64,000 bases of DNA from Occultella glacieicola (GTDB taxonomy: Bacteria > Actinomycetota > Actinomycetes > Actinomycetales > Beutenbergiaceae): contig NZ_SMNA01000007.1 of assembly GCF_004353825.1 (NCBI RefSeq), forward strand, positions 1 to 64,000, in the 5' to 3' direction. Shown piece after piece: positions 1 to 64,000 of this stretch. Numbering within the stretch: position 1 is the first letter of the stretch; each line of letters opens with the position of its first letter. The notes under the pieces were generated by a model that worked only from the letters and a program-made list of their open reading frames with translations, had not been told where the DNA came from and did no database searches. A program made the position numbers and the translations under genes.

Positions 1-513
1 GTGGGACGGTTCGCTCAGGTGCTCGCGGAGGCAGGGCTCCGGCTGGCGGTCGTCGACGAGACGGGACGGGAGGTCGAGCCGGTCCCGACCCAGGAGGTCA
101 GGGACAACGGCGGCCGCCGGTTCCCGGCCCACCTGGACGTGTTCCCGCCGGATCAGGTGCCATCGCACCGGTCATCCCATCCGAGGTACGACCGGATGCC
201 GGCCAGGGCCTGGTACCACCACCGACAGATGCGGGACAGCTTTCGCGCGGTCCGCGCCGTCGACATCGATCACCCGACCGTGGTCGAACTCGGACAGCGT
301 CGCTGGGTGCTCATGTGCCGCCCGAGGCGGGCGCGCTCGATCCGGATGGCGGAACGGAGGCTGCGGGCCGCGGCCTACCTGGTGTGGTCGACCGGGACCT
401 GGGCCGCGATCCTGAGGCATCGGGAGGACCGGGAGCGTGCGTTCCGGCGGTCGCTCGGCCGTTCGGCGCTCGGATCCGCCGGCTCGATCCGAGGCGGCCC
501 GGACATCGCGTGA
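1..513 (+). CDS. 3' part of a probable HTH (XRE-like) domain protein, truncated by the window edge
   Basis: ORF open at base 1. The 'RDNGGRRFPAHLD' segment resembles the tail of actinobacterial HTH proteins (recalled, not searched). Confidence 0.35.
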   Translation: MGRFAQVLAEAGLRLAVVDETGREVEPVPTQEVRDNGGRRFPAHLDVFPPDQVPSHRSSHPRYDRMPARAWYHHRQMRDSFRAVRAVDIDHPTVVELGQRRWVLMCRPRRARSIRMAERRLRAAAYLVWSTGTWAAILRHREDRERAFRRSLGRSALGSAGSIRGGPDIA

Positions 514-633
514 CCTCACGCGGTCCGCAACGGCCCCGTAACCGCCCGCACGGCCGGCACGTCCCACATCGGTGGTCCGGTTGGCGGAACTGCATCGGCG
601 GTCCGCGTGTCGGACGCGGGCGAACGGACGGGC

Positions 634-1749
634 TCAGTCGCTCGGGACCGCCAATGGCTCGTGCGGCAACCCGTGCGCGTTGGCCACCGGTTCACTCGTG
701 AGCCGTCCGCGGGTGGTGCTGACCCCGGGCAGCAGTTCCGGGTGACGGCCCAGGGCGGATTCCCAGCCGTTCGCGGCGATCGCGGCCACGTACGGCAGCG
801 TCACGTTGGTGAGCGCGACCGTCGACGTGATCGGGACCGCACCGGGCATGTTCGCGACGCAGTAGAACGTCGAGTCGTGCACTCGGAAGGTCGGCTCGGC
901 ATACGTCGTGGGGCGGGTGCCTTCGAAGCACCCGCCCTGGTCGACGGCGATGTCCACCAGTACCGAGCCGGGATTCATCTGCGTCACCATCGCTTCGGTG
1001 ACGAGTTTCGGGGCTCGGGCACCGGGAACCAGGACGGCGCCGACGACCAGGTCGGCGGTGCGGGTCTCCTCGGCCACGGTGTAGGGGTTGGAACGCAGGG
1101 TGTGGACCCGAGGACCGAACCGGGCCTCGAGGGCACGAAGCCGCGGGACGGACACGTCGAGTACGGTCACGTCCGCCAGCATCCCGATCGCGACCTCCGC
1201 CGCGTGCTCGCCCGCGACCCCGCCGCCGATGATGACCACCTTCGCCCGCGGTGTGCCTGGGACCCCGCCCAGGAGCACCCCGCGGCCGCCCTCGTCCTTC
1301 ATCAGTTGGTACGCGCCGACCTGCACGGACAACCTGCCGGCCACCTCGCTCATCGGGGCCAGCAGAGGCAGCGAGCGATCCGGCAACTGCACGGTCTCGT
1401 AGGCGATCGCAGTAGTGCCGGCGCCGAGCAGGGCGCGGGTGAGTGCCTCGTCCGCGGCCAGGTGCAGATACGTGAACAGCACGAGGTCCCGGCGCAGCAG
1501 CGGGTACTCGGAAGCGACGGGCTCCTTCACCTTCAGAAGGAGTTCGGACCACCCCCAGACGTCGGCCGCCGCGGGTGCGATCCAGGCACCGACGTCGGCG
1601 TAGGCGTCGTCCGGGAAGGCCGAGCCGATGCCCGCGCCCTGCTGGACCGCCACCTCGTGGCCCGCGAGGATCAGCTCATGGGCACCCGCCGGGGTGAGTG
1701 CGACCCGGAACTCGGAGTTCTTGACCTCCGTGACCACGCCGATCCGCAT
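634..1749 (-). CDS. ald: Alanine dehydrogenase
   Basis: MRIGV-EVKNSEFRVALTP, FTYLHLAA, LLAPMSEVAGR, GGGVAG, DIAVDQGGCFE and YCVANMPGAVP motifs. Confidence 0.97.
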   Translation of the reverse strand: MRIGVVTEVKNSEFRVALTPAGAHELILAGHEVAVQQGAGIGSAFPDDAYADVGAWIAPAAADVWGWSELLLKVKEPVASEYPLLRRDLVLFTYLHLAADEALTRALLGAGTTAIAYETVQLPDRSLPLLAPMSEVAGRLSVQVGAYQLMKDEGGRGVLLGGVPGTPRAKVVIIGGGVAGEHAAEVAIGMLADVTVLDVSVPRLRALEARFGPRVHTLRSNPYTVAEETRTADLVVGAVLVPGARAPKLVTEAMVTQMNPGSVLVDIAVDQGGCFEGTRPTTYAEPTFRVHDSTFYCVANMPGAVPITSTVALTNVTLPYVAAIAANGWESALGRHPELLPGVSTTRGRLTSEPVANAHGLPHEPLAVPSD

Positions 1750-1822
1750 CCTTGCTCCTTCCCGTCGTCCGGCACCAGCCTCCCCTGTTCTTCGCGGGCG
1801 CGCTACCGAGCATCCTCCACGG

Positions 1823-1852
1823 TTGGCGCTAGATACCCCCTAGGGGTATGAT
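1823..1852 (+). promoter_or_regulatory. Promoter with CsoR/RicR-type copper operator
   Basis: Palindrome ATACCCC-CTA-GGGGTAT (1833-1849) lies between TTGGCG (-35) and TATGAT (-10, which it overlaps), upstream of the Cu ATPase operon. Confidence 0.85.
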
Positions 1853-1878
1853 CTGAGCATGCCTCGGGGAGGAATGTC

Positions 1879-2907
1879 ATGCGAGTGCCCGTGAAGTTGT
1901 CGATCTTCGCAGCCGGACTGGTCGTGCTGTTCGGAGGTGCGTTCGCCATCGGGTCCGTCTCCGGCTTCCCGGTCGCGGAGGATCAGCCGTCGGCCCACGA
2001 GCCCGGCGGGGGCGACAGGGGCGACGAAGATGTCGAGCACGAAGAGGATGGTCAGCAGGAGGCCGGGCACGGAGAGGACGGTCAGCAAGAGGCAGGACAC
2101 GACGGTTCCGGGCAGGAGGCCGGACACGGCGGGTCCGAACCGGGAGCCGGGCACGACGCACCCGCGGAGACGCCGGGCGGTGTTCTCATGGCCGAGGGCG
2201 GGTACCGGCTCGACTCGTTGTCCGTTCCGGACACCACCGGCGAGGTCGGCTCGCTGACCTTCCGCGTGCTCGACGCCCACGGGGACCCCGTCACCGAGTA
2301 CACAGCCCAGCACGAGCGCGATCTGCACCTGATCGTCGTCTCCCAGGACACCAACGAGTTCCGTCACGTCCACCCGACCCTCGGTGCGGACGGCACCTGG
2401 AGCATCGACTGGACCTGGAACGCAGCGGGAAGTTACCGCGTCTACGCCGACTTCCTCCCGGCGGCGGCCGAGGCAGGGCTGACCCTCGCCCAGGACGTCA
2501 CCGTGCCGGGTGCCGTGACCGTCGAGCCGCTCCCAGAACCGAGCCACACCGACACCGTCGACGCCCCCACGGCCCGCTCCTCCACCGGTGCCCCCTACAC
2601 GGTCACCCTCACGGGGCACCTGACCACCGACGGTGGCCCGCTCACCTTCGAGATCGCGCAGGACGGGCGGCCGGTCACGGACCTGGACCCCTATCTCGGC
2701 GCGTACGGTCACCTCGTCGCCCTCCGGGTCGGGGACCTGGCCTACCTGCACACCCATCCCGAGGGTGAGATGGACGAGAACGAGCCCGGTCCGGCGGTCG
2801 AGTTCGTGAGCACCGCCCCCAGCCCCGGCACCTACCGGCTGTTCCTCGACTTCTCCCACGACGGTGTCGTCCATACCGCCGACTTCACCGTGGAGGTGAC
2901 AGAGTGA
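1879..2907 (+). CDS. Exported His-rich heavy-metal-associated protein
   Basis: N-terminal TM segment, His/acidic repeats, HLIVV-HVHP and [13 protein letters not shown] motifs; stop overlaps the ATPase start. Confidence 0.75.
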
Positions 2908-5180
2908 CCCACGTCGGCGCACCCGGCACCACGGCCGGATCGGACCTGCAGCGGATCGAACTCGGCATCGGGGGGATGACCTGCGCGTCCTGCGCTGCCC
3001 GCGTCGAGAAGCGCCTGAACAAACTCGAGGGTGCCACCGCCACGGTGAACTACGCGACCGAGAAGGCGCGCGTCTTCGTGCCGCCCACGATCAGCACGGC
3101 CGAGCTCATCGAGGCCGTGGAGAAGGCCGGGTACACCGCGCACGAACTGAACGTCTCGGCACCCGCCGCGGGTGACGCCGTCGACCCCGCGGACGCCGAG
3201 CGGGAGCGGGAGCTGCGGATCCTGCGGAACCGAGTGATCGTCTCCGCGGCACTGAGTCTGCCCGTGATCGTGCTCGCCATGGTTCCGGCCTGGCAGTTCA
3301 CCTACTGGCAGTGGGCCTCGCTGGTGCTGGCCGCGCCGGTCGTGGTCTGGGGCGCCTGGCCGTTCCACCGGGCCGCCTGGGTCAATCTTCGCCACGGCGC
3401 CGCCACGATGGACACGCTGATCTCGATGGGCACGCTCGCCGCGTTCGGCTGGTCCCTGTACGCCCTGTTCCTCGGGACGGCCGGCATGCCCGGCATGACC
3501 CACGAGTTCGAGCTCACGATCGCCCGCGGCGACGGCGCAGCGAACATCTACCTCGAGGTCGCTGCCGGCGTCACCACGTTCGTGCTCGCCGGGCGCTACT
3601 TCGAGCTGCGGGCCCGCCGTCGCGCCGGCGACGCACTCCGCGCGCTCCTCGATCTCGGCGCAAAGGAGGTCACCCTCCTCCAGGGTGGTGTGGAGCTGCG
3701 GGTGCCGGCCGACGACCTCCGGGTCGGCGACGAGTTCGTGGTCCGTCCGGGTGAGAAGATCGCGACCGACGGCGTCGTGATCGGCGGGCGCTCCGCCGTC
3801 GACAACTCCATGCTCACCGGTGAGTCCGTGCCCGTTGAGGTGGCCGAGGGCGACGACGTCGCCGGGGCCACGATCAACGCCGGCGGGCGGCTGGTGGTCC
3901 GCGCGACGCGGGTCGGCTCGGACACGCAGCTCGCGCAGATGGCCGCACTCGTCGAGGACGCCCAGAACGGCAAGGCGCAGGTGCAACGGCTCGCCGACCG
4001 GATCTCCGGGGTCTTCGTGCCCGTCGTGCTGGCGATCGCCGTCGTCACCCTCGGCTTCTGGCTCGGCACCGGCAATCCGGCACAGGTCGCGTTCACCGCC
4101 GCGGTGGCCGTGTTGATCATCGCCTGCCCGTGCGCGCTCGGCCTCGCCACTCCGACCGCCCTGCTCGTCGGGACCGGCCGGGGGGCCCAACTCGGAATCC
4201 TGATCAAGGGACCCGAGGTCCTCGAGTCGACGCGACGGATCGACACGGTCGTCCTCGATAAGACCGGCACCGTCACGACCGGCCGGATGACCCTGTTGGA
4301 GGTGGTCCCGGCCGCCGGTGAGAACGCCGAAGACGTGCTGCGTCGGGCCGGTGCCGTTGAGCACGCCTCCGAGCACCCGATCGCCCGTGCCGTGGCGCGC
4401 GCCGCCGCGCAGGCCGGCGCGCTGCCCGACGCGCACGCGTTCGAGAACCTCGAAGGCCGGGGCGTGCGGGCCACCGTCGACGCCACTCAGGTGTGCGTGG
4501 GTCGCCCCGGCTGGGTCGGCGACGAGTTCGGAGCGCTGCCCGCCGAACTGACCGTAGCCATCGACGCCGCACACGATGCGGGCCGGACGGCCGTTGTCGC
4601 CGCCTGGGCGGGACGGCCCCGCGGCGTCGTCGTGGTCGGCGACACGGTCAAGGACACCTCCGCGGAGGCGATCGGGCTGCTGAGGCGGCTTGGTCTCACG
4701 CCGGTGCTGCTCACCGGGGACAACCAGCAGGCCGCCGAGCAGATCGCGGCGCAGGTGGGCATCGACCGGGTGATCGCCGAAGTGCTGCCCGCGGACAAGG
4801 TCGACGTGGTCACCTCGCTGCGGGCCGAGGGCAAGGTGGTGGCGATGGTCGGGGACGGCGTCAACGACGCCGCGGCGCTCGCCGCCGCCGACCTCGGGAT
4901 GGCGATGGGCACAGGCACGGACGTGGCGATCGAGGCGAGCGAGATCACGCTCGTGCGCGGCGACCTACGGGCTGCAGCGGACGCCGTCGCCCTGTCCCGC
5001 CGGACCCTGCTCACGATCAAGGGCAACCTGTTCTGGGCGTTCGGGTACAACGTGGCCGCGATTCCCCTCGCCGCGGCCGGGCTGCTGAACCCGATGCTGG
5101 CCGGTGCCGCGATGGCGTTCTCGTCGGTGTTCGTCGTCGGCAACAGTCTGCGGCTGCGGCGGTTCCGCTCGCTCGGCTGA
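2904..5180 (+). CDS. copA: Copper-translocating P1B-type ATPase
   Basis: GMTCASC HMA domain, TGES, CPCALG, DKTGT, SEHP, GDGVND, YN and MAFSS motifs. Confidence 0.93.
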
Positions 5181-5193
5181 GCCGTGCGCGAGC

Positions 5194-6126
5194 TCAGTGG
5201 CGCAGGTCCGCCAGTACCTGCGCGAGTTCGCACGGACCGATCTCATTGACCGAGCGGACCGTGGCCACGCAGTCGGGCGGCAGCACGGAGCGTCCGTTGA
5301 TCGCGCCGGCCATCGCCGTGGCGAGCGCGCCGATCGCGGTGCTGGAGCCGCCCAGGTTCGCGGCCAGCGTGGCGACCCGGAACGGGATGCCCTCGCCGCG
5401 CACGAGGAGGCCGACCGCGGCCGGGACCACCTCGGTGGCCGCCGGGGTGGTGCCGATGACGTCGTAGAGGTGTTGCAGGAAGCTCGCGTCGCTCTCGGCG
5501 TTCATGGCGATCTCCCGGGCCAGCAGGGACCGCTGGATCACCGACGGCGCGGCCACCGGAGCTCCATGCGTGAACCCGACCTCCGCGGCCCGGAATCCGA
5601 TCTCCAGGTGAGCCGGGATGAACACCGCTCCGGTGGCACCGGCGGGTGCGTCCAGCGCGGACGTGATCACGCCGGTGACCAGCGCGGCCGCGGCGACCGT
5701 TGCGTTCGAGAGGTGATGCCCTCCGGCGGTGACCAGGATGTCCTCGACCAGGGCGTCGAGATCGAGTCCGGTGTGCACGATCCCCAACGGGACGAACCGG
5801 GAGATGTGTACCGGGCGGCGGGGCCGGTCGCCCGCCGCGTCCATCCGTTCGGCGACCGCTTCCGGCGTGGCTCGGCCCGCGCCGTCGCGCAGTGCCTCGG
5901 CGACCGCGATCGCCTCCAGGGTGCCAGCGCTCACGTGCCCGGCCCGTCGGGTCCGGTCACCGGTGCGGGCCGGAAGGAGCTGGTCGATCCAGCCGTAGTG
6001 GGTCCGCAGCCGCGAGTGCGGCCAACGGTCACCGGGCAGGCCCATGGCGTCACCGACGGCCAGGCCGGTGAGCGCGCCCCTGGCGCGATCCATGAGGAGG
6101 TCACGCGCCTGCAGCGTCGACGTCAC
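5194..6126 (-). CDS. ADP-ribosylglycohydrolase-family protein with degenerate metal motifs
   Basis: RARGAL-GLAVGDAMGLP start; TDD and DTDT positions are replaced by SAG and SSTA. Confidence 0.8.
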   Translation of the reverse strand: MTSTLQARDLLMDRARGALTGLAVGDAMGLPGDRWPHSRLRTHYGWIDQLLPARTGDRTRRAGHVSAGTLEAIAVAEALRDGAGRATPEAVAERMDAAGDRPRRPVHISRFVPLGIVHTGLDLDALVEDILVTAGGHHLSNATVAAAALVTGVITSALDAPAGATGAVFIPAHLEIGFRAAEVGFTHGAPVAAPSVIQRSLLAREIAMNAESDASFLQHLYDVIGTTPAATEVVPAAVGLLVRGEGIPFRVATLAANLGGSSTAIGALATAMAGAINGRSVLPPDCVATVRSVNEIGPCELAQVLADLRH

Positions 6127-6270
6127 AGCGATCCTTCCGACAGTGGCGACCCTGCCCTGGCTGCATTGGGGGAATGAGATCGCGGCCGATCGACGAGTGC
6201 CTGGTGGACATCGTAAGCGTGATCGCGCCGGGCCGTGGATCGATCCGTGGGTGGACTCCGCGGAACCGAT

Positions 6271-7275
6271 TCAGCGGCGATCCACCGGTCCGGAATCGGA
6301 GCGGATCGACGGCACCCGGACCCGCAGGGCGCCCGGCATCACCACGACGCGCAGTGCCACCACCTTGCCGAGGTACTCGCCGTCGATCTGGAAGTCCTCG
6401 CCGTGCCGCACGGTCAGACGCACCTCCTGGGTCCGTGCCATCAACACCGATTCACCACGGGGGACGTCGCTGCGGTGTCCGTTCGTGCGCCGGATCCGTT
6501 GGACGAGACCGTTCTCCGTGAAGAACCACCTCGCCAGGTCGCGCCACCCGCTGGCGCCCTCGGGCCGCAGCAGCAGCACGTCCAGCTCGCCGTCGTCGAT
6601 CACCGCGTCCGGAAGCAGGGTGAGCCCGGCCGGCAGCGACCCGCCGTTGCCGATCGCGAACGTGTGGGCGCGCACGGCCCGGGGCTCGGCGCGATCCAGG
6701 CTGTAGGTGAGCTCGAACCGGTCCGACCGGGTGACGCCGCGGCGCACCCCGTCCACGTAGGCGAGCCACCCGAACTGCCGCTTCATCGCCATCGACGTGT
6801 GCACCACCATCTGGGCGTCGACGCCGAACCCGGCGAGTACCACGAACACCTTCCGGAGCCGGCGGCCATCGGTGAGGTCCGCCGTCAACCTTCCGACGTC
6901 GACGGCTCGCTCCACGGTACCGAACGCGGCGCGGAGGGCGGCGCCCGGGTCGAGCATGCTCAGCCCGAGGTTCCGCGCGGCCAGGTTCGTGGTGCCGACC
7001 GGCCACAGCCCGAGCGGAAGCGACTGTCCGATCACCGCCTCCACGGTGGCGCGGACCGTCCCGTCGCCGCCGACGGCGATGACGACGTCGGCGGGCTCGG
7101 CCAGGATCCGCTCCCGCAGCGAGTCGGTGCTCTCCTCCGGTGCGGTGGCCACGAGCCGGCTGGCGGCCCACCCCGCGCGCGACTCCTCCCGGGCCAGGGC
7201 CCGAGCCAGCCGGGCCGGGCTCATCTTCAGCGGGTTGTGCACGACGACGGCACGCGACTCGCTCACGCCGCCCAC
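6271..7275 (-). CDS. Diacylglycerol/lipid kinase family protein (YegS/BmrU-like)
   Basis: NP, GGDGT, PVGTTNLAARNL, GFGVDA, DDGELD and QIDGE motifs. Confidence 0.9.
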   Translation of the reverse strand: MGGVSESRAVVVHNPLKMSPARLARALAREESRAGWAASRLVATAPEESTDSLRERILAEPADVVIAVGGDGTVRATVEAVIGQSLPLGLWPVGTTNLAARNLGLSMLDPGAALRAAFGTVERAVDVGRLTADLTDGRRLRKVFVVLAGFGVDAQMVVHTSMAMKRQFGWLAYVDGVRRGVTRSDRFELTYSLDRAEPRAVRAHTFAIGNGGSLPAGLTLLPDAVIDDGELDVLLLRPEGASGWRDLARWFFTENGLVQRIRRTNGHRSDVPRGESVLMARTQEVRLTVRHGEDFQIDGEYLGKVVALRVVVMPGALRVRVPSIRSDSGPVDRR

Positions 7276-7330
7276 CTCCCTCTGCCGCCCGGTGTGCTCA
7301 GATTACGTGGGCACCGGCACACTGGTGACC

Positions 7331-7762
7331 ATGGCGAGCGTGGCGGGACTTCGGGTCGGTCCGACCCTGACCGTCCCCGAGAGTGAGCTCTCGTGGCGGT
7401 TCTCGCGGTCCTCCGGGCCCGGCGGCCAGGGTGTCAACACGGCCGACTCCCGGGCGGAGCTGAGTTGGGACGTGGCCGCCTCGACGGCGGTCACCGACCA
7501 CCAGCGTGATCGGATCATGAGCCGCCTGGCGTCGCGGATCACCGGTGGGGTCCTGACCATCGCCGCGTCCGAGTACCGCGCGCAGCTGCGCAACCGCGAC
7601 GCCGCCCGGGCCCGGATGGCGGCGCTGCTGATGGATGCCCTGGCCCCGCCGCCCCGGTCCCGACGGGCCACCAGGCCCACGCGTGGTTCCAAGGAACGCC
7701 GGCTGGCCGCGAAGAAGCAGCACGGGCAGACGAAGGCGCTGCGCCGCCGCCCCGCGGACTAG
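7331..7762 (+). CDS. arfB: Alternative ribosome-rescue peptidyl-tRNA hydrolase ArfB
   Basis: RSSGPGGQGVN, QLRNR and basic tail RPTRGSKERRL. Confidence 0.93.
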   Translation: MASVAGLRVGPTLTVPESELSWRFSRSSGPGGQGVNTADSRAELSWDVAASTAVTDHQRDRIMSRLASRITGGVLTIAASEYRAQLRNRDAARARMAALLMDALAPPPRSRRATRPTRGSKERRLAAKKQHGQTKALRRRPAD

Positions 7763-7788
7763 GGGCCCGGTCGACGTTCGCACCGTGA

Positions 7789-7809
7789 TGTAAGCGGCGT
7801 GTAAGCGGC
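7789..7809 (+). promoter_or_regulatory. Direct repeat TGTAAGCGGC x2 with 11-bp period, probable SARP binding site
   Basis: Copies at 7789-7798 and 7800-7809, 7 nt before a candidate -10 (GACCGT) and ATG 7829. Confidence 0.6.
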
Positions 7810-7828
7810 TGCGGCGACCGTGGTCACC

Positions 7829-9457
7829 ATGTCACAGGGAACGAGCGCGGCCACGCCCGCGCTGAGCGCAGTCCGCACCGGCGTGATCTGCCTGGCGCTG
7901 CTGCTGGAGGGGATGAGCTCGTCGAGCATCAACGTGCAGATCCACGCCATGGCGACGGATCTCGGCCTCGGGGGAGCCGAGGTGCCGATCGCGGTCGGGG
8001 CGTTCCTCCTGGCCTACGCGGGATGCCTCCCGGTGGCCGGACGTGTCGCCGACGTCTGGAGCCGCCGGGAGGTGTTTCGGCTCGGAGTGGCGCTCTTCGG
8101 CGCGGGCTGCCTTGTCTGCGCGCTCGCGCAGGGCCCGGGCCTGATCGTCGCCGGCCGGTTCGTCCAGGGAGCGGGAGCGGCCCTGAGCGCCCCGGCTGCC
8201 CTTGCCCTGATCACGGCCGGCCTGGGGGAGGGTCCGGCCCGCAACCGCGCCGTAGCGATCTACGGCGCGATGGGCGCGGCCGGGTTCTCGCTCGGCCTGG
8301 TACTGCCGGGTTTCGTGGTCGCGCAGGTCGGGTGGCGGTGGAGTTTCGTGCTGCTCGTCCCGATCGTGGCCGCCGTACTGGCCGTGACCGCGCGGCTGCA
8401 CACGAACCTGCCCTCGGGCGGCCGGTTGGACGTGCGCGGCGCACTCGGCCTGACCGGGGTCCTCATGCTCGTCATGCACGCGCTCGGTGGAATCGGGAGC
8501 ACCGGCGCCGGGACCCTCGCGATCGAGCTCGGCCTTGCCGGGGCGCTGGTCGCGTGGCTGATCCGGCGTGGCGGCGTCGGTGACTACCCGACGGCGGTGC
8601 TCGCCTCCGCGCCGATCCGTGCCGCCTGCCTCGGGCTGGCCGGGGTCTACGCGGCGGTGCTGTCCTCGATGCTCGCGCTGAGCCTCGGGCTGCAGGGCCA
8701 GGGTGACCTCGACGCGTTCGCGCTCGGCCTGCTGATCCTGCCGCAACCGGTCGCGTTCACCCTGACCGCGGGTCTCGGCTCCCGGCTGGTCTCCCGGCTC
8801 GGACCGGCGCGGGTCATGGCTGCCGGCGCGCTGGTGCTCGCCGCGAGCCTGGGGTACCTGGTGGTGGTCGGGGCCCAGCAGCCGTGGACGGCGACCATGC
8901 TGCCCGCCATGGCGGGCGTCGGGATAGCGCTCGGGCTGGCGTTCCCGGCCGCGTCGATCGCCGTGGTCGACGCCGCCGCGGAGGGGGACCGGGGCACGGC
9001 CTCGAGCCTGCTCACCACCGCGCAGAACGTGGGGGGCGCGCTGGGGGTGTCGGCCCTGACGGCGTTGGCGCTGTTGCCGAGTACCGAGAGCGAGGGCGGC
9101 AGTGCCGCCGAGGCCGCGGTGCTGGCCGAGGGGGAACCCGTGGTGGGCACCGCCCTGGTCGCCGGGATCGCGATGCTGGCGGTGGCGTTCGTCCTCGCCG
9201 GCGCTGCCCTGGTCCGGCCGGCCTGGGTGGCGCGGGCGGGAGGGATGCACGGGCGACGGGCGCATGGGCGACGGATGCACGGGCGACGGCCGCTCGCACG
9301 ACGGGCGCTCGCGTCGGGCCGTCGCGGAGCGGCACCGCCGCCCGCGAGTGCCGACGTGGTCGGTACGAGGGTGGCACGTCTGGGTCCGACGGGCGACTGG
9401 GTCGCAGAGCCGACCGGCGCGCCGGCGCCGACGACGCGGGCCGGTGGCCGGAGATGA
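7829..9457 (+). CDS. MFS transporter (DHA2-like)
   Basis: Many TM segments; GRVADVWSRR motif A; GRFVQGAGAA; low-complexity C-terminal tail. Confidence 0.88.
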   Translation: MSQGTSAATPALSAVRTGVICLALLLEGMSSSSINVQIHAMATDLGLGGAEVPIAVGAFLLAYAGCLPVAGRVADVWSRREVFRLGVALFGAGCLVCALAQGPGLIVAGRFVQGAGAALSAPAALALITAGLGEGPARNRAVAIYGAMGAAGFSLGLVLPGFVVAQVGWRWSFVLLVPIVAAVLAVTARLHTNLPSGGRLDVRGALGLTGVLMLVMHALGGIGSTGAGTLAIELGLAGALVAWLIRRGGVGDYPTAVLASAPIRAACLGLAGVYAAVLSSMLALSLGLQGQGDLDAFALGLLILPQPVAFTLTAGLGSRLVSRLGPARVMAAGALVLAASLGYLVVVGAQQPWTATMLPAMAGVGIALGLAFPAASIAVVDAAAEGDRGTASSLLTTAQNVGGALGVSALTALALLPSTESEGGSAAEAAVLAEGEPVVGTALVAGIAMLAVAFVLAGAALVRPAWVARAGGMHGRRAHGRRMHGRRPLARRALASGRRGAAPPPASADVVGTRVARLGPTGDWVAEPTGAPAPTTRAGGRR

Positions 9458-11343
9458 GGGCGATCGTCACCGACCTCGACGGCACCATCGCGTTCGGCGG
9501 GCGCCGCCCGGCCCGGTCGATCCGGTCCGCGCTGCTGCGCCTCGCGGTCGCTCCGGACACGAGGGTGGTGCTGGCCACCTCACGCACGCCGCGGTGCATC
9601 GGCGACTGGTTCGGTCCCCGGGCCCACCGGTTCGACCTGGTCTGCTGCAACGGCGCGCTCGTCGTGCCGCGTTCCGGCGCCACCGCAACGGTGACCCGGA
9701 CCGCGATCCCGCCCTCCGCCGTCGAGCAGATCGTGGCGGCGCTCGGCGCCGCCGGTGCCGCCTACTGCCTGGAGTACGGGCACGAGTTCGTCGCCACAGA
9801 CCACGACTCGCTGCCCTGGTGGGGGACCCGGCACCGCCGGGTTCTCGGCCCCGGACGGGTGCCGGACCCGGTCGGCGTGGTCAAGGTGACCGTGGCCCGG
9901 GCGCAGGAGTGGGCACGGATGTTGGACCCGGTCGAGGGTGTGGACGTGTTCCCCCACGAGACCGGGGACCTGGACGTCGTCGCCCGCGGTGTGGACAAGG
10001 CGGCCGCCCTCGTGCGGCTGCTCGACGGCACCCGCACGGCCGTGCTGGCGCTCGGCAACGATCGCAACGACCTGGCGCTGCTGCGGGCGGCGGACCGGGC
10101 CTTCGTGGTCGGCGCCGGGCTTCCCGAGCTGGACGGGCTAGCCGCCGTGCGGCGTGTCGCCGCGAGCCCTGGCGCGGTGCGTTCCGCTCTGCGGACCGGG
10201 GCCCCGTCAACTCGTGGACGTCCTCCCGGCCGAGCGGGCCGGGACCCGCTCCGGCGTGGGGCCGCCGACCGCCGCTGCGGTCAACGCCGCCAGTCGCGCG
10301 GCGGCCAGGTCCGGGTAGCGGCCCACGCGCTCGTAGGCCGCGTACTGCTGCACCGCGCGGGCGTAGTGGCGGGCTGCCGCCCGCGGGTCCCCGAGCGCCT
10401 CATAGGTGCGCCCCAGGTGTCGGTGCCCGTGGGCGTGCTCCGGCAGGGTGCGGGCCCGGGCGGCCAACGCGAGCGCCTCCTGGTGGCGGGCCAGGGCGGT
10501 GCCGTGGTCGCCGCGACGGGCATCGACCATGCCCCGGACGTTGATCATCCGGGGCACGGACCCCGTCAGCTGGATCTCACGCGCAAGGCTCAGGCCCCGC
10601 TCGACGTACCTCTCGGCGGCATCGAGATCGCCGTCCTCGGCGGCGAGGATGCTCTGCCAGCAGAGCGCCGCCGGCTCGGTGCGTCGCAGTTGGCGATCGC
10701 ACACGAGGGTGTGCAGCTCATCGGCGTACCGTCGCGCGGACGCCAGGTCCAGCCATTCGACGGCGTATTCGGCCAGCTGGTCGAGCATCGTCGCGAGTTC
10801 GTCGTCCTGGCGCTCGGTGCGGGCCATCGCGGTCGCCTCCATCATCAGGGCGTGGCCGTCCGCGATCCTGCCGAGACCCATGACGGTGGCGCCGAGCTGG
10901 CCGAGCACGTGGGGCCGGTGTCGGGTGTGACCGGACTCGTCGAAGAGGGCGAGCGCCTCACGGTACAAGTCCTCGGCCCGGCTGCAGTGGCCGAGCTCGG
11001 ACTCGTAGCTTCCGAGGTTGCACACGGCGACCGCCTGCCGGTCGGGGGATCCCTCGGAGCGCAGCGCGATCAAGGCGTTCTCGGTGCGACGCACGGCGTC
11101 GTCGACGCGACCGACGTCGTCGAGCAGCGCTCCGAGCGAGACCTCCATGATGGGGATCCGGTCGGGGTCCTCAGCACTCGACTCGACGGTCTGGGTGAGC
11201 AGCTCGACCGCCTCGTGGAGGTAGCCCTGCGGATGCAGCAGCGGCGCCACGGCCTGTGCGAGGTCGACCAGTCCGGGGACGCCGAGCGTGCGGGCGGCCC
11301 TCGCCAGTGCCACGACGTTCGAGCGCTGCCGCACGGCCCATGA
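9454..11343 (+). CDS. Cof-type HAD hydrolase (domain ends near 10200; frame stays open to 11343)
   Basis: ATGA overlap with the MFS stop; DLDGT, LATSR, CCNGA, GVDKA and GNDRND motifs. Confidence 0.75.
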   Translation: MRAIVTDLDGTIAFGGRRPARSIRSALLRLAVAPDTRVVLATSRTPRCIGDWFGPRAHRFDLVCCNGALVVPRSGATATVTRTAIPPSAVEQIVAALGAAGAAYCLEYGHEFVATDHDSLPWWGTRHRRVLGPGRVPDPVGVVKVTVARAQEWARMLDPVEGVDVFPHETGDLDVVARGVDKAAALVRLLDGTRTAVLALGNDRNDLALLRAADRAFVVGAGLPELDGLAAVRRVAASPGAVRSALRTGAPSTRGRPPGRAGRDPLRRGAADRRCGQRRQSRGGQVRVAAHALVGRVLLHRAGVVAGCRPRVPERLIGAPQVSVPVGVLRQGAGPGGQRERLLVAGQGGAVVAATGIDHAPDVDHPGHGPRQLDLTRKAQAPLDVPLGGIEIAVLGGEDALPAERRRLGASQLAIAHEGVQLIGVPSRGRQVQPFDGVFGQLVEHRREFVVLALGAGHRGRLHHQGVAVRDPAETHDGGAELAEHVGPVSGVTGLVEEGERLTVQVLGPAAVAELGLVASEVAHGDRLPVGGSLGAQRDQGVLGATHGVVDATDVVEQRSERDLHDGDPVGVLSTRLDGLGEQLDRLVEVALRMQQRRHGLCEVDQSGDAERAGGPRQCHDVRALPHGP

Positions 11344-13221
11344 GGCGGCCAGAGCCGGGGTCGTGAAGGGGCTCTCGTAGCCATCGGTGACAGCGGCGCG
11401 GTGGGGGGCCCGCGTCGGTGCCCAGGTGTCGCACGCCAGGAACCCGGTGCGGGTCAGGTGCCGGATCAGGCGGCTCAGCGACTCCCGCCGCGCGTCATGG
11501 CTCAGTTCGTGTTCTGCGAGTTCGCGGGTGTAGGCCGCGAGCAGGTCGTGCTGGGTGTATCGGCCGTCGGCCGGTTCGACCAGGTGCACTCGTCGGAGCG
11601 TCTCCAGGCCACGTCGCGCGGTGGCGCCGTCGACGTCCGCGAGCGCGGCCAGGTCCGCCGCGTCCAGGTCCGCCCCCGCGTGGACACCGAGGTGCTGAAG
11701 CAGTCTCCGGTCCGGCTGGGTCAAGCTCTCGTAGGACCAGCTCAACACCGAACGGATGCCGGCGTCCGGGTCCCCGGCGGCGTCGAGGAGGTCCAGGCGG
11801 GTGCGATGATCGTCCAGCTCGGCGAGCAGCTGCGCCATCGGTTGCGTTCCGGTGCCGATCTGCTCGACGAGCAGGCGGAGTGCCAGGGGAAGGTAGCCGC
11901 ACCGTCCGGCCAGCGCCGGCAGCAGCTCGCGGTCCTGCGTGTGGGTGGCAAGCAGGCTGACGGCGTCCGCCTCGGTGAGTCCGCCCAGGTCGACCCGGGG
12001 TACGCCGTCGCGTCCGACGAGCCCGGGCAGGGCGTGCCGGCTGGTCACCAGCAGCACCGACGTACCGTCGCCCGGCAGCAGCGGGCGCACCTGGTCGGGC
12101 TCACCGGCGTTGTCCGCGACCAGCAGCAGCCGCCGTTCGACGGTCAGCGAGCGCAGCAGCGCGGAGCGGCCGTCGAGATCACGCGGGATCAGTTCGTTGC
12201 TGACCCCGAGGGCGAGCAGCCACGAGGTGATCACTGCGCCGGCCGTGAGTGGCGGCCTGGCGCTGAACCCGCCCAGGTCGGCGTACAGCTGGCCGTCCGG
12301 GTACACCTCGCGGTGCTCGTGCGCCCACTGGAGGGCGAGGGAGGTCTTGCCGGCGCCCGCAGGTCCGGCGATCAATGCGGTCCGGGCCCCCGAGCCGAGG
12401 GCGTGGTGCAGGGCCGAGAGTTCGGCCCGCCGCCCGACGAACCCGGTGACGGCGGGCCGGAGCTGGTTCGGGCGCGGCGGCGCGCTGCTGGGTGCGACGG
12501 CAGCCTCACCGGAAAGCACGAGGGCGTGCACCCCGCGTAACTCCGGCCCGGGCTCCACCCCCAACTCCTCGGCGAGCGCACGATGGGTACGGCGGTAGTG
12601 CTCGAGCGCATCGGCCTGCCGTCCCGCGCGGTACAGACCGGTGATGAGCAAGCCCTGCAGACGTTCCCGCAGTGGGTGCCCGGCCGCCAGCGCGGCGAGG
12701 TCGCTGAGCACTGCGGCATGGTTGTGGTGGCCGAGCTCCACCGTGTACCGGACCTCGAGGAGCTCCAGGTCGAGCTCGGTCAGCCGCCACGCCTCCGCCC
12801 GGACCGCGTCGCCGTCGAGACCCTCGTAAGCCTCGCCGCGCCAGAGCGCCTGCGCCGCGTGCGCGAGCGGGATCATCCGGGTGTGGTCGAGGCCGGGTGC
12901 GAGGGCCTGGTTCCGCAGCGACTCGAACAGGGTCGCGTCGAACTCATCGGTCTCGGCGTGCAGCACGTACCCGTCCGGCCCGTGGGTCAGCCGGTCCGCC
13001 GTGTCGAGCAGCTTGCGGAGCCGGTGCAGGTGCACCTGGAGCCGGCCCGGCCCGCCCTCGCGCAAGCCGGGCCAGGCGGCGTCGGCGAGCACACCAGCGG
13101 TCACGGGCCGGTTCACGTGGGCGAGCAGGTGCGCGAGCAGGGTGCGCTGAAGCCGGCCCGACGGCGTCACCTCGGTTTCGCCGTCGAGAACCTGCAACGG
13201 GCCCAGTACCCCAAACCGCAT
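10207..13221 (-). CDS. AfsR/SARP-family regulator (wHTH-BTAD-NB-ARC-TPR)
   Basis: MRFGVLGPL, HPLRERL, ELGVEPGPEL, Walker A GPAGAGKT, LLVADNA, LPLAL and TPR-like C-terminus. Confidence 0.93.
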   Translation of the reverse strand: MRFGVLGPLQVLDGETEVTPSGRLQRTLLAHLLAHVNRPVTAGVLADAAWPGLREGGPGRLQVHLHRLRKLLDTADRLTHGPDGYVLHAETDEFDATLFESLRNQALAPGLDHTRMIPLAHAAQALWRGEAYEGLDGDAVRAEAWRLTELDLELLEVRYTVELGHHNHAAVLSDLAALAAGHPLRERLQGLLITGLYRAGRQADALEHYRRTHRALAEELGVEPGPELRGVHALVLSGEAAVAPSSAPPRPNQLRPAVTGFVGRRAELSALHHALGSGARTALIAGPAGAGKTSLALQWAHEHREVYPDGQLYADLGGFSARPPLTAGAVITSWLLALGVSNELIPRDLDGRSALLRSLTVERRLLLVADNAGEPDQVRPLLPGDGTSVLLVTSRHALPGLVGRDGVPRVDLGGLTEADAVSLLATHTQDRELLPALAGRCGYLPLALRLLVEQIGTGTQPMAQLLAELDDHRTRLDLLDAAGDPDAGIRSVLSWSYESLTQPDRRLLQHLGVHAGADLDAADLAALADVDGATARRGLETLRRVHLVEPADGRYTQHDLLAAYTRELAEHELSHDARRESLSRLIRHLTRTGFLACDTWAPTRAPHRAAVTDGYESPFTTPALAASWAVRQRSNVVALARAARTLGVPGLVDLAQAVAPLLHPQGYLHEAVELLTQTVESSAEDPDRIPIMEVSLGALLDDVGRVDDAVRRTENALIALRSEGSPDRQAVAVCNLGSYESELGHCSRAEDLYREALALFDESGHTRHRPHVLGQLGATVMGLGRIADGHALMMEATAMARTERQDDELATMLDQLAEYAVEWLDLASARRYADELHTLVCDRQLRRTEPAALCWQSILAAEDGDLDAAERYVERGLSLAREIQLTGSVPRMINVRGMVDARRGDHGTALARHQEALALAARARTLPEHAHGHRHLGRTYEALGDPRAAARHYARAVQQYAAYERVGRYPDLAAARLAALTAAAVGGPTPERVPARSAGRTSTS

Positions 13222-13334
13222 GCGGTGCGATTCCGTGCGATTCACCCCCGGTCGGTGCGCCCCCGGCGCGTATCCGCTTCGGATCATGCTCCTGTACGGG
13301 GGATTGGGGAAGGGCAATTCTCCGGAACGCCCGC

Positions 13335-14333
13335 TCAGATCCCGATCGTGAGCGTCGAGACGTAGCCGTCGGAGACGTCCCCGGTGACCGTCGCGAGCTG
13401 GGTGATCCCGCCGTCCTCACCGAACACGTTGTCGCGGGTGAGGCTGGTCCCGGACAGGTTCGCGGTGCTGCCCGGGTAGTCGGCCCGGCCGTACACCGCC
13501 TCGCAGACCTCCTGGGGCAGCGCGATCTGCGACGTCTTGAGGATCCGGCCGGCGCTGGTCGCGTTCGCCAGGGACTCGTACACCTCGAAGTGGATGTGCG
13601 GCCACCGGCCGGAGTAGCAGGCCGGGAAGATCGAGGTGAACGTGACAGTGCCCTGGGCGGAGGTCTCCTGCACCCCGCGCAGGTAGTTCTCGTTCTCGAC
13701 GCCGTCGGAGTAGAGGGAGTACTTCCCGTCGGCGTCGCAGTGCCATGCGTAGACGGCCAGTCCCGGCATCACGAGGCCGGTCGCAACGTCTCGAACGGTC
13801 AGCGAGAACGTCAGCGGGACCCCCTCGGCGGTCGTCGTCGAGGCGCCGAAGCTCGACCGGATGTCCGAGCGCACGATGCCGGAGTCGTCCAGCACGTTCG
13901 CACCGTTCGAACCGTCGGCTGGGTAGGGGCCCTGGGTCTCGTCGGGGACCTCGGTGACGCTGACGGAGTCGCCGGTCGTCGCGCCCGTGGCCGGCTCGTT
14001 CGTGCCCGACGGCGTCGCGGAGGAGGGCGTGCCGGTCGCCTCGCTGCTGGGGCCGGCCGTGCAGGCCGCGAGCAGGCCGACCCCGGCCGCCCCGAACAGC
14101 CCGAGGGCGGTGCGCCGGTCGAACAGGGTCTCCAGGTCGTAGACGAGGCCGCGGTCCTCCTCGTCGGTGACGTTGCCGTCCGCGTCGAGCCACTGCTCCT
14201 GCGGCGGCCGGGTAGCCCCGCTCGGGCGCCGGTCCGCCGCCGGCTGACCGGTCACCCGGATCGGGCTCGGGCGGCTCGTCCGCGTGGTCCGTCGCAGGGG
14301 TCCGAGGATCGTGCTTCGTCGCCGGTTGAACAT
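13335..14333 (-). CDS. Tat-exported lipoprotein of the intradiol ring-cleavage dioxygenase family
   Basis: DRRTALG twin-arginine, LAAC lipobox, ETQGPYP, WHCD, YSLY and YSGRWPHIH; start uncertain. Confidence 0.82.
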   Translation of the reverse strand: MFNRRRSTILGPLRRTTRTSRPSPIRVTGQPAADRRPSGATRPPQEQWLDADGNVTDEEDRGLVYDLETLFDRRTALGLFGAAGVGLLAACTAGPSSEATGTPSSATPSGTNEPATGATTGDSVSVTEVPDETQGPYPADGSNGANVLDDSGIVRSDIRSSFGASTTTAEGVPLTFSLTVRDVATGLVMPGLAVYAWHCDADGKYSLYSDGVENENYLRGVQETSAQGTVTFTSIFPACYSGRWPHIHFEVYESLANATSAGRILKTSQIALPQEVCEAVYGRADYPGSTANLSGTSLTRDNVFGEDGGITQLATVTGDVSDGYVSTLTIGI

Positions 14334-14528
14334 GAGTGCTCGCCTTCTCGTCAGGGGGCGCGGTTGGGGGTCCGCTCCGCCGAGTGTCGGGCGGCCGGCT
14401 GACGCGATCCTGACCGGACCCTTGGTGGGGGCTGGGAGCGGGCGCCGCGTATCACGGACACCCGCCGGTGCCTCCTCCCTGCTACCCGGCCTGCACCGGA
14501 TCCCCCGAGACCCGAGAGGACCCCGTCG

Positions 14529-15614
14529 ATGAGCGACGCCTCCTTCGCCTTCCTGGTCCACCCCCGCGCCCACCTGGCCCCGGACTTGGGCCTGGTCTGG
14601 GCGCCGCTCGCCCGGGTGCCGGAGCGCTACTACGACCTGGCCCTGCGCAAGCTGCCGCTGCGGCCGTTCACGATGGCCGCGGTGCACATCGACGGCCGCC
14701 GGGTCGGGCGCATCGTGATGGTGCCCTATGGTGCCCGGCACCTGCTCGAGGATCCGGTCGAGGGCCGCGCCCGGGTGCACCGGGCCGTCGACGTCGCGGC
14801 CCGTGCCGGTGCCGACGTGGTGGGCCTCGGAGCGCTCACCGCCACCGTGACCCGCGGCGGGCTGAGCCTGACCGGCCGCACCGACATCGGGGTCACCAAC
14901 GGCAACGCGTTCACCGCGGCCACCGTGGACAGCCAGGCCCGCCGACTCCTGGACGGCCTGGACGGCCTGAACGGCCTGAACGGCACCGCCGGTGTGCTCG
15001 CCACGGCCGGCCGGCGGGTGGCCGTGGTGGGGGCCAGCGGTAGCGTCGGTGCAGCGGTCAGTGAACTCCTGGCCGCGGATGGTGGTCTCGACCACCTCAG
15101 CCTCATCGCCAGGTCCCGCCCACGCCTGGAGGCGCTCGCCGAGCGGATCGCCGGACGGGTACCGACCACGATCGGAACGGACCTCAACGGCCTCGCCGAG
15201 GCCGACCTGGTCATTCTGCTCACGGCCTCCGCCGACGCCCTGGTGCGGCCCGACCACCTCGCACCGGACGCCGTCGTCCTGGATGCGACGCAACCACGCA
15301 ACACGGCACCCGACCTGCTCGAGGCTCGCCCGGACGTGCGGGTCGTCGACGGCGGCATCGTGTCCATCCCGAGCCTGCGGCTGACCGGCGGCGACCTCGG
15401 CCTGTCGCACGGTCGCGCGTATGCGTGCTTCGCCGAGACCGCGCTGCTCGCGCTGACCGGTCACACCGGGCACTTCTGCCTCGGGGTGCCGACCCTCGAG
15501 CAGGTCGCCCACGTCCGCGCCCTGGCCGCGGACCTGGCCCACCTCGGTTTCACCCCCGCCGAGCCGACCTCCTTCGGCAGGCCGCTGGCCACCGCGGCGA
15601 CGGTGCCGGCATGA
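14529..15614 (+). CDS. Acyl-ACP-reductase-like / COG5322-type NAD(P)-dependent dehydrogenase
   Basis: FAFLVHP, GLGALT, TNGNAFT, GASGSVG and YACFAET motifs. Confidence 0.75.
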   Translation: MSDASFAFLVHPRAHLAPDLGLVWAPLARVPERYYDLALRKLPLRPFTMAAVHIDGRRVGRIVMVPYGARHLLEDPVEGRARVHRAVDVAARAGADVVGLGALTATVTRGGLSLTGRTDIGVTNGNAFTAATVDSQARRLLDGLDGLNGLNGTAGVLATAGRRVAVVGASGSVGAAVSELLAADGGLDHLSLIARSRPRLEALAERIAGRVPTTIGTDLNGLAEADLVILLTASADALVRPDHLAPDAVVLDATQPRNTAPDLLEARPDVRVVDGGIVSIPSLRLTGGDLGLSHGRAYACFAETALLALTGHTGHFCLGVPTLEQVAHVRALAADLAHLGFTPAEPTSFGRPLATAATVPA

Positions 15615-16891
15615 ACGCCCGCGTGGTGCTCCTCGGCGGCGGGTACGTGACCCTGTTCGCCTACCGTGCCCTGATGAGGCGGCTCGGGCACCAGGTGCGC
15701 TCGGGCCGCCTCGAGGTCGTCGTGGTCAGCCCCGACGACGCCCACAGCTTCCACGGCTTCACGGGTGAGGTGATCGCCGGCATCCTCCCGTTCGAACGCA
15801 CGCGCACGCCGCTGGCGGAGGTCATGCCGCAGGCCCGGATCCTGCGCGCGCGGGCAGTCCGGATCGACCGGCGGCAGCGGCTGGTCGAGATCGAACGGGC
15901 CGACGACGGCGTCCGGTCCGATCTGTCGTACACGGCCCTCGTGGTGGGTACCGGCGGGCGCGAGCCCGTGGGGATGGTTCCGGGGATGGCCCGCCACGGG
16001 TGGACGTTGCGGGGCCCGGGGGACATCCGGGCGCTCACCGACCGGATCGCCGCGGCCGTGCACGCGCCGGCCGGGACCGCGGGTCGGCGGGTCGTCGTGG
16101 TCGGTGGTGGCCTGGCCGGGGTGGAACTCGCCGCGGCCGCCGCCGACCGTGGCGCCGGCGACCTGCAGGTCACCCTGGTGCACTCCGGGCCACGGTTGCT
16201 GCCGGAGCTGGACGACCAGCCCCGACTGCGCGAGCGCGCGGAGGCCGAACTGGCTCGGCTCGGGGTCGCCGTGCGGACCCGGGTCCGGGCCGCCGAGGTC
16301 GACTCCGGTGGTACGCGGCTGGCCGACGGGACCTACCTGCGCGCCGGCACCGTGATCGCCACGGTCGGGCAGGCCCCGGTGGGCCTCGCCGGGCTCGAGG
16401 AGTTCCGCGACGAGCGGGGACGGCTCACCACGGGGCCCGACCTGTCCGTGACCACCGGCATCTGGGCGGCCGGGGATGCCGCCCGGGTGGTGCGGCCCGG
16501 CACCCGCGAGGCGGTGCCGGCGAACGCGCTCTGGGCGATCAAGGCGGGCGCGCACGCCGGGGCGAATGTGGCCGCGTCGCTGCATGCCGGGCTCGGGCTC
16601 CCGGGGCGCGCCGCCCGTGCGGCGCGGCCGTTCACCTACCGCGGGCTCGGCCGGGCCGCGTCGTTCGGTCTCGGCCGTTCGATCAGCGAGCTCTACGGCA
16701 TCCCGTTCACCGGCGCCCTCGCCTGGGTGCTGCGACTGGTGTTCTTCCTCCGCTTCATGCCGTCCCGACGGCGGGCGCTCGCGGTACTGGGAGACCTCGC
16801 CGCGGGTCGTGGTCGCGTCACCGGCGCCGGGCGGGCGTCATCGGGCGTTGTCCCAGTGTTCGCATCGCGTTCGCCCGAGGTGGTGCCCTGA
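15611..16891 (+). CDS. NAD(P)/FAD-dependent oxidoreductase (NDH-2-like)
   Basis: LGGGY, GGGLAGVELA and WAAGD motifs; ATGA overlap with the upstream gene. Confidence 0.85.
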   Translation: MNARVVLLGGGYVTLFAYRALMRRLGHQVRSGRLEVVVVSPDDAHSFHGFTGEVIAGILPFERTRTPLAEVMPQARILRARAVRIDRRQRLVEIERADDGVRSDLSYTALVVGTGGREPVGMVPGMARHGWTLRGPGDIRALTDRIAAAVHAPAGTAGRRVVVVGGGLAGVELAAAAADRGAGDLQVTLVHSGPRLLPELDDQPRLRERAEAELARLGVAVRTRVRAAEVDSGGTRLADGTYLRAGTVIATVGQAPVGLAGLEEFRDERGRLTTGPDLSVTTGIWAAGDAARVVRPGTREAVPANALWAIKAGAHAGANVAASLHAGLGLPGRAARAARPFTYRGLGRAASFGLGRSISELYGIPFTGALAWVLRLVFFLRFMPSRRRALAVLGDLAAGRGRVTGAGRASSGVVPVFASRSPEVVP

Positions 16892-16939
16892 GGGGGTGGG
16901 ATCGAGGTCCGGCGACTTCGACCAGAACGGGATCTCACC

Positions 16940-17797
16940 ATGCGCATCCATCGACTCGTCAGCGTCCTGTCCGCGACCGCGCTCGCGGCCACGGCGGTCC
17001 TGGTGCCCGTCACGGCGGCCACGGCCGACCGGCCCGGCGCCGACCTCCCCACCGCGCACGACCAGGCCCACGCGCACAACGACTACGAGCACGACCGCCC
17101 GCTGTACGACGCGCTGGCGCACGGCTTCACGAGCGTCGAGGCGGATGTGTGGCTCGTCGACGGTGAGCTGCTCGTGGCCCACGACGCCGAGGATCTCGAT
17201 CCGGAGCGCACCTTCGCGAGCCTGTATCTGGAGCCGCTCCGGGACCTCGTCCGGGGCCGCGGGCGCAGCGTGTTCCCGCACTGGGACGGGACGTTCCAGC
17301 TTCTCATCGACATCAAGTCGGAGGGCGAGAGCACCTACGCCGCGATCGAGTCGGAGCTGGCCCAGTACCGCCCGGTGTTCGCGCAGTACGTCCGCGGCCG
17401 GGTCCTCGACGGTCCCGTGCAGGCGGTGATCAGCGGGAACCGGCCGCTGGCGACGATGGCCGACGCTGACCGGCGGTACGGGTTCTACGACGGGCGCTCC
17501 GGCGACCTGGACTCGGGGATCCCGGCCGCACTGATGCCACTGGTCAGCGACAACTGGGCGAACCTGTTCACCTGGTCCGGTACCGGTGAGATGCCCGCCG
17601 ACGAGCGGGAGCAGCTGCATGCCTACGTCGCCGCCGCCCACGCGGCCGGCTACCGGGTGCGGTTCTGGAACACCCTGGACGTGGCGGGACCGGCCCGCGA
17701 CGCGATCTGGACGGAGCTGCTCGACGCCGGCGTCGACCACCTCAACACCGACGACCTGGCCGGCCTGGACCAGTTCCTGACCGCCGGGGGGCGCTGA
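16940..17797 (+). CDS. Secreted PI-PLC/GDPD-fold phosphodiesterase
   Basis: Signal peptide; HAHNDYEH, SVEADVW, LLIDIK and LNTDDL motifs. Confidence 0.82.
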   Translation: MRIHRLVSVLSATALAATAVLVPVTAATADRPGADLPTAHDQAHAHNDYEHDRPLYDALAHGFTSVEADVWLVDGELLVAHDAEDLDPERTFASLYLEPLRDLVRGRGRSVFPHWDGTFQLLIDIKSEGESTYAAIESELAQYRPVFAQYVRGRVLDGPVQAVISGNRPLATMADADRRYGFYDGRSGDLDSGIPAALMPLVSDNWANLFTWSGTGEMPADEREQLHAYVAAAHAAGYRVRFWNTLDVAGPARDAIWTELLDAGVDHLNTDDLAGLDQFLTAGGR

Positions 17798-17837
17798 GCG
17801 CACCCGCGTGCGGAGCCGTGGCAAGGGGTCGCCATAG

Positions 17838-17866
17838 GTACGATCGTACACATCGCGGGGTACGAT
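17838..17866 (+). promoter_or_regulatory. Palindromic operator and -10 of a probable leaderless promoter (TetR autoregulation)
   Basis: GTACGATCGTAC (17838-17849); TACGAT (17861-17866) 6 nt before ATG 17873. Confidence 0.55.
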
Positions 17867-17872
17867 TGCCCC

Positions 17873-18457
17873 ATGACACCCACCGACCACTTCGCGGGCG
17901 ATCCGCGCACCAACCGCGAGCGGATGCTCGCCGGTGACCTCTACATCGCCGACGATCCGGACAACGCCCGGCTGGCCGAGCGTGCGGTCCGGCTCCAGGA
18001 CGCCTACCACCGGGCCACCGTCGCCGGCGCGGCGTCTGCGCGGGAGATCCTCGCGGATTTGCTCGGCTCCCTCGGAGCCGACGCCTACGTCAAGCCGCCC
18101 CTGTTCGTCGACTACGGCGAGAACCTCCATGTCGGTGCCCGCACGTTCGTCAACTACAACCTGGTCGCGCTGGACGTCGCGACCATCACGATCGGCGCGG
18201 ACTGCCAGATCGGACCGAACGTCCAGCTGCTGACCCCGACCCACCCGGTCGAGCCCGGACCCCGGCGGGACCGGCTCGAGGCCGCGCGGCCGATCACCAT
18301 CGGGGACAACGTCTGGCTCGGCGGCGGTGTCATCGTGTGCCCGGGAGTGAGCATCGGGGACGACTCCGTGATCGGCGCCGGCGCGGTCGTCACCAAGGAC
18401 ATCCCGCCCGGGGTGGTCGCGGTCGGGAACCCGGCGCGGGTGATCCGCCATGTCTGA
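17873..18457 (+). CDS. Sugar O-acetyltransferase (Maa/LacA family)
   Basis: ERMLAGDLY, VDYGEN, hexapeptide repeats and GNPARV. Confidence 0.92.
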   Translation: MTPTDHFAGDPRTNRERMLAGDLYIADDPDNARLAERAVRLQDAYHRATVAGAASAREILADLLGSLGADAYVKPPLFVDYGENLHVGARTFVNYNLVALDVATITIGADCQIGPNVQLLTPTHPVEPGPRRDRLEAARPITIGDNVWLGGGVIVCPGVSIGDDSVIGAGAVVTKDIPPGVVAVGNPARVIRHV

Positions 18458-19028
18458 GGCCGCGGGCCCGGCCCGGGTGGATCGCGGGCCGGCCCGGCGC
18501 TACGACCCGGACCGACGTCAACGGATCATCGCCGCCTGCCTCGACGTGATCGCGGAGCGGGGCGTCGCCGGGACGAGCCACCGCAGGGTCGCGGCCGCGG
18601 CCGACGTCCCGCTCGGCTCGATGACCTACCACTTCGCCGGGATGGCCGAACTCCTCCAGGAGGCGTTCGGGGCCTTCACCGGGACGGTCGCGGCCACCTT
18701 CGAGCGACGGATGGCACCGGCCACCGATGAGGAGTCCGCCAGGGCCGCCGTCGTCGCCCTCATCTGCGACGACCTGCTCGGGGTGGACCGGGAGCTGGTG
18801 CTCACGCACGAGCTGTACACGCTCGCGGCGCGCGAGGAGAGCTACCGCGAGCTCACGAACGCCTGGATGCGGGCCAGCCGGGCCGCGCTCGAGCGCCACT
18901 TCGACCCGGCGACCGCGCGGATCCTGGACGCCCTGATCGAGGGCCTGACCATCCACCGCGCACTCGACACCGTGCCACACGACCGGGCGCTCGTGGTCGA
19001 CGCGGTCGAGCGAGCCTGCGCCGGCTGA
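18450..19028 (+). CDS. TetR-family regulator
   Basis: GVAGTSHRRVAAAADVPLGSMTYHF HTH. Confidence 0.9.
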   Translation: MSEAAGPARVDRGPARRYDPDRRQRIIAACLDVIAERGVAGTSHRRVAAAADVPLGSMTYHFAGMAELLQEAFGAFTGTVAATFERRMAPATDEESARAAVVALICDDLLGVDRELVLTHELYTLAAREESYRELTNAWMRASRAALERHFDPATARILDALIEGLTIHRALDTVPHDRALVVDAVERACAG

Positions 19029-19045
19029 CCCGGTGCCGCGGCGGG

Positions 19046-20785
19046 TCAGGGGCGCGGGATGTTGCGCAGGTTGGACCGGGCCATCGACATCACCTCGGCG
19101 CCACCACCGCCGAGCACGGCCTTGGTCATCGCGGTCGCGAACCCCTTGATCTGCTTGCCGGTGATGCTCGGCGGGATCGACAGCGCATTCGGGTCGGTGA
19201 CGATGTCGATCAGCGCCGGACCGGAGCGCTCGAAGCCACCGGCGAGTGCCTTGCGCAGATCCTTGGGGTGCTCGACCCGGACGGCCGGGATCCCCATCGC
19301 CGTCGCGATCGCGGCGTAGTCGACGGAGGGGGAGTCGGTGAACGCGGACGGGAGGCCCTCGACGAGCATCTCCAGCTTCACCATGCCGAGGCTCGCGTTG
19401 TTGAAGACCACGACCTTCACCGGCAGGTCGAAGTGCCGGATGGTGATCAGGTCGCCGAGCAGCATGGACAGGCCGCCGTCACCGCACATGGCCACCACCT
19501 CACGGCCGGGGTCGGCGAACGCGGCGCCGATCGCGTGCGGCATCGCGTTGGCCATCGACCCGTGCAGGAATGAGCCGATCACCCGGCGACGGCCGTTCGG
19601 CGTCAGGTAGCGGGCCGCCCACACATTGCACATGCCGGTGTCCACGGTGAACACGGTGTCCGCACCGGCGGTCTCGTCGAGTTGCACCGCCGCGTACTCC
19701 GGGTGGATCGGCGTGGTTCGCTCCACCTTCTTGGTGTAGGCGCCGACCACCTTGGTCATGAGGTTCTCCTGCTTCTTGAGCATGGAGCTCAGGAACCGGC
19801 GGTTGGACTTGCGCCGCACCAGCGGTGCCAGGGCGAGCATGGTCTCGCGGACATCGCCGACCACGCCGAGGTCGAGACGGGTCCGCCGGCCCAGGTGGCT
19901 CGGCTCGATGTCGATCTGGGCGGTGCGGACGTCGTCGGGCAGGAACTGGTCGTACGGGAAGTCGGTGCCGATCAGGACCAGGAGGTCCGCGTCGTTCATC
20001 GCGTCGAAGCAGGCGCCGTACCCGAGCAGTCCGGACATGCCGACGTCGAACGGGTTGTCGTACTGGATGACCTCCTTGCCGCGCAGCGAGTGGCCGATCG
20101 GCGCCGCGGCGGCGTCGGCCAGCGCGATCACCTCGTCGTGGGCCCCACGCGCCCCCGCGCCGACGAAGAACGTCACCTTCTTCGCGGCGTTGATCGCGTC
20201 GGCCAGGTCGGCGACGTCCTCCGTGCAGGGGACCACCCGCGGCGAGCGGCTCGTGACGCAGATGACCGGGGCGTCGGCGGAGACCTCCTGGTCGGCCACG
20301 TCCCCGGGCAGGGTCAGCACGGCCACGCCGGGGCCGCCGAGCGCGTGCTCGATCGCGGTGTTCGCGATCCGTGGCATCTGGGCGGCGCTGGAGAGCATCT
20401 CGGAGTAGACCGAGCACTCGGTGAACAGCCGGTCCGGGTGGGTCTCCTGGAAGAACTGGGTGCCGATCTGGTTGGTGGGGATGTGCGAGGCGATCGCGAG
20501 CACGGGCACTCGGGACCGGTTCGCGTCGTACAGCCCGTTGATCAGGTGCAGGTTCCCGGGTCCGCAGGAACCGGCGCAGACGGCGAGCTGCCCGGTCACG
20601 GTGGCCTCCGCGGCGGCCGCGAACGCCGCGACCTCCTCGTGGCGCACGGACACCCAGTCGATCCCGGCGGTGCGCCTGACCGCGTCGACCACAGGGTTCA
20701 GGCTGTCCCCGACGATCCCGTAGATCCGCCTCACCCCAGCCGAGACGAGTTGGTTCACGAGCTGTTCGGCGACGGTCACGGCCAT
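19046..20785 (-). CDS. poxB: Pyruvate:quinone oxidoreductase (PoxB/Pqo)
   Basis: GIVGDSLN, VRHEE, GSCGPGNLH and TPP motif GDGG...NN. Confidence 0.92.
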   Translation of the reverse strand: MAVTVAEQLVNQLVSAGVRRIYGIVGDSLNPVVDAVRRTAGIDWVSVRHEEVAAFAAAAEATVTGQLAVCAGSCGPGNLHLINGLYDANRSRVPVLAIASHIPTNQIGTQFFQETHPDRLFTECSVYSEMLSSAAQMPRIANTAIEHALGGPGVAVLTLPGDVADQEVSADAPVICVTSRSPRVVPCTEDVADLADAINAAKKVTFFVGAGARGAHDEVIALADAAAAPIGHSLRGKEVIQYDNPFDVGMSGLLGYGACFDAMNDADLLVLIGTDFPYDQFLPDDVRTAQIDIEPSHLGRRTRLDLGVVGDVRETMLALAPLVRRKSNRRFLSSMLKKQENLMTKVVGAYTKKVERTTPIHPEYAAVQLDETAGADTVFTVDTGMCNVWAARYLTPNGRRRVIGSFLHGSMANAMPHAIGAAFADPGREVVAMCGDGGLSMLLGDLITIRHFDLPVKVVVFNNASLGMVKLEMLVEGLPSAFTDSPSVDYAAIATAMGIPAVRVEHPKDLRKALAGGFERSGPALIDIVTDPNALSIPPSITGKQIKGFATAMTKAVLGGGGAEVMSMARSNLRNIPRP

Positions 20786-20876
20786 GGTGATGTTCCCTCC
20801 GAGCGGAGTGGGGTGGACCTCGTCCATTCTCCCGGGATCCGCCACCCGCGCCACCGGCGCCGGTGGCCGAAGGGCG

Positions 20877-21347
20877 CTAGCCGCGTGCTCGGGCCCGGCG
20901 ATCGCCGCCGCCGGCCAGTTCCTCGAGAGCGTCGGCGAGCTCTCCCACCGGGTCCCGACCATCCAGTTCCACGGTCGCGCCGGCGCGCAGGAGCGGTTCG
21001 ACGGTCTCGGTGTAGTGGGCGATCTCGGCGCGCTGCTCCGGCGTGGCGCCGTACGGGTTCTCGGTGCGGCGCCGGACCCGGTCGAGCATCACCTCGAGCG
21101 GCGCGCTCAACAGCACCACATGGTCGAGCCGGTCGTAGAAGCGGCCCTGGTTCTCGACGGTGCCGGAGAGGAACAGATCCGGGTGCTCCTCCAGCAGCGC
21201 GCCGATGCGGGGCTCGTCCCAGGTGGCGTCCGGCAGCACCCAGCCGTCCTCGTCGGTCTCGACGGTGAGGTGGCCGCGACGGCGCAGTTCCGCCAGGACC
21301 GTGGTCTTGCCGGTGCCGGACATGCCCGTGATCAGGATCCGTGCCAT
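20877..21347 (-). CDS. Small P-loop kinase/ATPase
   Basis: ILITGMSGTGKTT; RTENPYG. Confidence 0.8.
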   Translation of the reverse strand: MARILITGMSGTGKTTVLAELRRRGHLTVETDEDGWVLPDATWDEPRIGALLEEHPDLFLSGTVENQGRFYDRLDHVVLLSAPLEVMLDRVRRRTENPYGATPEQRAEIAHYTETVEPLLRAGATVELDGRDPVGELADALEELAGGGDRRARARG

Positions 21348-21462
21348 CGCCCCATTGTGGCCCGCACCGTGGTGTGGCCGTGGTCGGCGCGGCCGGTCAG
21401 GCGCCCACGGTGGGACGGCGGGGCGCAGCCCGAGGCGTGGCCACGAGGTCCAAGATGTGACC

Positions 21463-22326
21463 ATGAAGATCGACGCCCACCACCATGTGTGGGACCTGGC
21501 CGTGCATCCGCAGGACTGGATCAGCCCCGAGTTCGCACCGGTGATCGGCCGTGATTTCGACACCGGCGATTGGCGGGCGGTCGCCGAACCCGCCGGGGTG
21601 ACCCACGCCGTCATCGTGCAGACGGTGCCGCAGGACTCCGAGACGCCCTACCTGCTCGACCTCGCTGCGCAGCACCCGCACGTGCTCGGCGTGGTCGGCT
21701 GGGTGCAGTTCGGTGCGACGGACCTGACCGCGCGCCTCGACGCCTTGTCCGACCACCCGGCGTCGGACCTGCTCGTCGGTCTGCGGGACCTGAGCGAGCA
21801 GCGCGAGGACGCGGCCTGGCTCGCCGGCCCGGAGGCGGCCCGGACGTTCGCCGCGGCCGGGGAGCGTGACCTGACCATTGATCTGCTCATACGCGAGGAA
21901 CACCTGGCGGCCGCGGCCGAGGCGGTCCGGGCCCACCCGGACACCTGGTTCGTGGTGGACCACCTCGCGAAGCCGGATCTGGACCGGACCACGCCGGGGG
22001 AGTGGGCCGCGTCCATGGCGCCACTCGCCGAGGCCCCGAACGTGGCCCTGAAGTTCTCCGGCTACGCCACCCTGACCGCGGATCTGGCCGCCGCCGACCT
22101 GACCCTGGCCGGGTACCTCAACGCCGCCCTGGAGAAGTTCGGGCCGAGGCGGGTGATGTTCGGTAGCGACTGGCCGGTCAGCCTGGTCGGCGGGTCGTAC
22201 GCGCAGGTGGTCGCGGCTGCGGAGGCGGCGCTGGCCGTGGTCGATGCCGACGACGGGCTGCGCGGCGAGTTCTTCACCGGAGCCGCCACCCGCTGGTACG
22301 GACTGGAGCCGCCGACGGCGGCATGA
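21463..22326 (+). CDS. Amidohydrolase_2 family protein (L-fuconolactonase-like)
   Basis: IDAHHHVW, DHLAKP, LKFSG and MFGSDWPV motifs. Confidence 0.88.
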   Translation: MKIDAHHHVWDLAVHPQDWISPEFAPVIGRDFDTGDWRAVAEPAGVTHAVIVQTVPQDSETPYLLDLAAQHPHVLGVVGWVQFGATDLTARLDALSDHPASDLLVGLRDLSEQREDAAWLAGPEAARTFAAAGERDLTIDLLIREEHLAAAAEAVRAHPDTWFVVDHLAKPDLDRTTPGEWAASMAPLAEAPNVALKFSGYATLTADLAAADLTLAGYLNAALEKFGPRRVMFGSDWPVSLVGGSYAQVVAAAEAALAVVDADDGLRGEFFTGAATRWYGLEPPTAA

Positions 22327-22400
22327 AACGAGTCCCGGAACCCTCACGGTGGCCGACTCGTTGAGCAGAGGGAGACTCCCCCAGCTCGGAAGGACGCACC

Positions 22401-23177
22401 ATGGGCCTGCTCGACCGACTTCTCGGCCGCGAGCCGAACGAATACGACCCGTACCGCGGGAACCAGCAACCCGGCGGCGCGCCGTACGGTCGGCAGCAGG
22501 CCTACGGGCAGCAGCCGGCCGGTCCCGCCTACGGGCAGCAACCTGCCGGTCCCGCCTACGCACAGCAGCCCGCCGGTCCCGCCTACGGGCAGCAGCCCAC
22601 GGGTCCCGGCCACGACGGGCGGCCGGCCCAGCGCACCCCGGACGAGGTGGCGATCGACCGCTACCGGTACCTGGTCCGGACCGCACCGCCGGAGGCGGTG
22701 GAACAAGCGCACGCCGAGGCGTTCTCGAGCCTCACACCCGCGCAGCGGCGCCAGGTGCTCGACGACCTGGGTGCGGCCGTGCCCCCGACGGAACGGGCGC
22801 CGTCGGACTCCCCACAGGACCTCGCCCGGATGGCCACCCGGGCCGAGATGCGCGAGCCGGGCACGGTCGAACGCACGCTCGGCGGCCAGCGCGGCGCCGG
22901 CCCCGGGATGGGCGCCATGATGGGATCGAGCCTGCTCGGAACCGTCGCCGGTGTGGTGATCGGGTCGGCGGTCGCGAACGCGCTCTTCGGGCCGGCGTTC
23001 GGTGACCCCACCCAGGCCGCACCGCAGGACGCGGGTGCCGACGGCGGCGCGGATGGCGGTGGTGGTGACGCTGGTGCCGGCGATGCGGGCGGGTTCGACG
23101 CCGGTGCCGGCGACGGCGGCGGACTGGGCGACTTCGGGGGCGGTTTCGCCGACTTCGGGGGCTTCGGCGACTTCTAG
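22401..23177 (+). CDS. Conserved hypothetical protein with QQPAGPAY repeats and a Gly/Asp/Phe tail
   Basis: RBS AAGGA; YRYLVRTAPPE core. Confidence 0.7.
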   Translation: MGLLDRLLGREPNEYDPYRGNQQPGGAPYGRQQAYGQQPAGPAYGQQPAGPAYAQQPAGPAYGQQPTGPGHDGRPAQRTPDEVAIDRYRYLVRTAPPEAVEQAHAEAFSSLTPAQRRQVLDDLGAAVPPTERAPSDSPQDLARMATRAEMREPGTVERTLGGQRGAGPGMGAMMGSSLLGTVAGVVIGSAVANALFGPAFGDPTQAAPQDAGADGGADGGGGDAGAGDAGGFDAGAGDGGGLGDFGGGFADFGGFGDF

Positions 23178-24826
23178 GTGACGAGCCGGGGCTCGGCCGT
23201 CGGCAGGTCGTCCGTCCAGCTCGGCTGCTCACCGATACCGAAGCCGTGCCGCTCCCAGGTGCGCCACCACGACGACGCACCCGACGGCAGGGTTGCCGGG
23301 TCATCCTCCTCGAGGAGCTCGCGCAGCCGGAGCTTGAGCTCGACCAGCTCGGACATGGGCGGCCGAGGCGTGGCCGGGTCATGGACCGGGTTGAACATCT
23401 CGTCCTCGGTGGTCCAGATGAGTCGGCGAAGGTTGATCACGTGGCGGGTGTGCTCATGGACCTCGGGAGGGGCCTCGGTGTAGAGGTCCCGGGCGCGCAG
23501 GTAGCCGTAGTCCATCGAGATGGAGACCAGGCCCGGCTCCACCGTGAGCAGGTCGTGGATGTCCAGCTCGGGCTGGATGATCATGGCGCCGGCGGACTTG
23601 GCCCGCCGGATCTCGTCGAGCTGGATCTCGTCGGTCATAATGCCGAAGCCACTGCGCATCACGATCTCGAGCATGTCCTTGTCCCCGTAACCGCCGTCCC
23701 ACGGAAGCCCCACGGGCGAGGCGACCACCGCGTAACAACGGGTCACCCCGAGTTGGGACACCGCGATCTCGACGGGCAGGGACTCTCGCGCGCCGCCGTC
23801 GACGTAGTGCTGGTCGTTCAGGCGGACCGGCGCGAACACGGCCGGGATGGCGCACGAGGCCCGGATCGCGTCGAGGAGCTCGACCGGGTCCTCCTCCGGC
23901 AGGAGCTCGTCGGTGCGATCGTGCATGCGGCCGAGCTCGTCGACGTAGCGCAGTTCGCCGGACTCGAGCGCCACCACGGCCGCCCGGAACCGGACCCCGG
24001 AGTCGGCGAGCCGCGCGGCGTCGAACAGCCGTGGGTCCGAGATCCGGTCCACGAGCGGGCCCGGGCGGAAGGCGGCGCGCTCGGTCTGGGCACCGTTCAG
24101 GATCGACTGCACGTCGGTGCTGGTCCGTCCGGCCTCCCAGATCGTGGCGAGGGTGTCCAGGACGTTGCCCGAGGTCCACAGCGGCGAGTGCTCGGGCGGG
24201 GTCTGGTCGTGTTCGACGGTCTGCACCGCCGTCTGGCTCGCCGTCGCCGGATCGGTTGCGGCCTCGCCGTGATCGTTCTGGCGGGCGGTGAAGCGTTCCA
24301 CGGCCTTGATCGGCCCCTGCAGCACGGAGGTGAGGCTGGCGGTCAGGGAGGTGCGGTTGCCGGGTCGGTGCCGCAGCGCCATGACCTTGCGCCAGGTCGG
24401 CATGTGCTCGCGCAGTTTGGTGAACCAGGGCAGCTCCTCGAACAGGTCCGAACTGCTGCGCATCCCGAGCCAGAGCCGGCGCAGGTCCTCCACTGCCTCG
24501 CGCTGGCCGGCCTGGTCCGGGTACTGGGCGAGCATGCCGGTCAGGATCGAGCCCGCCGACGTGCCGGTCATCACCTGGGGTGCGAAGCCGTCCTGCTCGT
24601 AGAGGTAGGTCAGGGCGCCGATCTGGAAGCTGGACCGGGCGCCACCACCGGAGGCGACGAGCCCGATGACCTCCTCCTGGTGCGGTTCCGGGTCCGGTTC
24701 CGGTTCTGGCTCCGGAGCCGAAGCCGGTCCGGGGTCGGGCTCGGGTAGGTCCGGAACCGGCTCACCGCCGAGCAGGCGGATCAGCCCATGGCGCAACTTC
24801 GTGGCCACCCCTGGTGCACCGGTCAT
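23174..24826 (-). CDS. Patatin-like phospholipase
   Basis: GGGAR, GTSAG nucleophile and DGG motifs; start overlaps the upstream paralog's stop. Confidence 0.88.
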   Translation of the reverse strand: MTGAPGVATKLRHGLIRLLGGEPVPDLPEPDPGPASAPEPEPEPDPEPHQEEVIGLVASGGGARSSFQIGALTYLYEQDGFAPQVMTGTSAGSILTGMLAQYPDQAGQREAVEDLRRLWLGMRSSSDLFEELPWFTKLREHMPTWRKVMALRHRPGNRTSLTASLTSVLQGPIKAVERFTARQNDHGEAATDPATASQTAVQTVEHDQTPPEHSPLWTSGNVLDTLATIWEAGRTSTDVQSILNGAQTERAAFRPGPLVDRISDPRLFDAARLADSGVRFRAAVVALESGELRYVDELGRMHDRTDELLPEEDPVELLDAIRASCAIPAVFAPVRLNDQHYVDGGARESLPVEIAVSQLGVTRCYAVVASPVGLPWDGGYGDKDMLEIVMRSGFGIMTDEIQLDEIRRAKSAGAMIIQPELDIHDLLTVEPGLVSISMDYGYLRARDLYTEAPPEVHEHTRHVINLRRLIWTTEDEMFNPVHDPATPRPPMSELVELKLRLRELLEEDDPATLPSGASSWWRTWERHGFGIGEQPSWTDDLPTAEPRLVT

Positions 24827-26877
24827 GACTCCAGCGTAGAAGAGGACGCCGGATCGTTGTCGAGCCAGTGGGGTGCGGCGGTGACCGGGTTGGCGTGCCG
24901 CTCCCAGCCCCGCCACCAGTCCCGCGCTCCGGGAGGCAGCCGCTCCGGGGGAACCCCGGCGACCAGGTCGCGCAGGCGGAGCTTCATTCCGGCGAGATCG
25001 TGTCCGCCGGGATCCAGGACGGCATCCGGCCCGACGGTGGCGCCCCCGCCGCCGGTCGCCGGACCCGGGGTGGACGCGGCCCGGGGCATCGTGGCCGCGC
25101 CGGGCGCAGAGGCGAACAGATCGTCCTCGACGGTCCAGATCAGGCGGCGGAGATTGATGAGGTCCCGGGTGTGCTCGTGCTCGGCTTCGGAGGCGTTCGC
25201 GCACACGTCCGCGGCGCGGAGGTAGCCGTAGTCCATCGCGATCGCGATCAGGCCGGGCTCGATGGTGACGATGTCGTGGATGTCCAACTCCGGATCGATC
25301 ACGGTCGCACCGAGGGCCCGGGCGCGTTCGACCTCGTCGGCCTGGATCTCGTCCGGCATGATCTCGGAGGCCGCGCGCATGACGATCTCCAGCAGGGCCT
25401 TGCCGGCGAAGTCCTCCGCGGGGGGCAGCCCGACCGGGTTCGCTGTGACGACGTAGCAACGGTCGACCCCGAGATGTTCGTAGGCGATGGCGACGGGCAC
25501 GTTCTCGCGAGTACCGCCGTCGACGTAGGTGCCGTCGTTGAGGCGGACCGGTGGGAGCCCGGCAGGGATCGCGCAGGAGGCGAGGATGGCCCGGTCGAGG
25601 GTGACCGGCTCGGCGTCGAGCAGGCGGTCGTTGGCATCCCGGAGCCGTCCCGCGGCGTCGACGTAGCGCAACTCACCGGACTCCAGGTGCACGGTGGCCA
25701 GGCGCAGCTCGATGCCGGACGTCGCTGGCAGCGACGGGTCGAACACGGCCGGGTCGAGCAACTCCTCGATGATCGGCCCGACCACGAAGGCCGACTGCTC
25801 GCGGGCGGCGCCCCGGACGACGGCGTTGACATCGGGCCCGGTGCGGCCCACCTCCCAGAGTGCTGCGATGAGTTCGAGCGGACCGGACCCCAAGGTCGCC
25901 AGGTCGCGCTCGGGAGGAACACGTTCGCCCGTGCCACGCCTGCCGGTGGTGCTCGCAGTGGCCCTCACGGCCGCCCCGGTGACCGCGGCAGTCGTGCTCG
26001 GTCCGGTGGCGCTCGGTCCGGTGGCGCTCGGTCCGGTGGCGCTCGGTCCGGTGGCGCTCGGTCCGGTGGCGCTCGGCTCGGCGTGGCTCGGCTCGGTGTG
26101 GTTCGGCCCGGATGGGCTCGGTCCGGTGGCGCTCGGTCCGGTGGCGCTCGGACCGGTGGCGCTCGGACCGGTGGCCCCCGGTCCAACCGCCCGGTCGGGG
26201 CCGGCCGCGGCCTCGTCGGTTGGCCGGTTCGCGGCCGCGCGCTCGTCGACGGCAACGGCCCGCGCCCGCTCGGCCAGCCGGTCCACGGCCCGGCGTGGCC
26301 CGGCGAGCACCGCGGCGAGGTTCTCGGTCAGGGACGCCCGGTTGGCGCTCCGCTCGTGGATCGCGGCGAGCTTGCGCCATGCGGGCATGTCCTCGCGCAG
26401 CGCGGTGAACCATGGCAGTTCGGTGAACATGTCCGAGCTCGCCGTCATGCCGAGCCAGATCCGGCGGAGTTCGGCGACCGTGCGCTGCTGCCCGGCGAGG
26501 TCGCCGTGCTGGGCGAGGACTCCCGCCAGGATCGAGCCGGCGGACGTGCCGGTGATCACCGACGGTGTGATCCGTTCCCGCTCATAGAGATAACTGAGTG
26601 CCCCGATCTCGAACGACGACCTGGCTCCGCCCCCGCCGAGGACGAGGCCGACCACAGGTTCGGCCGCCGCATCCTGCGGCTCCCCGGTCCCCGCACCATC
26701 GCCGGTCCCCGCGTCCCCGCCGACACCTACACCCGCGCCGTCACCGGACCTCGTCAGGCCGATCCCGTGGGCACCGGCGGGCGTTGGCCCGCCGGGAGCC
26801 GCTGGTGCTGGAACACCCCCGAGGATTCGGATCAGTCCATGGCGTACGGAGCGCAGCAGGTCAGCCGGGGTCGCCAT
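24823..26877 (-). CDS. Patatin-like phospholipase (paralog with internal repeat)
   Basis: GGGGAR, GTSAG and DGG motifs; TAAGGT -10 lies 7 nt upstream of the ATG. Confidence 0.88.
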   Translation of the reverse strand: MATPADLLRSVRHGLIRILGGVPAPAAPGGPTPAGAHGIGLTRSGDGAGVGVGGDAGTGDGAGTGEPQDAAAEPVVGLVLGGGGARSSFEIGALSYLYERERITPSVITGTSAGSILAGVLAQHGDLAGQQRTVAELRRIWLGMTASSDMFTELPWFTALREDMPAWRKLAAIHERSANRASLTENLAAVLAGPRRAVDRLAERARAVAVDERAAANRPTDEAAAGPDRAVGPGATGPSATGPSATGPSATGPSPSGPNHTEPSHAEPSATGPSATGPSATGPSATGPSATGPSTTAAVTGAAVRATASTTGRRGTGERVPPERDLATLGSGPLELIAALWEVGRTGPDVNAVVRGAAREQSAFVVGPIIEELLDPAVFDPSLPATSGIELRLATVHLESGELRYVDAAGRLRDANDRLLDAEPVTLDRAILASCAIPAGLPPVRLNDGTYVDGGTRENVPVAIAYEHLGVDRCYVVTANPVGLPPAEDFAGKALLEIVMRAASEIMPDEIQADEVERARALGATVIDPELDIHDIVTIEPGLIAIAMDYGYLRAADVCANASEAEHEHTRDLINLRRLIWTVEDDLFASAPGAATMPRAASTPGPATGGGGATVGPDAVLDPGGHDLAGMKLRLRDLVAGVPPERLPPGARDWWRGWERHANPVTAAPHWLDNDPASSSTLES
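25996..26175. repeat. 15-bp tandem repeat, about 12 units, encoding (GPSAT)n
   Basis: gctcggtccggtggc x5, 3 degenerate units, then 4 more. Confidence 0.9.
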
Positions 26878-26928
26878 GCGGCCAACCTTAGGCGCACCGT
26901 CCCTGATCGTCCTGGCGCGAGCGATGGC

Positions 26929-26980
26929 GGAAGGTTCCACCCACGACGCGCTGGTCAGGTGCGGGCCGGGCGCTGACGAT
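26929..26980 (+). promoter_or_regulatory. GGAAnnTTCC-ACC operator promoter (site 1) between the divergent patatin and WXG genes
   Basis: GGAAGGTTCC-ACCC, CTGG at +13, GACGAT after 36 nt. Confidence 0.7.
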
Positions 26981-27105
26981 GGTCAAGCGCCGATTGCTCG
27001 TGGCGTCCACGACCTGCCGACAACCCTGAACGACGCCGCGGCACCCGAATCACGCTGCGACATCCGAACAACACTCCGTTGACTGAACCACTCTGCGAGG
27101 ACCTG

Positions 27106-28023
27106 ATGAGCACTGTCACCCACGGCGGCGACGTCGATGCCCTGATCGCGACCGCGAGGGCCTACGCCGCCGGGGCGGAGCAGATCCGCACGATCTGCGT
27201 GCGTATCACGGTCGGACTGTGCCACACGATGATCTGGAACGGGCCGGACGCCCTGGCCGCACGCACCGCGTGGGAGCACGAATGGTCGCCGGCTCTCATG
27301 CGGGCGTCCGGCGCCCTGGTCGACGCCGGCCTGGAACTGGTCGGCCAGGCCGAGGACCAACTCCGCGCGAGCGGGGCGGACACGGCGGGATCGGGAAGCG
27401 GGGCCGGTGTTGCCGGCGCGACCACTGCCGCTGGTGTGTCCGGTGCGGCCGGGCCGGGCGACGGTGATGCCGGTACGGCCGTACCGGGCCGGTTCGGTGA
27501 CCTGCGGACGAACCTCGAGCGGCTACGTTCGTTCGCCATGAGCCTGCCGGAACTGGCGCTGCAGGCTCGCGCGCTGCGAACCTTCGGCGCCGTGGCGAAC
27601 AATCTCGCCACCGCGGACGTCGCGCGGGAGTTCGTCGAGGCAGGGCTCACCGGCGCCGAGCGTGTGGGCCTCGACGGACTGTCCGTCGTTGGCACTGTCC
27701 TCGACGCGGACGGGTTCGTGACCGGCATCGAGGAGCGGGACGTGACAGCGATCGTCCAGAACGGCACCTCCCTCGGCATCACCGCGGCAGCCCCGTGGAT
27801 CGGCTCGGCAGTCTCGGGCGGGGTGGGCGTGGCCTGGGGTGTCGGGAGCCTCGCCGGCGACATGATCTACGACGGTATCCAGGGCACCAGGTACAACGAG
27901 ATCCTCACCGAGATGACCGACGGGGCGTTCCGTGACAACGGGGCTCTCGGCATCGCACAGGTGCCAGGTCTCCTGGCGTTCGCCGCCTGGGAGGCGCTGA
28001 CCGAGGACGACACCGGCGAGTGA
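27106..28023 (+). CDS. WXG100-like protein with a C-terminal hydrophobic extension
   Basis: WNGPDA, LVGQAEDQLRAS, Gly/Ala linker, Gly-rich hydrophobic C-terminal domain; RBS GAGGA. Confidence 0.72.
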   Translation: MSTVTHGGDVDALIATARAYAAGAEQIRTICVRITVGLCHTMIWNGPDALAARTAWEHEWSPALMRASGALVDAGLELVGQAEDQLRASGADTAGSGSGAGVAGATTAAGVSGAAGPGDGDAGTAVPGRFGDLRTNLERLRSFAMSLPELALQARALRTFGAVANNLATADVAREFVEAGLTGAERVGLDGLSVVGTVLDADGFVTGIEERDVTAIVQNGTSLGITAAAPWIGSAVSGGVGVAWGVGSLAGDMIYDGIQGTRYNEILTEMTDGAFRDNGALGIAQVPGLLAFAAWEALTEDDTGE

Positions 28024-28164
28024 GGTCGGACCGATGAGCGAGTTCCCGAGTTGGGTCGGCGGCGGCCGTCGGCAGGGCGCGAGCCCGCCGATCGCAGACC
28101 GCGGCAGCGTCCCGACCGCTGCGCCGCCCCAGTGAGCCGGACCTGTGCGCGGCGCGCCGGGTGG

Positions 28165-30276
28165 TCAGAAGGGTGGTTCCTCGTCGGGGTCCGGGGGTGG
28201 TGTCGGGCTGTGGTAGCGGGTCTTGCCGTGGTTGGCAGGGAGGTGGAGGTCACGGTGGAGCTTGGTGATCCTGCCGTCGGGGTCGCGTTGGTAGGTGTGT
28301 CCGGTGGCGGTGTGCCAGGTGATGGTGCCGTCGGAGGCGCGTTCATAGGAGAACTTGCCGTGGGTCACCAGGATGTGGTCGCGGCGGCACATCGGGTCGA
28401 GATTGTCGTCCCTGGTGGGCCCGACGGGGTAGGGGATGCGGTGGTTGAGTTCGGTCTGGCGGGCGGAGGCGGAGCAGCCGGGGCTGATGCAGTGGGGTTC
28501 GTTCGCCTTGATCCGATCGATCATGTTCTGGGGTGGGTGGTAGCGGGTGATGCCGTAGTCGACGACTGTGTCGGTGAGGGGGTCGGTGACCAGCCGGGTC
28601 CAGGTGCCTCCGGCGGCGATCGCGGCGGCGACGTCAGCGGGGACGGGGCCGAGGTGTTCGATGTTGCCGGGTTCATCGCCGCCGAGCAGGGTCGACAGCG
28701 GCACGTGGACCACGATCTGGGCTTTGTGTCCGCCGAGGATCCCGATCGGCCAGGTCCTGGGTGCGCCACGGTCGGCCGGGACGGCCAGGTTCGGGTCCCC
28801 CGGTCCCGGGCCGTCGGCGGCTCCGGCATCGGCTCCGGCTCCGGCATCGGATCCGGAATCGGCATCGGCCCCGGCACCGGCGCCGGGTGCCGAACGTGCG
28901 GCACCCGCGCCGACCACCGAATCGGTGTCAGTGTCGGTGTCGGGTTCGGCCTCCGGCTTGGGGTCGGGGTTGGCCTCGGGCTTGGGGTTCGGGTCGGCCT
29001 CGGGCTTGGAGTCGGGTGCCGGGGCAGGGTCGGTGGGGGTCGATGTCGGGCCGCGTCCGGTGTCGCCGCTGATGGGTACCGGGTGGTCGGCGCTCGTCGG
29101 GTCGGCGGCCGGCGCGGGTGCGGTGATCGTGCTCGCCGCGGCGCCGACGGGCTGCTCGGAGACGGTGTCGGCGGTGGAGGCGGTCGCCGGGTCACCGGCT
29201 CCGGCGGTGTGGTCCGGCGGCGCGGGGTGGGGGCCGATGCGTCCGGTGGTGAGGTGGTGGGCGGCGAGGTCGGCGAGGATGTCGGGGCGTAGTTGTTCCA
29301 GGGTGCGGGGGTCGCCGGCGGCTTTCGCGGTCGCGGCGGCGGCGTCGAGGGTCAGATCCAGGGTGAGGGCGTCGGCGGCGGGCCAGTACAGGGTGTGGGT
29401 GGCCATCCCGTCGGCGACCATCCGGGCCCGGGACACGTACCGTTTCTGGGAGGCGTTCCGGGCGCGTTGGGTCAAGTGGGCTGGGTCGGCCTCGGCGACG
29501 GCGGTCGCGATCTCCTTCTGCAGGCGGTGCCGGGTCCACCCGGATGCTTTGGGCAGGATCTGGGTTTGCACGGCCAGGGCGGGCTCGGCGTCCAGGACCG
29601 CGACCGCGGTCGCGATCAGGTCGGCCTTGACCGCGTCGATGGCCCCGGCCGCCAGCGCGTCCCCGGTGGGGGCGGCGATGGTGTCCTGGAGGTGTCCGAC
29701 GTTGATGAGCCGGTTCGCTTCTCGTTTCGAGCAGCCCAACCGCGGGGCGATCTCCTCGGCGGCGATGCTGGTACGGAAGTTGGTCCTGCGGTCCAGCACG
29801 GCGGGTTTGTCCATGCTCATCGGGACCCGCCCGGCGAGTTCCGCGGCCGCGGCCCTCACCCCGGCCGCACACACCGATTCCAGCTGCCGCCATAGCGCGG
29901 CCAGCTCCACGAGGTCGTACTCGTCGACTCCGGACAGGTCCCGCACCGGCCCGTGCAGGCGTTCCAGCTCCGACAGGGTGAACGAATCCGGCACCGCCCG
30001 AGCGGCCAGGGCTTCCAGGTTCACCGGTGCCATCTCGGTGGGGTCACCGAACCCGCCCTCGAGTCCCTCCGGGTCCTGAGGGTCGACGACCGGCGCCTCG
30101 ATGGCCCGGTCGAACAAGGCGTAGGTGGCCTCCAACCAGGCCGGGTCGGCGGCTCCCGCGGCTTCCAACCAGGGTGGGTCGGTGGCCAGGTCGGACTCGC
30201 CCCAGGGAAGGGTGTCGGGCTCGCCCCGCTCCCCGGGCCCACCCCCGACCCTGTCCCCACCCCCAGCCTCGTACAT
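28165..30276 (-). CDS. DUF222 (13E12-like) HNH endonuclease
   Basis: DPRTLEQLRPD, HCISPGC, ELNHRIPY, NLDPMCRRDH and terminal EEPPF. Confidence 0.88.
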   Translation of the reverse strand: MYEAGGGDRVGGGPGERGEPDTLPWGESDLATDPPWLEAAGAADPAWLEATYALFDRAIEAPVVDPQDPEGLEGGFGDPTEMAPVNLEALAARAVPDSFTLSELERLHGPVRDLSGVDEYDLVELAALWRQLESVCAAGVRAAAAELAGRVPMSMDKPAVLDRRTNFRTSIAAEEIAPRLGCSKREANRLINVGHLQDTIAAPTGDALAAGAIDAVKADLIATAVAVLDAEPALAVQTQILPKASGWTRHRLQKEIATAVAEADPAHLTQRARNASQKRYVSRARMVADGMATHTLYWPAADALTLDLTLDAAAATAKAAGDPRTLEQLRPDILADLAAHHLTTGRIGPHPAPPDHTAGAGDPATASTADTVSEQPVGAAASTITAPAPAADPTSADHPVPISGDTGRGPTSTPTDPAPAPDSKPEADPNPKPEANPDPKPEAEPDTDTDTDSVVGAGAARSAPGAGAGADADSGSDAGAGADAGAADGPGPGDPNLAVPADRGAPRTWPIGILGGHKAQIVVHVPLSTLLGGDEPGNIEHLGPVPADVAAAIAAGGTWTRLVTDPLTDTVVDYGITRYHPPQNMIDRIKANEPHCISPGCSASARQTELNHRIPYPVGPTRDDNLDPMCRRDHILVTHGKFSYERASDGTITWHTATGHTYQRDPDGRITKLHRDLHLPANHGKTRYHSPTPPPDPDEEPPF

Positions 30277-30284
30277 GCGTTCTA
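30269..30284 (-). promoter_or_regulatory. LexA SOS box overlapping the DUF222 start codon
   Basis: TAGAAC-GCAT-GTACGA versus consensus TCGAAC-N4-GTTCGA (2 mismatches); adjacent TAGTGT -10. Confidence 0.6.
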
Positions 30285-30390
30285 CACTACGCCGTGATCT
30301 GACGATCCGCAAGATTTCAACGAAAATGTGGACAACCGGGCATCAGCGCACACCCTGTGGACAGGCCACCCTCGCCGTTGACGGACGGCC

Positions 30391-31980
30391 TCACCCAGTA
30401 CCCCGGGAGGCGCCCGCCGCCGTCCGGGTCGCGATCAGCGCGGCCACGCAGGCCGCGCCGGCGAGGATCGCGAACGTGGTCGGGTAGGAGCCGGTCACGT
30501 CGGTGAGGAAACCCGCGGCCCACGGCGCTACCGCCATCGCCAACATGTTCGGTGCGTTGAAGATCCCGTACAGGGTCCCGAATCCCTCGGCCCCCCACCG
30601 GTCACTGATGGCGGTCGACTGGAGCAGCGTGAACGCCCCGCGGACCACGCCCAACGCGATGGCCGCGCCGATCAGGGCCGAAGCCGGTCCGGGCAGCAGG
30701 CCCACGGCAGCGATCCCGAGGCCGGCGACCGCGAGCGTGCCGGCGGCCCGGCTCACCGCGGTCGTGTGCCGGGCGAGGGGCGCGTACCCCAGCCGTCCCA
30801 GGAGCTGGCCGGCGCCGGACAGTCCCAGCCCCCACGCCGCCGCGGTCGCCGTCAGACCGCGCCAGGTCAGCATCGGGACCAGGTGGATGGTCGCGGCGAA
30901 CATCGCGAAGGCGCCCAGGGCGGTGGCCGCGGTCAGTAGCACGAAGGAGCGTGAGCGGGCGATCGCGTGCCAGCCCTCGGACCGGCGCCGTGCCATCCGG
31001 GCGGTCCCGGCGCTCGGGCCCCGCCGCGGGGTCGGCGGGAGGGCGCCGGCGCGGTCGGTCAAAGCGCCCTCGGGTGCGGACGCGGGCTGGTCGGTCGGGT
31101 CGAGCGCCCGGTTCTCACCGTTCTCGGGTGCGGACGCGGGCTGGTCGGTCGGGTCGAGCGCCCGGTTCTCACCGTTCTCGGGTGCCGTCGCGGGCTGGTC
31201 GGCCGCGTCGAGCGCCCGGTTCTCACCGTTCTCGGGTGCCGACGCGGACTCATCGGGGTCGAGCGCACGGTTCCGATCGTCCTCCGGTGCCGGCGGGACC
31301 TCGGCCGTCGGACCGGGCGTCCGGTCCCGACCGTGGTCCGGGCGGGCCAGGTCGGGCTGGTTCCGGTGCTCGGGCGGCCAGGGCGCACGCAGCCCGACGG
31401 CGTGGGCCGGGATCGTGGTCACGGCCAGGAGGGCGGCGAGCACCAGATAGGTGCGCCGCCAGCCGATCTCCTCGACGAGCGCCGTCGTGAGCGGTGCGAA
31501 GATCGTGCTGGACAGGCCGGCCACGAGGGTCACCGTGAGCAGGGCACGGGTGCGGGTCGCCGGGCCGAACCAGCGCGTGATCGCCGTGAACGCCGGCGCG
31601 TACAGGACCATCGACTGCGCCAGGCCGGCGAGCACCCAGCCGCCCACGAACCAGGCGAACTCGGGTGCCCAGGCGATCACGACCACGGCGACGGCGCCGA
31701 GTGCCGAGCCCGCCGACATCAGCAGCCGTGGCCCGTGCCGGTCGATCACCCGGCCGACGGCCACGCCCGCGAGGGCAGCCACCACGAGCGCGGCGGAGAA
31801 CGCCGCCAACGCGGGCGTCGCTCCCCAGCCGGTGTCGGCCGCGATCGCCGCGAGCGACACCAGGAAGGAGTAATAGAGGACACCCCAGCCGACGATCTGG
31901 GTCAGGCACAGGACCCTGACCACGCCCCACGGCCCGGTGCCCCCGGTCGCGGGCGTCGCCGATTCCCCGGTGCGGTCCAC
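30391..31980 (-). CDS. MFS transporter
   Basis: TQIVGWGVLYY, GRVIDRHGPR, about 12 TM segments; GTG start after TAGGTT. Confidence 0.85.
   Translation of the reverse strand: MDRTGESATPATGGTGPWGVVRVLCLTQIVGWGVLYYSFLVSLAAIAADTGWGATPALAAFSAALVVAALAGVAVGRVIDRHGPRLLMSAGSALGAVAVVVIAWAPEFAWFVGGWVLAGLAQSMVLYAPAFTAITRWFGPATRTRALLTVTLVAGLSSTIFAPLTTALVEEIGWRRTYLVLAALLAVTTIPAHAVGLRAPWPPEHRNQPDLARPDHGRDRTPGPTAEVPPAPEDDRNRALDPDESASAPENGENRALDAADQPATAPENGENRALDPTDQPASAPENGENRALDPTDQPASAPEGALTDRAGALPPTPRRGPSAGTARMARRRSEGWHAIARSRSFVLLTAATALGAFAMFAATIHLVPMLTWRGLTATAAAWGLGLSGAGQLLGRLGYAPLARHTTAVSRAAGTLAVAGLGIAAVGLLPGPASALIGAAIALGVVRGAFTLLQSTAISDRWGAEGFGTLYGIFNAPNMLAMAVAPWAAGFLTDVTGSYPTTFAILAGAACVAALIATRTAAGASRGTG
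31069..31290. repeat. 54-bp tandem repeat x4 in the MFS central loop
   Basis: Units start at 31069, 31123, 31177 and 31231; encodes APENGENRALDPTDQPAS. Confidence 0.9.
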
Positions 31981-32116
31981 GGGACGTGAACCTATCGAAG
32001 TGCGATCGGGCGTCGGTCGCGGCCCGTCCGGCACCGCCACGCGGCCGCTGCCGGCCCTCGCCCAGCCGGCCCGGGAGATCCCATAGGCTGACGGCAACAC
32101 AGGGGAGGGGCGCCGG

Positions 32117-32971
32117 ATGCTACGCGTGACGCTGCGGGGGTCTGGGGTGCCGACGGTGGTGCTCGGCAGCGGCGACACCCTGCTCGTGGGCCGGTCCCCG
32201 GACAGTGCGCTGCCCGAGGTCGACGCGGACACCCAACTGCATCTGACCGCCCTCGCGCTGCCCCGCGTCGCGCCGCACGTCTCCCGCGTCGTCGGCGAGG
32301 TGCAGGTCGGCGACGAGGTCGTGCGGCTGCGCTGGCGCGGCAGCACCGGGGCCCAGCTCTCCTCCCTTTTCGACGCCCCCGGTGGGGCCCGCCGGGTCGC
32401 CCTCTCCGAGGGCATGGCCGCCCTGTTGGACGAGGGCGAGAACCACCTGCTCATCCTGCGCGGGCGCCAGACGCCCACGGGCTCCTTCACCGACCTGGTG
32501 CTCGTCGTGGACGTCGAGGAGGTCCGCGACGAGCCCGCGCCGGTGCCGCTGGTCGCCGAGGGTGATCCCGACGGCGCCGCGACCGCCGACGCCCCGCACC
32601 TGGAGCGCTGGTCGCGCGAGTGGTACGTCGCGCTGGCCCTCGCCGAGCCCTGGCTGACCGGCGCGGACGACTACCCCCGGCCGCCGTCGAACCGGGAGAT
32701 CTACGAGCGGATCCTGCACTGGCGCGGCCACGCCTGGAACCTCGAACGCGCGCAGCGCGTGGACGACGCGATCCGCTCCGTGGCCCGCCTCGCGTTCGGC
32801 CCCGACGACGACCCGTTCACCGTGACGGAAGGCCGCGTGCAGAACGTGCGGTTCGCCGTCGGGCGCCGTGCCGCGGAGGTACGACTGGTGACGACGGCGG
32901 ACCTCGAGGCCGTCCACGAGGCCCGGTCAAGGGGCGCCGGTCTCAATCCCGAGGCTCCGACCGCGCCATAG
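32117..32971 (+). CDS. Probable FHA-like plus C-terminal HTH regulator
   Basis: LLVGR...PHVSR beta-rich N-domain; ALAEPWL...PPSNREIYERI...RVDDAI helical C-domain. Confidence 0.5.
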   Translation: MLRVTLRGSGVPTVVLGSGDTLLVGRSPDSALPEVDADTQLHLTALALPRVAPHVSRVVGEVQVGDEVVRLRWRGSTGAQLSSLFDAPGGARRVALSEGMAALLDEGENHLLILRGRQTPTGSFTDLVLVVDVEEVRDEPAPVPLVAEGDPDGAATADAPHLERWSREWYVALALAEPWLTGADDYPRPPSNREIYERILHWRGHAWNLERAQRVDDAIRSVARLAFGPDDDPFTVTEGRVQNVRFAVGRRAAEVRLVTTADLEAVHEARSRGAGLNPEAPTAP

Positions 32972-32980
32972 CGGCGGAAC
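32804..32980 (+). repeat. 177-bp direct repeat, copy 1
   Basis: Matches 34239-34415 with about 7 substitutions. Confidence 0.95.
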
Positions 32981-32986
32981 GTTCGA

Positions 32987-33144
32987 ATGGCCCAGAAGGC
33001 CCAGGAGGGCGCCGACTGCGCGAGGATGAGGCTCGCGGTCAAGGCGCTCCGCGCGACGAGTTGGACCGGCTGGGCAGCCGCGTTCGCCAACATCCTCAAG
33101 GCCGCCTCGGCGTCGAAGGCCGTCAGCGGCGACTCGCCGTCGGT
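32987..33144 (+). pseudogene. Internally deleted copy of the 5' part of WXG gene 34960
   Basis: Aligns to 35002-35243 with 15-nt and 66-nt deletions plus substitutions. Confidence 0.9.
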
Positions 33145-33481
33145 CTCGTCCCGATCTACGACCATGGGTGCACCTCGGGCGCGACGGAGCGTTTTCGGCG
33201 ATCCCTTCCCGATGGTCGACGCATTCGTCCAGGGTCCGCGATGCACGCGACACGGTCCGCGAACGGCGAGATCAGCCATAGCGCATGACTCGAGCCGCGT
33301 GCCGCCAGTTCCTCACGGAGGACTCGGATCGCCTTCGGCCCGACCCATGAATGTCCAGGAGTTCTGCTTCGGGCAACTCGGTCAACTGCTCGCAGCGTGT
33401 GATCCCGTTGACGGCCAGTTCTCGCGGGGCTGCCCAGTCGGCGGGGGTTGTCGTCGCTCCCGAGGTCGCCAGCGGTGGGGC

Positions 33482-34042
33482 TCAGTGACCGACGACGCCC
33501 TGGATCTCCACCATCACCTGGATCGCGGCGATCGTCTCCCGCTTCTTCAGGTTCTCCACCTTCTCCGGCCCGCCCAGCGAACGCAGCGGCACGAAGGTGA
33601 ACGACTGATCGTAGGGCAGCTCACCGTGCGCCTCCACGGCCCGTGGGAAGATGCCCCAGTTCAGCGTCCGGGACAGGTAAAACGTCCCCGCAATCTTCAG
33701 CATCTCTAGGAACCCGTTCAGTTCGCTGTTGAGACCAGCGACACGACCCTCACGGTACTTGATGCCCACGAAACCGACGCTCGGCTCCCACGTGATGAGG
33801 TCGGCAAGCCCCGTCACCATGATGGGAATCGCTATGCCGTCCCCCTGGGTCTTGCCGATGCATTCGGCCAGCTCCGTCTCGTACACGGCGGGGTTGATCA
33901 CGCGTAGGAAGCCCGATGCGAAGGTGCCGTACCCGTAGGTCTCCCACAGGTCGATCACGTCGTCGGGAACACGGCCCCGGTAGGCCTCGATGACCCCCGG
34001 TTCAACCGGTCCGTGCGGCACGAAGTCCGTAATCTCGATCAT
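33482..34042 (-). CDS. GAD-like/DUF1851 (Tdi1-type) toxin immunity protein
   Basis: YRGRVPD-LWETYGYG-F-GFLRVINP; F-FVPL-LGG-EKVENL; visibly lower GC than the flanks. Confidence 0.82.
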   Translation of the reverse strand: MIEITDFVPHGPVEPGVIEAYRGRVPDDVIDLWETYGYGTFASGFLRVINPAVYETELAECIGKTQGDGIAIPIMVTGLADLITWEPSVGFVGIKYREGRVAGLNSELNGFLEMLKIAGTFYLSRTLNWGIFPRAVEAHGELPYDQSFTFVPLRSLGGPEKVENLKKRETIAAIQVMVEIQGVVGH

Positions 34043-34051
34043 GGTCCCACC

Positions 34052-34125
34052 CTATTAGAGGTGAAGGTTCATGAAGATGGCGCTGAGGTCGACCCCTGGG
34101 TTCTGCCGTCGTGAAGTCGATCACC
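34052..34125 (-). pseudogene. Remnant 3' end of a toxin gene (Ntox15/Tde-like tail)
   Basis: Reads RQNPGVDLSAIFMNLHL-TAA-TAG just upstream of the immunity ATG; frame is broken further upstream. Confidence 0.45.
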
Positions 34126-34238
34126 GCCGGAGCAGCTCCGCTGAGACCAGCTCCATCCGTCCGAGCACTCGGACGCCGCGCCCGGCCGCGGCGGCGACCA
34201 CGTCGCCGTCGGGGTCGCCCCAAGGTGCGCCCGGTCCG

Positions 34239-34415
34239 GACGACGACCCGTTCACCGTGACGGAAGGCCGCGTGCAGAACGTGCGGTTCGCCGTCGGGCG
34301 CCTTGCCGCGGAGGTACGACTGGTGACGACGGCGGACCTCGAGGCCGTCCACGAGGCCCGGTCACAGGGCGCCGGCCTCAATCCTGGGGCTCCGACCGCG
34401 CCGTAGCGGCGGAAC
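34239..34415 (+). repeat. 177-bp direct repeat, copy 2
   Basis: Duplicate of the 3' end of gene 32117 and the start of the operator. Confidence 0.95.
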
Positions 34416-34463
34416 CTTCCACCCCCTGTTCGCTGGCTTGCGCGGCGGCGGCGCTCCTAGCGT
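34411..34463 (+). promoter_or_regulatory. GGAAnnTTCC-ACC operator promoter (site 2)
   Basis: GGAACCTTCC-ACCCC, CTGG at +13, TAGCGT after 37 nt. Confidence 0.8.
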
Positions 34464-34509
34464 CGAAGGCAGGTCGGCACCTCGTCGACGAAGCCTTCAG
34501 GAGGACACC

Positions 34510-34788
34510 ATGACGTACGACCGCTCGCAGTTCTACGGCATCGACCCCGAGTACTCCCGGGACGCGTCCCGGAACATGGATACCGGCGCCCAGGATCTCA
34601 AGTCCATGGTCGGCAACGTCTCGGCGATGCTCGACTCCGTGCTCTGGATCGGGCCCGCCGCGGCCAAGTTCAAGCAGGACTGGGACGGCTCCCTGCGGCC
34701 CGAGCTCGAGGCCGCCACCGACTCCCTCAGCGAGAACGCCGCCGAGCTGCGCCGCCGCGCCGACCTCCAGGACGAGGTCTCCAGCTGA
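34510..34788 (+). CDS. WXG100-family protein (92 aa)
   Basis: Central WIGPAA, helical hairpin pattern, RBS AGGAGG. Confidence 0.88.
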   Translation: MTYDRSQFYGIDPEYSRDASRNMDTGAQDLKSMVGNVSAMLDSVLWIGPAAAKFKQDWDGSLRPELEAATDSLSENAAELRRRADLQDEVSS

Positions 34789-34810
34789 CCCCACGGGCCG
34801 CCGTCGGGCC

Positions 34811-34863
34811 GGAAGTTTCCACCCCCACGGCGCTGGCCCCGGCCACCACCGGCTGCCTAGCGT
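34811..34863 (+). promoter_or_regulatory. GGAAnnTTCC-ACC operator promoter (site 3)
   Basis: GGAAGTTTCC-ACCCC, CTGG at +13, TAGCGT after 37 nt. Confidence 0.8.
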
Positions 34864-34959
34864 CATCGACCAGCAGCACCGGCGGCACCGGCAGGACCGG
34901 CAGAGTCCGCTGGGCCGCACCCCACACCAGACCAGACCGACAGCAGAAGGGAGTTTCCG

Positions 34960-36234
34960 ATGAGCGGGTTCCAGGGCGCCGACGTCAGTGGCCTCGACGA
35001 GATGGCCCAGAAGGCCCAGGAGGGCGCCGACTACGCGAAGATGATCGCGAAGGCGCTGAAGCTCGTGGTCAAGGCGCTCCGCGCGATGAGCTGGACCGGC
35101 TGGGCGGCCGCGTTCGCCAACTACCTCGAGTTCACCGTCATCCCGTGGATCGAGACCACCGGCGAGGCGCTCGAGCGGTTCGCCAACATCCTCAAGGCCG
35201 CCTCGGCCCTGCAGAAGGCCGTCAGCGGCGACTCGCCGTCGGTGTCCATCCCGGCCAGCGCCTACACCAGCCCGACCATGCCGGCCGGCACGGCGGTCAA
35301 CCCGCCGATGCTGTCCGCGCCGCTGCCGGCCATCTCGAACTCGCAGATGCCGACCGGGGCCGCCGGCGACGGCGCCGTGGTCATCACCCCGACGGGCGTC
35401 GGCAGCCGCTCCAGCTCGCTCGGCAACACCGGCGCGAGCGGCGGCGGCGCCACGATCGTCACTCCGGACGGGCTGACCATCCGGTGGGACGGCGCAGGCA
35501 CGCTCGGGCTGTCCACCGGCGGGTCGGCGGCCGGCTCGACCGGCCTGCCCGCCGCGCTCACCACCCCGGGCGCGGCCTCGGCCGCACTCGGCGGTGGAGC
35601 CGCGGCGATCGCCCCGGTGGCCGCCGCGGCACTCACCTCGGGTGGCGCTGCTTCCGGCTCCGGCCCGACGGCGGCCGGTGGCTCGGGCAGTTCGGGCTCG
35701 CTCGGCGCCGGGTCGCTCGGGTCGACCGCATTCGGGTCCGGCTCGGGCGGCGGGTCCGGCTCAGCTGGCGGGTCCGGCTCGGGCGGCGGCCTCGGCTCGG
35801 GCGGCGGCTTCGGCTCGGGTGGCGGCGGGCTCGGCTCGGGTGGCCTCGGCTCCGGCTCGGCCGGTCCCGGCGGCTCGACCGGCTCCGGCGGCGCGAGTGG
35901 ATCCGGCGGTTCGACCGGCGCCGGCTCGACCGGCTCCGCCGCGGGCCTGGGCTCCGGGTCGCTGGGCCGCGGTGGCCCGAGCATCGCCGCGGGTGACCCG
36001 GCCACGTCGTCGGCTCCCGTCACGTTCGGCGGCGTCGGCGGGTCGAGCATCGGCACCGCAACCGGCGGGTCCGCCCCGATCCTGGGCGCGGACACCGTCT
36101 CGGGCGGCTCCTCGACGAACCCCGCCCTCCTCGCGGCCCCGCTCGGGCTCGCCGGACTGGGCACCGCGGCACTCGGTGCCCTGCGCCGGAGGGACGGTGA
36201 TCTGCCCGAGGGGCTCGATGACGACGAGGACTGA
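34960..36234 (+). CDS. WXG-like N-domain with a long Gly/Ser stalk and C-terminal membrane anchor
   Basis: FQGADV, WTG, LKAASALQKAVS, (GSGG)n, hydrophobic segment followed by RRR. Confidence 0.75.
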   Translation: MSGFQGADVSGLDEMAQKAQEGADYAKMIAKALKLVVKALRAMSWTGWAAAFANYLEFTVIPWIETTGEALERFANILKAASALQKAVSGDSPSVSIPASAYTSPTMPAGTAVNPPMLSAPLPAISNSQMPTGAAGDGAVVITPTGVGSRSSSLGNTGASGGGATIVTPDGLTIRWDGAGTLGLSTGGSAAGSTGLPAALTTPGAASAALGGGAAAIAPVAAAALTSGGAASGSGPTAAGGSGSSGSLGAGSLGSTAFGSGSGGGSGSAGGSGSGGGLGSGGGFGSGGGGLGSGGLGSGSAGPGGSTGSGGASGSGGSTGAGSTGSAAGLGSGSLGRGGPSIAAGDPATSSAPVTFGGVGGSSIGTATGGSAPILGADTVSGGSSTNPALLAAPLGLAGLGTAALGALRRRDGDLPEGLDDDED

Positions 36235-36354
36235 CCCGTACGACCAGCGGGACGGCGCCGATCGCCGGCCGCGAGCACGACCAGCGTCACCGCTACAACC
36301 AGATCCGAACAACCACACCGCTGACCTGACTCAGCACCGACGAAAGGACACATC

Positions 36355-36624
36355 ATGAGCACCACCGTCTACGGGATGGACATCACCGCCGCGCGCGACC
36401 TGGTCAGGGTGATGAACTCCGACGCCGACGTGATCAACCAGCTGACGGCCCAACTGACCCAGCAGCTCGAGGCGACCCCCTGGTTCGGCCCGGACGCGCA
36501 GCGGTTCACAAGTGACTGGCAAGGCCAGTACGTGCCCGCCCTGCAGAACGTGGTCCAGGCCCTCCAGGAGAACGCGACGATCCTCAGCCAGCAGGCCGAC
36601 GACCAGGAGCGCGCCTCCTCCTGA
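36355..36624 (+). CDS. WXG100-family protein (89 aa)
   Basis: YGMDI, WFGPDA, LSQQADDQERASS; RBS AAGGA. Confidence 0.9.
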   Translation: MSTTVYGMDITAARDLVRVMNSDADVINQLTAQLTQQLEATPWFGPDAQRFTSDWQGQYVPALQNVVQALQENATILSQQADDQERASS

Positions 36625-36659
36625 CCCGACCCCCGCCGTCCAGCACGGCGGGCCACGGC

Positions 36660-36696
36660 CGACGGCCGGCTCCCCTCCCCCGGGAGCCGGCCGTCG
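36660..36696. terminator. 15-bp perfect hairpin between convergent genes
   Basis: cgacggccggctccc / gggagccggccgtcg; a second 8-bp hairpin at 36632-36652. Confidence 0.8.
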
Positions 36697-36756
36697 TGCT
36701 GTCCGGCACGCCGTCGACCGCTGGTGATCCGCCGGCGGCGGTGGCAGGTGCGCCCC

Positions 36757-37260
36757 TCAGCCGGCCGCCCTCGCGACGACACGAGCCAGTTCCCGCCACG
36801 CGGCCTCGGTCGGTTCGGTGAGTGCGAACGAGGTCGGCCAGAGACCGCTGGCGTCGTCGAGGTCCGCCTGCACGCTGAAGCCGAAGGTCGAGTACCGCTC
36901 CTTGTCCTGCTGGCCGCTGCGGAAGAAGCACAGCACCTTCCCCTTCTTCGCGTAGCCGGGCTGGCCGTAGTACAGCTTCGGCGCCAGGTCCGGCGCGGCC
37001 TCCCTCACGATCGCGTGCACGCGCTCCGCCAGCAGCCGGTCGGACTCGGGCATCTGGGCGATCTTGGCCAGCAGGTCCGCCTCGTCGGCCGCGGCCTTGT
37101 CGGTGCGGCTGCCACGCTTGGCCTGGGTCTTCAGTTCCGCGGCGCGTTCCTTGACCGCGGCCCGTTCCTGGGCGGACAGGCCCGCTTCTGTGCCCTTGCT
37201 GCCCTCGCTGCCCTTGCTGCCCTTGCCCTGCGTGCCGTTCGTCGACTTGGTGGCCATCAC
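36757..37260 (-). CDS. DUF1801 (YdhG-like) protein
   Basis: LAPKLYYGQPGYA, CFFR, RYSTFGF and WPTSF motifs. Confidence 0.82.
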   Translation of the reverse strand: MMATKSTNGTQGKGSKGSEGSKGTEAGLSAQERAAVKERAAELKTQAKRGSRTDKAAADEADLLAKIAQMPESDRLLAERVHAIVREAAPDLAPKLYYGQPGYAKKGKVLCFFRSGQQDKERYSTFGFSVQADLDDASGLWPTSFALTEPTEAAWRELARVVARAAG

Positions 37261-37387
37261 TGATCCTCTGCTCGGTGGTGATGGTCGCGGTCTGCGACCC
37301 CTGACTCCACGGTAGGGACCTCGGAGCGGCCGGGGCTTCTCGATTCCTGCTCGACGGGGACTGGCGTCCAGTGGAGCCGGAAGTCGC

Positions 37388-38212
37388 CTACGCCGCGGTG
37401 ACCGGCGCAGGCTCCGCGTGGTCTAGGGCCCACTCCAATGCGTAGTCGGCGACCTCCTGCCAGCCCGGTTCCGCGCAGATCCAGTGCGAGCGTCCCGCGA
37501 ACTCGTGGTACTCGGTGAGGGAAGGGGACTTGGCCCAGTGCTTCGCATTGGACCTGTTCACCGAGGGCGGCATGATGTGGTCCTCGCTACCGCCGATGAA
37601 CAGCAGCGGGGAGCGTTCGATCGAGTAGTCGACCCAGGTCTCCTGCCGACCCGGCTTGAGGTTGGCGATGAGCCCGTAGGCCCACACCCAGTTGCCGGGC
37701 GCCGCGATGGCGTACTTCTCCCACACCGCGTCGGAGTCCTCCCTCGACAAGGTGTTCGCGAACGCGTAGTGGAACTCCTCCTGGGTGAACGCGACGGCCT
37801 TGTGAAAGTTGGCCGGGTTCTTCAGGGCCGGGAAGAGGGAGCGCACCTGCGACAGCGGGCTCACCCGAACTCCCTCCGTCGGGGCGGAGTCGACCACGAC
37901 GCCCGCCGCGCCGAGGCCGCGCGCGAGGAGCAACTGGGTCAGCGCGCCGCCGAAGGAGTGGCCCATGATGATGGGCGGCCGGGGCAGTGCCTCGATCTGG
38001 GCCGCGAGGTGGTCGACGGTCTCCGGAACGGTCAGGTTCGCGATGACGTCGGGGTTCTTGCGGAGCTCCTCCACCTCGATCTCGAAGCCGGGGTAGGCGG
38101 GCGTGAGCACGGTGAATCCCTTGGCTTCGAAGTGCTCCCTCCAGCCCTCCCAACTGCGGGGGGTCATCCACAAGCCGTGCACGAGCACGATGGTGTCCGG
38201 GGTGGTCGACAT
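37388..38212 (-). CDS. Alpha/beta hydrolase
   Basis: HGLW, GHSFGG, DH and RSH motifs. Confidence 0.9.
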   Translation of the reverse strand: MSTTPDTIVLVHGLWMTPRSWEGWREHFEAKGFTVLTPAYPGFEIEVEELRKNPDVIANLTVPETVDHLAAQIEALPRPPIIMGHSFGGALTQLLLARGLGAAGVVVDSAPTEGVRVSPLSQVRSLFPALKNPANFHKAVAFTQEEFHYAFANTLSREDSDAVWEKYAIAAPGNWVWAYGLIANLKPGRQETWVDYSIERSPLLFIGGSEDHIMPPSVNRSNAKHWAKSPSLTEYHEFAGRSHWICAEPGWQEVADYALEWALDHAEPAPVTAA

Positions 38213-38240
38213 GGTCTCTCCTTGCGTAGGGACGGGGCAG

Positions 38241-39065
38241 TCAGGCCTCGATGAAGGCCAGTAGATCCGCGTGCAGCCGATCGCGGTCGGTGTCGGGCAG
38301 GCCGTGTGCCCCGCCCTCGTAGACGGTCAACGTCGCGCCCGGGATCAGCGCGGCGGAGCGCTTTCCGCCGACCTCGAACGGGACGATCTGGTCGTCATCG
38401 CCGTGGATGACGAGGGTCGGTATGTCGACCGTGGCGAGGTCCGGACGGAAGTCGGTCGCGGAGAAGGCGGCGATGCACTCGTACGCGGCCCGATGTCCGC
38501 ATGCCATGGACTGCAGCCAGAACGCGTCGCGGATCCCTTGGGAGACGTCGTTGTTGCGGTTGTTGCCGAAGAAGGGCCCGTCGGCGAGATCCCGGTAGAG
38601 CTGGGAACGATCGGCTGCCTCGCCGGCGCGGATCCCGTCGAAGACGGCGACGGGCAGCCCTTCGGGGTTGTCGTCGCCCGCCAGCATGAGTGGCGGCACC
38701 GCCGAGACGAGAACGAGTTTCGCGACGCGCTCGGTGCCGTGTCGGCCGATGTACCGGACGATCTCCCCACCGCCGGTGGAGTGGCCGACCAGGGTGATGT
38801 CGTTCAGGTCGAGGTGATCGATGAGTCCGGCGAGGTCGTCGGCGTAGGTGTTCATCTCGTTGCCGTGCCAGGTCTGGCTGGAGCGTCCGTGTCCGCGGCG
38901 GTCGTGAGCGATCGCGCGGTGCCCGTTCTCGGCGAGGAAGCGGGCGGTGGCCTCCCAGGCGTCGGCGTTCAACGGCCAACCGTGGCTGAGGATCACCGGC
39001 GAGCCGTCGATGCCCCAGTCCTTGTAGAAGATCTGGGCACCGTCCTCGGTGGTGACGAACGGCAT
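38241..39065 (-). CDS. Cofactor-free haloperoxidase/perhydrolase
   Basis: [38 protein letters not shown] and HGL motifs. Confidence 0.92.
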
Positions 39066-39163
39066 GACGGCCTCCGCGCTGGAACAGGTGAGTGCGCTCA
39101 CCCACCGTGCCCGGCCCTGGCCACGAGCGAACCACGTGTTCCTCGTAGTCTGCTTCGGTCGCG

Positions 39164-41911
39164 CTACCCGTCGGCGGAACCGAGCATGTCGGCAAGCTGG
39201 CGACGGGAACTGACCCCGAGCTTCCGGAACACCTTCCTGAGGTGGTAGTCGACCGTGTTGGTGCTGATGAACAACGTGGCGCTGATCTCCTGGTTCGTGT
39301 TCCTGGCTGCGGCCATGCTCGCGATCGTCGCCTCCCGTGGGGTGAGTGAGTCGACCCCGGAGACCTCCGTGCGCGGCGCGTGTTCGCCGGTGGCGGCGAG
39401 CTCGTAGCGCGCACGGCTCGCGAACGCCGGCGCGCCGGCCCGTTCGAAGAGAGTCAGCGCCGCCCGCAGCTGCTCCCGGGCATCCCGTCGCCGCTTCATC
39501 CGCCTGAGCCATTCGCCGTACAGCAGGTGCGCTCGGCCCAGGTCACCGATCGCGGTGGACTGCTCCAGCCACCCGATGGCTGATCGGAACAGCCCTTCGG
39601 CATCGGCATCCGGTGCCAGCAGGGCGTCGCAGCGGTCCGCGATGCCACGGATCCACGGGGTGCCGCTGACCGCCGCGTGGACGCGCAGCTTCCGGGCGAC
39701 CGTGGCGGCCGCCTCGGTGTGGCCGCTTCGCGTCGCGGCCTCCACGTATTCCGGCCACTGCTGGTACGTGACCTGGAGGAACGGGCGCTCGATCATCGGG
39801 CTGAGTCGTTCGAACGCGTCGACGTAGTGGCCCTCGGCGATGTCCCGGATGCTCAGTCCGGTCATCGCAACCGTCCACGCCCCGCCGAATCCGGTGCCGA
39901 GCGTCGCCTCTGCGATCGCCTCGATCTGCGGCCTCGGGGCACCGACCCACGCGAGGTAGGAGGCGTTGATCACCTGCTCGCCCGGGTAGCCGATCGCGTG
40001 ACGCAGCTCGCGCACCTGTTGGACGTATCGCCCGGAGGCGATGGGGTCGCCCCGCACGAGCTCGAGGAGGCTGAGTACCCACAGCGCCGAGTCGAGGACT
40101 CGCAAGGAGCCGACGTCCCGCGCGACCCGAGCCGTGCGCTCGAGCAGTTCCACGCACCCGCGCTCGTCCCACAGGCCCATCGTGAGGGCGACGCCGTATC
40201 CGAGTTCGAGCAGCGCGGCGTCGTCACCTGCCTGCAGCATCTCGACCGCGGCGCGCATGGCCGGCACAGCCTCCTCATACGGGAGCAGGATGTGCGCGCT
40301 CAGCCCCCGCAGCGCGATGGCGAGGGGACCCTCCTGGACCTCCGCGCCCTCACGCAGCCGCTGCCCGAGCCGCTCGAGCGAGATGTCCTGCATCATCCAT
40401 TCGGTGGTGAGCGCGAACTCGAACGCCCGGATGAGCGTGCGCTGTTCCAGTTCCGGCACGACACCGTGGAAGGCGTCCGCCGCGGCCAGGAGGTCGGCCG
40501 CGGCGCGGGTGATCCCGTCCGGATCGCCGAGGAAGATTGCGAGCATCGCACGCAGGCTGATCGCCCGGCCCCGCCCGACCGCGTCGAGCGCCCGTTCGTC
40601 GAGGCCGTCCAGGAGCGAGATCGCGAACTGTGCGGCGCCGGCTCCCGCTGCGGACTCGGCTGCCGCGATGAGGCGGCCGTTCCGGACGCGATCGTCGGAG
40701 GTCAGTCCGGCGGCGCGTGCGAGCGAGTGGGCACGCGATGCCAGGCCGCCTCGCATCCCGGCACGATCCGCGGCGGCTTCGAGCCGGTCGGCCACCGCGT
40801 CGTCGGTGCCGGTGGTGGCGGCCGCGGCATGCAGTGCCTCGACGTCGGTCAGGCCGCGTTGGGTCGCGGCCTGCGCCAAGGCATCGTGGGCCCGGCGGCG
40901 GTCCGGTCCTCGGAAGGCGCTGTAGACGGCGGACCGCACGAGCGGATGCCGGAACCGAACGTGGCCGCGCCGCACCACGACGAGGGCCGAGTGTTCCGCC
41001 AGTTCGGCGCTCTCGCGATCCAAGCCGATCCGCTCCGCGGCGCCCTCGATCAGGTCGGTGGCACCGGTCGGTTCAGCGGCGGCCAGCAGCAGCCAGGTCT
41101 GCACCTTCGGCGGATGGGACCGCAGTTCCCGGATGTAATGGAGTTCGAGGTGATGTCCGATCGGGAAGGGCTGCTCGGCGAGGGCCGCGTCCGTCAACTC
41201 CTGAACCGTGAAGTCCTGCGTCAGATCGAGCATCGCCAACGGGTTGCCTCCCGTCTGCTCGGCGATCTGGGCCGCGAGATAGGGATCGAAGGTCCCGGGA
41301 GTCGACTCCCTCAGGAGTTGCACGGCCGACCGCGGATCGAGCCCGCGGAGGCGATGGGTGGGCACCCCGGCAGTGCTCAGGTCGATGGTGGCGTCGTCGC
41401 GCGCCGCGAAGAGAAGCACCACGGACTCGGCCTGAAGGCGTCGGGAGACGAACGCCAGGACGTCCAGGGACTCCTGGTCGAGCTGATGGGCGTCGTCGAT
41501 GGTGCACACGACGGGTCCGTTCTCGCCCGCCGCCGCGAGAAGGGAGAGCAGGCCGAGGCCCACCAGGTAGCGGTCCGGTGCGGGGCCCTCGGCCACTCCG
41601 GCCGCCACCCGCAGCGCTTCCTGTTGGTGTGCCGGCAGTGCTCCGAGGAACGGCTGTAGCGGCATGCCCAGACGCTGCAGGGCCGCATAGGGCAGTGCCG
41701 ACTCGGCCTGGAAGCCGTCCACCCGCAACAGCAAGGCGTTCGGAACCGACTCGGTGACGCTGCGCAGGAGCGCCGTCTTGCCGATCCCCGGCTCGCCCCG
41801 AAGGACGAGCGCCGCGCTCACGCCGTTGCGAGCACCCGTGATCAGGTGCTCGAGCAACTGGACGTCGTCGGCTCTCCCGAGCAGCGGCGCGGCGGATCGT
41901 TGCTGTTCCAC
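39164..41911 (-). CDS. Large ATP-binding LuxR-family regulator
   Basis: [25 protein letters not shown] and C-terminal LuxR HTH. Confidence 0.92.
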
Positions 41912-42080
41912 GGTACCCGTGCGACCTCCTTCCAGGGAGGCGCGGATGCTGGCTGTCGCGCCAAGAATGTCGGAGCGATGGAGCGCTTGTCGAGACCCTT
42001 CGGGTGCGGATCGGTGCGGCCACGCCTCGGCCCGACGATCGCCCGGTGGGGTTGTGCGGCGACCCGCTCGCGCAGGCGGC

Positions 42081-42132
42081 GGAAGTTTCCACCCCACCTC
42101 TCCTGGACCCTGCCCACCCCGCCTCATAGCGT
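42081..42132 (+). promoter_or_regulatory. GGAAnnTTCC-ACC operator promoter (site 4)
   Basis: GGAAGTTTCC-ACCCC, CTGG at +13, TAGCGT after 36 nt. Confidence 0.8.
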
Positions 42133-42173
42133 CATCGGCAGGACAGGATCCGGCCAGTGATGAGGAGCCCGCC

Positions 42174-45100
42174 GTGTGGCGAGTGAGTGTGCGACCGAGC
42201 GCGGAGAGCAAGCTCTCCCCGGTCGACGTGGTGGTCACCGCGGACGCCGGCGGCCGGGTCGGTGACCTCGCCGCGAGCCTCGGCAGCCACCTCGGCGGCG
42301 GTGCCGGACACCTGCTGCTCGCCCCGACCACGGGTGGGCGCCCCTGGTCCGCGGACACCCCGCTGGCCCAGGCGCCGCTGCGCGACGGTGACGTCCTCGA
42401 GGTCACCTCGGTTCCGGCGGAGTGGCTCACCCGGCCCGGCCGCACCGGCGCCGCCCGCGCGGTGGTGCACGTGGTCGCCGGTCCGGACGCGGGCACCCAG
42501 ATCCCGGTCACCGGCGAGGTGGCCACGATCGGCCGCTGCGCCGACGCCACGGTTCACCTCAACGACCCCCTGGTCAGCCGCACCCACGCGCAGATCCTGC
42601 TCACCGCCACCCCCGTGGTCGTGGACCAGGGGTCCGCGCACGGCACCCGGGTGGCCGGCCGGGCCGTGAACCGGCCCCGGGCCGTGGCCTGGGGCGAGCA
42701 GATCACTGTCGGCTCCTCGGTCCTGGTGGTCCGGCCCGCACGGGCCGGGACGGGCGCCGGGGCCGACGGCGGTCGTGACCGTGGCGTGCTGCGCTCACCC
42801 CGGTTCGGGGTCGCCGTGGAGGCCCACGAGCACGAGATCCCGGCGGCACCGGCGCCGGTCCGCAAGATCCAGGTGCCATGGCCGATGATGCTCATGCCGA
42901 TGCTCATGGGCGGCGCGATGTTCGCGCTGCTGCGCAACCCGTTCTCCCTGATCTTCATGCTCGGCTTCCCGGCCATGATGGGCGTCAACTACCTCATGCA
43001 GGTCCGCGCCGCCCGCAAGGAGCACGCCGAGCAGGCCGCGATCTGGCGCGAGGAGGTCGCCGGCGTCCTCGCCCTCCTCGACGCCGCCGCCCACGCCCAG
43101 GCCGCCCACGCCGAGGAGGACGAGCCCGAGCTCGACGTGGTCCTGGCCCGGGCCACCTCCCGCGACCACCGGCTCTGGACCCGTCAGCGCGACGATTCCG
43201 ACTTCCTCACCGTGCGCGCCGGCCGCGGCCCGCGCCCCGCGCTGGTCACCGCGAAGACACCCGGTACCCAGGGGGACCGGGTGCTGCGCGCCGAGGCCAC
43301 CGCGGCGATCACCGCCCGCGCGACCCTGGCGGACCTCCCGGTCCCGGTCCCGCTGGCGCAGGCGGCCCTGACCGCCGTCGTCGGCGCGAAGGCGGACGTC
43401 GACGCCTGGGTGCGTGCCGCCGTCGTCCGTCTTGCGGTGACCCACTCCCCGAACGAGGTGCGCGTGGCCGCGGTGCTCGGCGCCGACCGCGCCCAGGTCG
43501 AGTCGTGGCTGCGGTGGCTGCCGCACGCCGCGCCGCTGGCCGGCGGTACCGCGTGCGTGAGCGTCGGCGCCGGGGACGGGCAGGGCCTGCTCGAGGAGCT
43601 CGCGGTCGCCGAGCCTGCCGGTCTGCACACCGTGCTGCTGGTCGACGGCGGTGCCCAGGTCTCCCGCCGTCTCGTCGAGGCCGTGGCCGGGGTGGCGCAG
43701 GATCCCGAGCGCCGGCTGCACCTGGTCTGGATGGGGGAGTCCCTCACCGAGGTGCCCGCCGCGACCGACCTCGCCGTGGACCTGACCACCGCCACCCTGC
43801 AGCGCGCCGGCCGCGGCGGCGTCGAGGACCTCACCCGTTGCGACGCCCTCGACCTGACCACAGCCTGGCGTGCGGCCCGGGCACTGTCCGGGTACAAGGA
43901 CGAGGCCGCAGTCGTGGCCGCGGAGTCGATGCTGCCGCAGCAGGTGCGCCTACCCGAGCTGACCGGTGACCTCGCGGACCCCGACGACGTGGAGCGGCTC
44001 ATCGAGCGGTGGGCGGCCAGCACCGGGCTGCGCGCCCAGCTCGGCACCGGCGGTGACGGCGTGATCTCGATCGACCTGCGTGAGGACGGCCCGCACGGGC
44101 TGGTCGCGGGGACCACCGGCGCCGGCAAGAGCGAGCTGCTGCAGTCCCTGATCGCCTCGCTCGCGATCAACAACCCGCCGTCCCGGATCACGTTCCTGCT
44201 GGTGGACTACAAGGGTGGCGCCGCGTTCCGCGAGTGCGCGCAGCTGCCGCACTCGGTCGGCTACATCACCGACCTCACCCCGGCCCTGGTGCAGCGGGCC
44301 CTGACCTCCCTGCACGCCGAGCTCACGGCCCGCGAGCACCTGCTCGCCACCTACGGCGCGAAGGACCTGATCGCCCTCGAGCGCAGCCACCCCGAGGCGG
44401 CGCCGCCGAGCATGCTCATCTGCGTGGACGAGTTCGCGGCCCTGCTCGCCGAGGTCCCCGAGTTCGTGGACGGGATGGTCTCGATCGCCCAACGGGGCCG
44501 GTCGCTCGGCATGCACATGCTGCTCGCCACCCAGCGTCCCGCCGGCGTGGTCACCCCGCAGATCAAGGCGAACACGGACCTGCGGATCGCGCTGCGGGTC
44601 GCCTCCCCGGACGACTCCACCGACGTGATCGACGCCCCGGACGCCGCGCACCTGTCCCGCCGCACCCCAGGCCGGGCCTGGCTGCGGCGCACCGGGCACG
44701 GCACCCGCGAGCTCGTCCAGGTCGCGTTCGTGGGCGCCCACGAGGAGCTGCACGAGCTCGGTGACGTCGTGCGGGTGGCGCCGTTCACCGCCCGGGACCT
44801 GCCCGGCGCCGACAGCTCAGATCGGGCAGGCGCCACCCGGGTGCACCCGAGCAGCGACCTCGAGCGGATCGTCGCGACCGCCGGCACCGCGTTCCTGCGC
44901 ACCGGCCGGCCCGCCCCGAAGAGGCCCTGGATCCCGCCGATCGCCGCCGAGCTCCCGATGGTGTGCACCCGCCCCGGCGAGCTCGCCCTCGGCGCCGGCG
45001 CCCGCGACGAGGCCCTCGTGGCCGGTGGTGCCACCGACGTGGTCCGCGCGCAGCAGGCACCCGGTCAGGTCATCCTCGGCATGGTGGACCGCCCCGCGCA

Positions 45101-46751
45101 GCAGTCCCAGGTCCCGTTCGTGGTGGACTACGCCCGCGCCGGGCATCTGCTCGTGTTCGGCTCCTCCGGCGCCGGCAAGACCGAGCTCCTGCGCACCCTG
45201 GCCGCCTCCGTCACCGCCGGTACCCCGGGCGGTTCCGGCGAACCGGGCAGATCGGGCAGATCGGGCAGATCGGGCACCGCGCCCGACTGCGTCTACGGCA
45301 TCGACGCCGGCGGTGGCGGGCTGACCGTCCTGGAACGGCTCGGCTCGGTCGGGTCGATCGTCGTGGAGCAGCAGCTGGAGCGGATGCTGCGACTGATCCG
45401 GATGCTGCACCGCACCGTCACCGAGCGCAACGCCGCGCTGGCCTCACGCGGGGTCGCGGACCTGGCGGCGCTCGCCGCGACCGGGGTGGACCTGCAGCGC
45501 ATCCACCTGCTCATCGACAACCTGCCCGCCGTGATGGACGCCCTCGAGGGCGGCGGTGCGGTGCGCCGTCAGCACGGCGAGCAACTCCTCACGATCCTCC
45601 AGGAGGGGCGCCGTGCCGGCGTGCACATCACCGCGACCGCCCCGCAGCGGACCGGCCTGCCGAGCCAGCTGCAGGCCGCGTTCGGGCAGCGCCTCGTGAT
45701 GCGGATGACCGTGACCGACGACTACGCGATGCTCGGCGTCCCCGCCAATGTGCTCGACGGCGAGTCCCCGGCCGGGCGGGCGCTGTCCGGCAAGGACGAG
45801 GTCCAGATCGCGACACTCGGTGGCGCCGGGACCCCGCTGCAGGGTCAGCGCCTCGACGAGCTGATGGCCGTGGTCGCGGACCGGTACTCCGGCGAACCGC
45901 CTGCCTCGGTGCCGGTGCTGCCGACCCGGCTGCCGCAGCACATCCTGCCCGCCCCGACCGCGGACGAGTTGTGCCTGGGCGCGGAGGAGAGCTTCGTGGC
46001 CCCGGTCAGCGTGCCGCTGCGGTCGGCGCCGCTGCTGATCACCGGCCGGTCCCGGTCCGGTCGCACCAGTGCCCTGCTCGGCATCGCCCAGCTCGCCCGC
46101 CGCTCGAGCGCACCGCCCACGCGGATCGTGTTCGCCGGGCCGCGCGCGCAGGCCGCCGTGGCCGTGCCGGGCGGCACGCTGTCCCCGGCCGAGGTGGCCG
46201 ACGGCGTCCTGGCCACTGCCGAGGACCTGCTCGCCTGGGTAGAGGGTGGCGGCATGAACGGCATGAACGGCATGAACGGCATGAACGGCATGAACGACCC
46301 AGCCGCGAGCAGTGCCGGTGCGCACCCCGCGGCGGCCGACCGCGCGACCACCACCATGGACGCCACGGACGACGACTGGACTCTGCTGCTGCTGGACGAC
46401 CTGCACGAGTGGGAGCGCGCCTGGGAGGCCAACGGCCCCGAGCGGCGCGCGCTCGAGGCGCTCGCCGCCCACCTGACGTCCGGGACCGGCGCACGCACCG
46501 CCGTCGTCGGGGTCGCGGACCCGGACGACGCCCGCTCGCGTCAGCACATCCCGGGCCTGATCGCCCTGCTGCGGCGCTCGCGCCGCGCTGTGCTGCTGTC
46601 CCCGGAGATGGGCGACGGGTCGTTGGTGGCGGCGCAGATCCCGATGAACAGCCACGAGCCGCTGACCGGCGCCGGTCGGGGCCTTCTCGTGAACGGCGGA
46701 TCCGCGCACGTTCTCCAATTAGTATCGGCGTCGGTGGAGGGGGCCCGGTGA
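42174..46751 (+). CDS. EssC/EccC-like T7SS ATPase (ubiquitin-like, FHA, TM hairpin, 3 FtsK/SpoIIIE domains)
   Basis: FHA motifs GR, SRTH and HGT; DGPHGLVAGTTGAGKSE, DYKGG, VDEFA, GRSLGMH, ATQRP; second Walker A GSSGAGKT; third GRSRSGRT; RBS GAGGAG. Confidence 0.9.
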   Translation: MWRVSVRPSAESKLSPVDVVVTADAGGRVGDLAASLGSHLGGGAGHLLLAPTTGGRPWSADTPLAQAPLRDGDVLEVTSVPAEWLTRPGRTGAARAVVHVVAGPDAGTQIPVTGEVATIGRCADATVHLNDPLVSRTHAQILLTATPVVVDQGSAHGTRVAGRAVNRPRAVAWGEQITVGSSVLVVRPARAGTGAGADGGRDRGVLRSPRFGVAVEAHEHEIPAAPAPVRKIQVPWPMMLMPMLMGGAMFALLRNPFSLIFMLGFPAMMGVNYLMQVRAARKEHAEQAAIWREEVAGVLALLDAAAHAQAAHAEEDEPELDVVLARATSRDHRLWTRQRDDSDFLTVRAGRGPRPALVTAKTPGTQGDRVLRAEATAAITARATLADLPVPVPLAQAALTAVVGAKADVDAWVRAAVVRLAVTHSPNEVRVAAVLGADRAQVESWLRWLPHAAPLAGGTACVSVGAGDGQGLLEELAVAEPAGLHTVLLVDGGAQVSRRLVEAVAGVAQDPERRLHLVWMGESLTEVPAATDLAVDLTTATLQRAGRGGVEDLTRCDALDLTTAWRAARALSGYKDEAAVVAAESMLPQQVRLPELTGDLADPDDVERLIERWAASTGLRAQLGTGGDGVISIDLREDGPHGLVAGTTGAGKSELLQSLIASLAINNPPSRITFLLVDYKGGAAFRECAQLPHSVGYITDLTPALVQRALTSLHAELTAREHLLATYGAKDLIALERSHPEAAPPSMLICVDEFAALLAEVPEFVDGMVSIAQRGRSLGMHMLLATQRPAGVVTPQIKANTDLRIALRVASPDDSTDVIDAPDAAHLSRRTPGRAWLRRTGHGTRELVQVAFVGAHEELHELGDVVRVAPFTARDLPGADSSDRAGATRVHPSSDLERIVATAGTAFLRTGRPAPKRPWIPPIAAELPMVCTRPGELALGAGARDEALVAGGATDVVRAQQAPGQVILGMVDRPAQQSQVPFVVDYARAGHLLVFGSSGAGKTELLRTLAASVTAGTPGGSGEPGRSGRSGRSGTAPDCVYGIDAGGGGLTVLERLGSVGSIVVEQQLERMLRLIRMLHRTVTERNAALASRGVADLAALAATGVDLQRIHLLIDNLPAVMDALEGGGAVRRQHGEQLLTILQEGRRAGVHITATAPQRTGLPSQLQAAFGQRLVMRMTVTDDYAMLGVPANVLDGESPAGRALSGKDEVQIATLGGAGTPLQGQRLDELMAVVADRYSGEPPASVPVLPTRLPQHILPAPTADELCLGAEESFVAPVSVPLRSAPLLITGRSRSGRTSALLGIAQLARRSSAPPTRIVFAGPRAQAAVAVPGGTLSPAEVADGVLATAEDLLAWVEGGGMNGMNGMNGMNGMNDPAASSAGAHPAAADRATTTMDATDDDWTLLLLDDLHEWERAWEANGPERRALEALAAHLTSGTGARTAVVGVADPDDARSRQHIPGLIALLRRSRRAVLLSPEMGDGSLVAAQIPMNSHEPLTGAGRGLLVNGGSAHVLQLVSASVEGAR
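46251..46295. repeat. 9-bp tandem repeat x5 encoding (GMN)5
   Basis: ggcatgaac x5; a similar cgggcagat x3 lies at 45244-45270. Confidence 0.95.
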
Positions 46752-49700
46752 TGGCACGGTCTGAGAAGGCGCGGAGCAGGCGCGCTCCGTTGGGCTGGTG
46801 GCGTTCACGCACCGCGGGGCGCGGCCGTGACCGCGGCTTCGTGGAGGCCGGCGTGGCCGCCGCCGGCGGGCTGCTCGTGGTCGGCGCCGTGGTCGGCAAC
46901 GGCGTGGCCGCCGCGCTGATCGACATGTCCGACGGGCAGACCTGGCTGGCCGACGACGACGGCAGGGTGGTGCAGATCAACCCGGCCACCGGCCAGCCCG
47001 AGCGACGCCTGATCATCGGCGAACCCGGCAGCGAACTCGAGGTCTCCCAGCGGGACGGGCAGCTCATCGTCACCGAGCTGACCACCGGGATGATCACGGC
47101 CGTCGACCTCGCCAGCCTGGTTGCCAGCGGGGCCCGCGGGGTGGATCCCGACACCGAGGTGCTCGTCGGCGGCGGCCAGGTGGTCCTGGTCGACCTCGAA
47201 CCGGGCACCGTCCGGGCCGTGGACCCGCTCACGCTGACCGACCTCGGCCGCCCGTTCCGCACCGACGACCTGGCCGACGCCGTGATCGACGACGAGGGGT
47301 CGGTCTGGATCATCGGCATCGACGGCACCCTCACCGAGCTCGACTACTCCGCGGATGCCGCCGAGTTCGTCACGTCCGTGTCCCGGCCGGTCGCCGGGGC
47401 GGGGCCGCAGTCCCGGTTGGTGCCGCACGCAGCCGGCGTGACCGTGTTCGCCCCGGACCAGGGGTCCGTGGTGCAGGCGGGCGCCGGGCGGGACCTCGCC
47501 GTCAGCGTCGCCGCCCTCGAGGGCACGGTCGCCGAGGCGGACTTCGCCCCTGCCGACCTGGTGCCCGCCTCCGCCGAGGACCTCGGCAGGGTGTTCCTGC
47601 TCGCGGACGGGCGGATCCTGAACGTGGACGTCGGCGCCCTCGGCTGCGAGCGGCCCGGCAGCCCGGCGGTGTTCGCCGGCAAGGTGTACGTGCCCTGCCT
47701 GGGCACCGGGCGGGTCATCGTCCTGGACTCGGGCGGTGCCCGGGCCGGGGCGGACATCGTGGTCCCCGGTGGCGGCGACCCCACGCTCGTGGTCGACGAC
47801 GGCCGGCTCTACGTGAGCACGCCGGCCGACGGCCGGATCGTGGTCGTCCAGCCGGACGGCTCCACCCAGATGGTCGACGTCGCCGCCGCCGAGGTCCCGG
47901 TCCAGGACGTGGACCGGCCCACCCCGGTGCGGCCCACGGTTCCCGTGGTGGCCCCGCCGGTGAACGTCCCGCCGAACACGCCCACGCCCCCGGTGAACAC
48001 GCCGCCCGGCGTCCCGAACCCTCCGGAGACGCCGGACGACCCGACGCCGCCGGACACCCCGGGTACCGACCCCACGAACAACCCCGGCGGAGGCGACGAC
48101 AGCGACGACGACGGCACCGGGGGCAACAGCAACGACGCCGACAAGGCGCCCTCCGGGGTGGCCGCCCAGCTGCGTGCGGACGGGACCGTGGCGCTGACCT
48201 GGACGCCGCCGGTGACCACCCCCGAGACCGTCCGGGTGACCGGCTCGGACGGCGTCACCGACCGGGAGGTCGCCCCGGATGCGACCTCACTGGACGTCCC
48301 CGGCCTGTCCTGCGGCTCGATGATCACCCTCACCGTGACCGCCACCCACGCCGACGGCAGCACCGGCGTCGGCTCGACCGAGATCCGCACGGCGGACTGC
48401 GCAACCGGGGTGAACCCGGCCGACCTGGCGCCCACCGACGTGCAGGCGTCCCTGCGCGCGGACGAGAGCGTCCGGGTCACCTGGACGGCCCCCGTCGAGA
48501 CCCCGAACGAGATCCGGGTGACGAGCTCGGACGGCACCGCCAACGAGGTGCTCGCCGCCGGCGCCACCACCGTGGACCTGGCCGGACTCACCTGTGGACG
48601 GACCCTCACGTTCACCGTGACCGCCCACCACGACGGCGGGATCAGCGGCACCGACTCGGCTACCGCGGCGACCGTCGACTGCCCGGTGGACCCTGCCGAC
48701 CTCGCCCCGACCGGGGCGAGCGCGGCCCTGCGCGCCGACGAGAGCGTGCGGGTGAGCTGGACCGCGCCCGTGGTCGCGCCGAACGACTACCGGGTCACCA
48801 GCTCCGACGGCGCCGCCAGCCAGATGGTCGCCGCGGGTGCCACGTCGGTGGACCTGCCCGGTCTCACCTGTGGCCGGACGCTGACCTTCACGATCACCGC
48901 GAACCATGAAGGCGGTCAGACCGGTCAGGCGAACGCGAGTGCCCGCACCGCCGACTGCCCGACGACGCCGCCCCCCACGGTGGAGGCGACCGCCCCCACG
49001 AACGTGACCGCGACCCTGAACGGCAACAACACCGTCACCGTGTCCTGGACCGCGGCCTCCTCCGGCGCGGACGAGTACCGGGTCTCACCGAACGGCGGCG
49101 CGGCCACGTCCGTGACGGGGACCTCCGCGACACTGACCCTGGCCTCGGGCACCTACACGTTCACCGTCACCACCCAGCTCGACGCCACCAGCGCGACCTC
49201 CGCCGCGAGCAACGCGGTGACGGTGGCGGGGGCGCCCGGGGCCCCGGGGACGCCGGCCATCGGTGGCGTCACGAACGACGGCTCCCGGGTGCAGGCCAAC
49301 GCGTCCTGGGCCGCCGCCCCCGCGAACGGTGCCGCCGTCACCTACACGGTCACCTACACCGGCGGCTCGCTCACCACGACGAACACGTCGACGCCGATCA
49401 CGATCAACTGCTCCGGTGCGAGCCCGTGCGCCGCCGGCGGCACCCTGACCGTCACCGTCACCCCGTCGAACGCGATCGGCACCGGTCCCGCGTCGTCGTC
49501 GTCCGCGTCCGTGCCCGCGCCGCCGCCCCCGCCGCCGGCGAACGGGGACTCGGTGGTCAGTCGCATCCAGTGGTCGGAGCCCGGCCTCTACGACGAGAAC
49601 ATCCCGTTCAGTGTCTGGGTCTCCGCACCCGCCGGGTGGGCCGCGCACACCGGGACCTGCACCCTGTACGTCTCCGGCCCGGGGATCAACGACTCCCGGG

Positions 49701-50131
49701 TGATCGCGTGCAACTCGGGAGGGTCCGTGTACGGGAACGCCGCCCGCGGAATGGCCACGATCACCGCCTACGTCGTGGCCACCGGCGCGGGTGTCAACGC
49801 GACCTCGGCGACGGTCAGCGAGCAGTTGCCGTCCCGGGGCGACTGGGCGCATTGCACCCTCAGCCCGCGCATCTGCACCCAGCCCAACACCTTCGACCCC
49901 GACGATCCCGACGTCGAGGTGACCCCGATCCCGTGGACCCCGCCCGAGGTGCCCAGCCCGCCCGTGCTCGCGGCCGGTTTCGGCCTGCTCGGCGCCGCCG
50001 GCCTGCTGCGCACCCAGCGCCGCCTCGCCGACGTCCCCACCCTCACGACCACGGACGGCGCCGCGCCCACCCCGGCCGCGACCGCCGTCGTCCATGAACG
50101 CCCCGACTCGACCGGAGACCAGCCCCGATGA
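46751..50131 (+). CDS. Large surface protein: TM, beta-propeller-like region, Pro linker, about 5 FN3 repeats, C-terminal hydrophobic segment
   Basis: Start overlaps the EssC stop; three similar AP-V-A-LRAD-V-WT-P...GL(S/T)CG-TVTA-H...DC repeats. Confidence 0.82.
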   Translation: MARSEKARSRRAPLGWWRSRTAGRGRDRGFVEAGVAAAGGLLVVGAVVGNGVAAALIDMSDGQTWLADDDGRVVQINPATGQPERRLIIGEPGSELEVSQRDGQLIVTELTTGMITAVDLASLVASGARGVDPDTEVLVGGGQVVLVDLEPGTVRAVDPLTLTDLGRPFRTDDLADAVIDDEGSVWIIGIDGTLTELDYSADAAEFVTSVSRPVAGAGPQSRLVPHAAGVTVFAPDQGSVVQAGAGRDLAVSVAALEGTVAEADFAPADLVPASAEDLGRVFLLADGRILNVDVGALGCERPGSPAVFAGKVYVPCLGTGRVIVLDSGGARAGADIVVPGGGDPTLVVDDGRLYVSTPADGRIVVVQPDGSTQMVDVAAAEVPVQDVDRPTPVRPTVPVVAPPVNVPPNTPTPPVNTPPGVPNPPETPDDPTPPDTPGTDPTNNPGGGDDSDDDGTGGNSNDADKAPSGVAAQLRADGTVALTWTPPVTTPETVRVTGSDGVTDREVAPDATSLDVPGLSCGSMITLTVTATHADGSTGVGSTEIRTADCATGVNPADLAPTDVQASLRADESVRVTWTAPVETPNEIRVTSSDGTANEVLAAGATTVDLAGLTCGRTLTFTVTAHHDGGISGTDSATAATVDCPVDPADLAPTGASAALRADESVRVSWTAPVVAPNDYRVTSSDGAASQMVAAGATSVDLPGLTCGRTLTFTITANHEGGQTGQANASARTADCPTTPPPTVEATAPTNVTATLNGNNTVTVSWTAASSGADEYRVSPNGGAATSVTGTSATLTLASGTYTFTVTTQLDATSATSAASNAVTVAGAPGAPGTPAIGGVTNDGSRVQANASWAAAPANGAAVTYTVTYTGGSLTTTNTSTPITINCSGASPCAAGGTLTVTVTPSNAIGTGPASSSSASVPAPPPPPPANGDSVVSRIQWSEPGLYDENIPFSVWVSAPAGWAAHTGTCTLYVSGPGINDSRVIACNSGGSVYGNAARGMATITAYVVATGAGVNATSATVSEQLPSRGDWAHCTLSPRICTQPNTFDPDDPDVEVTPIPWTPPEVPSPPVLAAGFGLLGAAGLLRTQRRLADVPTLTTTDGAAPTPAATAVVHERPDSTGDQPR

Positions 50132-51111
50132 CCGAGAACCCCCTGGCCCCCACCGAGGCGGACGTCGCCCGGTTCCGCCTGCTCCACGACCAGGTGGTCG
50201 ACGCCGTGTCCGGCGCCCTGCAGGGCAAGCGGCCGGTGATCGAGCTCGCCACCGTGTCCCTGTTCGCGGGCGGGCACGTGCTCCTCGAGGACGTCCCCGG
50301 AACTGGCAAGACCACGCTGGCCCGGGCCATCGCCGCGGCCCTCGGCGGCTCCTCCCGGCGGATCCAGTTCACCCCGGACCTGCTGCCGGCCGACGTCACC
50401 GGCACCTCCGTGTTCGAGCCCGGCACCGGCGAGATCAGTTTCCGGCCCGGTCCGGTGTTCACGAACGTGCTGCTCGCCGACGAGATCAACCGGGCCGCCG
50501 CGAAGACCCAGTCCGCGCTCCTGGAGGTGATGGCCGAGCGCACCGTCACCGTCGACGGGATCGGCCACACCGTGCCGGACCCGTTCGTGGTGATCGCCAC
50601 CCAGAACCCGATCGACCTGGACGGCACCTACCGGCTCCCGGAGGCCCAGCTCGACCGGTTCCTGGTCCGGATCACGCTCGGCTACCCCGACGTCGAGCAC
50701 GAGCTCGCCGTGCTGCGGCCGGGGTCGCGCGCCGGAGTGGTCGAGGAGGTCCCCGAGGTCACCACCCCCGAGGCCGTGGCCGCCGCGTCCCGGCAGCTGC
50801 GGCACCTGCATGTCGCCGAACCGATCCTCGCCTACATCCGCGCCGTCGGGGCAGCCACGCGCGCGGACGACCGGCTCCGGCTCGGCGCGAGCACCCGGGC
50901 CCTGCGCGGCCTGGTCGCCGCCACCCAGGTCCACGCCGCCGCCCAGGGCCGCCACTTCGTGGTCCCCAGCGACGTGCAGCGCCTCGCCGGCCCCGTGCTC
51001 GTCCACCGCCTCGTGCCGACCCGGGACGCCCTGCTCGCGGGGGAGAGCACCGAGGCCGTGGTGGCCGACGCCGTCGGCAGCGTGGAGGCGCCGCGCCCGG
51101 TGCCCGCATGA
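50128..51111 (+). CDS. moxR: MoxR-family AAA+ ATPase
   Basis: EDVPGTGKT, RIQFTPDLLP, LLADEINR, ATQNP and LPEAQLDRF motifs. Confidence 0.95.
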   Translation: MTENPLAPTEADVARFRLLHDQVVDAVSGALQGKRPVIELATVSLFAGGHVLLEDVPGTGKTTLARAIAAALGGSSRRIQFTPDLLPADVTGTSVFEPGTGEISFRPGPVFTNVLLADEINRAAAKTQSALLEVMAERTVTVDGIGHTVPDPFVVIATQNPIDLDGTYRLPEAQLDRFLVRITLGYPDVEHELAVLRPGSRAGVVEEVPEVTTPEAVAAASRQLRHLHVAEPILAYIRAVGAATRADDRLRLGASTRALRGLVAATQVHAAAQGRHFVVPSDVQRLAGPVLVHRLVPTRDALLAGESTEAVVADAVGSVEAPRPVPA

Positions 51112-51168
51112 GGCTGGACCAGCCGCCGGCTCCCGATCCGGTTCTCGCCCAGACCGGCCCTCCTCGAC

Positions 51169-51288
51169 CGTGCGATTCTGCGGCTCATTCGCCCGATCTG
51201 CCGCGCAATTGCACGCTCGCGACTGAGTGCTCCGGTCGCGGGTGTGGTTCTGCGGCGCACGCCGGCTATCCGCCGCGGAGTCGCACCC
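51169..51288. repeat. Two related imperfect palindromes (REP-like) in the moxR-DUF58 gap
   Basis: Stems at 51169-51215 and 51240-51288 share gtg-g-ttctgcggc...gccgcg-a-t-gcac. Confidence 0.65.
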
Positions 51289-51340
51289 TCACGTGCGGTG
51301 GGATGGCCGGACGGAGCCATCGCTTGCTGGGGTCGGTCCG

Positions 51341-52510
51341 GTGCGGCTGACCGGGCGGGGGTGGGCCGTGCTCATCTCGACGGCGGCGCTGCTCGGGTTC
51401 GGGCTGTGGGCGAGGTACCCGGGTCTCGTCGGGCTCGGCGCCGTCCTCGCGGTCGCCCTGGGGTGCGCGCTCGTGACCGTGCTGGTGCCCGCGCCGCTGC
51501 GGATCCGGCGACGGGTCCGCCCGCCGCGGGTGGCCAGGCTCGAGGAGGCCTCGGCGCACGTCGAGGTCACGAACGCCTCGACCTGGCTGGCGCAGTCGGT
51601 CACCGGGCACGACCTGGTGGGCGGTCGGCGGACCCCGTTCCTGGTGCCGCGGATGGCGCCCGGGGCGACCGTGAGCACCGAGGTTCCGATCCCCACCACC
51701 CACCGCGGCGTCATCGGCTTCGGTCCGCTGACCCTGCACCGGTTCTCCTTCCTCGACCTGCTCGAGGTCCGCCAGGAGCACGGGGACCGGGCCTCCGTAC
51801 TCGTCGAGCCCCGGATCCTGGACGCACTCGGCCTGCCGGCCGGGGCGCGCCGCGGGCACGTCGGCGCGGACGAGCGGATCGCCCACGGCGGCACCGACCT
51901 GGTCGGGCTGCGCGAGTACGTCGCCGGGGACGACCTGCGCCGACTGCACTGGGCCACTAGCGCGCGCCGGGCGACCCTGATGGTCCGTGAGGACGCCGAC
52001 CCCTCCGCGCCGCACCTGACCGTGCTCCTCGACGACCGTGCCGACTCGTACGCCGGTGCCCACGACGCCGCCCTCGACGGTGAGGGTTTCGAGGAGGCCG
52101 TCGACGTCGCCGCCAGCCTGCTCACCGCGGCCGCCGGCGTCGAGAGCCCGGCCCGCGTGGTCACCATCGGCGGTGGTCTCGACGAGCAGATCCCCGCGCC
52201 GGCGCCCGCGGCCGGTCCGGCCGGGCTGGACCCGCACGTGCTCGGCGCCCTCGCCCGGCTCGAACGGTCCGACGGCGGGCACGGCTCCGGCCTGTTCGCG
52301 GGCTCCCCAGACGTGCTCGCCGTGATCACCGGTCCGAACAGCGACCTCGGCGACCTGCTGCTCACGGCGTCCGGGGCGCCGTCGGGCGTCGTGCTGGTGG
52401 TGGATCCGCGGCCCGAGGCCCTCGTCTCCGCCCAGCAGGGCGTGCTGGTCCTGCGTGGCCCGCGCGCCGAGGAACTCGTCCACGGCTGGCGGACGGCGGT
52501 GGCCCGATGA
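51341..52510 (+). CDS. DUF58 (vWA-related) MoxR partner
   Basis: LREYVAGDDLRRLHWATSAR-LMVRE, FEEAVDVAAS, N-terminal TM pair. Confidence 0.9.
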   Translation: MRLTGRGWAVLISTAALLGFGLWARYPGLVGLGAVLAVALGCALVTVLVPAPLRIRRRVRPPRVARLEEASAHVEVTNASTWLAQSVTGHDLVGGRRTPFLVPRMAPGATVSTEVPIPTTHRGVIGFGPLTLHRFSFLDLLEVRQEHGDRASVLVEPRILDALGLPAGARRGHVGADERIAHGGTDLVGLREYVAGDDLRRLHWATSARRATLMVREDADPSAPHLTVLLDDRADSYAGAHDAALDGEGFEEAVDVAASLLTAAAGVESPARVVTIGGGLDEQIPAPAPAAGPAGLDPHVLGALARLERSDGGHGSGLFAGSPDVLAVITGPNSDLGDLLLTASGAPSGVVLVVDPRPEALVSAQQGVLVLRGPRAEELVHGWRTAVAR

Positions 52511-54915
52511 TCCGGTTCGCCACGGCCGCCTGGTCCGCGCTCGTGCTGGCGCTGGCCACGCTCCCGCTCGCCGCCGGGTACTCCTCGCCGGTCGCCGCCG
52601 GGGTCCTGATCGGCTGCGCGATCGTGCCGTTCGGCATCGCCGCCCTGGGGCGGGTGGCCAGGGTCGGGCGCGGCTGGGTGGCCGTGGCGGGCACGGTACT
52701 CGCCGTCAGCGCGGCCCTGATCCTGCTCGACGGCGTGGAGGCCGAGGCCCAGGCACAGCCCGGGTGGCGGGCCAGCCCCGCACTGAGCCTGCTCGGGCCG
52801 CTCATCGACTCCGTGCCGCGGCTCCTCACCGCGCCACGCCCGGCCCCGGCCGACGTCGGCTACCTGGTACCGACGGCGTTACTCGTCTGGATCGTCGCGC
52901 TCGGTGTGGCCGTAGTGGCGGTCGGGCGCGCCCGGGCGACCGCGGCGCCGCTCGTCGGCGCGGTGGCCCTGCTCGTCGCCGGCGGCCTCCTGACCGCCGG
53001 GCGTGGGGATGCCACCGGCTGGATCGCCCTGGCCACCGCGGTGGTGCTGCTGCTCGGCTGGGTGCTGCTGCCCTCGCAGGCGCGGGCGTCGTCGCGGGTG
53101 GGTGGGGATGCGGACCCGGGCGGGGCCGGCGGCGGGACCCGTCCCGGCCTCTCGGGAGGCGGCCCCGACGGGTCGACCGGCGCCGCGCGGCGCCGCGTGC
53201 TGGTGCCCGCGGTCGCGGCCGTGATCCTCGGGTCCTTCGCGCTCACGGCGGTGGCCGTGCCCACCTCCCGGTCCTTCGAGCCGCGCACGCTGGTGCCGCC
53301 GCCGGAGCTGCCCCTGGCCGCCACGAACCCGATCCCCAACCTGGCCCTCTGGAACGCCCGGCCGAATTTCCCGCTGCTGAGCGTCAGCCCGGACGGTGCG
53401 AGGCTGCCGGAGCGGCTCACGGTCGCCGCGCTGCCGGATTTCGACGGCGCCGCCTGGACCATCGACGCCCGGCTGCGCGCAGTCGGGGTCGTCGACGAGC
53501 CCGACCTGCAGCCCGGCACCCGGCAGCGGGAGGTCGCCTACGTGCTCGCCGACGCCGCGCTCGCCGGCGTGTGGGTGCCGTCCGCCGGGATGGCCGCGGC
53601 GGTCTCCGGAGCGGACGTGCTCATGGACACCGACACCGGCGTCCTGGTGGCCCCCGACGGGCTCGGCAGCGACCCGGTCTCGGTGCGTGCCCTGGTGGAC
53701 GCGCCAACCGACGCCGAGATCGACCGGGCCGGGACGCCGATGGCCGAGGTCGCCGCCCGGTACCTGGAACTGCCCCGGATCCCGGCGTCCCTGCGTGAGG
53801 AGTCCGTCGCGCTGACGGAGGGCACCCACTCCCGTTGGGAGCAGGCGCTCGCGATCGCCGAGGGTGTGCGGGGCGAGCGAACCCTTGACGTGGGGGCACC
53901 GTCGGGATCGTCCTACGGGCGCATCCAGGAGTTCCTCTTCCTGCCGGAGGCCGATGGCGGCCAGGTCGGCACCTCCGAGCAGTTCGCCGCGTCCTTCGCC
54001 GTGCTCGCCCGGGCGGCCGGCCTGCCCACCCGCCTCGTGATCGGCTTCGACCTCACCGAGGCCGTGGCCGCGGCGGACGGTTCGGTGACGGTCACCGGCG
54101 ACGACGCCCGCATGTGGGCCGAGGTCTACTTCGCGCGCGCCGGCTGGGTCGCGGTCGACCCGAGCCCGGCCACCAGCATCGACACCGGCGACCTCCCGGA
54201 ACCGCCGACGGGCGAGGACCAGCCGGACCGTCCCGAGGACGTCGGCGCCGAGGACGATCAGGACGCCGAGGAGAACGTGGCCGAGCCCGGTGACGACGCC
54301 GACGGCCGGACCGGAATGAGCGTGGCCACGGGCCTGACCCTGCTCGCCGGGCTGGCGTTTCTCGGGGTGCTGGCCGTGGTCGCGCTGGCCATCGCCCGCG
54401 CGGTGCGCCGGCGCCGGTGGCGCGCCGCCGGGGCGGTGGGTGCCTGGGCCCTGGTGCTCGACGCGGCCGTGCTCGCCGGCCGGCCGGTGCCGCGCTCCAG
54501 TGCCGCACCGGAGGCGGCGCGCGCGTTGGCCGGCGCTGCCGAGACCGGACATTCCGCGCCGGACCGGAGCCCGGTACGTTCGGTCTCGGCGGCCCCGGAG
54601 GATCGGGGAACGGCCGCGCTGATGCTGGCCGAGCGCGCCGAGCGCGCCGCCTTCGGACCACAGCCACGCGCGGCGGGGAGCACCGCCGTCGGGCATTCGG
54701 CCCCAATCGGAGCACCAACCGAGGCGACGTCCGACTGGGAGTTGGCCACCGCCGTCGAGCGTGACCTGCGCGCGGGTGCGAGCACGTGGCGACGCGCGGT
54801 GTGGTGGGTCTCGCCGGCCGTGCTCAGGGGCCGTAGGGCCTCCGGTCAGGACGACCGGATGCGTGGCGAAAAGGCGGACCCGGTGGGTCGCCGTGAAAGT
54901 CAGGGTGACGAATGA
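52507..54915 (+). CDS. Polytopic transglutaminase-like (TgpA-type) protein with a degenerate catalytic triad
   Basis: Multiple TMs; GTSEQFA, ARAAGLPTRLVIGF, RMWAEVYF and GWVAVDP motifs. Confidence 0.88.
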   Translation: MIRFATAAWSALVLALATLPLAAGYSSPVAAGVLIGCAIVPFGIAALGRVARVGRGWVAVAGTVLAVSAALILLDGVEAEAQAQPGWRASPALSLLGPLIDSVPRLLTAPRPAPADVGYLVPTALLVWIVALGVAVVAVGRARATAAPLVGAVALLVAGGLLTAGRGDATGWIALATAVVLLLGWVLLPSQARASSRVGGDADPGGAGGGTRPGLSGGGPDGSTGAARRRVLVPAVAAVILGSFALTAVAVPTSRSFEPRTLVPPPELPLAATNPIPNLALWNARPNFPLLSVSPDGARLPERLTVAALPDFDGAAWTIDARLRAVGVVDEPDLQPGTRQREVAYVLADAALAGVWVPSAGMAAAVSGADVLMDTDTGVLVAPDGLGSDPVSVRALVDAPTDAEIDRAGTPMAEVAARYLELPRIPASLREESVALTEGTHSRWEQALAIAEGVRGERTLDVGAPSGSSYGRIQEFLFLPEADGGQVGTSEQFAASFAVLARAAGLPTRLVIGFDLTEAVAAADGSVTVTGDDARMWAEVYFARAGWVAVDPSPATSIDTGDLPEPPTGEDQPDRPEDVGAEDDQDAEENVAEPGDDADGRTGMSVATGLTLLAGLAFLGVLAVVALAIARAVRRRRWRAAGAVGAWALVLDAAVLAGRPVPRSSAAPEAARALAGAAETGHSAPDRSPVRSVSAAPEDRGTAALMLAERAERAAFGPQPRAAGSTAVGHSAPIGAPTEATSDWELATAVERDLRAGASTWRRAVWWVSPAVLRGRRASGQDDRMRGEKADPVGRRESQGDE

Positions 54916-55505
54916 GGGATCGGGCCCAGGACGCCAGTGCCGAACTCGAGGCGTGGGTCGGAGCGTTCGGCCACACCATCGGGATCGCGCTCGAACAAGC
55001 GATCGTCGCGGTGACCAGTCGGCTGCCCGCGGGGGACATCGTCGGCGTCGGCGTCGCGACAGATGCGGACGCCACGTCGATCGTCGCGCTCGCCAACTCG
55101 CGCCAGAACCTCGACAGGATGATCGCGGAGGAGCCCCAGTTCGCGGTCGATTCCACGTGGCACCTGGGCGAGTGGGACATGGACGTGACGCAGGTCGACG
55201 CGGATGATCCCTTGGCGCCGGTGCGCGCCGAGGCAGACCGGGTGAAGCGGCTCATCACGTCTCCGGGCGACGGTCGGGCGCCCTCCCAACACCTCGGCGA
55301 GTTCCGAGCGGCTCTCTGGGACGCCATCGCGCACGCGCTGGCGCAGTCCGCGACGCACGGATTCTTCGATCGGTGGCCGAGTGCCAAGCGGGTGTTCCTG
55401 CCGCTCGATGCCGACGTCTCCGAGGAACGGATCGCCGCCTGGAACACGCCGTTCAATCGTCCCGAAGACCTGGGCGAGCTCCGGGAGTTCCTTCAGCTCG
55501 ACTAG
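54912..55505 (+). CDS. DUF4303-like protein
   Basis: ATGA coupling to the upstream gene; ALANS...WHLGEWD...GFF...FN pattern. Confidence 0.6.
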   Translation: MRDRAQDASAELEAWVGAFGHTIGIALEQAIVAVTSRLPAGDIVGVGVATDADATSIVALANSRQNLDRMIAEEPQFAVDSTWHLGEWDMDVTQVDADDPLAPVRAEADRVKRLITSPGDGRAPSQHLGEFRAALWDAIAHALAQSATHGFFDRWPSAKRVFLPLDADVSEERIAAWNTPFNRPEDLGELREFLQLD

Positions 55506-55576
55506 CTGTACCCGGCCGGGCGGCAGTAGCGGGTCGCGCGCGTGCCGGCCGATCCGGCGGGTTCTAGGCTGTCCGG

Positions 55577-56983
55577 GTGACCCGACTCAACGCACCCAGC
55601 GTCCCGGCCGACCCGACCTCGAAGGAACGCCTCGCCGCCCGTGGTCTCGACTACCGCACCGTCGACACCGCCGACCGCGACGCCTTCCTGAACGCGATGC
55701 AGGCCGTCACGCGCGGTTTCCTCGGACCGGAGATCACCGGCGCGGCCGTCGCCGAGGAGTCCGAGCCGACCGACGGGCGGCGCTACCTCGGCATCTTCGA
55801 CGCCGGGCTCGCGCAGCCGCAGGTGCCGGTCGCGACGATCGACTCCTGGGTCACCCCGCTGAGCGTTCCCGGCGGCGACCTGGACATGTGGGCCATCAGC
55901 GGCGTCACCGTCGCCGGCACCCACCGTGGCCGCGGGATCGCGCGGGCCATGCTCGAGGGCGAGCTCCGCGCGGCCGCCGGCGCCGGGCTCGCCATCGCCG
56001 GCCTCACGGTGACCGAGACGACGCTGTACGGGCGGTACGGTTTCGGCGCCGCCGTGCCGATGAGCACCTGGACGATCGACACCCGCCGCGCCGGATGGGC
56101 GGGGCCGGAGGTCGACGGCCGGGTCGAGTTCGTCTCCCGGGAACAGCTCGCGACCGACCTCGGCGACGTTCACGAACGGGTGCGGACGCGCCGTGGCGGC
56201 GAGATCGCGGCCTGGCCCCGGCGCTGGCGGCAGGCCGCGGGCCTGTCGACGTCGGTGAAGGACGGCGACCACGTCCGTGGCGTGCGCTACGTCGACGCCG
56301 ACGGTGAGGTCCGCGGCGCCCTCGCCTACCGGGTGATCGAGAACGAGCGCGAGTTCACCCAGTCCCGGCTGAACATCGGCGTCCTCGTCACCGAGAACCC
56401 GGACGCGGCCGCCGCCCTGTGGGGCTACGCGGTGCAGCACGCGCTCGTCGCGGAGGTCACGGCGTCCTTGCGGCCGATCGACGACCCGGTGCGGTGGCTG
56501 GTGCGGGACGAGCGCGGCGCCGTCCAGACCATCCGCGACCACGGCTGGCTGCGGATCCTGGACCTGCCGCGGGCGCTGGAGTCGCGCTCGTACGCCACTG
56601 CCGCGGACGTCACGCTGGAGGTCACCGACCCGCTCGGGCTCACCAGTGGGACCTGGCGGGTACGGATCGCGCCCGACGGCGGGGCCGAGGTGACGAGACT
56701 GCCGGCGGCGGTTGCGGTGGGTGCGGCGGGCGCTTCGGGTGCGGCGGGTGCGGGGGATGCGGGCACTTCGGGTGCGGGGGATGCAGGCGCTTCGGGTGCG
56801 CCGGGCGCGATCGCCGCGGACATCCGCCTCGGCATCGCCGAGCTGTCCGCGGCCTACCTCGGTGGTACGCCGCTGACCGGGCTGCTCGCGTCCGGCCGGA
56901 TCGCGGGCGAGCCGGCCGCCGTCGCTGCCCTCGATGCGGCGCTGCGCCCCGCCCAGCCGCCGACCCTGAGCATCTGGTACTGA
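55577..56983 (+). CDS. Eis-family GNAT acetyltransferase with SCP-2-like C-terminal domain
   Basis: VTVAGTHRGRGIA, TETTLYGRYGFG, WLRILD and LSAAYLGG motifs. Confidence 0.88.
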   Translation: MTRLNAPSVPADPTSKERLAARGLDYRTVDTADRDAFLNAMQAVTRGFLGPEITGAAVAEESEPTDGRRYLGIFDAGLAQPQVPVATIDSWVTPLSVPGGDLDMWAISGVTVAGTHRGRGIARAMLEGELRAAAGAGLAIAGLTVTETTLYGRYGFGAAVPMSTWTIDTRRAGWAGPEVDGRVEFVSREQLATDLGDVHERVRTRRGGEIAAWPRRWRQAAGLSTSVKDGDHVRGVRYVDADGEVRGALAYRVIENEREFTQSRLNIGVLVTENPDAAAALWGYAVQHALVAEVTASLRPIDDPVRWLVRDERGAVQTIRDHGWLRILDLPRALESRSYATAADVTLEVTDPLGLTSGTWRVRIAPDGGAEVTRLPAAVAVGAAGASGAAGAGDAGTSGAGDAGASGAPGAIAADIRLGIAELSAAYLGGTPLTGLLASGRIAGEPAAVAALDAALRPAQPPTLSIWY

Positions 56984-57044
56984 GCCCCCCAGCCCGCGCG
57001 GGCCGGCGCGGGCTCCGCGCGCCGCCGCCGCAGCGCCTCATCCG

Positions 57045-57122
57045 CCGCTGAGTTAGCACCTGTCGCCGTGAGCTCGCACCTCGGCGGGTCCGATCTCAGG
57101 GCGGCGGGTGCGATGTCAGCGG
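57045..57122. repeat. 28-bp imperfect inverted repeat (REP-like or terminator) between convergent genes
   Basis: 57045-57072 pairs with 57095-57122, with 4 mismatches and 2 G:U pairs. Confidence 0.6.
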
Positions 57123-57170
57123 GGGAGATGGTGAGTCGGCCTGGCGGAGGCGTGCGGGCCGGTCGGGCGA

Positions 57171-58943
57171 TCAGCGACAGAGCGTGTCGGTGGAGCCGGC
57201 TTCCAGGCCGGTCTCGATGAGGGCGTAGCCCACGACGGCGTAGCACTCGCCGGTCGCGTCCGGGTCGAGGCCCTCGACGACGAACTCGTCCGCGTCGGGC
57301 GTGAGTTGGCGGAGCACGGTGGGAGGCGAGCCGTCGGCCGGGACGCTCACGACGAGGAGGTAGTCGACCTCGGTCGCGGGCGGAGCCCAGGTGAGGAGCA
57401 CCGACGTGCCCTGCGGGGTGAGCACGGCGTTGACCGGTGCCAGGTCGGGGTTGCCGACGGTGGGTTGCGGCGGCGCGTCACCCGTCTGGACGTCGGTCGG
57501 GTCCACCGGCACCACCGCGTCGGTCTCCGTCGGCGTCGGGTCCGGTTCCTCCTCGCCGCCGAGCAGCGCGGACCCGATTCCGAATGCCGCGCCGACCAGC
57601 AGCGCGCCGCCGACGAACGCCACGATCCGGCGCCAAGTGGTCCCGGACCCACCGCCGGGTTCGGCGGGGGCGGCGTCGGGTGCCGCGGGCTCCGGATCCG
57701 GAGCCAGGCCGGTGGCGTCGTCGTCGACGGGGGTGGGCACCGGCTGGCGCTGGACGTGGGCGAGCACGGACGGGGCGAGTGGGGACGGCTGCGGCGCGGG
57801 CTCGGGCATCGCACCGGGCGAGGCGGCCATCGGGGCCTCTGCAGCGGACACGGCCGAGACGGCCGGTGACGAGGACTCACCGGCTGCGGTCGCCGGTGCT
57901 GCTGCGGCTCCCGCGGCCGTGACCGGCGCAGGGGTGGTGGACGACGTTGCCCCGGCCGCCGCCCCGGCCGACTCCGGATCCCAGGACCGGTCCTCGGTCC
58001 GGATCGAGCGCAGTCGCTCCAGCGCTTGTGCGGCAGTGGGGCGCCGCTCGGGGTCGGGGTGCAGGCCGGCCTCGATCAGGTCGTGCAACCCCGCGGGCAG
58101 GTCGCCCGAGTCCAGTGGGCGGCGCGCCCCGGTGCGGACCCGGCGCAGGTAGGACAACGCCGTGTCGTCGTGGGGGTCGAGCGCGGCGAACGGGGCGCGG
58201 CCGTCGAGGAGCGTGAACAGGGTGGAGCCGAGCGACCAGACGTCGTCCGCCTCGGTCGGGGACACGCCGTCGAGCACCTGGGGCGAGGCGTGCCGGTAGC
58301 TGAACCGCTCCACGGACGCGGTGTGACCGGCATCCGCCATCCGCGCGATCCCGAAGTCGCTGAGCACGTAGGACGTGGGCAGCAGCAGGACGTTCTGCGG
58401 CTTGACGTCCCGGTGCAGCACCCCGCGGGCGTGCGCGAACGCGAGGGCGTCGGCCACCGCGGTGCCGGCGGCCACCACCTCCGAGACCGGCAGCGCGCCG
58501 TGCGCACGGACCCGGTCGTGCAGCGAGCCGAGGTCGTGGAAGTCCATGATCAGGCAGGGGTCGCCCGCGGACGTCGTGGTGGTGTCCAGCACGTTCACGA
58601 TGTGTGGATGCTGGCGGCCCAGCGACACGGTGATCGCGAGTTCCCGCTCGAACCGGGCCGCCGCCGACGGCTCCGCGGTGATCACCTTGATCGCGACGTC
58701 CCGGTCGAGGCTGTCCTGGCGAGCCCGGTACACGACGCTGTCCCCGCCGGTCGCGACCTTGACCAGGTGGGAGTAGCCCGCGACGGACACGGAGACCGCT
58801 CCATCCGCGCCGTGGCCGGGCGGCTCACCGCGGGGACTCGTCGCGTCGTTCGGGCCCGCCGGGCCGGGCCGGCGGCCGGACAGCGCGCCCACAGCCTCCG
58901 CGAGCGGGCGTGGGGCCGCTGGTGCCCAGTCGTCATCGGACAC
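57171..58943 (-). CDS. Membrane Hanks-type Ser/Thr kinase with an extracellular FN3-like domain
   Basis: VAIK, HRDVKPQN, DFG, DVWSLG, TM segment, LAPVNAV-LTWAPP. Confidence 0.92.
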   Translation of the reverse strand: MSDDDWAPAAPRPLAEAVGALSGRRPGPAGPNDATSPRGEPPGHGADGAVSVSVAGYSHLVKVATGGDSVVYRARQDSLDRDVAIKVITAEPSAAARFERELAITVSLGRQHPHIVNVLDTTTTSAGDPCLIMDFHDLGSLHDRVRAHGALPVSEVVAAGTAVADALAFAHARGVLHRDVKPQNVLLLPTSYVLSDFGIARMADAGHTASVERFSYRHASPQVLDGVSPTEADDVWSLGSTLFTLLDGRAPFAALDPHDDTALSYLRRVRTGARRPLDSGDLPAGLHDLIEAGLHPDPERRPTAAQALERLRSIRTEDRSWDPESAGAAAGATSSTTPAPVTAAGAAAAPATAAGESSSPAVSAVSAAEAPMAASPGAMPEPAPQPSPLAPSVLAHVQRQPVPTPVDDDATGLAPDPEPAAPDAAPAEPGGGSGTTWRRIVAFVGGALLVGAAFGIGSALLGGEEEPDPTPTETDAVVPVDPTDVQTGDAPPQPTVGNPDLAPVNAVLTPQGTSVLLTWAPPATEVDYLLVVSVPADGSPPTVLRQLTPDADEFVVEGLDPDATGECYAVVGYALIETGLEAGSTDTLCR

Positions 58944-58994
58944 GCGAACCCCCTCCCCGTTCCGGCGCCGCCGATCCCGGCGCACCTGGTTCCG

Positions 58995-59046
58995 AGGATA
59001 GGCGGTACGCCCCGAGCGCGAGGCGTGCCCGGCGGTGGAACGTTCC
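58995..59046 (-). promoter_or_regulatory. GGAAnnTTCC-ACC operator promoter (site 5)
   Basis: Minus strand GCGGAACGTTCC-ACCG, then TATCCT after 36 nt, upstream of the kinase. Confidence 0.75.
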
Positions 59047-59149
59047 GCAGGATCGCGCCGACAGGTCGCGCGTCGTCGGTGACGTCGCCAGGGCTCGTCG
59101 GTGCGGGGCAGGCCGGACGCCTTCTTGCGGGCCTTGTTACGGTGACCCG

Positions 59150-60085
59150 ATGGCGCGTCGTCCCCCGTCCCGGCCGTCCGAGTTCGTCGGGACGAGCCCC
59201 GACGAACGCATCCTGGCCTGGGTCTGCGACGCGCTCGGTCGTGAGGTTCGGGTCGCCGCGACCATCCCGTTGACCGGAGGCCTGTCGGAGGCGATGTTCC
59301 GTCTCGAGCTCACCGGCGCCGACGTTGCTGCCGTGGTACTCCGGCGCTGGCCGCACGACGGGGACTGGGAGCGCGACTCGGTACGCCGGGAAGCGACCGC
59401 GCTGGGACTGCTCGCCGGCAGCGGCGTCGGCGCCCCCGAACTGATCGCCAGCGACCCCGCGGGGGAGTCGACCGGTCGTCCCGCCAACCTGATGACCCAC
59501 CTGCCCGGTGCGGGAGAGCTGGATCCCGCCGACGTCGCGCGGTGGACCGGCGACCTGGCCGACCGGCTGGCGCTGGTCCACGACCAGCCGCGCGATCCGC
59601 GGCAGCAGACGAGCCCGAAGTGGGTCGACCTGGACGATGGGGACCGACGTGCCTGGCTGGCCGGCCTCCCCTACGGCGAGGAGGCACTCTCGCTCGCCGG
59701 TAGCGTCGGTGCGCCCGTGCGCGAGGTGTTCGGCCACGGCGACTACCAGCACTTCAACCTGCTGTGGTCCCGCGGGCGCCTCACCGGGGTGGTCGACTGG
59801 ACGATGAGTGGGGTGGCCGACGCCGGCCGGGATGTCGGCCACTGCGCACTCAACCTCGCCGTGCTGTACGGGCCGTCCCGGGCCTGGCGCTTCCTGGAGC
59901 GGTACGAGGCGATCACCGGGACCCGGGTCGACCGCGGCTGGCTGATCTCCGAACTGCTCGAGTTCTCCCCGGCCTGGCCGGAGTTCATACCCCGCCAGGT
60001 CGGCGGTCGCACTCCCGTCGACGGGGCCGGCATGCGCGGCCGCGTCGAGGAGCTGATCAGCAGGGTGCTGCGTTCCGCCGGCTGA
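59150..60085 (+). CDS. APH/choline-kinase-family phosphotransferase
   Basis: GGLS, HGDYQHFN and VVDW motifs. Confidence 0.85.
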   Translation: MARRPPSRPSEFVGTSPDERILAWVCDALGREVRVAATIPLTGGLSEAMFRLELTGADVAAVVLRRWPHDGDWERDSVRREATALGLLAGSGVGAPELIASDPAGESTGRPANLMTHLPGAGELDPADVARWTGDLADRLALVHDQPRDPRQQTSPKWVDLDDGDRRAWLAGLPYGEEALSLAGSVGAPVREVFGHGDYQHFNLLWSRGRLTGVVDWTMSGVADAGRDVGHCALNLAVLYGPSRAWRFLERYEAITGTRVDRGWLISELLEFSPAWPEFIPRQVGGRTPVDGAGMRGRVEELISRVLRSAG

Positions 60086-60173
60086 TCCTCCTCCCCAGCG
60101 GCCGACCCGAGCGACGCCGTCGCCCGCCGACGAGCCGAAGCCCGGCGGTCCGGCCCGCGGTCAGGCCTGGCGG

Positions 60174-60521
60174 TCAGGCCGGGTGGCCCGCCGGATCGGT
60201 CGCCGCGATCAGGTACCGGGCCGAGACCTCGGCGGCATCCGCCGTCGGGGCCTGCGCGGACCGCACCGCGAGATGCACGGACTGGGAGTCGCCGATGAGG
60301 TCGTCATCCGTGCGGATCTCAAGCCCCCAGGAACGGATCCGGGTGTGCTCGCCGCGGACCGCGTCCACGACCAGGACCAGGCGGCGGCCGTCGTCGAGGA
60401 ACGCCACGGGCACGGGCCGGCGCGGCAGGGTGGCCGCGTGGGCCAAGGCCCCGACGGCGTCCCGGACCGCCGCGATCGTGGGGTCGTCGGTATGGGTGGT
60501 GGTGTCGAACATGGTGGTCAT
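60174..60521 (-). CDS. Hypothetical protein
   Basis: RBS AAGGAG; plausible codon usage. Confidence 0.55.
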   Translation of the reverse strand: MTTMFDTTTHTDDPTIAAVRDAVGALAHAATLPRRPVPVAFLDDGRRLVLVVDAVRGEHTRIRSWGLEIRTDDDLIGDSQSVHLAVRSAQAPTADAAEVSARYLIAATDPAGHPA

Positions 60522-60771
60522 GCAGGTCTCCTTCGAGTCGTGGTCCGGCGGCACCCACGATGCGGCGCGGCGTTGTGCGCCGCCTGCCGCATATGCCACG
60601 GCGTACGACATCGGCGCCGCGCGTGGAATGTCGCGCTTGCTGCCGGGCGTACTCGCCGCGATCGCGGTGCCGGGAGCGCAGCCGTCTGCGGTGCGTTCTC
60701 TCCGGTCGAAGTGGTCAACCCTACCCGGCCCTGGAACATTCCCCGAATCGTGTCCCGCGCCGGGCCGGCGG

Positions 60772-61734
60772 TCAGTAGCCGGCGTCCTGGTCCACCACGT
60801 TCCGTAGCGGCTCCCCGGCCGTGTACCGGGTCAGGTTCTCGACCATGATGTCGAAGCCGCGCGCGCCGGTGCCGGGACTGGTGGCCCCGTTGTGCGGGGT
60901 GATGATGACGTTCTCGAGATCCCAGAACGGGCTCTCGGGCGGGAGCGGCTCCTCGGCGTGGGCGTCCAGCCCGGCGCCGGCGATGATGCCCTCGCGCAGC
61001 GCCGCCAGCAGGGCGTCGTCGTCGGCGATGCCGCCGCGGGAGAAGCAGATGTAGAACGCGGACGGCTTCATCGCGGCGAACTCGGCCGCCCCCAGGAGGC
61101 CGCGGGTGGAGGGTGTGTACGGGGCGGTCATCACCACGAAGTCGCTCTCGGCGAGCAGGTCGTGCAACTGCTCGACGGCGTAGATCCGGTCCACGTTGTC
61201 GGCGCCGCCCGGGCGGGGCGTGCGGGCCAGGCCGACCACGCGCATGTGGCAGGCCTTCGCCTTCGCGGCCAGATCCATGCCGCTGTGGCCGAGGCCGATG
61301 ATGCCGACCGTCGACCCGGCGAGCTCGCCGTGGGTGAACCGCTCCCAGCGGCGCTCGCGCTGGGCCGCGAGCCACCGGAGCGCGTCCCGGTTCAGCATCA
61401 GCATCAGCATCAGGGCGTGCTCGGCGAGTGGGACCGCGCCGTTCCCGGCCGCCGAGGTGATCGTCAGTCGTCGCTCGAGCACCTCCGGCGTGAGCAGCGC
61501 GTTCACCCCGGCCGCGGCGCCGTGCACCCAGTCCACGTTCGGGAACGGGTCCAGGTGGGCCGGCCCGCCGGCGCCGAGCACGGCCCGGACGTGCGCCGGG
61601 TCGAAGTCGGCGCCGCCCGCCGTCGGGTCGGAGTGTGGCGCGAACCAGAGCGGCCGGCCGGCAGCGGCTGTGACCAGCCGCTCGCGGCGCTCCGGACCGT
61701 GCTCGCCCAGCACGAGAATGGCCGTGTCCTGCAT
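60772..61734 (-). CDS. D-2-hydroxyacid dehydrogenase
   Basis: GIIGLGHSG, SRGG, AGLDA-EEPL and ITPH motifs. Confidence 0.9.
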   Translation of the reverse strand: MQDTAILVLGEHGPERRERLVTAAAGRPLWFAPHSDPTAGGADFDPAHVRAVLGAGGPAHLDPFPNVDWVHGAAAGVNALLTPEVLERRLTITSAAGNGAVPLAEHALMLMLMLNRDALRWLAAQRERRWERFTHGELAGSTVGIIGLGHSGMDLAAKAKACHMRVVGLARTPRPGGADNVDRIYAVEQLHDLLAESDFVVMTAPYTPSTRGLLGAAEFAAMKPSAFYICFSRGGIADDDALLAALREGIIAGAGLDAHAEEPLPPESPFWDLENVIITPHNGATSPGTGARGFDIMVENLTRYTAGEPLRNVVDQDAGY

Positions 61735-61736
61735 GC

Positions 61737-62642
61737 CTACCCCTTCAGTCCGGTGGTCGTGATGCCCCGGATCAGGTACTTCTGCGCGAACGCGAAGAAC
61801 GCCATGATCGGGATCAAGGAGAGTACCGACATCGCGAGCAGCATGCCGATCCCGCTGTTGGACTCGGCGTCGACCATGGAACTCAGGGCCACCGGCACCG
61901 TGAACACCGACTGGTCGGTCAGGTAGATCAGCGGCGTGAAGAAGTCGTTCCAGGTCCAGATGAACGTGAAGATCGTGGTGGTGACCAGGGCCGGGCGCAT
62001 CAGCGGGAAGATGACGTACCAGAACGTGCGGAACGGCCCGGCGCCGTCGATCGCGGCGGCCTGGTCGAGCTCGCGGGGGATGCCCCGGATGAACTGGACC
62101 ATCAGGAAGATGAAGAACGCGTCGGTGGCCAGGAACTTCGGCAGCACCAGCGGCACGAACGTGTTCACCAGGTCGAACTGGGAGAAGATGATGTACTGCG
62201 GGATCACCAGGACGTGCATCGGCAGCATCACCGAGACCAGCACGATCCCGAAGTAGGCGTTCCGGGCCTTGAAGGTGAGCCGGGCGAGGGCGTACGCGGT
62301 CAGTGAGCAGGAGAACAGGTTGCCCACGATCGAGCTGATCGTGACCACGAACGAGTTGCCGTAGAACACCCAGAACGGGCGGGTCAGCGAGTTCCAGCCG
62401 GCCACGAAGTTCTCCAGCGTGAGCTCCTCCGGGATGAGCGGACCGGTGAGGATCTCGCTCTCCGGGGTGAACGCGCTCGTGACCATCCACACCAACGGGT
62501 AGAGCATGAACGCGACGAAGACCAGGAGGCCGGCGTGCCTGGCGACGGAGCGGGCCCGCCGGCGCGGCCGGCGCCGGGGCGGGGCGCCGGCCGCGGGTCC
62601 GGTGGTGGGGGCGGTGGGCGCGACGAGGTGTGTGGTCATCAT
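61737..62642 (-). CDS. Carbohydrate ABC permease (MalG-type)
   Basis: ELDQAAAIDGA and WTWNDF motifs. Confidence 0.92.
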   Translation of the reverse strand: MMTTHLVAPTAPTTGPAAGAPPRRRPRRRARSVARHAGLLVFVAFMLYPLVWMVTSAFTPESEILTGPLIPEELTLENFVAGWNSLTRPFWVFYGNSFVVTISSIVGNLFSCSLTAYALARLTFKARNAYFGIVLVSVMLPMHVLVIPQYIIFSQFDLVNTFVPLVLPKFLATDAFFIFLMVQFIRGIPRELDQAAAIDGAGPFRTFWYVIFPLMRPALVTTTIFTFIWTWNDFFTPLIYLTDQSVFTVPVALSSMVDAESNSGIGMLLAMSVLSLIPIMAFFAFAQKYLIRGITTTGLKG

Positions 62643-63553
62643 CAGTCTCCGTAGAACACCCAGTACTTGGACAGCAGGAAGTGCAGCGCGGTCATCGCAC
62701 CGATGAAGACGAGCAGGACCCAGGCCAGCGCCGACGCGTAGCCCATGTCGAATGCGGTGAAGCCCTGCTGGTAGATGTACAGCGTGTAGAAGAGCGTCGA
62801 GTCCACTGGACCACCGGAGCCGCCGCTGACCACGTGCGCCTGCGTGAACGCCTGGAACGCCCCGATCGTCTGCAGGATGAGGTTGAAGAAGATGATCGGG
62901 GTCAGCAGCGGCACCGTGATGGAGCCGAACTGGCGTAGCACCGAGGCGCCGTCGACCCGGGCGGACTCGTACAGCTCCTCCGGGATCTGACGCAGGCCGG
63001 CCAGGAAGATCACCATCGGCGAGCCGAACGTCCACACGTTCAGGATCACGAGCGTCCCCAGGGCCGTCTGGGGGTTCTGCAGCCAGCTCGAGCCCTCGAT
63101 GCCGACCAGGGCGAGGGCCTGGTTGATCAGGCCCGCGTGGCCGAACAGTTCCCGCCAGAGCACCGCCACGGCGACGCTCGAACCCAGCAGCGAGGGCAGG
63201 TAGAACGCGCTCCGGTAGAACGTCAGCCCCCGCATGCCGCGGTCCAGGATCAGCGCGAGCAGCAGCGCGAACGCCAGCTGGAGCGGCACCGAGACCAGCA
63301 CGTAGGTGAGGGTGACCCGCACCGACTGCCAGAACCGGTCGTCGGCGAGCATCCGCTCGAAGTTCGCGATCCCGATGAACTCCGGGGTGGACAGGATGTT
63401 GTAGTCGGTGAACGCGAGATAGAGGGAGGCGAGGGTCGGCAGGGCGGTGATGCCGATCAGCCCCACCAGCCAGGGCAGCATGAAGACGTGGGCCGCTCGT
63501 CCCTGTCGGTTCAGGCGGCTCTTGCGCCGGTTCGGCGCGGTTGCGGTGGCCAT
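62642..63553 (-). CDS. Carbohydrate ABC permease (MalF-type)
   Basis: ELYESARVDGA and MGYASA motifs. Confidence 0.92.
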   Translation of the reverse strand: MATATAPNRRKSRLNRQGRAAHVFMLPWLVGLIGITALPTLASLYLAFTDYNILSTPEFIGIANFERMLADDRFWQSVRVTLTYVLVSVPLQLAFALLLALILDRGMRGLTFYRSAFYLPSLLGSSVAVAVLWRELFGHAGLINQALALVGIEGSSWLQNPQTALGTLVILNVWTFGSPMVIFLAGLRQIPEELYESARVDGASVLRQFGSITVPLLTPIIFFNLILQTIGAFQAFTQAHVVSGGSGGPVDSTLFYTLYIYQQGFTAFDMGYASALAWVLLVFIGAMTALHFLLSKYWVFYGD

Positions 63554-63577
63554 GGTCGAGTTCCGGTCCCCGGCCGT

Positions 63578-64000
63578 TCAGGCCGCGCGGTCGATGGCGG
63601 CCTGGAGCTCGTCGATCATGGCCGTCGCGGCGTCGATCGTGGTCGACTGCTCGAGGGCCACCTGCTCGGAGACCCGGGTGAGGATGGTGCGCCACGTGCT
63701 CGACCCGGCCGGCGCCTCGTAGCGCGGATTGCGCTCCAGGGCCCGGTCGTGGGCGACCGCGTCGAGCATCTGCTGCTCGTCCGGCGAGGCGAACTCGGTG
63801 ACCTCCTGCGCCACCCGGGGGTTGACCGGGGCGCCCATGGTCAGACCGGTGATCCGGAGGGTCTCGGTGTTGTTCACGCTGTAGTTCAGGAGGGTTCCGG
63901 CGGCCTCGAGGCTGCCCTCGTCGATCTCTCCGTAGACCGCCAGGCGTGGGGTGTAGAGGTAGGGGTGCCCGGGCGTCGCGTCCGCGGCCACCGGCATGTT
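63578..64000 (-). CDS. Sugar ABC substrate-binding protein, C-terminal part (truncated by the window edge)
   Basis: Lies upstream of the permeases; helical SBP-like tail. Confidence 0.65.
   Translation of the reverse strand, partial: NMPVAADATPGHPYLYTPRLAVYGEIDEGSLEAAGTLLNYSVNNTETLRITGLTMGAPVNPRVAQEVTEFASPDEQQMLDAVAHDRALERNPRYEAPAGSSTWRTILTRVSEQVALEQSTTIDAATAMIDELQAAIDRAA

Follow-up and report, generated by a model that had tools for sequence, protein, structure and literature searches.

A conserved actinobacterial cassette combines an Esr-like module, an FHA-bearing type VII ATPase and a candidate operator palindrome

Introduction

In T7SSa, EccB, EccD and MycP are encoded together with the ATPase, and EccC has no FHA domain; T7SSb comprises EsaA, EssA and EssB together with an EssC that bears two FHA domains. 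The closest described relative of the locus reported here is the Esr pathway, for which a link to Esx has already been published in a preprint describing a propeller-plus-repeat surface protein, MoxR, DUF58/vWA and transglutaminase-like proteins, a kinase and FHA proteins near Esx genes, with FHA fused to EccC among the Esr-linked genes (Wang et al., bioRxiv 10.64898/2026.09.08.750141; PMC13622651). Esr responds to epibionts through Thr phosphorylation. How phosphorylation of EsrG alters transcription is not known, according to the same preprint, and its catalogue required the full set of Esr1 orthologues, the PP2C EsrF included (PMC13622651).

Two further systems share part of this design. 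T7SSd of Actinomycetota also has an FHA-ATPase with a phosphothreonine pocket, WXG100 proteins, a kinase and a large Ig-like surface protein and lacks EccB, EccD and EssAB (Garrett, Higginson and Palmer, 2024, PMC11217815). However, T7SSd has TsdH and no ubiquitin-like protein, whereas the ATPase described below appears to carry a weakly matched, fused YukD-like domain, and the main text of that article does not mention MoxR, transglutaminase or fibronectin. [quoted passage not shown]

Results

Gene content and conservation

The window, a stretch of 64,000 nucleotides from Occultella glacieicola, contains the features listed in Table 1. The initial annotation had described an operon of overlapping genes headed by an EssC-like ATPase, and this arrangement was found from essC to the DUF4303-like gene, where stop and start codons overlap at every junction but moxR/DUF58, which has a gap of 229 nt. 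Two patatins and an orphan immunity gene were also present as annotated (Pfam). Of four proposed WXG100-like genes, the two small ones matched Pfam WXG100 below the cut-off, whereas the two longer ones (27106 and 34960) have only a WXG-like N-terminal hairpin, with no Pfam match in the window copies; a scan of 18 related proteins gave weak WXG100 matches in 2. The Ser/Thr kinase was likewise recovered, although its supposed FN3-like ectodomain had no Pfam match.

Table 1. Positions of the genes and candidate operator copies in the window
Feature	Position	Strand	Remarks
WXG-led accessory substrate candidate	27106..28023	+	hydrophobic helical C-terminus
FHA - Thr156 linker - helical (HTH-like) protein, EsrG-type	32117..32971	+	predicted dimeric activator
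Orphan GAD-like/Tdi1_C immunity gene	33482..34042	-	63% GC, local passenger
WXG100-like protein A (WIG)	34510..34788	+	Pfam WXG100 E 7e-4, below cut-off
Substrate slot gene	34960..36234	+	WXG-like N-terminus, Gly/Ser-rich linker, hydrophobic end, acidic tail
WXG100-like protein B (WFG)	36355..36624	+	Pfam WXG100 E 8e-3, below cut-off
EssC-like ATPase, 1525 aa	42174..46751	+	Pfam FtsK_SpoIIIE (3 stretches) + FHA
FN3 protein, EsrA-like sensor candidate	46748..50131	+	N-terminal hydrophobic segment, beta-propeller, FN3 repeats
MoxR AAA+ ATPase (EsrB-like)	50128..51111	+	Pfam
DUF58 membrane protein (EsrC-like)	51341..52510	+	Pfam
Polytopic pseudo-transglutaminase (EsrD-like)	52507..54915	+	Transglut_core E 7e-17; Cys to Ser, His to Arg
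DUF4303-like gene	54912..55505	+	local insertion
Membrane Ser/Thr kinase (EsrE-like)	57171..58943	-	VAIK, HRD, DFG motifs intact
Candidate operator copy GGAAGGTTCCAC	26929..26940	+	upstream of 27106 gene
Candidate operator GGAACCTTCCAC plus -10-like TAGCGT	34411..34468	+	upstream of first WXG100
Candidate operator GGAAGTTTCCAC plus TAGCGT	34811..34868	+	upstream of substrate gene
Candidate operator GGAAGTTTCCAC plus TAGCGT	42081..42132	+	upstream of essC
Candidate operator GGAACGTTCCAC	59035..59046	-	upstream of kinase

The genes form one conserved actinobacterial cassette of ten: the FHA regulator, two WXG100 genes, the WXG-led substrate, the ubiquitin-like/FHA-EssC, the propeller-FN3 protein, MoxR, DUF58, the transglutaminase-like protein and a convergent kinase. 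The cassette recurs in several actinobacterial orders (65 clade loci) and in 10 of the 10 family relatives fetched, and this co-occurrence of the modules across many genomes supports the coupling proposed in the initial annotation. Clade loci contained the regulator in 49/51 cases, WXG genes in 51/51 and the substrate in 48/51; FN3, moxR and the transglutaminase-like gene each in 46/47, DUF58 in 45/47 and the kinase in 43/47. Two loci have no adjoining FHA regulator, which is encoded elsewhere in those genomes; another (L107) retains kinase, regulator, WXG and ATPase with no sensor arm nearby. The substrate slot of relatives carries PG-binding plus SLT domains. The 27106 gene is patchy among relatives, reaching at least 50 bits in 8 of 51 loci.

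The patatins and the immunity gene, which the initial annotation had listed with the system, lie outside the conserved set, occurring in 2/65 and 0/65 clade loci; DUF4303 was rejected on the same count (0/65), and HNH/DUF222, MFS, hydrolases, LuxR and Eis by comparison of the relatives' loci. A 193-nt direct repeat (32792-32984 and 34227-34419, forward strand; copies 94% alike) bounds a segment, 32792..34419, that encloses the immunity gene together with a deleted copy of the 34960 gene's 5' end. This insertion is missing from the three genomes of the same genus.

The secretion ATPase

The cassette shares with T7SSa (ESX-4-like) and T7SSb an ATPase of the FtsK type that has three ATPase-like stretches, as well as WXG100 proteins and a probable ubiquitin-like domain. 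However, the ATPase does not reach the NCBIfam cut-offs of EccCa (336 vs 509), EccCb (238 vs 347) and EssC (455 vs 778), and a tree built without TsdC places it in a separate clade outside T7SSa EccC. Its first ATPase domain is intact and the second and third are degenerate, while the single FHA domain keeps R121, S135 and H138. An EsaB/YukD-like domain at its N-terminus is suggested by weak matches: of 27 members, 7 gave one, all below cut-off, with a best E of 3e-4. An atlas search with the first 92 residues gave no clear match (best 0.80).

The canonical partners are absent from the loci: EccB, EccD and MycP were found in none of the 65 clade loci, and, as annotated, no Pfam match to EsaA, EssA or EssB occurred among the 24 window proteins. 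The cassette thus falls outside T7SSa, given also its FHA-bearing ATPase, and outside T7SSb, given also the one FHA domain and the score below the EssC cut-off. The proposal of a distinct subtype holds for the separate ATPase clade and the missing partners, but the coupling of kinase, FN3, MoxR, DUF58, transglutaminase and FHA to Esx had already been described as Esr. Nor is an FHA-bearing EssC specific to Bacillota, as had been assumed, since FHA-ATPases also occur in T7SSd and in a wider actinobacterial group.

The genome-wide Ecc search located EccB, EccD, MycP and a true, full-scoring EccC of a canonical T7SSa elsewhere in the same genome. Among 50 cassette genomes tested, 37 have EccB and 43 an EccD-like match, so that canonical parts could be borrowed in most; 7 lack both EccB and EccD, and one more has only a weak partial EccD match. 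Six isolate assemblies, whose completeness is not reported, contain the clade ATPase and no EccB.

Comparison with Esr

The cassette has features of EsrA, EsrB, EsrC, EsrD, EsrE and EsrG but not of EsrF, and its substrate, with a helical N-terminus, a glycine-rich region and a charged tail, resembles AesB. The sensor propeller was recognized from PDB profile matches (Pizza6, E 1.8e-6) and fn3 by Pfam. The sensor is weakly similar to the canonical EsrA of its own genome (HHalign 51%) but far shorter, at about 720-1150 aa against about 2000 aa, with FN3 and no Big_9 match. By eye, a C-terminal membrane anchor is present in sensors of the Actinomycetales type and absent in those of Nocardioides, and a universal anchor was accordingly rejected.

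Further differences are the convergent kinase, the separate ATPase clade, a defined candidate operator and the absence of both PP2C (tblastn with the PP2C found at the canonical locus of the own genome) and pseudophosphatase-FHA from 65/65 loci. The phosphorylated EsrG1 of S. odontolytica, as the preprint presents it, differs in architecture from the cassette regulator (PMC13622651). The nine Table S3 entries consulted for five cassette-bearing species, none of them Esx-linked rows, all give the other, canonical locus.

The catalytic Cys and His of the transglutaminase-like protein are missing in the window copy, and the Cys is absent from 36/36 scored cassette copies. Canonical EsrD homologues lack it too (110/110 scored), which rules out the dead enzyme as a hallmark of the clade. 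Its loss in all scored EsrD-like proteins calls into question the covalent anchoring of the sensor that has been proposed.

A palindrome upstream of cassette genes

The initial annotation missed a shared candidate operator and with it the likely transcriptional output. The palindrome GGAANNTTCC precedes a -10-like box at constant spacing, and the pair is found upstream of the WXG, essC and kinase genes. The 65 clade loci contain 106 sites against 1.7 expected from shuffles, and 15 outgroup loci contain none. For 101 of the 106 sites, a cassette gene follows on the same strand at no more than 330 nt, and the spacer to the -10-like hexamer measures 34-35 nt in 60 of the 62 cases with a hexamer found. 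Genome-wide, the bipartite pattern occurred in 15/16 genomes with the clade ATPase and 0/45 without it (reversed control 0), a co-occurrence among kin that is not independent; the pattern also picked an unlinked WXG-led gene at C22. At the rearranged locus L110, a copy precedes the divergent FN3-moxR arm. A scan of the window found no copy upstream of the regulator gene 32117.

Canonical Esr genomes appear to have a sister box, GGGGA-N4-TCCCC, which shares the core GGA-N4-TCC and often lies upstream of WXG100 genes. Its association with the canonical FHA paralogue holds only in the stricter genome-wide test, where the box occurs in 12/16 genomes with the paralogue and 0/16 without it; beside canonical FHA genes the loose pattern was near chance (10 vs 6.6 expected in 30). 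An unbiased palindrome scan recovered GGAA-N2 in 36/51 clade loci and no enrichment beside canonical FHA genes.

The FHA regulator

The FHA fold of the candidate regulator was confirmed against 3poa (Z 11.0, rmsd 2.0, 93 residues), although no library confirmed the annotated HTH. The canonical EsrG paralogue ('FHA_2') aligned with it at HHalign 64% (E 6.5e-5). The linker residue Thr156 is invariant in 45/45 regulators. A homodimer model scored 0.63, the best control 0.00, at a mark reached by 20/30 solved pairs and 1/23 single chains; at least 72% of contacts were common to the runs, with pLDDT of at least 82, and the interface list includes R26, 52-58 and 156-160.

The C-terminal domain has five helices in a model of pLDDT 90; folding of the FHA protein without an alignment gave pLDDT 33. 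No library match identified this domain as DNA-binding: a PDB sequence search with the regulator alignment and the viral fold library returned nothing, fold searches gave lists filled by the FHA domain, and the weak HTH_8/HTH_50 matches included Pfam HTH_8 in only 2/14 paralogues at E 0.014. The regulator is predicted to be a phospho-switched dimer that reads the palindrome.

Discussion

The general design, Esr linked to Esx, was known, whereas the operator palindrome is new here; the literature searched described neither this operator nor the cassette. We consider it probable that the cassette joins an Esr-like module to a type VII ATPase of its own, which bears an FHA domain, and to WXG100 cargo, with control passing from the kinase through the Thr156 regulator to the palindrome promoters. 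By analogy with the Esr preprint, the propeller-FN3 protein would sense a surface threat, and MoxR/DUF58 and the pseudo-transglutaminase would relay or scaffold the signal non-covalently (PMC13622651). The kinase would then likely phosphorylate Thr156, and the regulator dimer would bind GGAANNTTCC and switch on the WXG, essC and kinase genes. Again by analogy with the preprint, the ATPase might in addition be gated by phosphorylation, via the FHA domain that it carries (PMC13622651). The cassette ATPase would export the two WXG proteins and the WXG-led substrate, serving defence or cell-wall remodelling and doing without canonical EccB/EccD.

The initial annotation had proposed that the MoxR module and membrane proteins replace the usual accessories. 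The modules do co-occur, but in Esr the same module is a sensor and not a replacement for pore accessories. That FN3, DUF58 and the pseudo-transglutaminase are parts of the secretion machine, standing in for EccB/EccD/EsaA, would fit their translational coupling to essC, the dead transglutaminase, the loci and the few genomes devoid of the canonical partners, and the proposal of the large Ig-like TsdI of T7SSd as a conduit (PMC11217815). We nevertheless regard it as somewhat unlikely, because the same module occurs without an adjoining T7SS ATPase in the own genome (C1:44747-63817), related FHA-ATPases occur without the module (found in 0/10 long outgroup loci; missing from 7/12 in a second count), and deletion of esrA2 in S. 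odontolytica left EsxA/B export near wild type, with only AesA/B lost (PMC13622651). It is quite unlikely that the ATPase works only with EccB/EccD/MycP of a canonical T7SSa, the cassette being an add-on substrate or control module. The own genome and most cassette genomes do carry T7SSa, but T7SSa has its own full-scoring EccC, the cassette ATPase brings a ubiquitin-like domain of its own (weak matches), and the isolate assemblies without EccB retain it.

Recognition of the box might also fall to a different factor (host regulator or alternative sigma factor), with the FHA protein acting post-translationally on the ATPase. The unconfirmed HTH leaves room for this, any host factor or factor inherited with the cassette could read the box, and post-translational control has been proposed for Esr2 (PMC13622651). 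We judge such a factor unlikely: the box is palindromic and confined to cassette genomes, the paralogous box with the same core tracks the paralogous FHA protein, and clustering of the non-core genes of the loci yielded no other conserved regulator. Returning to the Thr156 regulator, we tentatively extend its role to EsrG proteins as the Esr-Esx transcription factors across Actinomycetes, an extension that is possible but short of probable. Each would read its own GGA-N4-TCC box by dimerising through phospho-Thr, GGAANNTTCC here and GGGGA-N4-TCCCC in the canonical pathway, the latter then also controlling canonical T7SSa WXG100 genes; the cassette would be a T7SS subtype complete in itself, lacking a phosphatase and secreting without EccB/EccD.

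The locus supplies a predicted factor, phosphosite and operator for Esr transcription and suggests a testable route by which Esr would turn on Esx transcription, in which DNA binding by the regulator is inferred. With the sister box, the prediction reaches canonical Esr genomes as well, where Esx regulons could then be listed from sequence. The cassette also provides, in culturable environmental genera, a compact model in which a type VII ATPase may act without EccB/EccD.

Gene content and conservation of the cassette

The genes named in the initial annotation were all found in the window, and re-examination of their junctions gave the same overlaps of stops and starts. The cassette ATPase has an intact first ATPase domain followed by degenerate ones, a single FHA domain in which R121, S135 and H138 are invariant (28 sequences), and a probable ubiquitin-like N-terminus, for which YukD matches in 7 of 27 clade members remained below the cut-off (best E 3e-4). 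It scores below the NCBIfam cut-offs of EccCa, EccCb and EssC, and its closest named relative, from Occultella kanbiaonis, is 88% identical. The motifs of the cassette kinase are intact. In two of three same-genus genomes, moxR and DUF58 adjoin directly without the insertion seen here.

Positions of features in the window and elsewhere in the O. glacieicola genome
Feature	Contig	Position	Strand	Remarks
Patatin-like genes	window	23174-26877		two in tandem, ~71% alike in stretches
Operator CGGAANNTTCCACC	window	26929, 34411, 34811, 42081		upstream of cassette genes
Operator CGGAANNTTCCACC	window	59046	-	upstream of a cassette gene
FHA regulator	window	32117-32971		284 aa
Direct repeat of regulator 3' end	window	32792-34419		surrounds a deleted copy of the substrate gene and the immunity gene
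Immunity gene	window	33482-34042	-	GAD-like/Tdi1_C
Substrate slot	window	34960-36234		WXG-led
Cassette ATPase	window	42174-46751		
Insertion	window	51112-51340		229 nt, single copy, separates moxR from DUF58
Canonical Esr cluster (L135)	C1	44747-63817		
Sister box (L193)	C14	3700-3743	-	with -10-like hexamer, upstream of T7SSa WXG100 pair
Divergent FHA-FtsK protein	C16	353580-357419		third in genome, long branch; no adjoining WXG100 gene seen
Unlinked WXG-led gene (L136)	C22	6086-7345	-	399 aa, hydrolase-looking C-terminus, no Pfam match

The ATPase is a member of a close-knit group of 69 proteins (45-88% identity), the next relatives reaching at most 39%. When a tree was built from the first ATPase domain, this clade was monophyletic (100/100) and nested in a wider actinobacterial group (99/95), outside three T7SSa EccC proteins (100/99); TsdC was left out, and the single T7SSb EssC formed a long branch of unsure placement. 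At least 80 loci were fetched, at least 65 of them in the clade, and those listed come from Georgenia, Microbacterium, Cellulomonas, Xylanimonas, Knoellia, Nocardioides, Phytoactinopolyspora, Kibdelosporangium, Nakamurella and others.

The proposed coupling of secretion genes to a kinase and MoxR module recurs in these loci. Counted solely in listed clade loci with enough flank, the FHA regulator was present in 49 of 51, at least one WXG100 gene in 51 of 51 (two WXG100 queries cross-react), the substrate in 48 of 51, FN3, moxR and the transglutaminase (TGase)-like gene each in 46 of 47, DUF58 in 45 of 47 and the kinase in 43 of 47. The patatins, the immunity gene and the DUF4303 gene were not conserved (2/65, 0/65 and 0/65 of the clade loci listed); patatin genes adjoin the cassette in one same-genus genome as well. 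PP2C, a pseudophosphatase-FHA protein, EccB, EccD and MycP were each found in 0 of the 65 clade loci listed, and the MoxR module was absent from ten long outgroup loci. Five of 12 further outgroup FHA-ATPases are housed in canonical clusters of the published sensing pathway Esr, so the link between Esr and an ATPase is not unique to the clade.

Among 50 cassette genomes, surveyed from the 65 clade loci, EccB was found in 37 and an EccD-like match in 43; seven carried neither and one more had a weak partial EccD match only, in genomes whose completeness was not reported.

Several loci show further features. A Micromonospora sonneratiae locus (L107) is reduced to a kinase, a divergent regulator, one WXG100 gene and the ATPase, with no putative sensor arm within 10 kb, and in Nocardioides-type loci (L073-L127) the cassette often adjoins clpX, clpP and trigger factor genes. 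In the window, the repeat around the immunity gene also encloses a frameshifted remnant, helix-hairpin-helix-like by eye, along with a short frame that stops immediately ahead of the immunity gene start and may represent the tail of a lost toxin.

Transglutaminase-like protein and substrate slot

The TGase-like protein had no catalytic Cys or His in any of 36 scored sequences (39 found). Likewise, the catalytic Cys was present in none of 110 scored canonical EsrD homologues (of 120), and both residues are missing from the EsrD on C1. A stand-alone paralogue on C22 retains the Cys. The substrate slot varies: the window copy is glycine-rich with an acidic tail, nine Nocardioides-type substrates scanned had peptidoglycan-binding domains in seven and SLT-like domains in five (two above cut-off), and one Microbacterium has a WXG-led hydrolase near the cassette. 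This variety would fit predicted cargo that is antibacterial or wall-directed.

Second systems in the same genome

O. glacieicola also encodes a canonical T7SSa: C14 carries EccD, EccB, mycosin and two paired WXG100 genes, and C21 has a full-scoring EccC at its end. On C1 there is a canonical Esr cluster with PP2C, FHA proteins, a kinase, MoxR, DUF58, a TGase-like protein and a 2036-aa Big_9/FN3 protein. The genome thus has two systems of each kind, the window cassette being the second. A lactate-racemase-like gene lies inside the C1 cluster.

The candidate cassette operator and the sister box

The palindrome CGGAANNTTCCACC occurs six times in the 5.3-Mb genome, five of these upstream of cassette genes, and a one-base variant marks the unlinked WXG-led gene on C22. 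Its form GGAANNTTCCAC was counted 106 times in the 65 clade loci listed against 1.7 expected and in none of 15 outgroup loci; 101 of the 106 sites precede a cassette gene by at most 330 nt. In 60 of 62 cases among these loci, 34 or 35 nt separate the operator from a TAGCGT-like hexamer, which we take to be a -10 element by likeness to housekeeping actinobacterial promoters. This bipartite pattern was found in 15 of the 16 genomes that have a full match to the clade ATPase, kin among them not being independent, and in none of 45 others.

By eye, we also saw GGGGA-N4-TCCCC, 24-25 nt ahead of a -10-like hexamer, in spacers after canonical FHA genes, a box that was defined post hoc on 7 of 30 loci and whose loose form is near chance. 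A genome-wide search for it found 62 sites, spread over 28 of 61 genomes, and a single site for the reversed control; among 32 genomes searched for both, it was present in 12 of 16 with the canonical FHA protein and in 0 of 16 without. Among 32 sites checked at 30 loci, 12 are followed directly by a WXG100 gene, two lie upstream of EsrA, and 18 had no match to the queries used. The two elements share the core GGA-N4-TCC and differ in hexamer distance by about one helical turn. The copy on C14 may connect canonical Esr with the transcription of T7SSa genes.

The putative FHA regulator

The regulator is conserved beyond the ATPase (54-98%, 28 sequences). Its model from a 54-row alignment (pLDDT 90) has an FHA domain, a linker, in which Thr156 is kept in 45 of 45 sequences, and five helices. 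Modelled in two copies, the protein is predicted to form a dimer, with a score of 0.63 against 0.00 for the best control. The mark applied is reached by 20 of the 30 solved pairs and by 1 of the 23 single chains; the runs have at least 72% of contacts in common and pLDDT of at least 82. The interface list holds both FHA pocket residues and residues 156-160 and does not give the pairing among them, so we infer from the model that phospho-Thr156 may dock in trans within the dimer.

The regulator is a distant homologue (HHalign 64%, E 6.5e-5) of the ~250-aa canonical Esr FHA protein. In the latter, an invariant Thr corresponds to Thr156, and there is, by eye, an HTH-looking motif that the domain libraries do not confirm. 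In the part of Table S3 covered, this protein is labelled just 'FHA_2' (bioRxiv 10.64898/2026.09.08.750141).

Relation to Esr and T7SSd

As far as the covered text of the defining preprint goes (bioRxiv 10.64898/2026.09.08.750141), Esr induces Esx upon Patescibacteria contact via Thr phosphorylation of an FHA protein, 40% of 3502 Esr pathways adjoin esx genes, EsrG-EccC fusions are reported, and the route from phosphorylation to transcription is left open by the authors. Only pathways with every Esr1 orthologue were admitted to its catalogue. In the covered part of Table S3, nine entries from five cassette-bearing species (two each from O. kanbiaonis, O. aeris, N. lactea and Janibacter HTCC2649, one from M. 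luticocti) are the canonical locus every time and not the cassette; three more entries for Occultella and three for Pseudactinotalea fall outside this comparison. Six other clade names have no rows in that part. 'EccC' has none there either, which means that the remainder may contain Esx-linked entries and that the clade could be among them.

The nearest named subtype is T7SSd (PMC11217815), which, in the main text covered, comes without a ubiquitin-like part, whereas the below-cut-off YukD matches point to a ubiquitin-like N-terminus in the cassette ATPase; that text makes no mention of MoxR, transglutaminase or fibronectin.

Judged from sequence comparison, the cassette is a real and conserved variant of the Esr-Esx design that has no phosphatase. 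What would matter most about it is the operator together with a candidate transcription factor, whose DNA binding is predicted. This pair makes the question stated in the Esr preprint, how phosphorylation leads to transcription, testable.

Follow-up and report, generated by a model that had tools for sequence, protein, structure and literature searches.

We found that a palindrome, GGAA-nn-TTCC(ACC) (longer form GG(C)GGAA-nn-TTCCACC), occurs at five promoters of a gene cluster in the window, the whole 64,000-nt stretch of the Occultella glacieicola genome analysed here. We propose, with a probability of roughly 0.7, that it is the operator of RegF, the product of a gene in the same cluster, and that RegF activates the Esx promoters once the cluster kinase phosphorylates it. 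The cluster is an Esx system combined with a module like that of Esr, an Esx-linked pathway for epibiont sensing and response (described by Wang et al. bioRxiv 2026, PMC13622651). Its features are:

26926..26941 (+), operator 1, core 26929-26938; -35-like TGGTCA at 26952-26957, -10-like GACGAT at 26975-26980
27106..28023 (+), WXG-like candidate Esx substrate, 305 aa; W-N-G hairpin N-terminus, 33% identity to the WXG protein at 36355, no Pfam hit
32117..32971 (+), regF, unannotated candidate activator; predicted FHA fold at 1-136, linker Thr156, LuxR/GerE-like helical C-terminus at ~157-260
32797..33153 (+), duplication scar; regF 3' end, truncated operator (32976) and decayed aesB-like fragments
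33482..34042 (-), Tdi1/GAD-like immunity gene, a passenger in an inserted segment (Pfam PF08906, PF08887)
34408..34423 (+), operator 2, core 34411-34420; -35-like TGGCTT at 34434-34439, -10 TAGCGT at 34458-34463
34510..34788 (+), WXG100-like Esx1, 92 aa (PF06013 E 7e-4, TIGR03930 E 1e-5, both below cut-off)
34808..34823 (+), operator 3, core 34811-34820; -35-like TGGCCC at 34834-34839, -10 TAGCGT at 34858-34863
34960..36234 (+), AesB-like candidate substrate, from sequence; a helical N-terminus, a Gly-rich region, and a tail that is hydrophobic at first and then charged
36355..36624 (+), WXG100-like Esx2, 89 aa, lacking its own operator
36757..41911 (-), passenger block; DUF1801, two alpha/beta hydrolases and a LAL-type regulator (AAA_16 + GerE, 39164-41911)
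42078..42093 (+), operator 4, core 42081-42090; -35-like TGGACC at 42104-42109, -10 TAGCGT at 42127-42132
42174..46751 (+), FHA-fused EccC/EssC ATPase, 1525 aa (PF01580, PF00498, weak YukD E 0.045 at the N-terminus; TIGR03928/03924/03925 below cut-off)
46751..54915 (+), Esr-like sensor module by Pfam; Fn3 surface protein (EsrA-like; Fn3 repeats, no Big_9 hit), MoxR at 50128-51111, DUF58 to 52510, transglutaminase at 52507-54915
57171..58943 (-), membrane Ser/Thr kinase, EsrE-like (PF00069), the likely partner of RegF
59034..59049 (-), operator 5, core 59037-59046; poor -35, -10-like TATCCT at 58995-59000

Operator sequence and promoter geometry

Exact matches to CGGAANNTTCCACC lie at 26928, 34410, 34810 and 42080 on the + strand and at 59034-59047 on the - strand, confirming the five positions given by the sequence-only reading, whose coordinates are those of the 10-bp core that starts one base after each match. 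That reading had named frequent occurrence at random positions as evidence against a regulon; the five exact matches in the window compare with none in 100 dinucleotide shuffles, and the rest of the 5.34-Mb genome holds one more (C2:101447), which has no -35 or -10 and none of the promoter geometry, and was taken as chance. Allowing two mismatches, 13 were found against 4.5 expected, a small excess over chance. With a scoring matrix trained on other genera, both Occultella loci being left out, the top six sites of this genome (G000) were the five of the window and C22:7344, the one variant site in the genome, before a distant WXG-lipase gene; operator 5 scored 19.7, and the top of the null 18.6. 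Extra matches had been expected to reveal distant substrates, and they did so at C22:7344 and in six relatives. From sequence alone, the composite motifs also detect T7SS substrates and further defence payloads that lie remote from the core cluster, as at C22:7344.

A broken sixth copy, GGAACGTTCG, is present at 32976 as had been noted, and was left behind by a recent duplication: 32797-32984 and 34232-34419 are 94.7% identical, and this scar is missing in G001-G003, where regF abuts operator 2 directly.

The hexamers GACGAT, TAGCGT (three times) and TATCCT lie 36, 37, 37, 36 and 36 nt after TTCC, just as the earlier offsets of 36-37 nt had it. CTGG, reported 13 nt after the palindrome, does start at the 13th base after TTCC in four of the five, but as the beginning of a degenerate -35 hexamer, outside the operator. 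The operator stands upstream of a -35-like hexamer that is weak, at a distance of 13 nt. Among 211 sites in regF loci, 150 from several families have TAnnnT at offset 36 or 37, against one when the sites are read in reverse orientation, and 61 lack it there; in the 150 the -35-like hexamer, TnG(A/C)C, has T at +24 (145) and G at +26 (131). This layout, a TAnnnT -10 preceded at 17-18 nt by a -35-like hexamer, resembles that of housekeeping sigma promoters and agrees with the proposed placement just upstream of the -35. A -10 of NACGAT/CAGCAT type recurs in relatives at the promoter orthologous to that of operator 1, and in 8/8 distal sites examined an ATG follows 6-8 nt past the -10, as for leaderless starts.

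Conservation with regF

All 80 regF loci carry an operator site; 79 contain the 211 sites, and the 80th has its site just beyond the compared interval. The regulon of five promoters that had been claimed is supported, with a narrower conserved core. The WXG and AesB-like promoters are conserved, with a site before the operator-1 gene class (WXG-like, 27106) in 14/14 loci, at 73/73 promoters orthologous to operator 2 (esx1) and at 68/70 orthologous to operator 3 (AesB-like), whereas only 12/59 eccC genes have one directly upstream and the kinase-gene site was seen only in Occultella (4/4 genomes, including G001-G003, against 0/11 other loci). The Esx2 gene has its own operator in 0/60 loci.

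In 301 genomes of the order, at least three strict composite sites occurred in 8/11 regF genomes and in 0/290 others; the regF genomes G548, G564 and G593 have relaxed composite matches only. Among the matches listed, about 110 of the 290 regF-less genomes have a distant FHA-EccC in a frame of at least 1,200 aa. Scattered CGGAAnnTTCCGCC matches in regF-less G020, G024 and G029 were set aside, the inspected ones being without a -10 at the right offset, as were single composite matches in G469 and G517, which are low-scoring with no Esx gene nearby. A kinase orthologue is found in the same 13/41 genomes as regF, and regF, kinase, transglutaminase and eccC occur together as one block, so that co-occurrence alone cannot single out RegF; the genomes, being related, are also non-independent samples.

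The site also accompanies regF away from Esx genes. In L094 an RHS gene takes the place of Esx between regF and the kinase and has an operator-promoter scoring 37.9, and in L062 and L042 the site precedes an Fn3 module with no Esx gene adjacent. Inside the reading frame, 21 eccC genes of Nocardioides type keep the site as nnG GAA nnT TCC, with five different middle residues and with rare codons (GAA is 6.6% of Glu codons; T-ending codons are 3.3%). This codon usage shows operator DNA to be under selection even within coding sequence, a clear case of dual coding. One control palindrome, AGGAnnTCCT, also scored 74 sites, a count that we put down to a probable codon effect.

RegF as candidate activator, and its rivals

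The interval covered by the sequence-only reading does contain a candidate regulator, regF, although that reading had named none. It had recognised the motif from no described regulon, and our literature searches for the operator motifs or for an FHA-HTH Esx regulator likewise found nothing relevant. An FHA fold is strongly predicted for the RegF N-terminus: the AF2 model has pLDDT 84 there, its top structural matches are FHA (Z 11.9, rmsd 1.9, 99 aligned), Foldseek pairs it with FHA/SMAD-FHA chains at E ~1e-4, and ESM Atlas puts whole RegF in an FHA cluster at 0.96. A LuxR-like fold is predicted with moderate support for the C-terminus, with LuxR/NarL/GerE domains in 13 of the top 16 rows (Z 5.1-5.9). 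GerE aligns at Z 5.6 (67/67, rmsd 2.6), and the Z of 5.3-5.9 behind the HTH assignment is one that helical domains can also attain by chance. With the C-terminal model, Foldseek gave nothing at E<=0.001; RegF had no hit in Pfam or NCBIfam, PF00196 (GerE) matched 0/78 members, and little or nothing came from PDB phmmer/hmmsearch for RegF, from ESM Atlas for the C-terminus or from hhalign to LuxR and FHA profiles (GerE probability ~1% for RegF, 13% for its paralogue).

G25-R26, S56-R57 and T156 of RegF are invariant in 80/80; a Thr-to-Asp change at 156 in three loci was an alignment shift. The canonical FHA motifs are described as GR, SRxH and SxNG (PMC8339232). RegF has SRVV and STGA/STEA in place of the last two, and phosphothreonine binding is uncertain because the His and Asn are missing.

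We infer binding, activation and phosphorylation as follows. The Fn3/MoxR/DUF58/transglutaminase sensor would trigger the membrane kinase, which would phosphorylate linker Thr156; the FHA part would then bind the phosphothreonine, in cis or in trans, and so free or dimerise the DNA-binding domain. Centred near -54.5, the two GGAA half-sites would be occupied by a RegF dimer, which would recruit housekeeping-sigma polymerase to weak promoters. By analogy only, a competitor or epibiont that attacks the cell surface may provide the stimulus.

The input step is where the strongest rival differs. RegF would still bind and activate, but its input would be something other than phosphorylation of its own Thr156 by the linked kinase: the degenerate FHA part would bind another phosphoprotein (the kinase activation loop, EsrG1 or EccC) or work phosphate-free. 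The missing His and Asn would fit this, as would the separate full Esr1 locus on C1, with its own kinase and PP2C-like ORF. We consider it unlikely, since Thr156 is invariant, sits beside a low-confidence linker of the model and aligns with a Thr of the paralogue, and the kinase remains next to regF in L094, L070 and L152.

RegF might instead be a repressor or anti-activator, released from the site by phosphorylation, as the sign of regulation does not follow from sequence alone. Sites of repressors commonly overlap core promoter elements. The site here is wholly upstream of the -35 and phased to it, the -35 is weak, and 32000-43000 contains no consensus sigma-70 promoter, all of which makes repression quite improbable.

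Still less probable is a reader encoded elsewhere, either another regulator or an ECF sigma factor with GGAA as its -35. The -35 elements of SigH/SigE/SigR resemble GGAA(C), and such factors exist in all these genomes; however, TTCC is as invariant as GGAA, and no conserved GTT/CGT follows GGAA by 16-18 nt, so that an ECF promoter was rejected for want of a matching -10. Against any reader elsewhere, close relatives without regF have no clustered composite sites, and G013 has regF and the sites with no paralogue.

The adjacent LAL regulator (39164-41911), divergent from eccC, has a clear LuxR HTH (PF00196 E 1e-16) and shares its intergenic region with operator 4, yet as the reader it is largely refuted: G001 and G003, which retain all sites, do not have it in the same interval, LAL-like hits occur in only 3/80 regF loci, and it travels with two hydrolase genes, so that we regard it as a passenger. 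An RNA hairpin, terminator or processing site, suggested by the many sites directly after regF or esx1 stop codons, was rejected, as the flanking pair is C.A in 121/150, the loop would have 2-4 nt, there is no U-run, Rfam gave no match, and sites also stand before divergent genes and inside eccC.

Known systems and a RegF paralogue

EmbR of Mycobacterium tuberculosis, a transcription factor linked to the kinase PknH, combines an FHA with a DNA-binding domain; it controls cell-wall genes and has an N-terminal OmpR/SARP domain, with its FHA at the C-terminus. RegF would share this kinase-linked FHA plus DNA-binding design but has the FHA at the N-terminus and a LuxR-like C-terminus, and matches the EmbR structure 2fez over the FHA only. 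Activators of the NarL/DosR/LuxR family act on inverted repeats, with a palindromic site near the -35. RegF would resemble them in its predicted tetra-helical HTH and in the site near the -35, but its input would be Thr phosphorylation rather than Asp phosphorylation or an autoinducer, its domain has insertions, and, where the site of the paralogue abuts the -35, that of RegF lies another 10 bp upstream.

FHA+LuxR proteins, with the same two domain types, have been described as restricted to Nocardia and Rhodococcus and as detected by standard domain models, which RegF escapes in Pfam and NCBIfam; the passages on them in the census of PMC3466318 give no function or site. GarA/OdhI, with an intramolecular phosphothreonine-FHA switch (PMC8339232), likewise have a conserved Thr in a flexible segment beside the FHA, but GarA has canonical FHA motifs and no DNA-binding domain. 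The T7SSd of Actinomycetota comprises FHA-bearing EssC, WXG100, a Ser/Thr kinase and a large Ig-like surface protein (PMC11217815, section 9); all four have counterparts in our cluster, the surface protein being the Fn3 one, whereas that section describes neither MoxR nor transglutaminase nor a dedicated regulator. An ATPase of the TsdC clade, the presence of TsdH and the lack of a ubiquitin-like protein also mark T7SSd; the ATPase here has the weak YukD hit noted above. The cluster differs from T7SSa (ESX), and from the Esr locus of S. odontolytica, in that no Pfam hit to EccB, EccD or mycosin was found among the 40 ORFs scanned.

The closest likeness is to Esr, with its Fn3 surface protein (EsrA), MoxR (EsrB), DUF58 (EsrC), transglutaminase (EsrD), membrane Ser/Thr kinase (EsrE), FHA output (EsrG), FHA fused to EccC, and WXG100 and Gly-rich substrates; the component set in Table S3 of PMC13622651 is that of our cluster. 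In Esr, which epibiont contact induces, EsrA is an Ig/Fn3 filament that bears a beta-propeller. The differences are that no PP2C (EsrF) was found among the ORFs scanned in the locus and that the sensor has 1,126 aa against ~2,000. The protein at 34960-36234 appears to share the helical N-terminus and Gly-rich region of AesB effectors but has no GYNVP motif in its charged tail (PMC13622651). Among the entries listed in Table S3, those of Occultella, Pseudactinotalea, Phycicoccus HDW14 and Cellulomonas iranensis refer to the other, phosphatase-bearing locus, and none contains an 'FHA+GerE/LuxR/HTH' string. In Esr, a Thr within a disordered region of EsrG1 acts as its switch when phosphorylated; neither an operator nor a transcription factor is named there, and the way in which phosphorylation alters transcription is listed as an open question (PMC13622651). 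If our reading is true, the RegF pathway would fill this missing step of a newly described anti-parasite signalling pathway, for which there are now named candidates: two paralogous regulators, one phosphosite and two operators. Cellulomonas, Nocardioides and Microbacterium, which are culturable and harmless, are among the carriers.

We see an even chance that RegF and its widespread paralogue, each with its own operator, make up a so far unrecognised family of FHA-LuxR activators, through which Esr threat sensing reaches transcription throughout Actinomycetes. If so, the RegF site (near -54.5) and the palindrome of the paralogue (near -44.5) would list secreted defence effectors genome-wide, be they Esx substrates or RHS proteins, and with separate operators two insulated kinase-to-promoter circuits would therefore be possible in one cell. 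The paralogue is distant from RegF (P0177, hhalign 85.6%, E 5.5e-6, linker Thr aligned) and is carried by canonical Esr loci. An unbiased scan found it to co-occur with a different palindrome, ATGGGGAsnnsTCCCCAT, in 12/26 paralogue genomes against 0/15, and in a second family in 5/8 against 0/11; this palindrome abuts the -35, 10 bp nearer than the RegF site. RegF is homologous to a gene of ~250 aa that is syntenic with an 'FHA_2 EsrG' entry of Table S3 (PMC13622651).

The operator and its promoters

We found five matches to CGGAANNTTCCACC in the window, against none in 100 shuffles. They lie where the sequence-only reading had placed five copies of a palindrome (GGAAnnTTCC), with -10-like hexamers, spacings and CTGG as it described, and the broken copy that it placed at 32976 falls within a 188-bp duplication of the 3′ end of regF (32117-32971, +) that surrounds an inserted immunity gene. 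Each intact copy precedes a gene:

26929 (+): WXG-like gene, starting at 27106
34411 (+): WXG100-like gene (esx1), starting at 34510
34811 (+): Gly-rich AesB-like gene, starting at 34960
42081 (+): gene for FHA-fused EccC, starting at 42174
59046-59037 (-): membrane Ser/Thr kinase gene, minus strand, to 58943

The rest of the 5.34-Mb genome (G000) adds a single exact match, at C2:101447, and a variant site at C22:7344. The segment 32797-34419 is a recent duplication and insertion bearing the Tdi1-like immunity gene; a short remnant ahead of this gene may be the tail of a toxin gene. A DUF222 gene and an MFS gene with internal repeats (28165-30312 and 30391-32000) separate the WXG-like gene from regF, which it directly adjoins in several relatives. 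A DUF4303 gene inserted after the transglutaminase gene (54912-55505; absent from genomes G001-G003) is possibly another orphan immunity gene.

The surroundings of regF were fetched for the best 80 of 162 loci. GGAAnnTTCC occurs 211 times, in 79 of these 80; five control palindromes scored 0-6 sites there and a sixth, AGGAnnTCCT, 74. TAnnnT follows TTCC by 36 or 37 nt at 150 of the 211 sites, and at one site in the reverse direction. Among these 150, frequent -35-like hexamers are TCGACC, TCGACG, TAGCCC and TGGCCG; position +24 is T in 145 of them and position +26 is G in 131. Given this conservation, the CTGG seen 13 nt past the palindrome is read as a weak -35 at a spacing of 17-18 nt to the -10, and the operator is phased to this -35. 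All eight distal sites examined have ATG 6-8 nt after the -10, so that transcription would start there and the operator centre would lie near -54.5.

In the same best 80 of 162 loci the operator precedes esx1 in 73/73 cases, the upstream WXG gene in 14/14, the aesB-like gene in 68/70, eccC in 12/59, the Fn3 gene in 5/56 and esx2 in 0/60. The kinase gene has its site in 4/4 Occultella genomes and 0/11 other loci. When G000 was scored with a matrix trained on 144 sites, the two Occultella loci being left out, its six best matches were C22:7344 and the five sites of the window; the kinase operator (19.7) barely exceeded the best score of the reversed genome (18.6).

Genome searches with the motif did reveal distant substrates, as had been anticipated: a WXG-lipase gene lies downstream of C22:7344, and distal sites in six relatives are followed by a short unknown gene (167-171 aa; L108, L110, L113, L115-L117) and then, in five of the six, by a WXG gene. 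In G000 (L016; C22:6086-7285) the short gene appears to have been deleted, its first codons being fused to the WXG-lipase gene. In G001 (L109:4299) a strong operator, with a weaker -10 and a leaderless ATG after it, stands before a gene for an ankyrin-like lipoprotein, which may belong to the regulon as an immunity gene.

The operator core also lies within eccC, as nnG GAA nnT TCC, in 21 loci, against a codon background in these genes of 6.6% GAA and 3.3% T-ending codons; this use of rare codons, in loci that are related, points to selection on the site as double-stranded DNA. These Nocardioides-type sites (L058-L096; rare codons GAA and nnT), 370-440 nt ahead of the eccC stop, could belong to an internal promoter of the Fn3-MoxR operon, with irregular -10 spacing.

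RegF as candidate regulator

regF was found in 13 of 41 genomes (relatives and G000 itself), the same ones that have clustered sites, and in one of 400 other genomes of the phylum. Its families are Beutenbergiaceae/Ruaniaceae, Cellulomonadaceae, Microbacteriaceae, Nocardioidaceae, Intrasporangiaceae, Jiangellaceae and Pseudonocardiaceae. The named records whose RegF is 98% identical to this one belong to Occultella species, which places the window in that genus or very close to it. Within the order, 11 of 301 genomes have a strong match; eight of these have 3-5 strict composite sites each, and three have relaxed sites only, before the same genes. Among the 290 regF-less genomes two have a single low-scoring match and none has more; a distant FHA-EccC is among the matches listed in about 110 of them. 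The close kinase, transglutaminase and eccC are distributed as regF is, and linkage alone is therefore not decisive. RegF is singled out because, of the families common to most loci, it alone has an HTH-like fold, and because the site follows regF when the payload changes: the operator precedes the Fn3 module in L062 and L042, and in L094, which retains regF and the kinase alone, it precedes an RHS gene. The RHS gene (G703:C414), flanked by regF and kinase and with its own operator-promoter, encodes a 2,966-aa SpvB/TcdB-mid/RHS protein and has no adjacent Esx gene; two further FHA-eccC regions of that genome have no site in the sequence fetched. The LAL regulator beside the fourth operator (39164-41911, -) was rejected as reader, being missing in G001, G003 and 77 of the 80 regF loci.

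regF itself has no operator within 320 nt upstream in any of the best 80 of 162 loci and often has a -10-like or extended -10-like element (TAGGCT; TGTGGTTGGAT; 32084-32089 in the window, L059-L096), which suggests operator-independent expression.

In the RegF model (78 sequences, pLDDT 84), residues 1-136 are predicted to take an FHA fold (Z 11.9), and a linker modelled with low confidence leads to a helical domain. Modelled alone, this domain best matches ChrA, VqmA, QscR, TraR, GerE, RhlR, DegU, VpsT and NarL (Z 5.1-5.9, modest scores of consistent class); Foldseek and sequence profiles gave no support for the LuxR-type class, and RegF is no GerE-family member at the sequence level. G25-R26, S56-R57 and linker T156 are invariant, and the His and Asn of the canonical FHA motifs (PMC8339232) are not kept.

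A RegF dimer very probably binds the operator, and it would with equally high likelihood activate rather than repress the promoters; control of RegF by the linked kinase through T156 is somewhat favoured. We give this operator-activator-kinase model a probability of about 0.72. EmbR is a kinase-controlled FHA transcription factor, and RegF would work alike. FHA+LuxR fusions have been recorded in Nocardia and Rhodococcus (PMC3466318). The regulon is real and apparently undescribed, with RegF a strong candidate regulator; our literature search, which covered sources other than subscription journals, found nothing relevant on this motif, the second motif below or an FHA-HTH-type Esx regulator.

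Relation to Esr and T7SSd

Fn3, MoxR, DUF58 and transglutaminase genes follow EccC, and the window cluster has the same component set as the epibiont sensing and response (Esr) pathway (PMC13622651). There, Esx of Schaalia odontolytica limits Saccharibacteria and EsrG1 is phosphorylated on a Thr; by this analogy an epibiont might, tentatively, be the stimulus here. That paper itself calls the step to transcription undetermined, and its main text nowhere uses 'operator', 'transcription factor' or 'DNA-binding'. With no phosphatase in its locus, the window cluster falls short of full Esr membership; the AesB motif is missing from its substrate, and the EccB, EccD and S8 proteases that the same source describes for its Esx are absent from the ORFs scanned in the window. 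The cluster is T7SSd-like as well as Esr-like (PMC11217815).

A probable second regulator-operator pair

Contig C1 of G000 has a separate Esr1-type locus, with a 244-aa gene (49292-50023; L135) between kinase and esrA, the slot of 'FHA_2' EsrG in related species (PMC13622651 Table S3). The family of its product, the distant RegF paralogue P0177 (4,912 matches), can be aligned to RegF across 173 columns (85.6%, E 5.5e-6), with Thr opposite Thr.

When palindromes with a constant spacing to TAnnnT were sought in an unbiased scan, GGAA-2-TTCC came up in 19/20 regF loci. Among 21 other loci, chosen as Esx or paralogue regions, the scan found ATGGGGAsnnsTCCCCAT in 12, mostly before WXG100 genes. A -35 of the same kind begins with the last T of this palindrome, whose centre therefore lies 10 bp closer to the -35 than that of the RegF site. 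The strict form of the second palindrome occurs in 12/26 genomes with the paralogue versus 0/15 without, in a second family in 5/8 versus 0/11 (several incomplete), and in none of the best 80 of 162 regF loci. Since the second palindrome goes with the paralogue and is absent from regF loci, regulator and site change together, which is the strongest indirect support. In the 17 kb fetched for a second, distant eccC of G000 (C21:334682-337552, 26% identity), neither composite motif occurs. Sites of the second palindrome are in L157-L175; G000 has relaxed copies only, preceding two WXG-like genes (C14:3744 and C21:187819).
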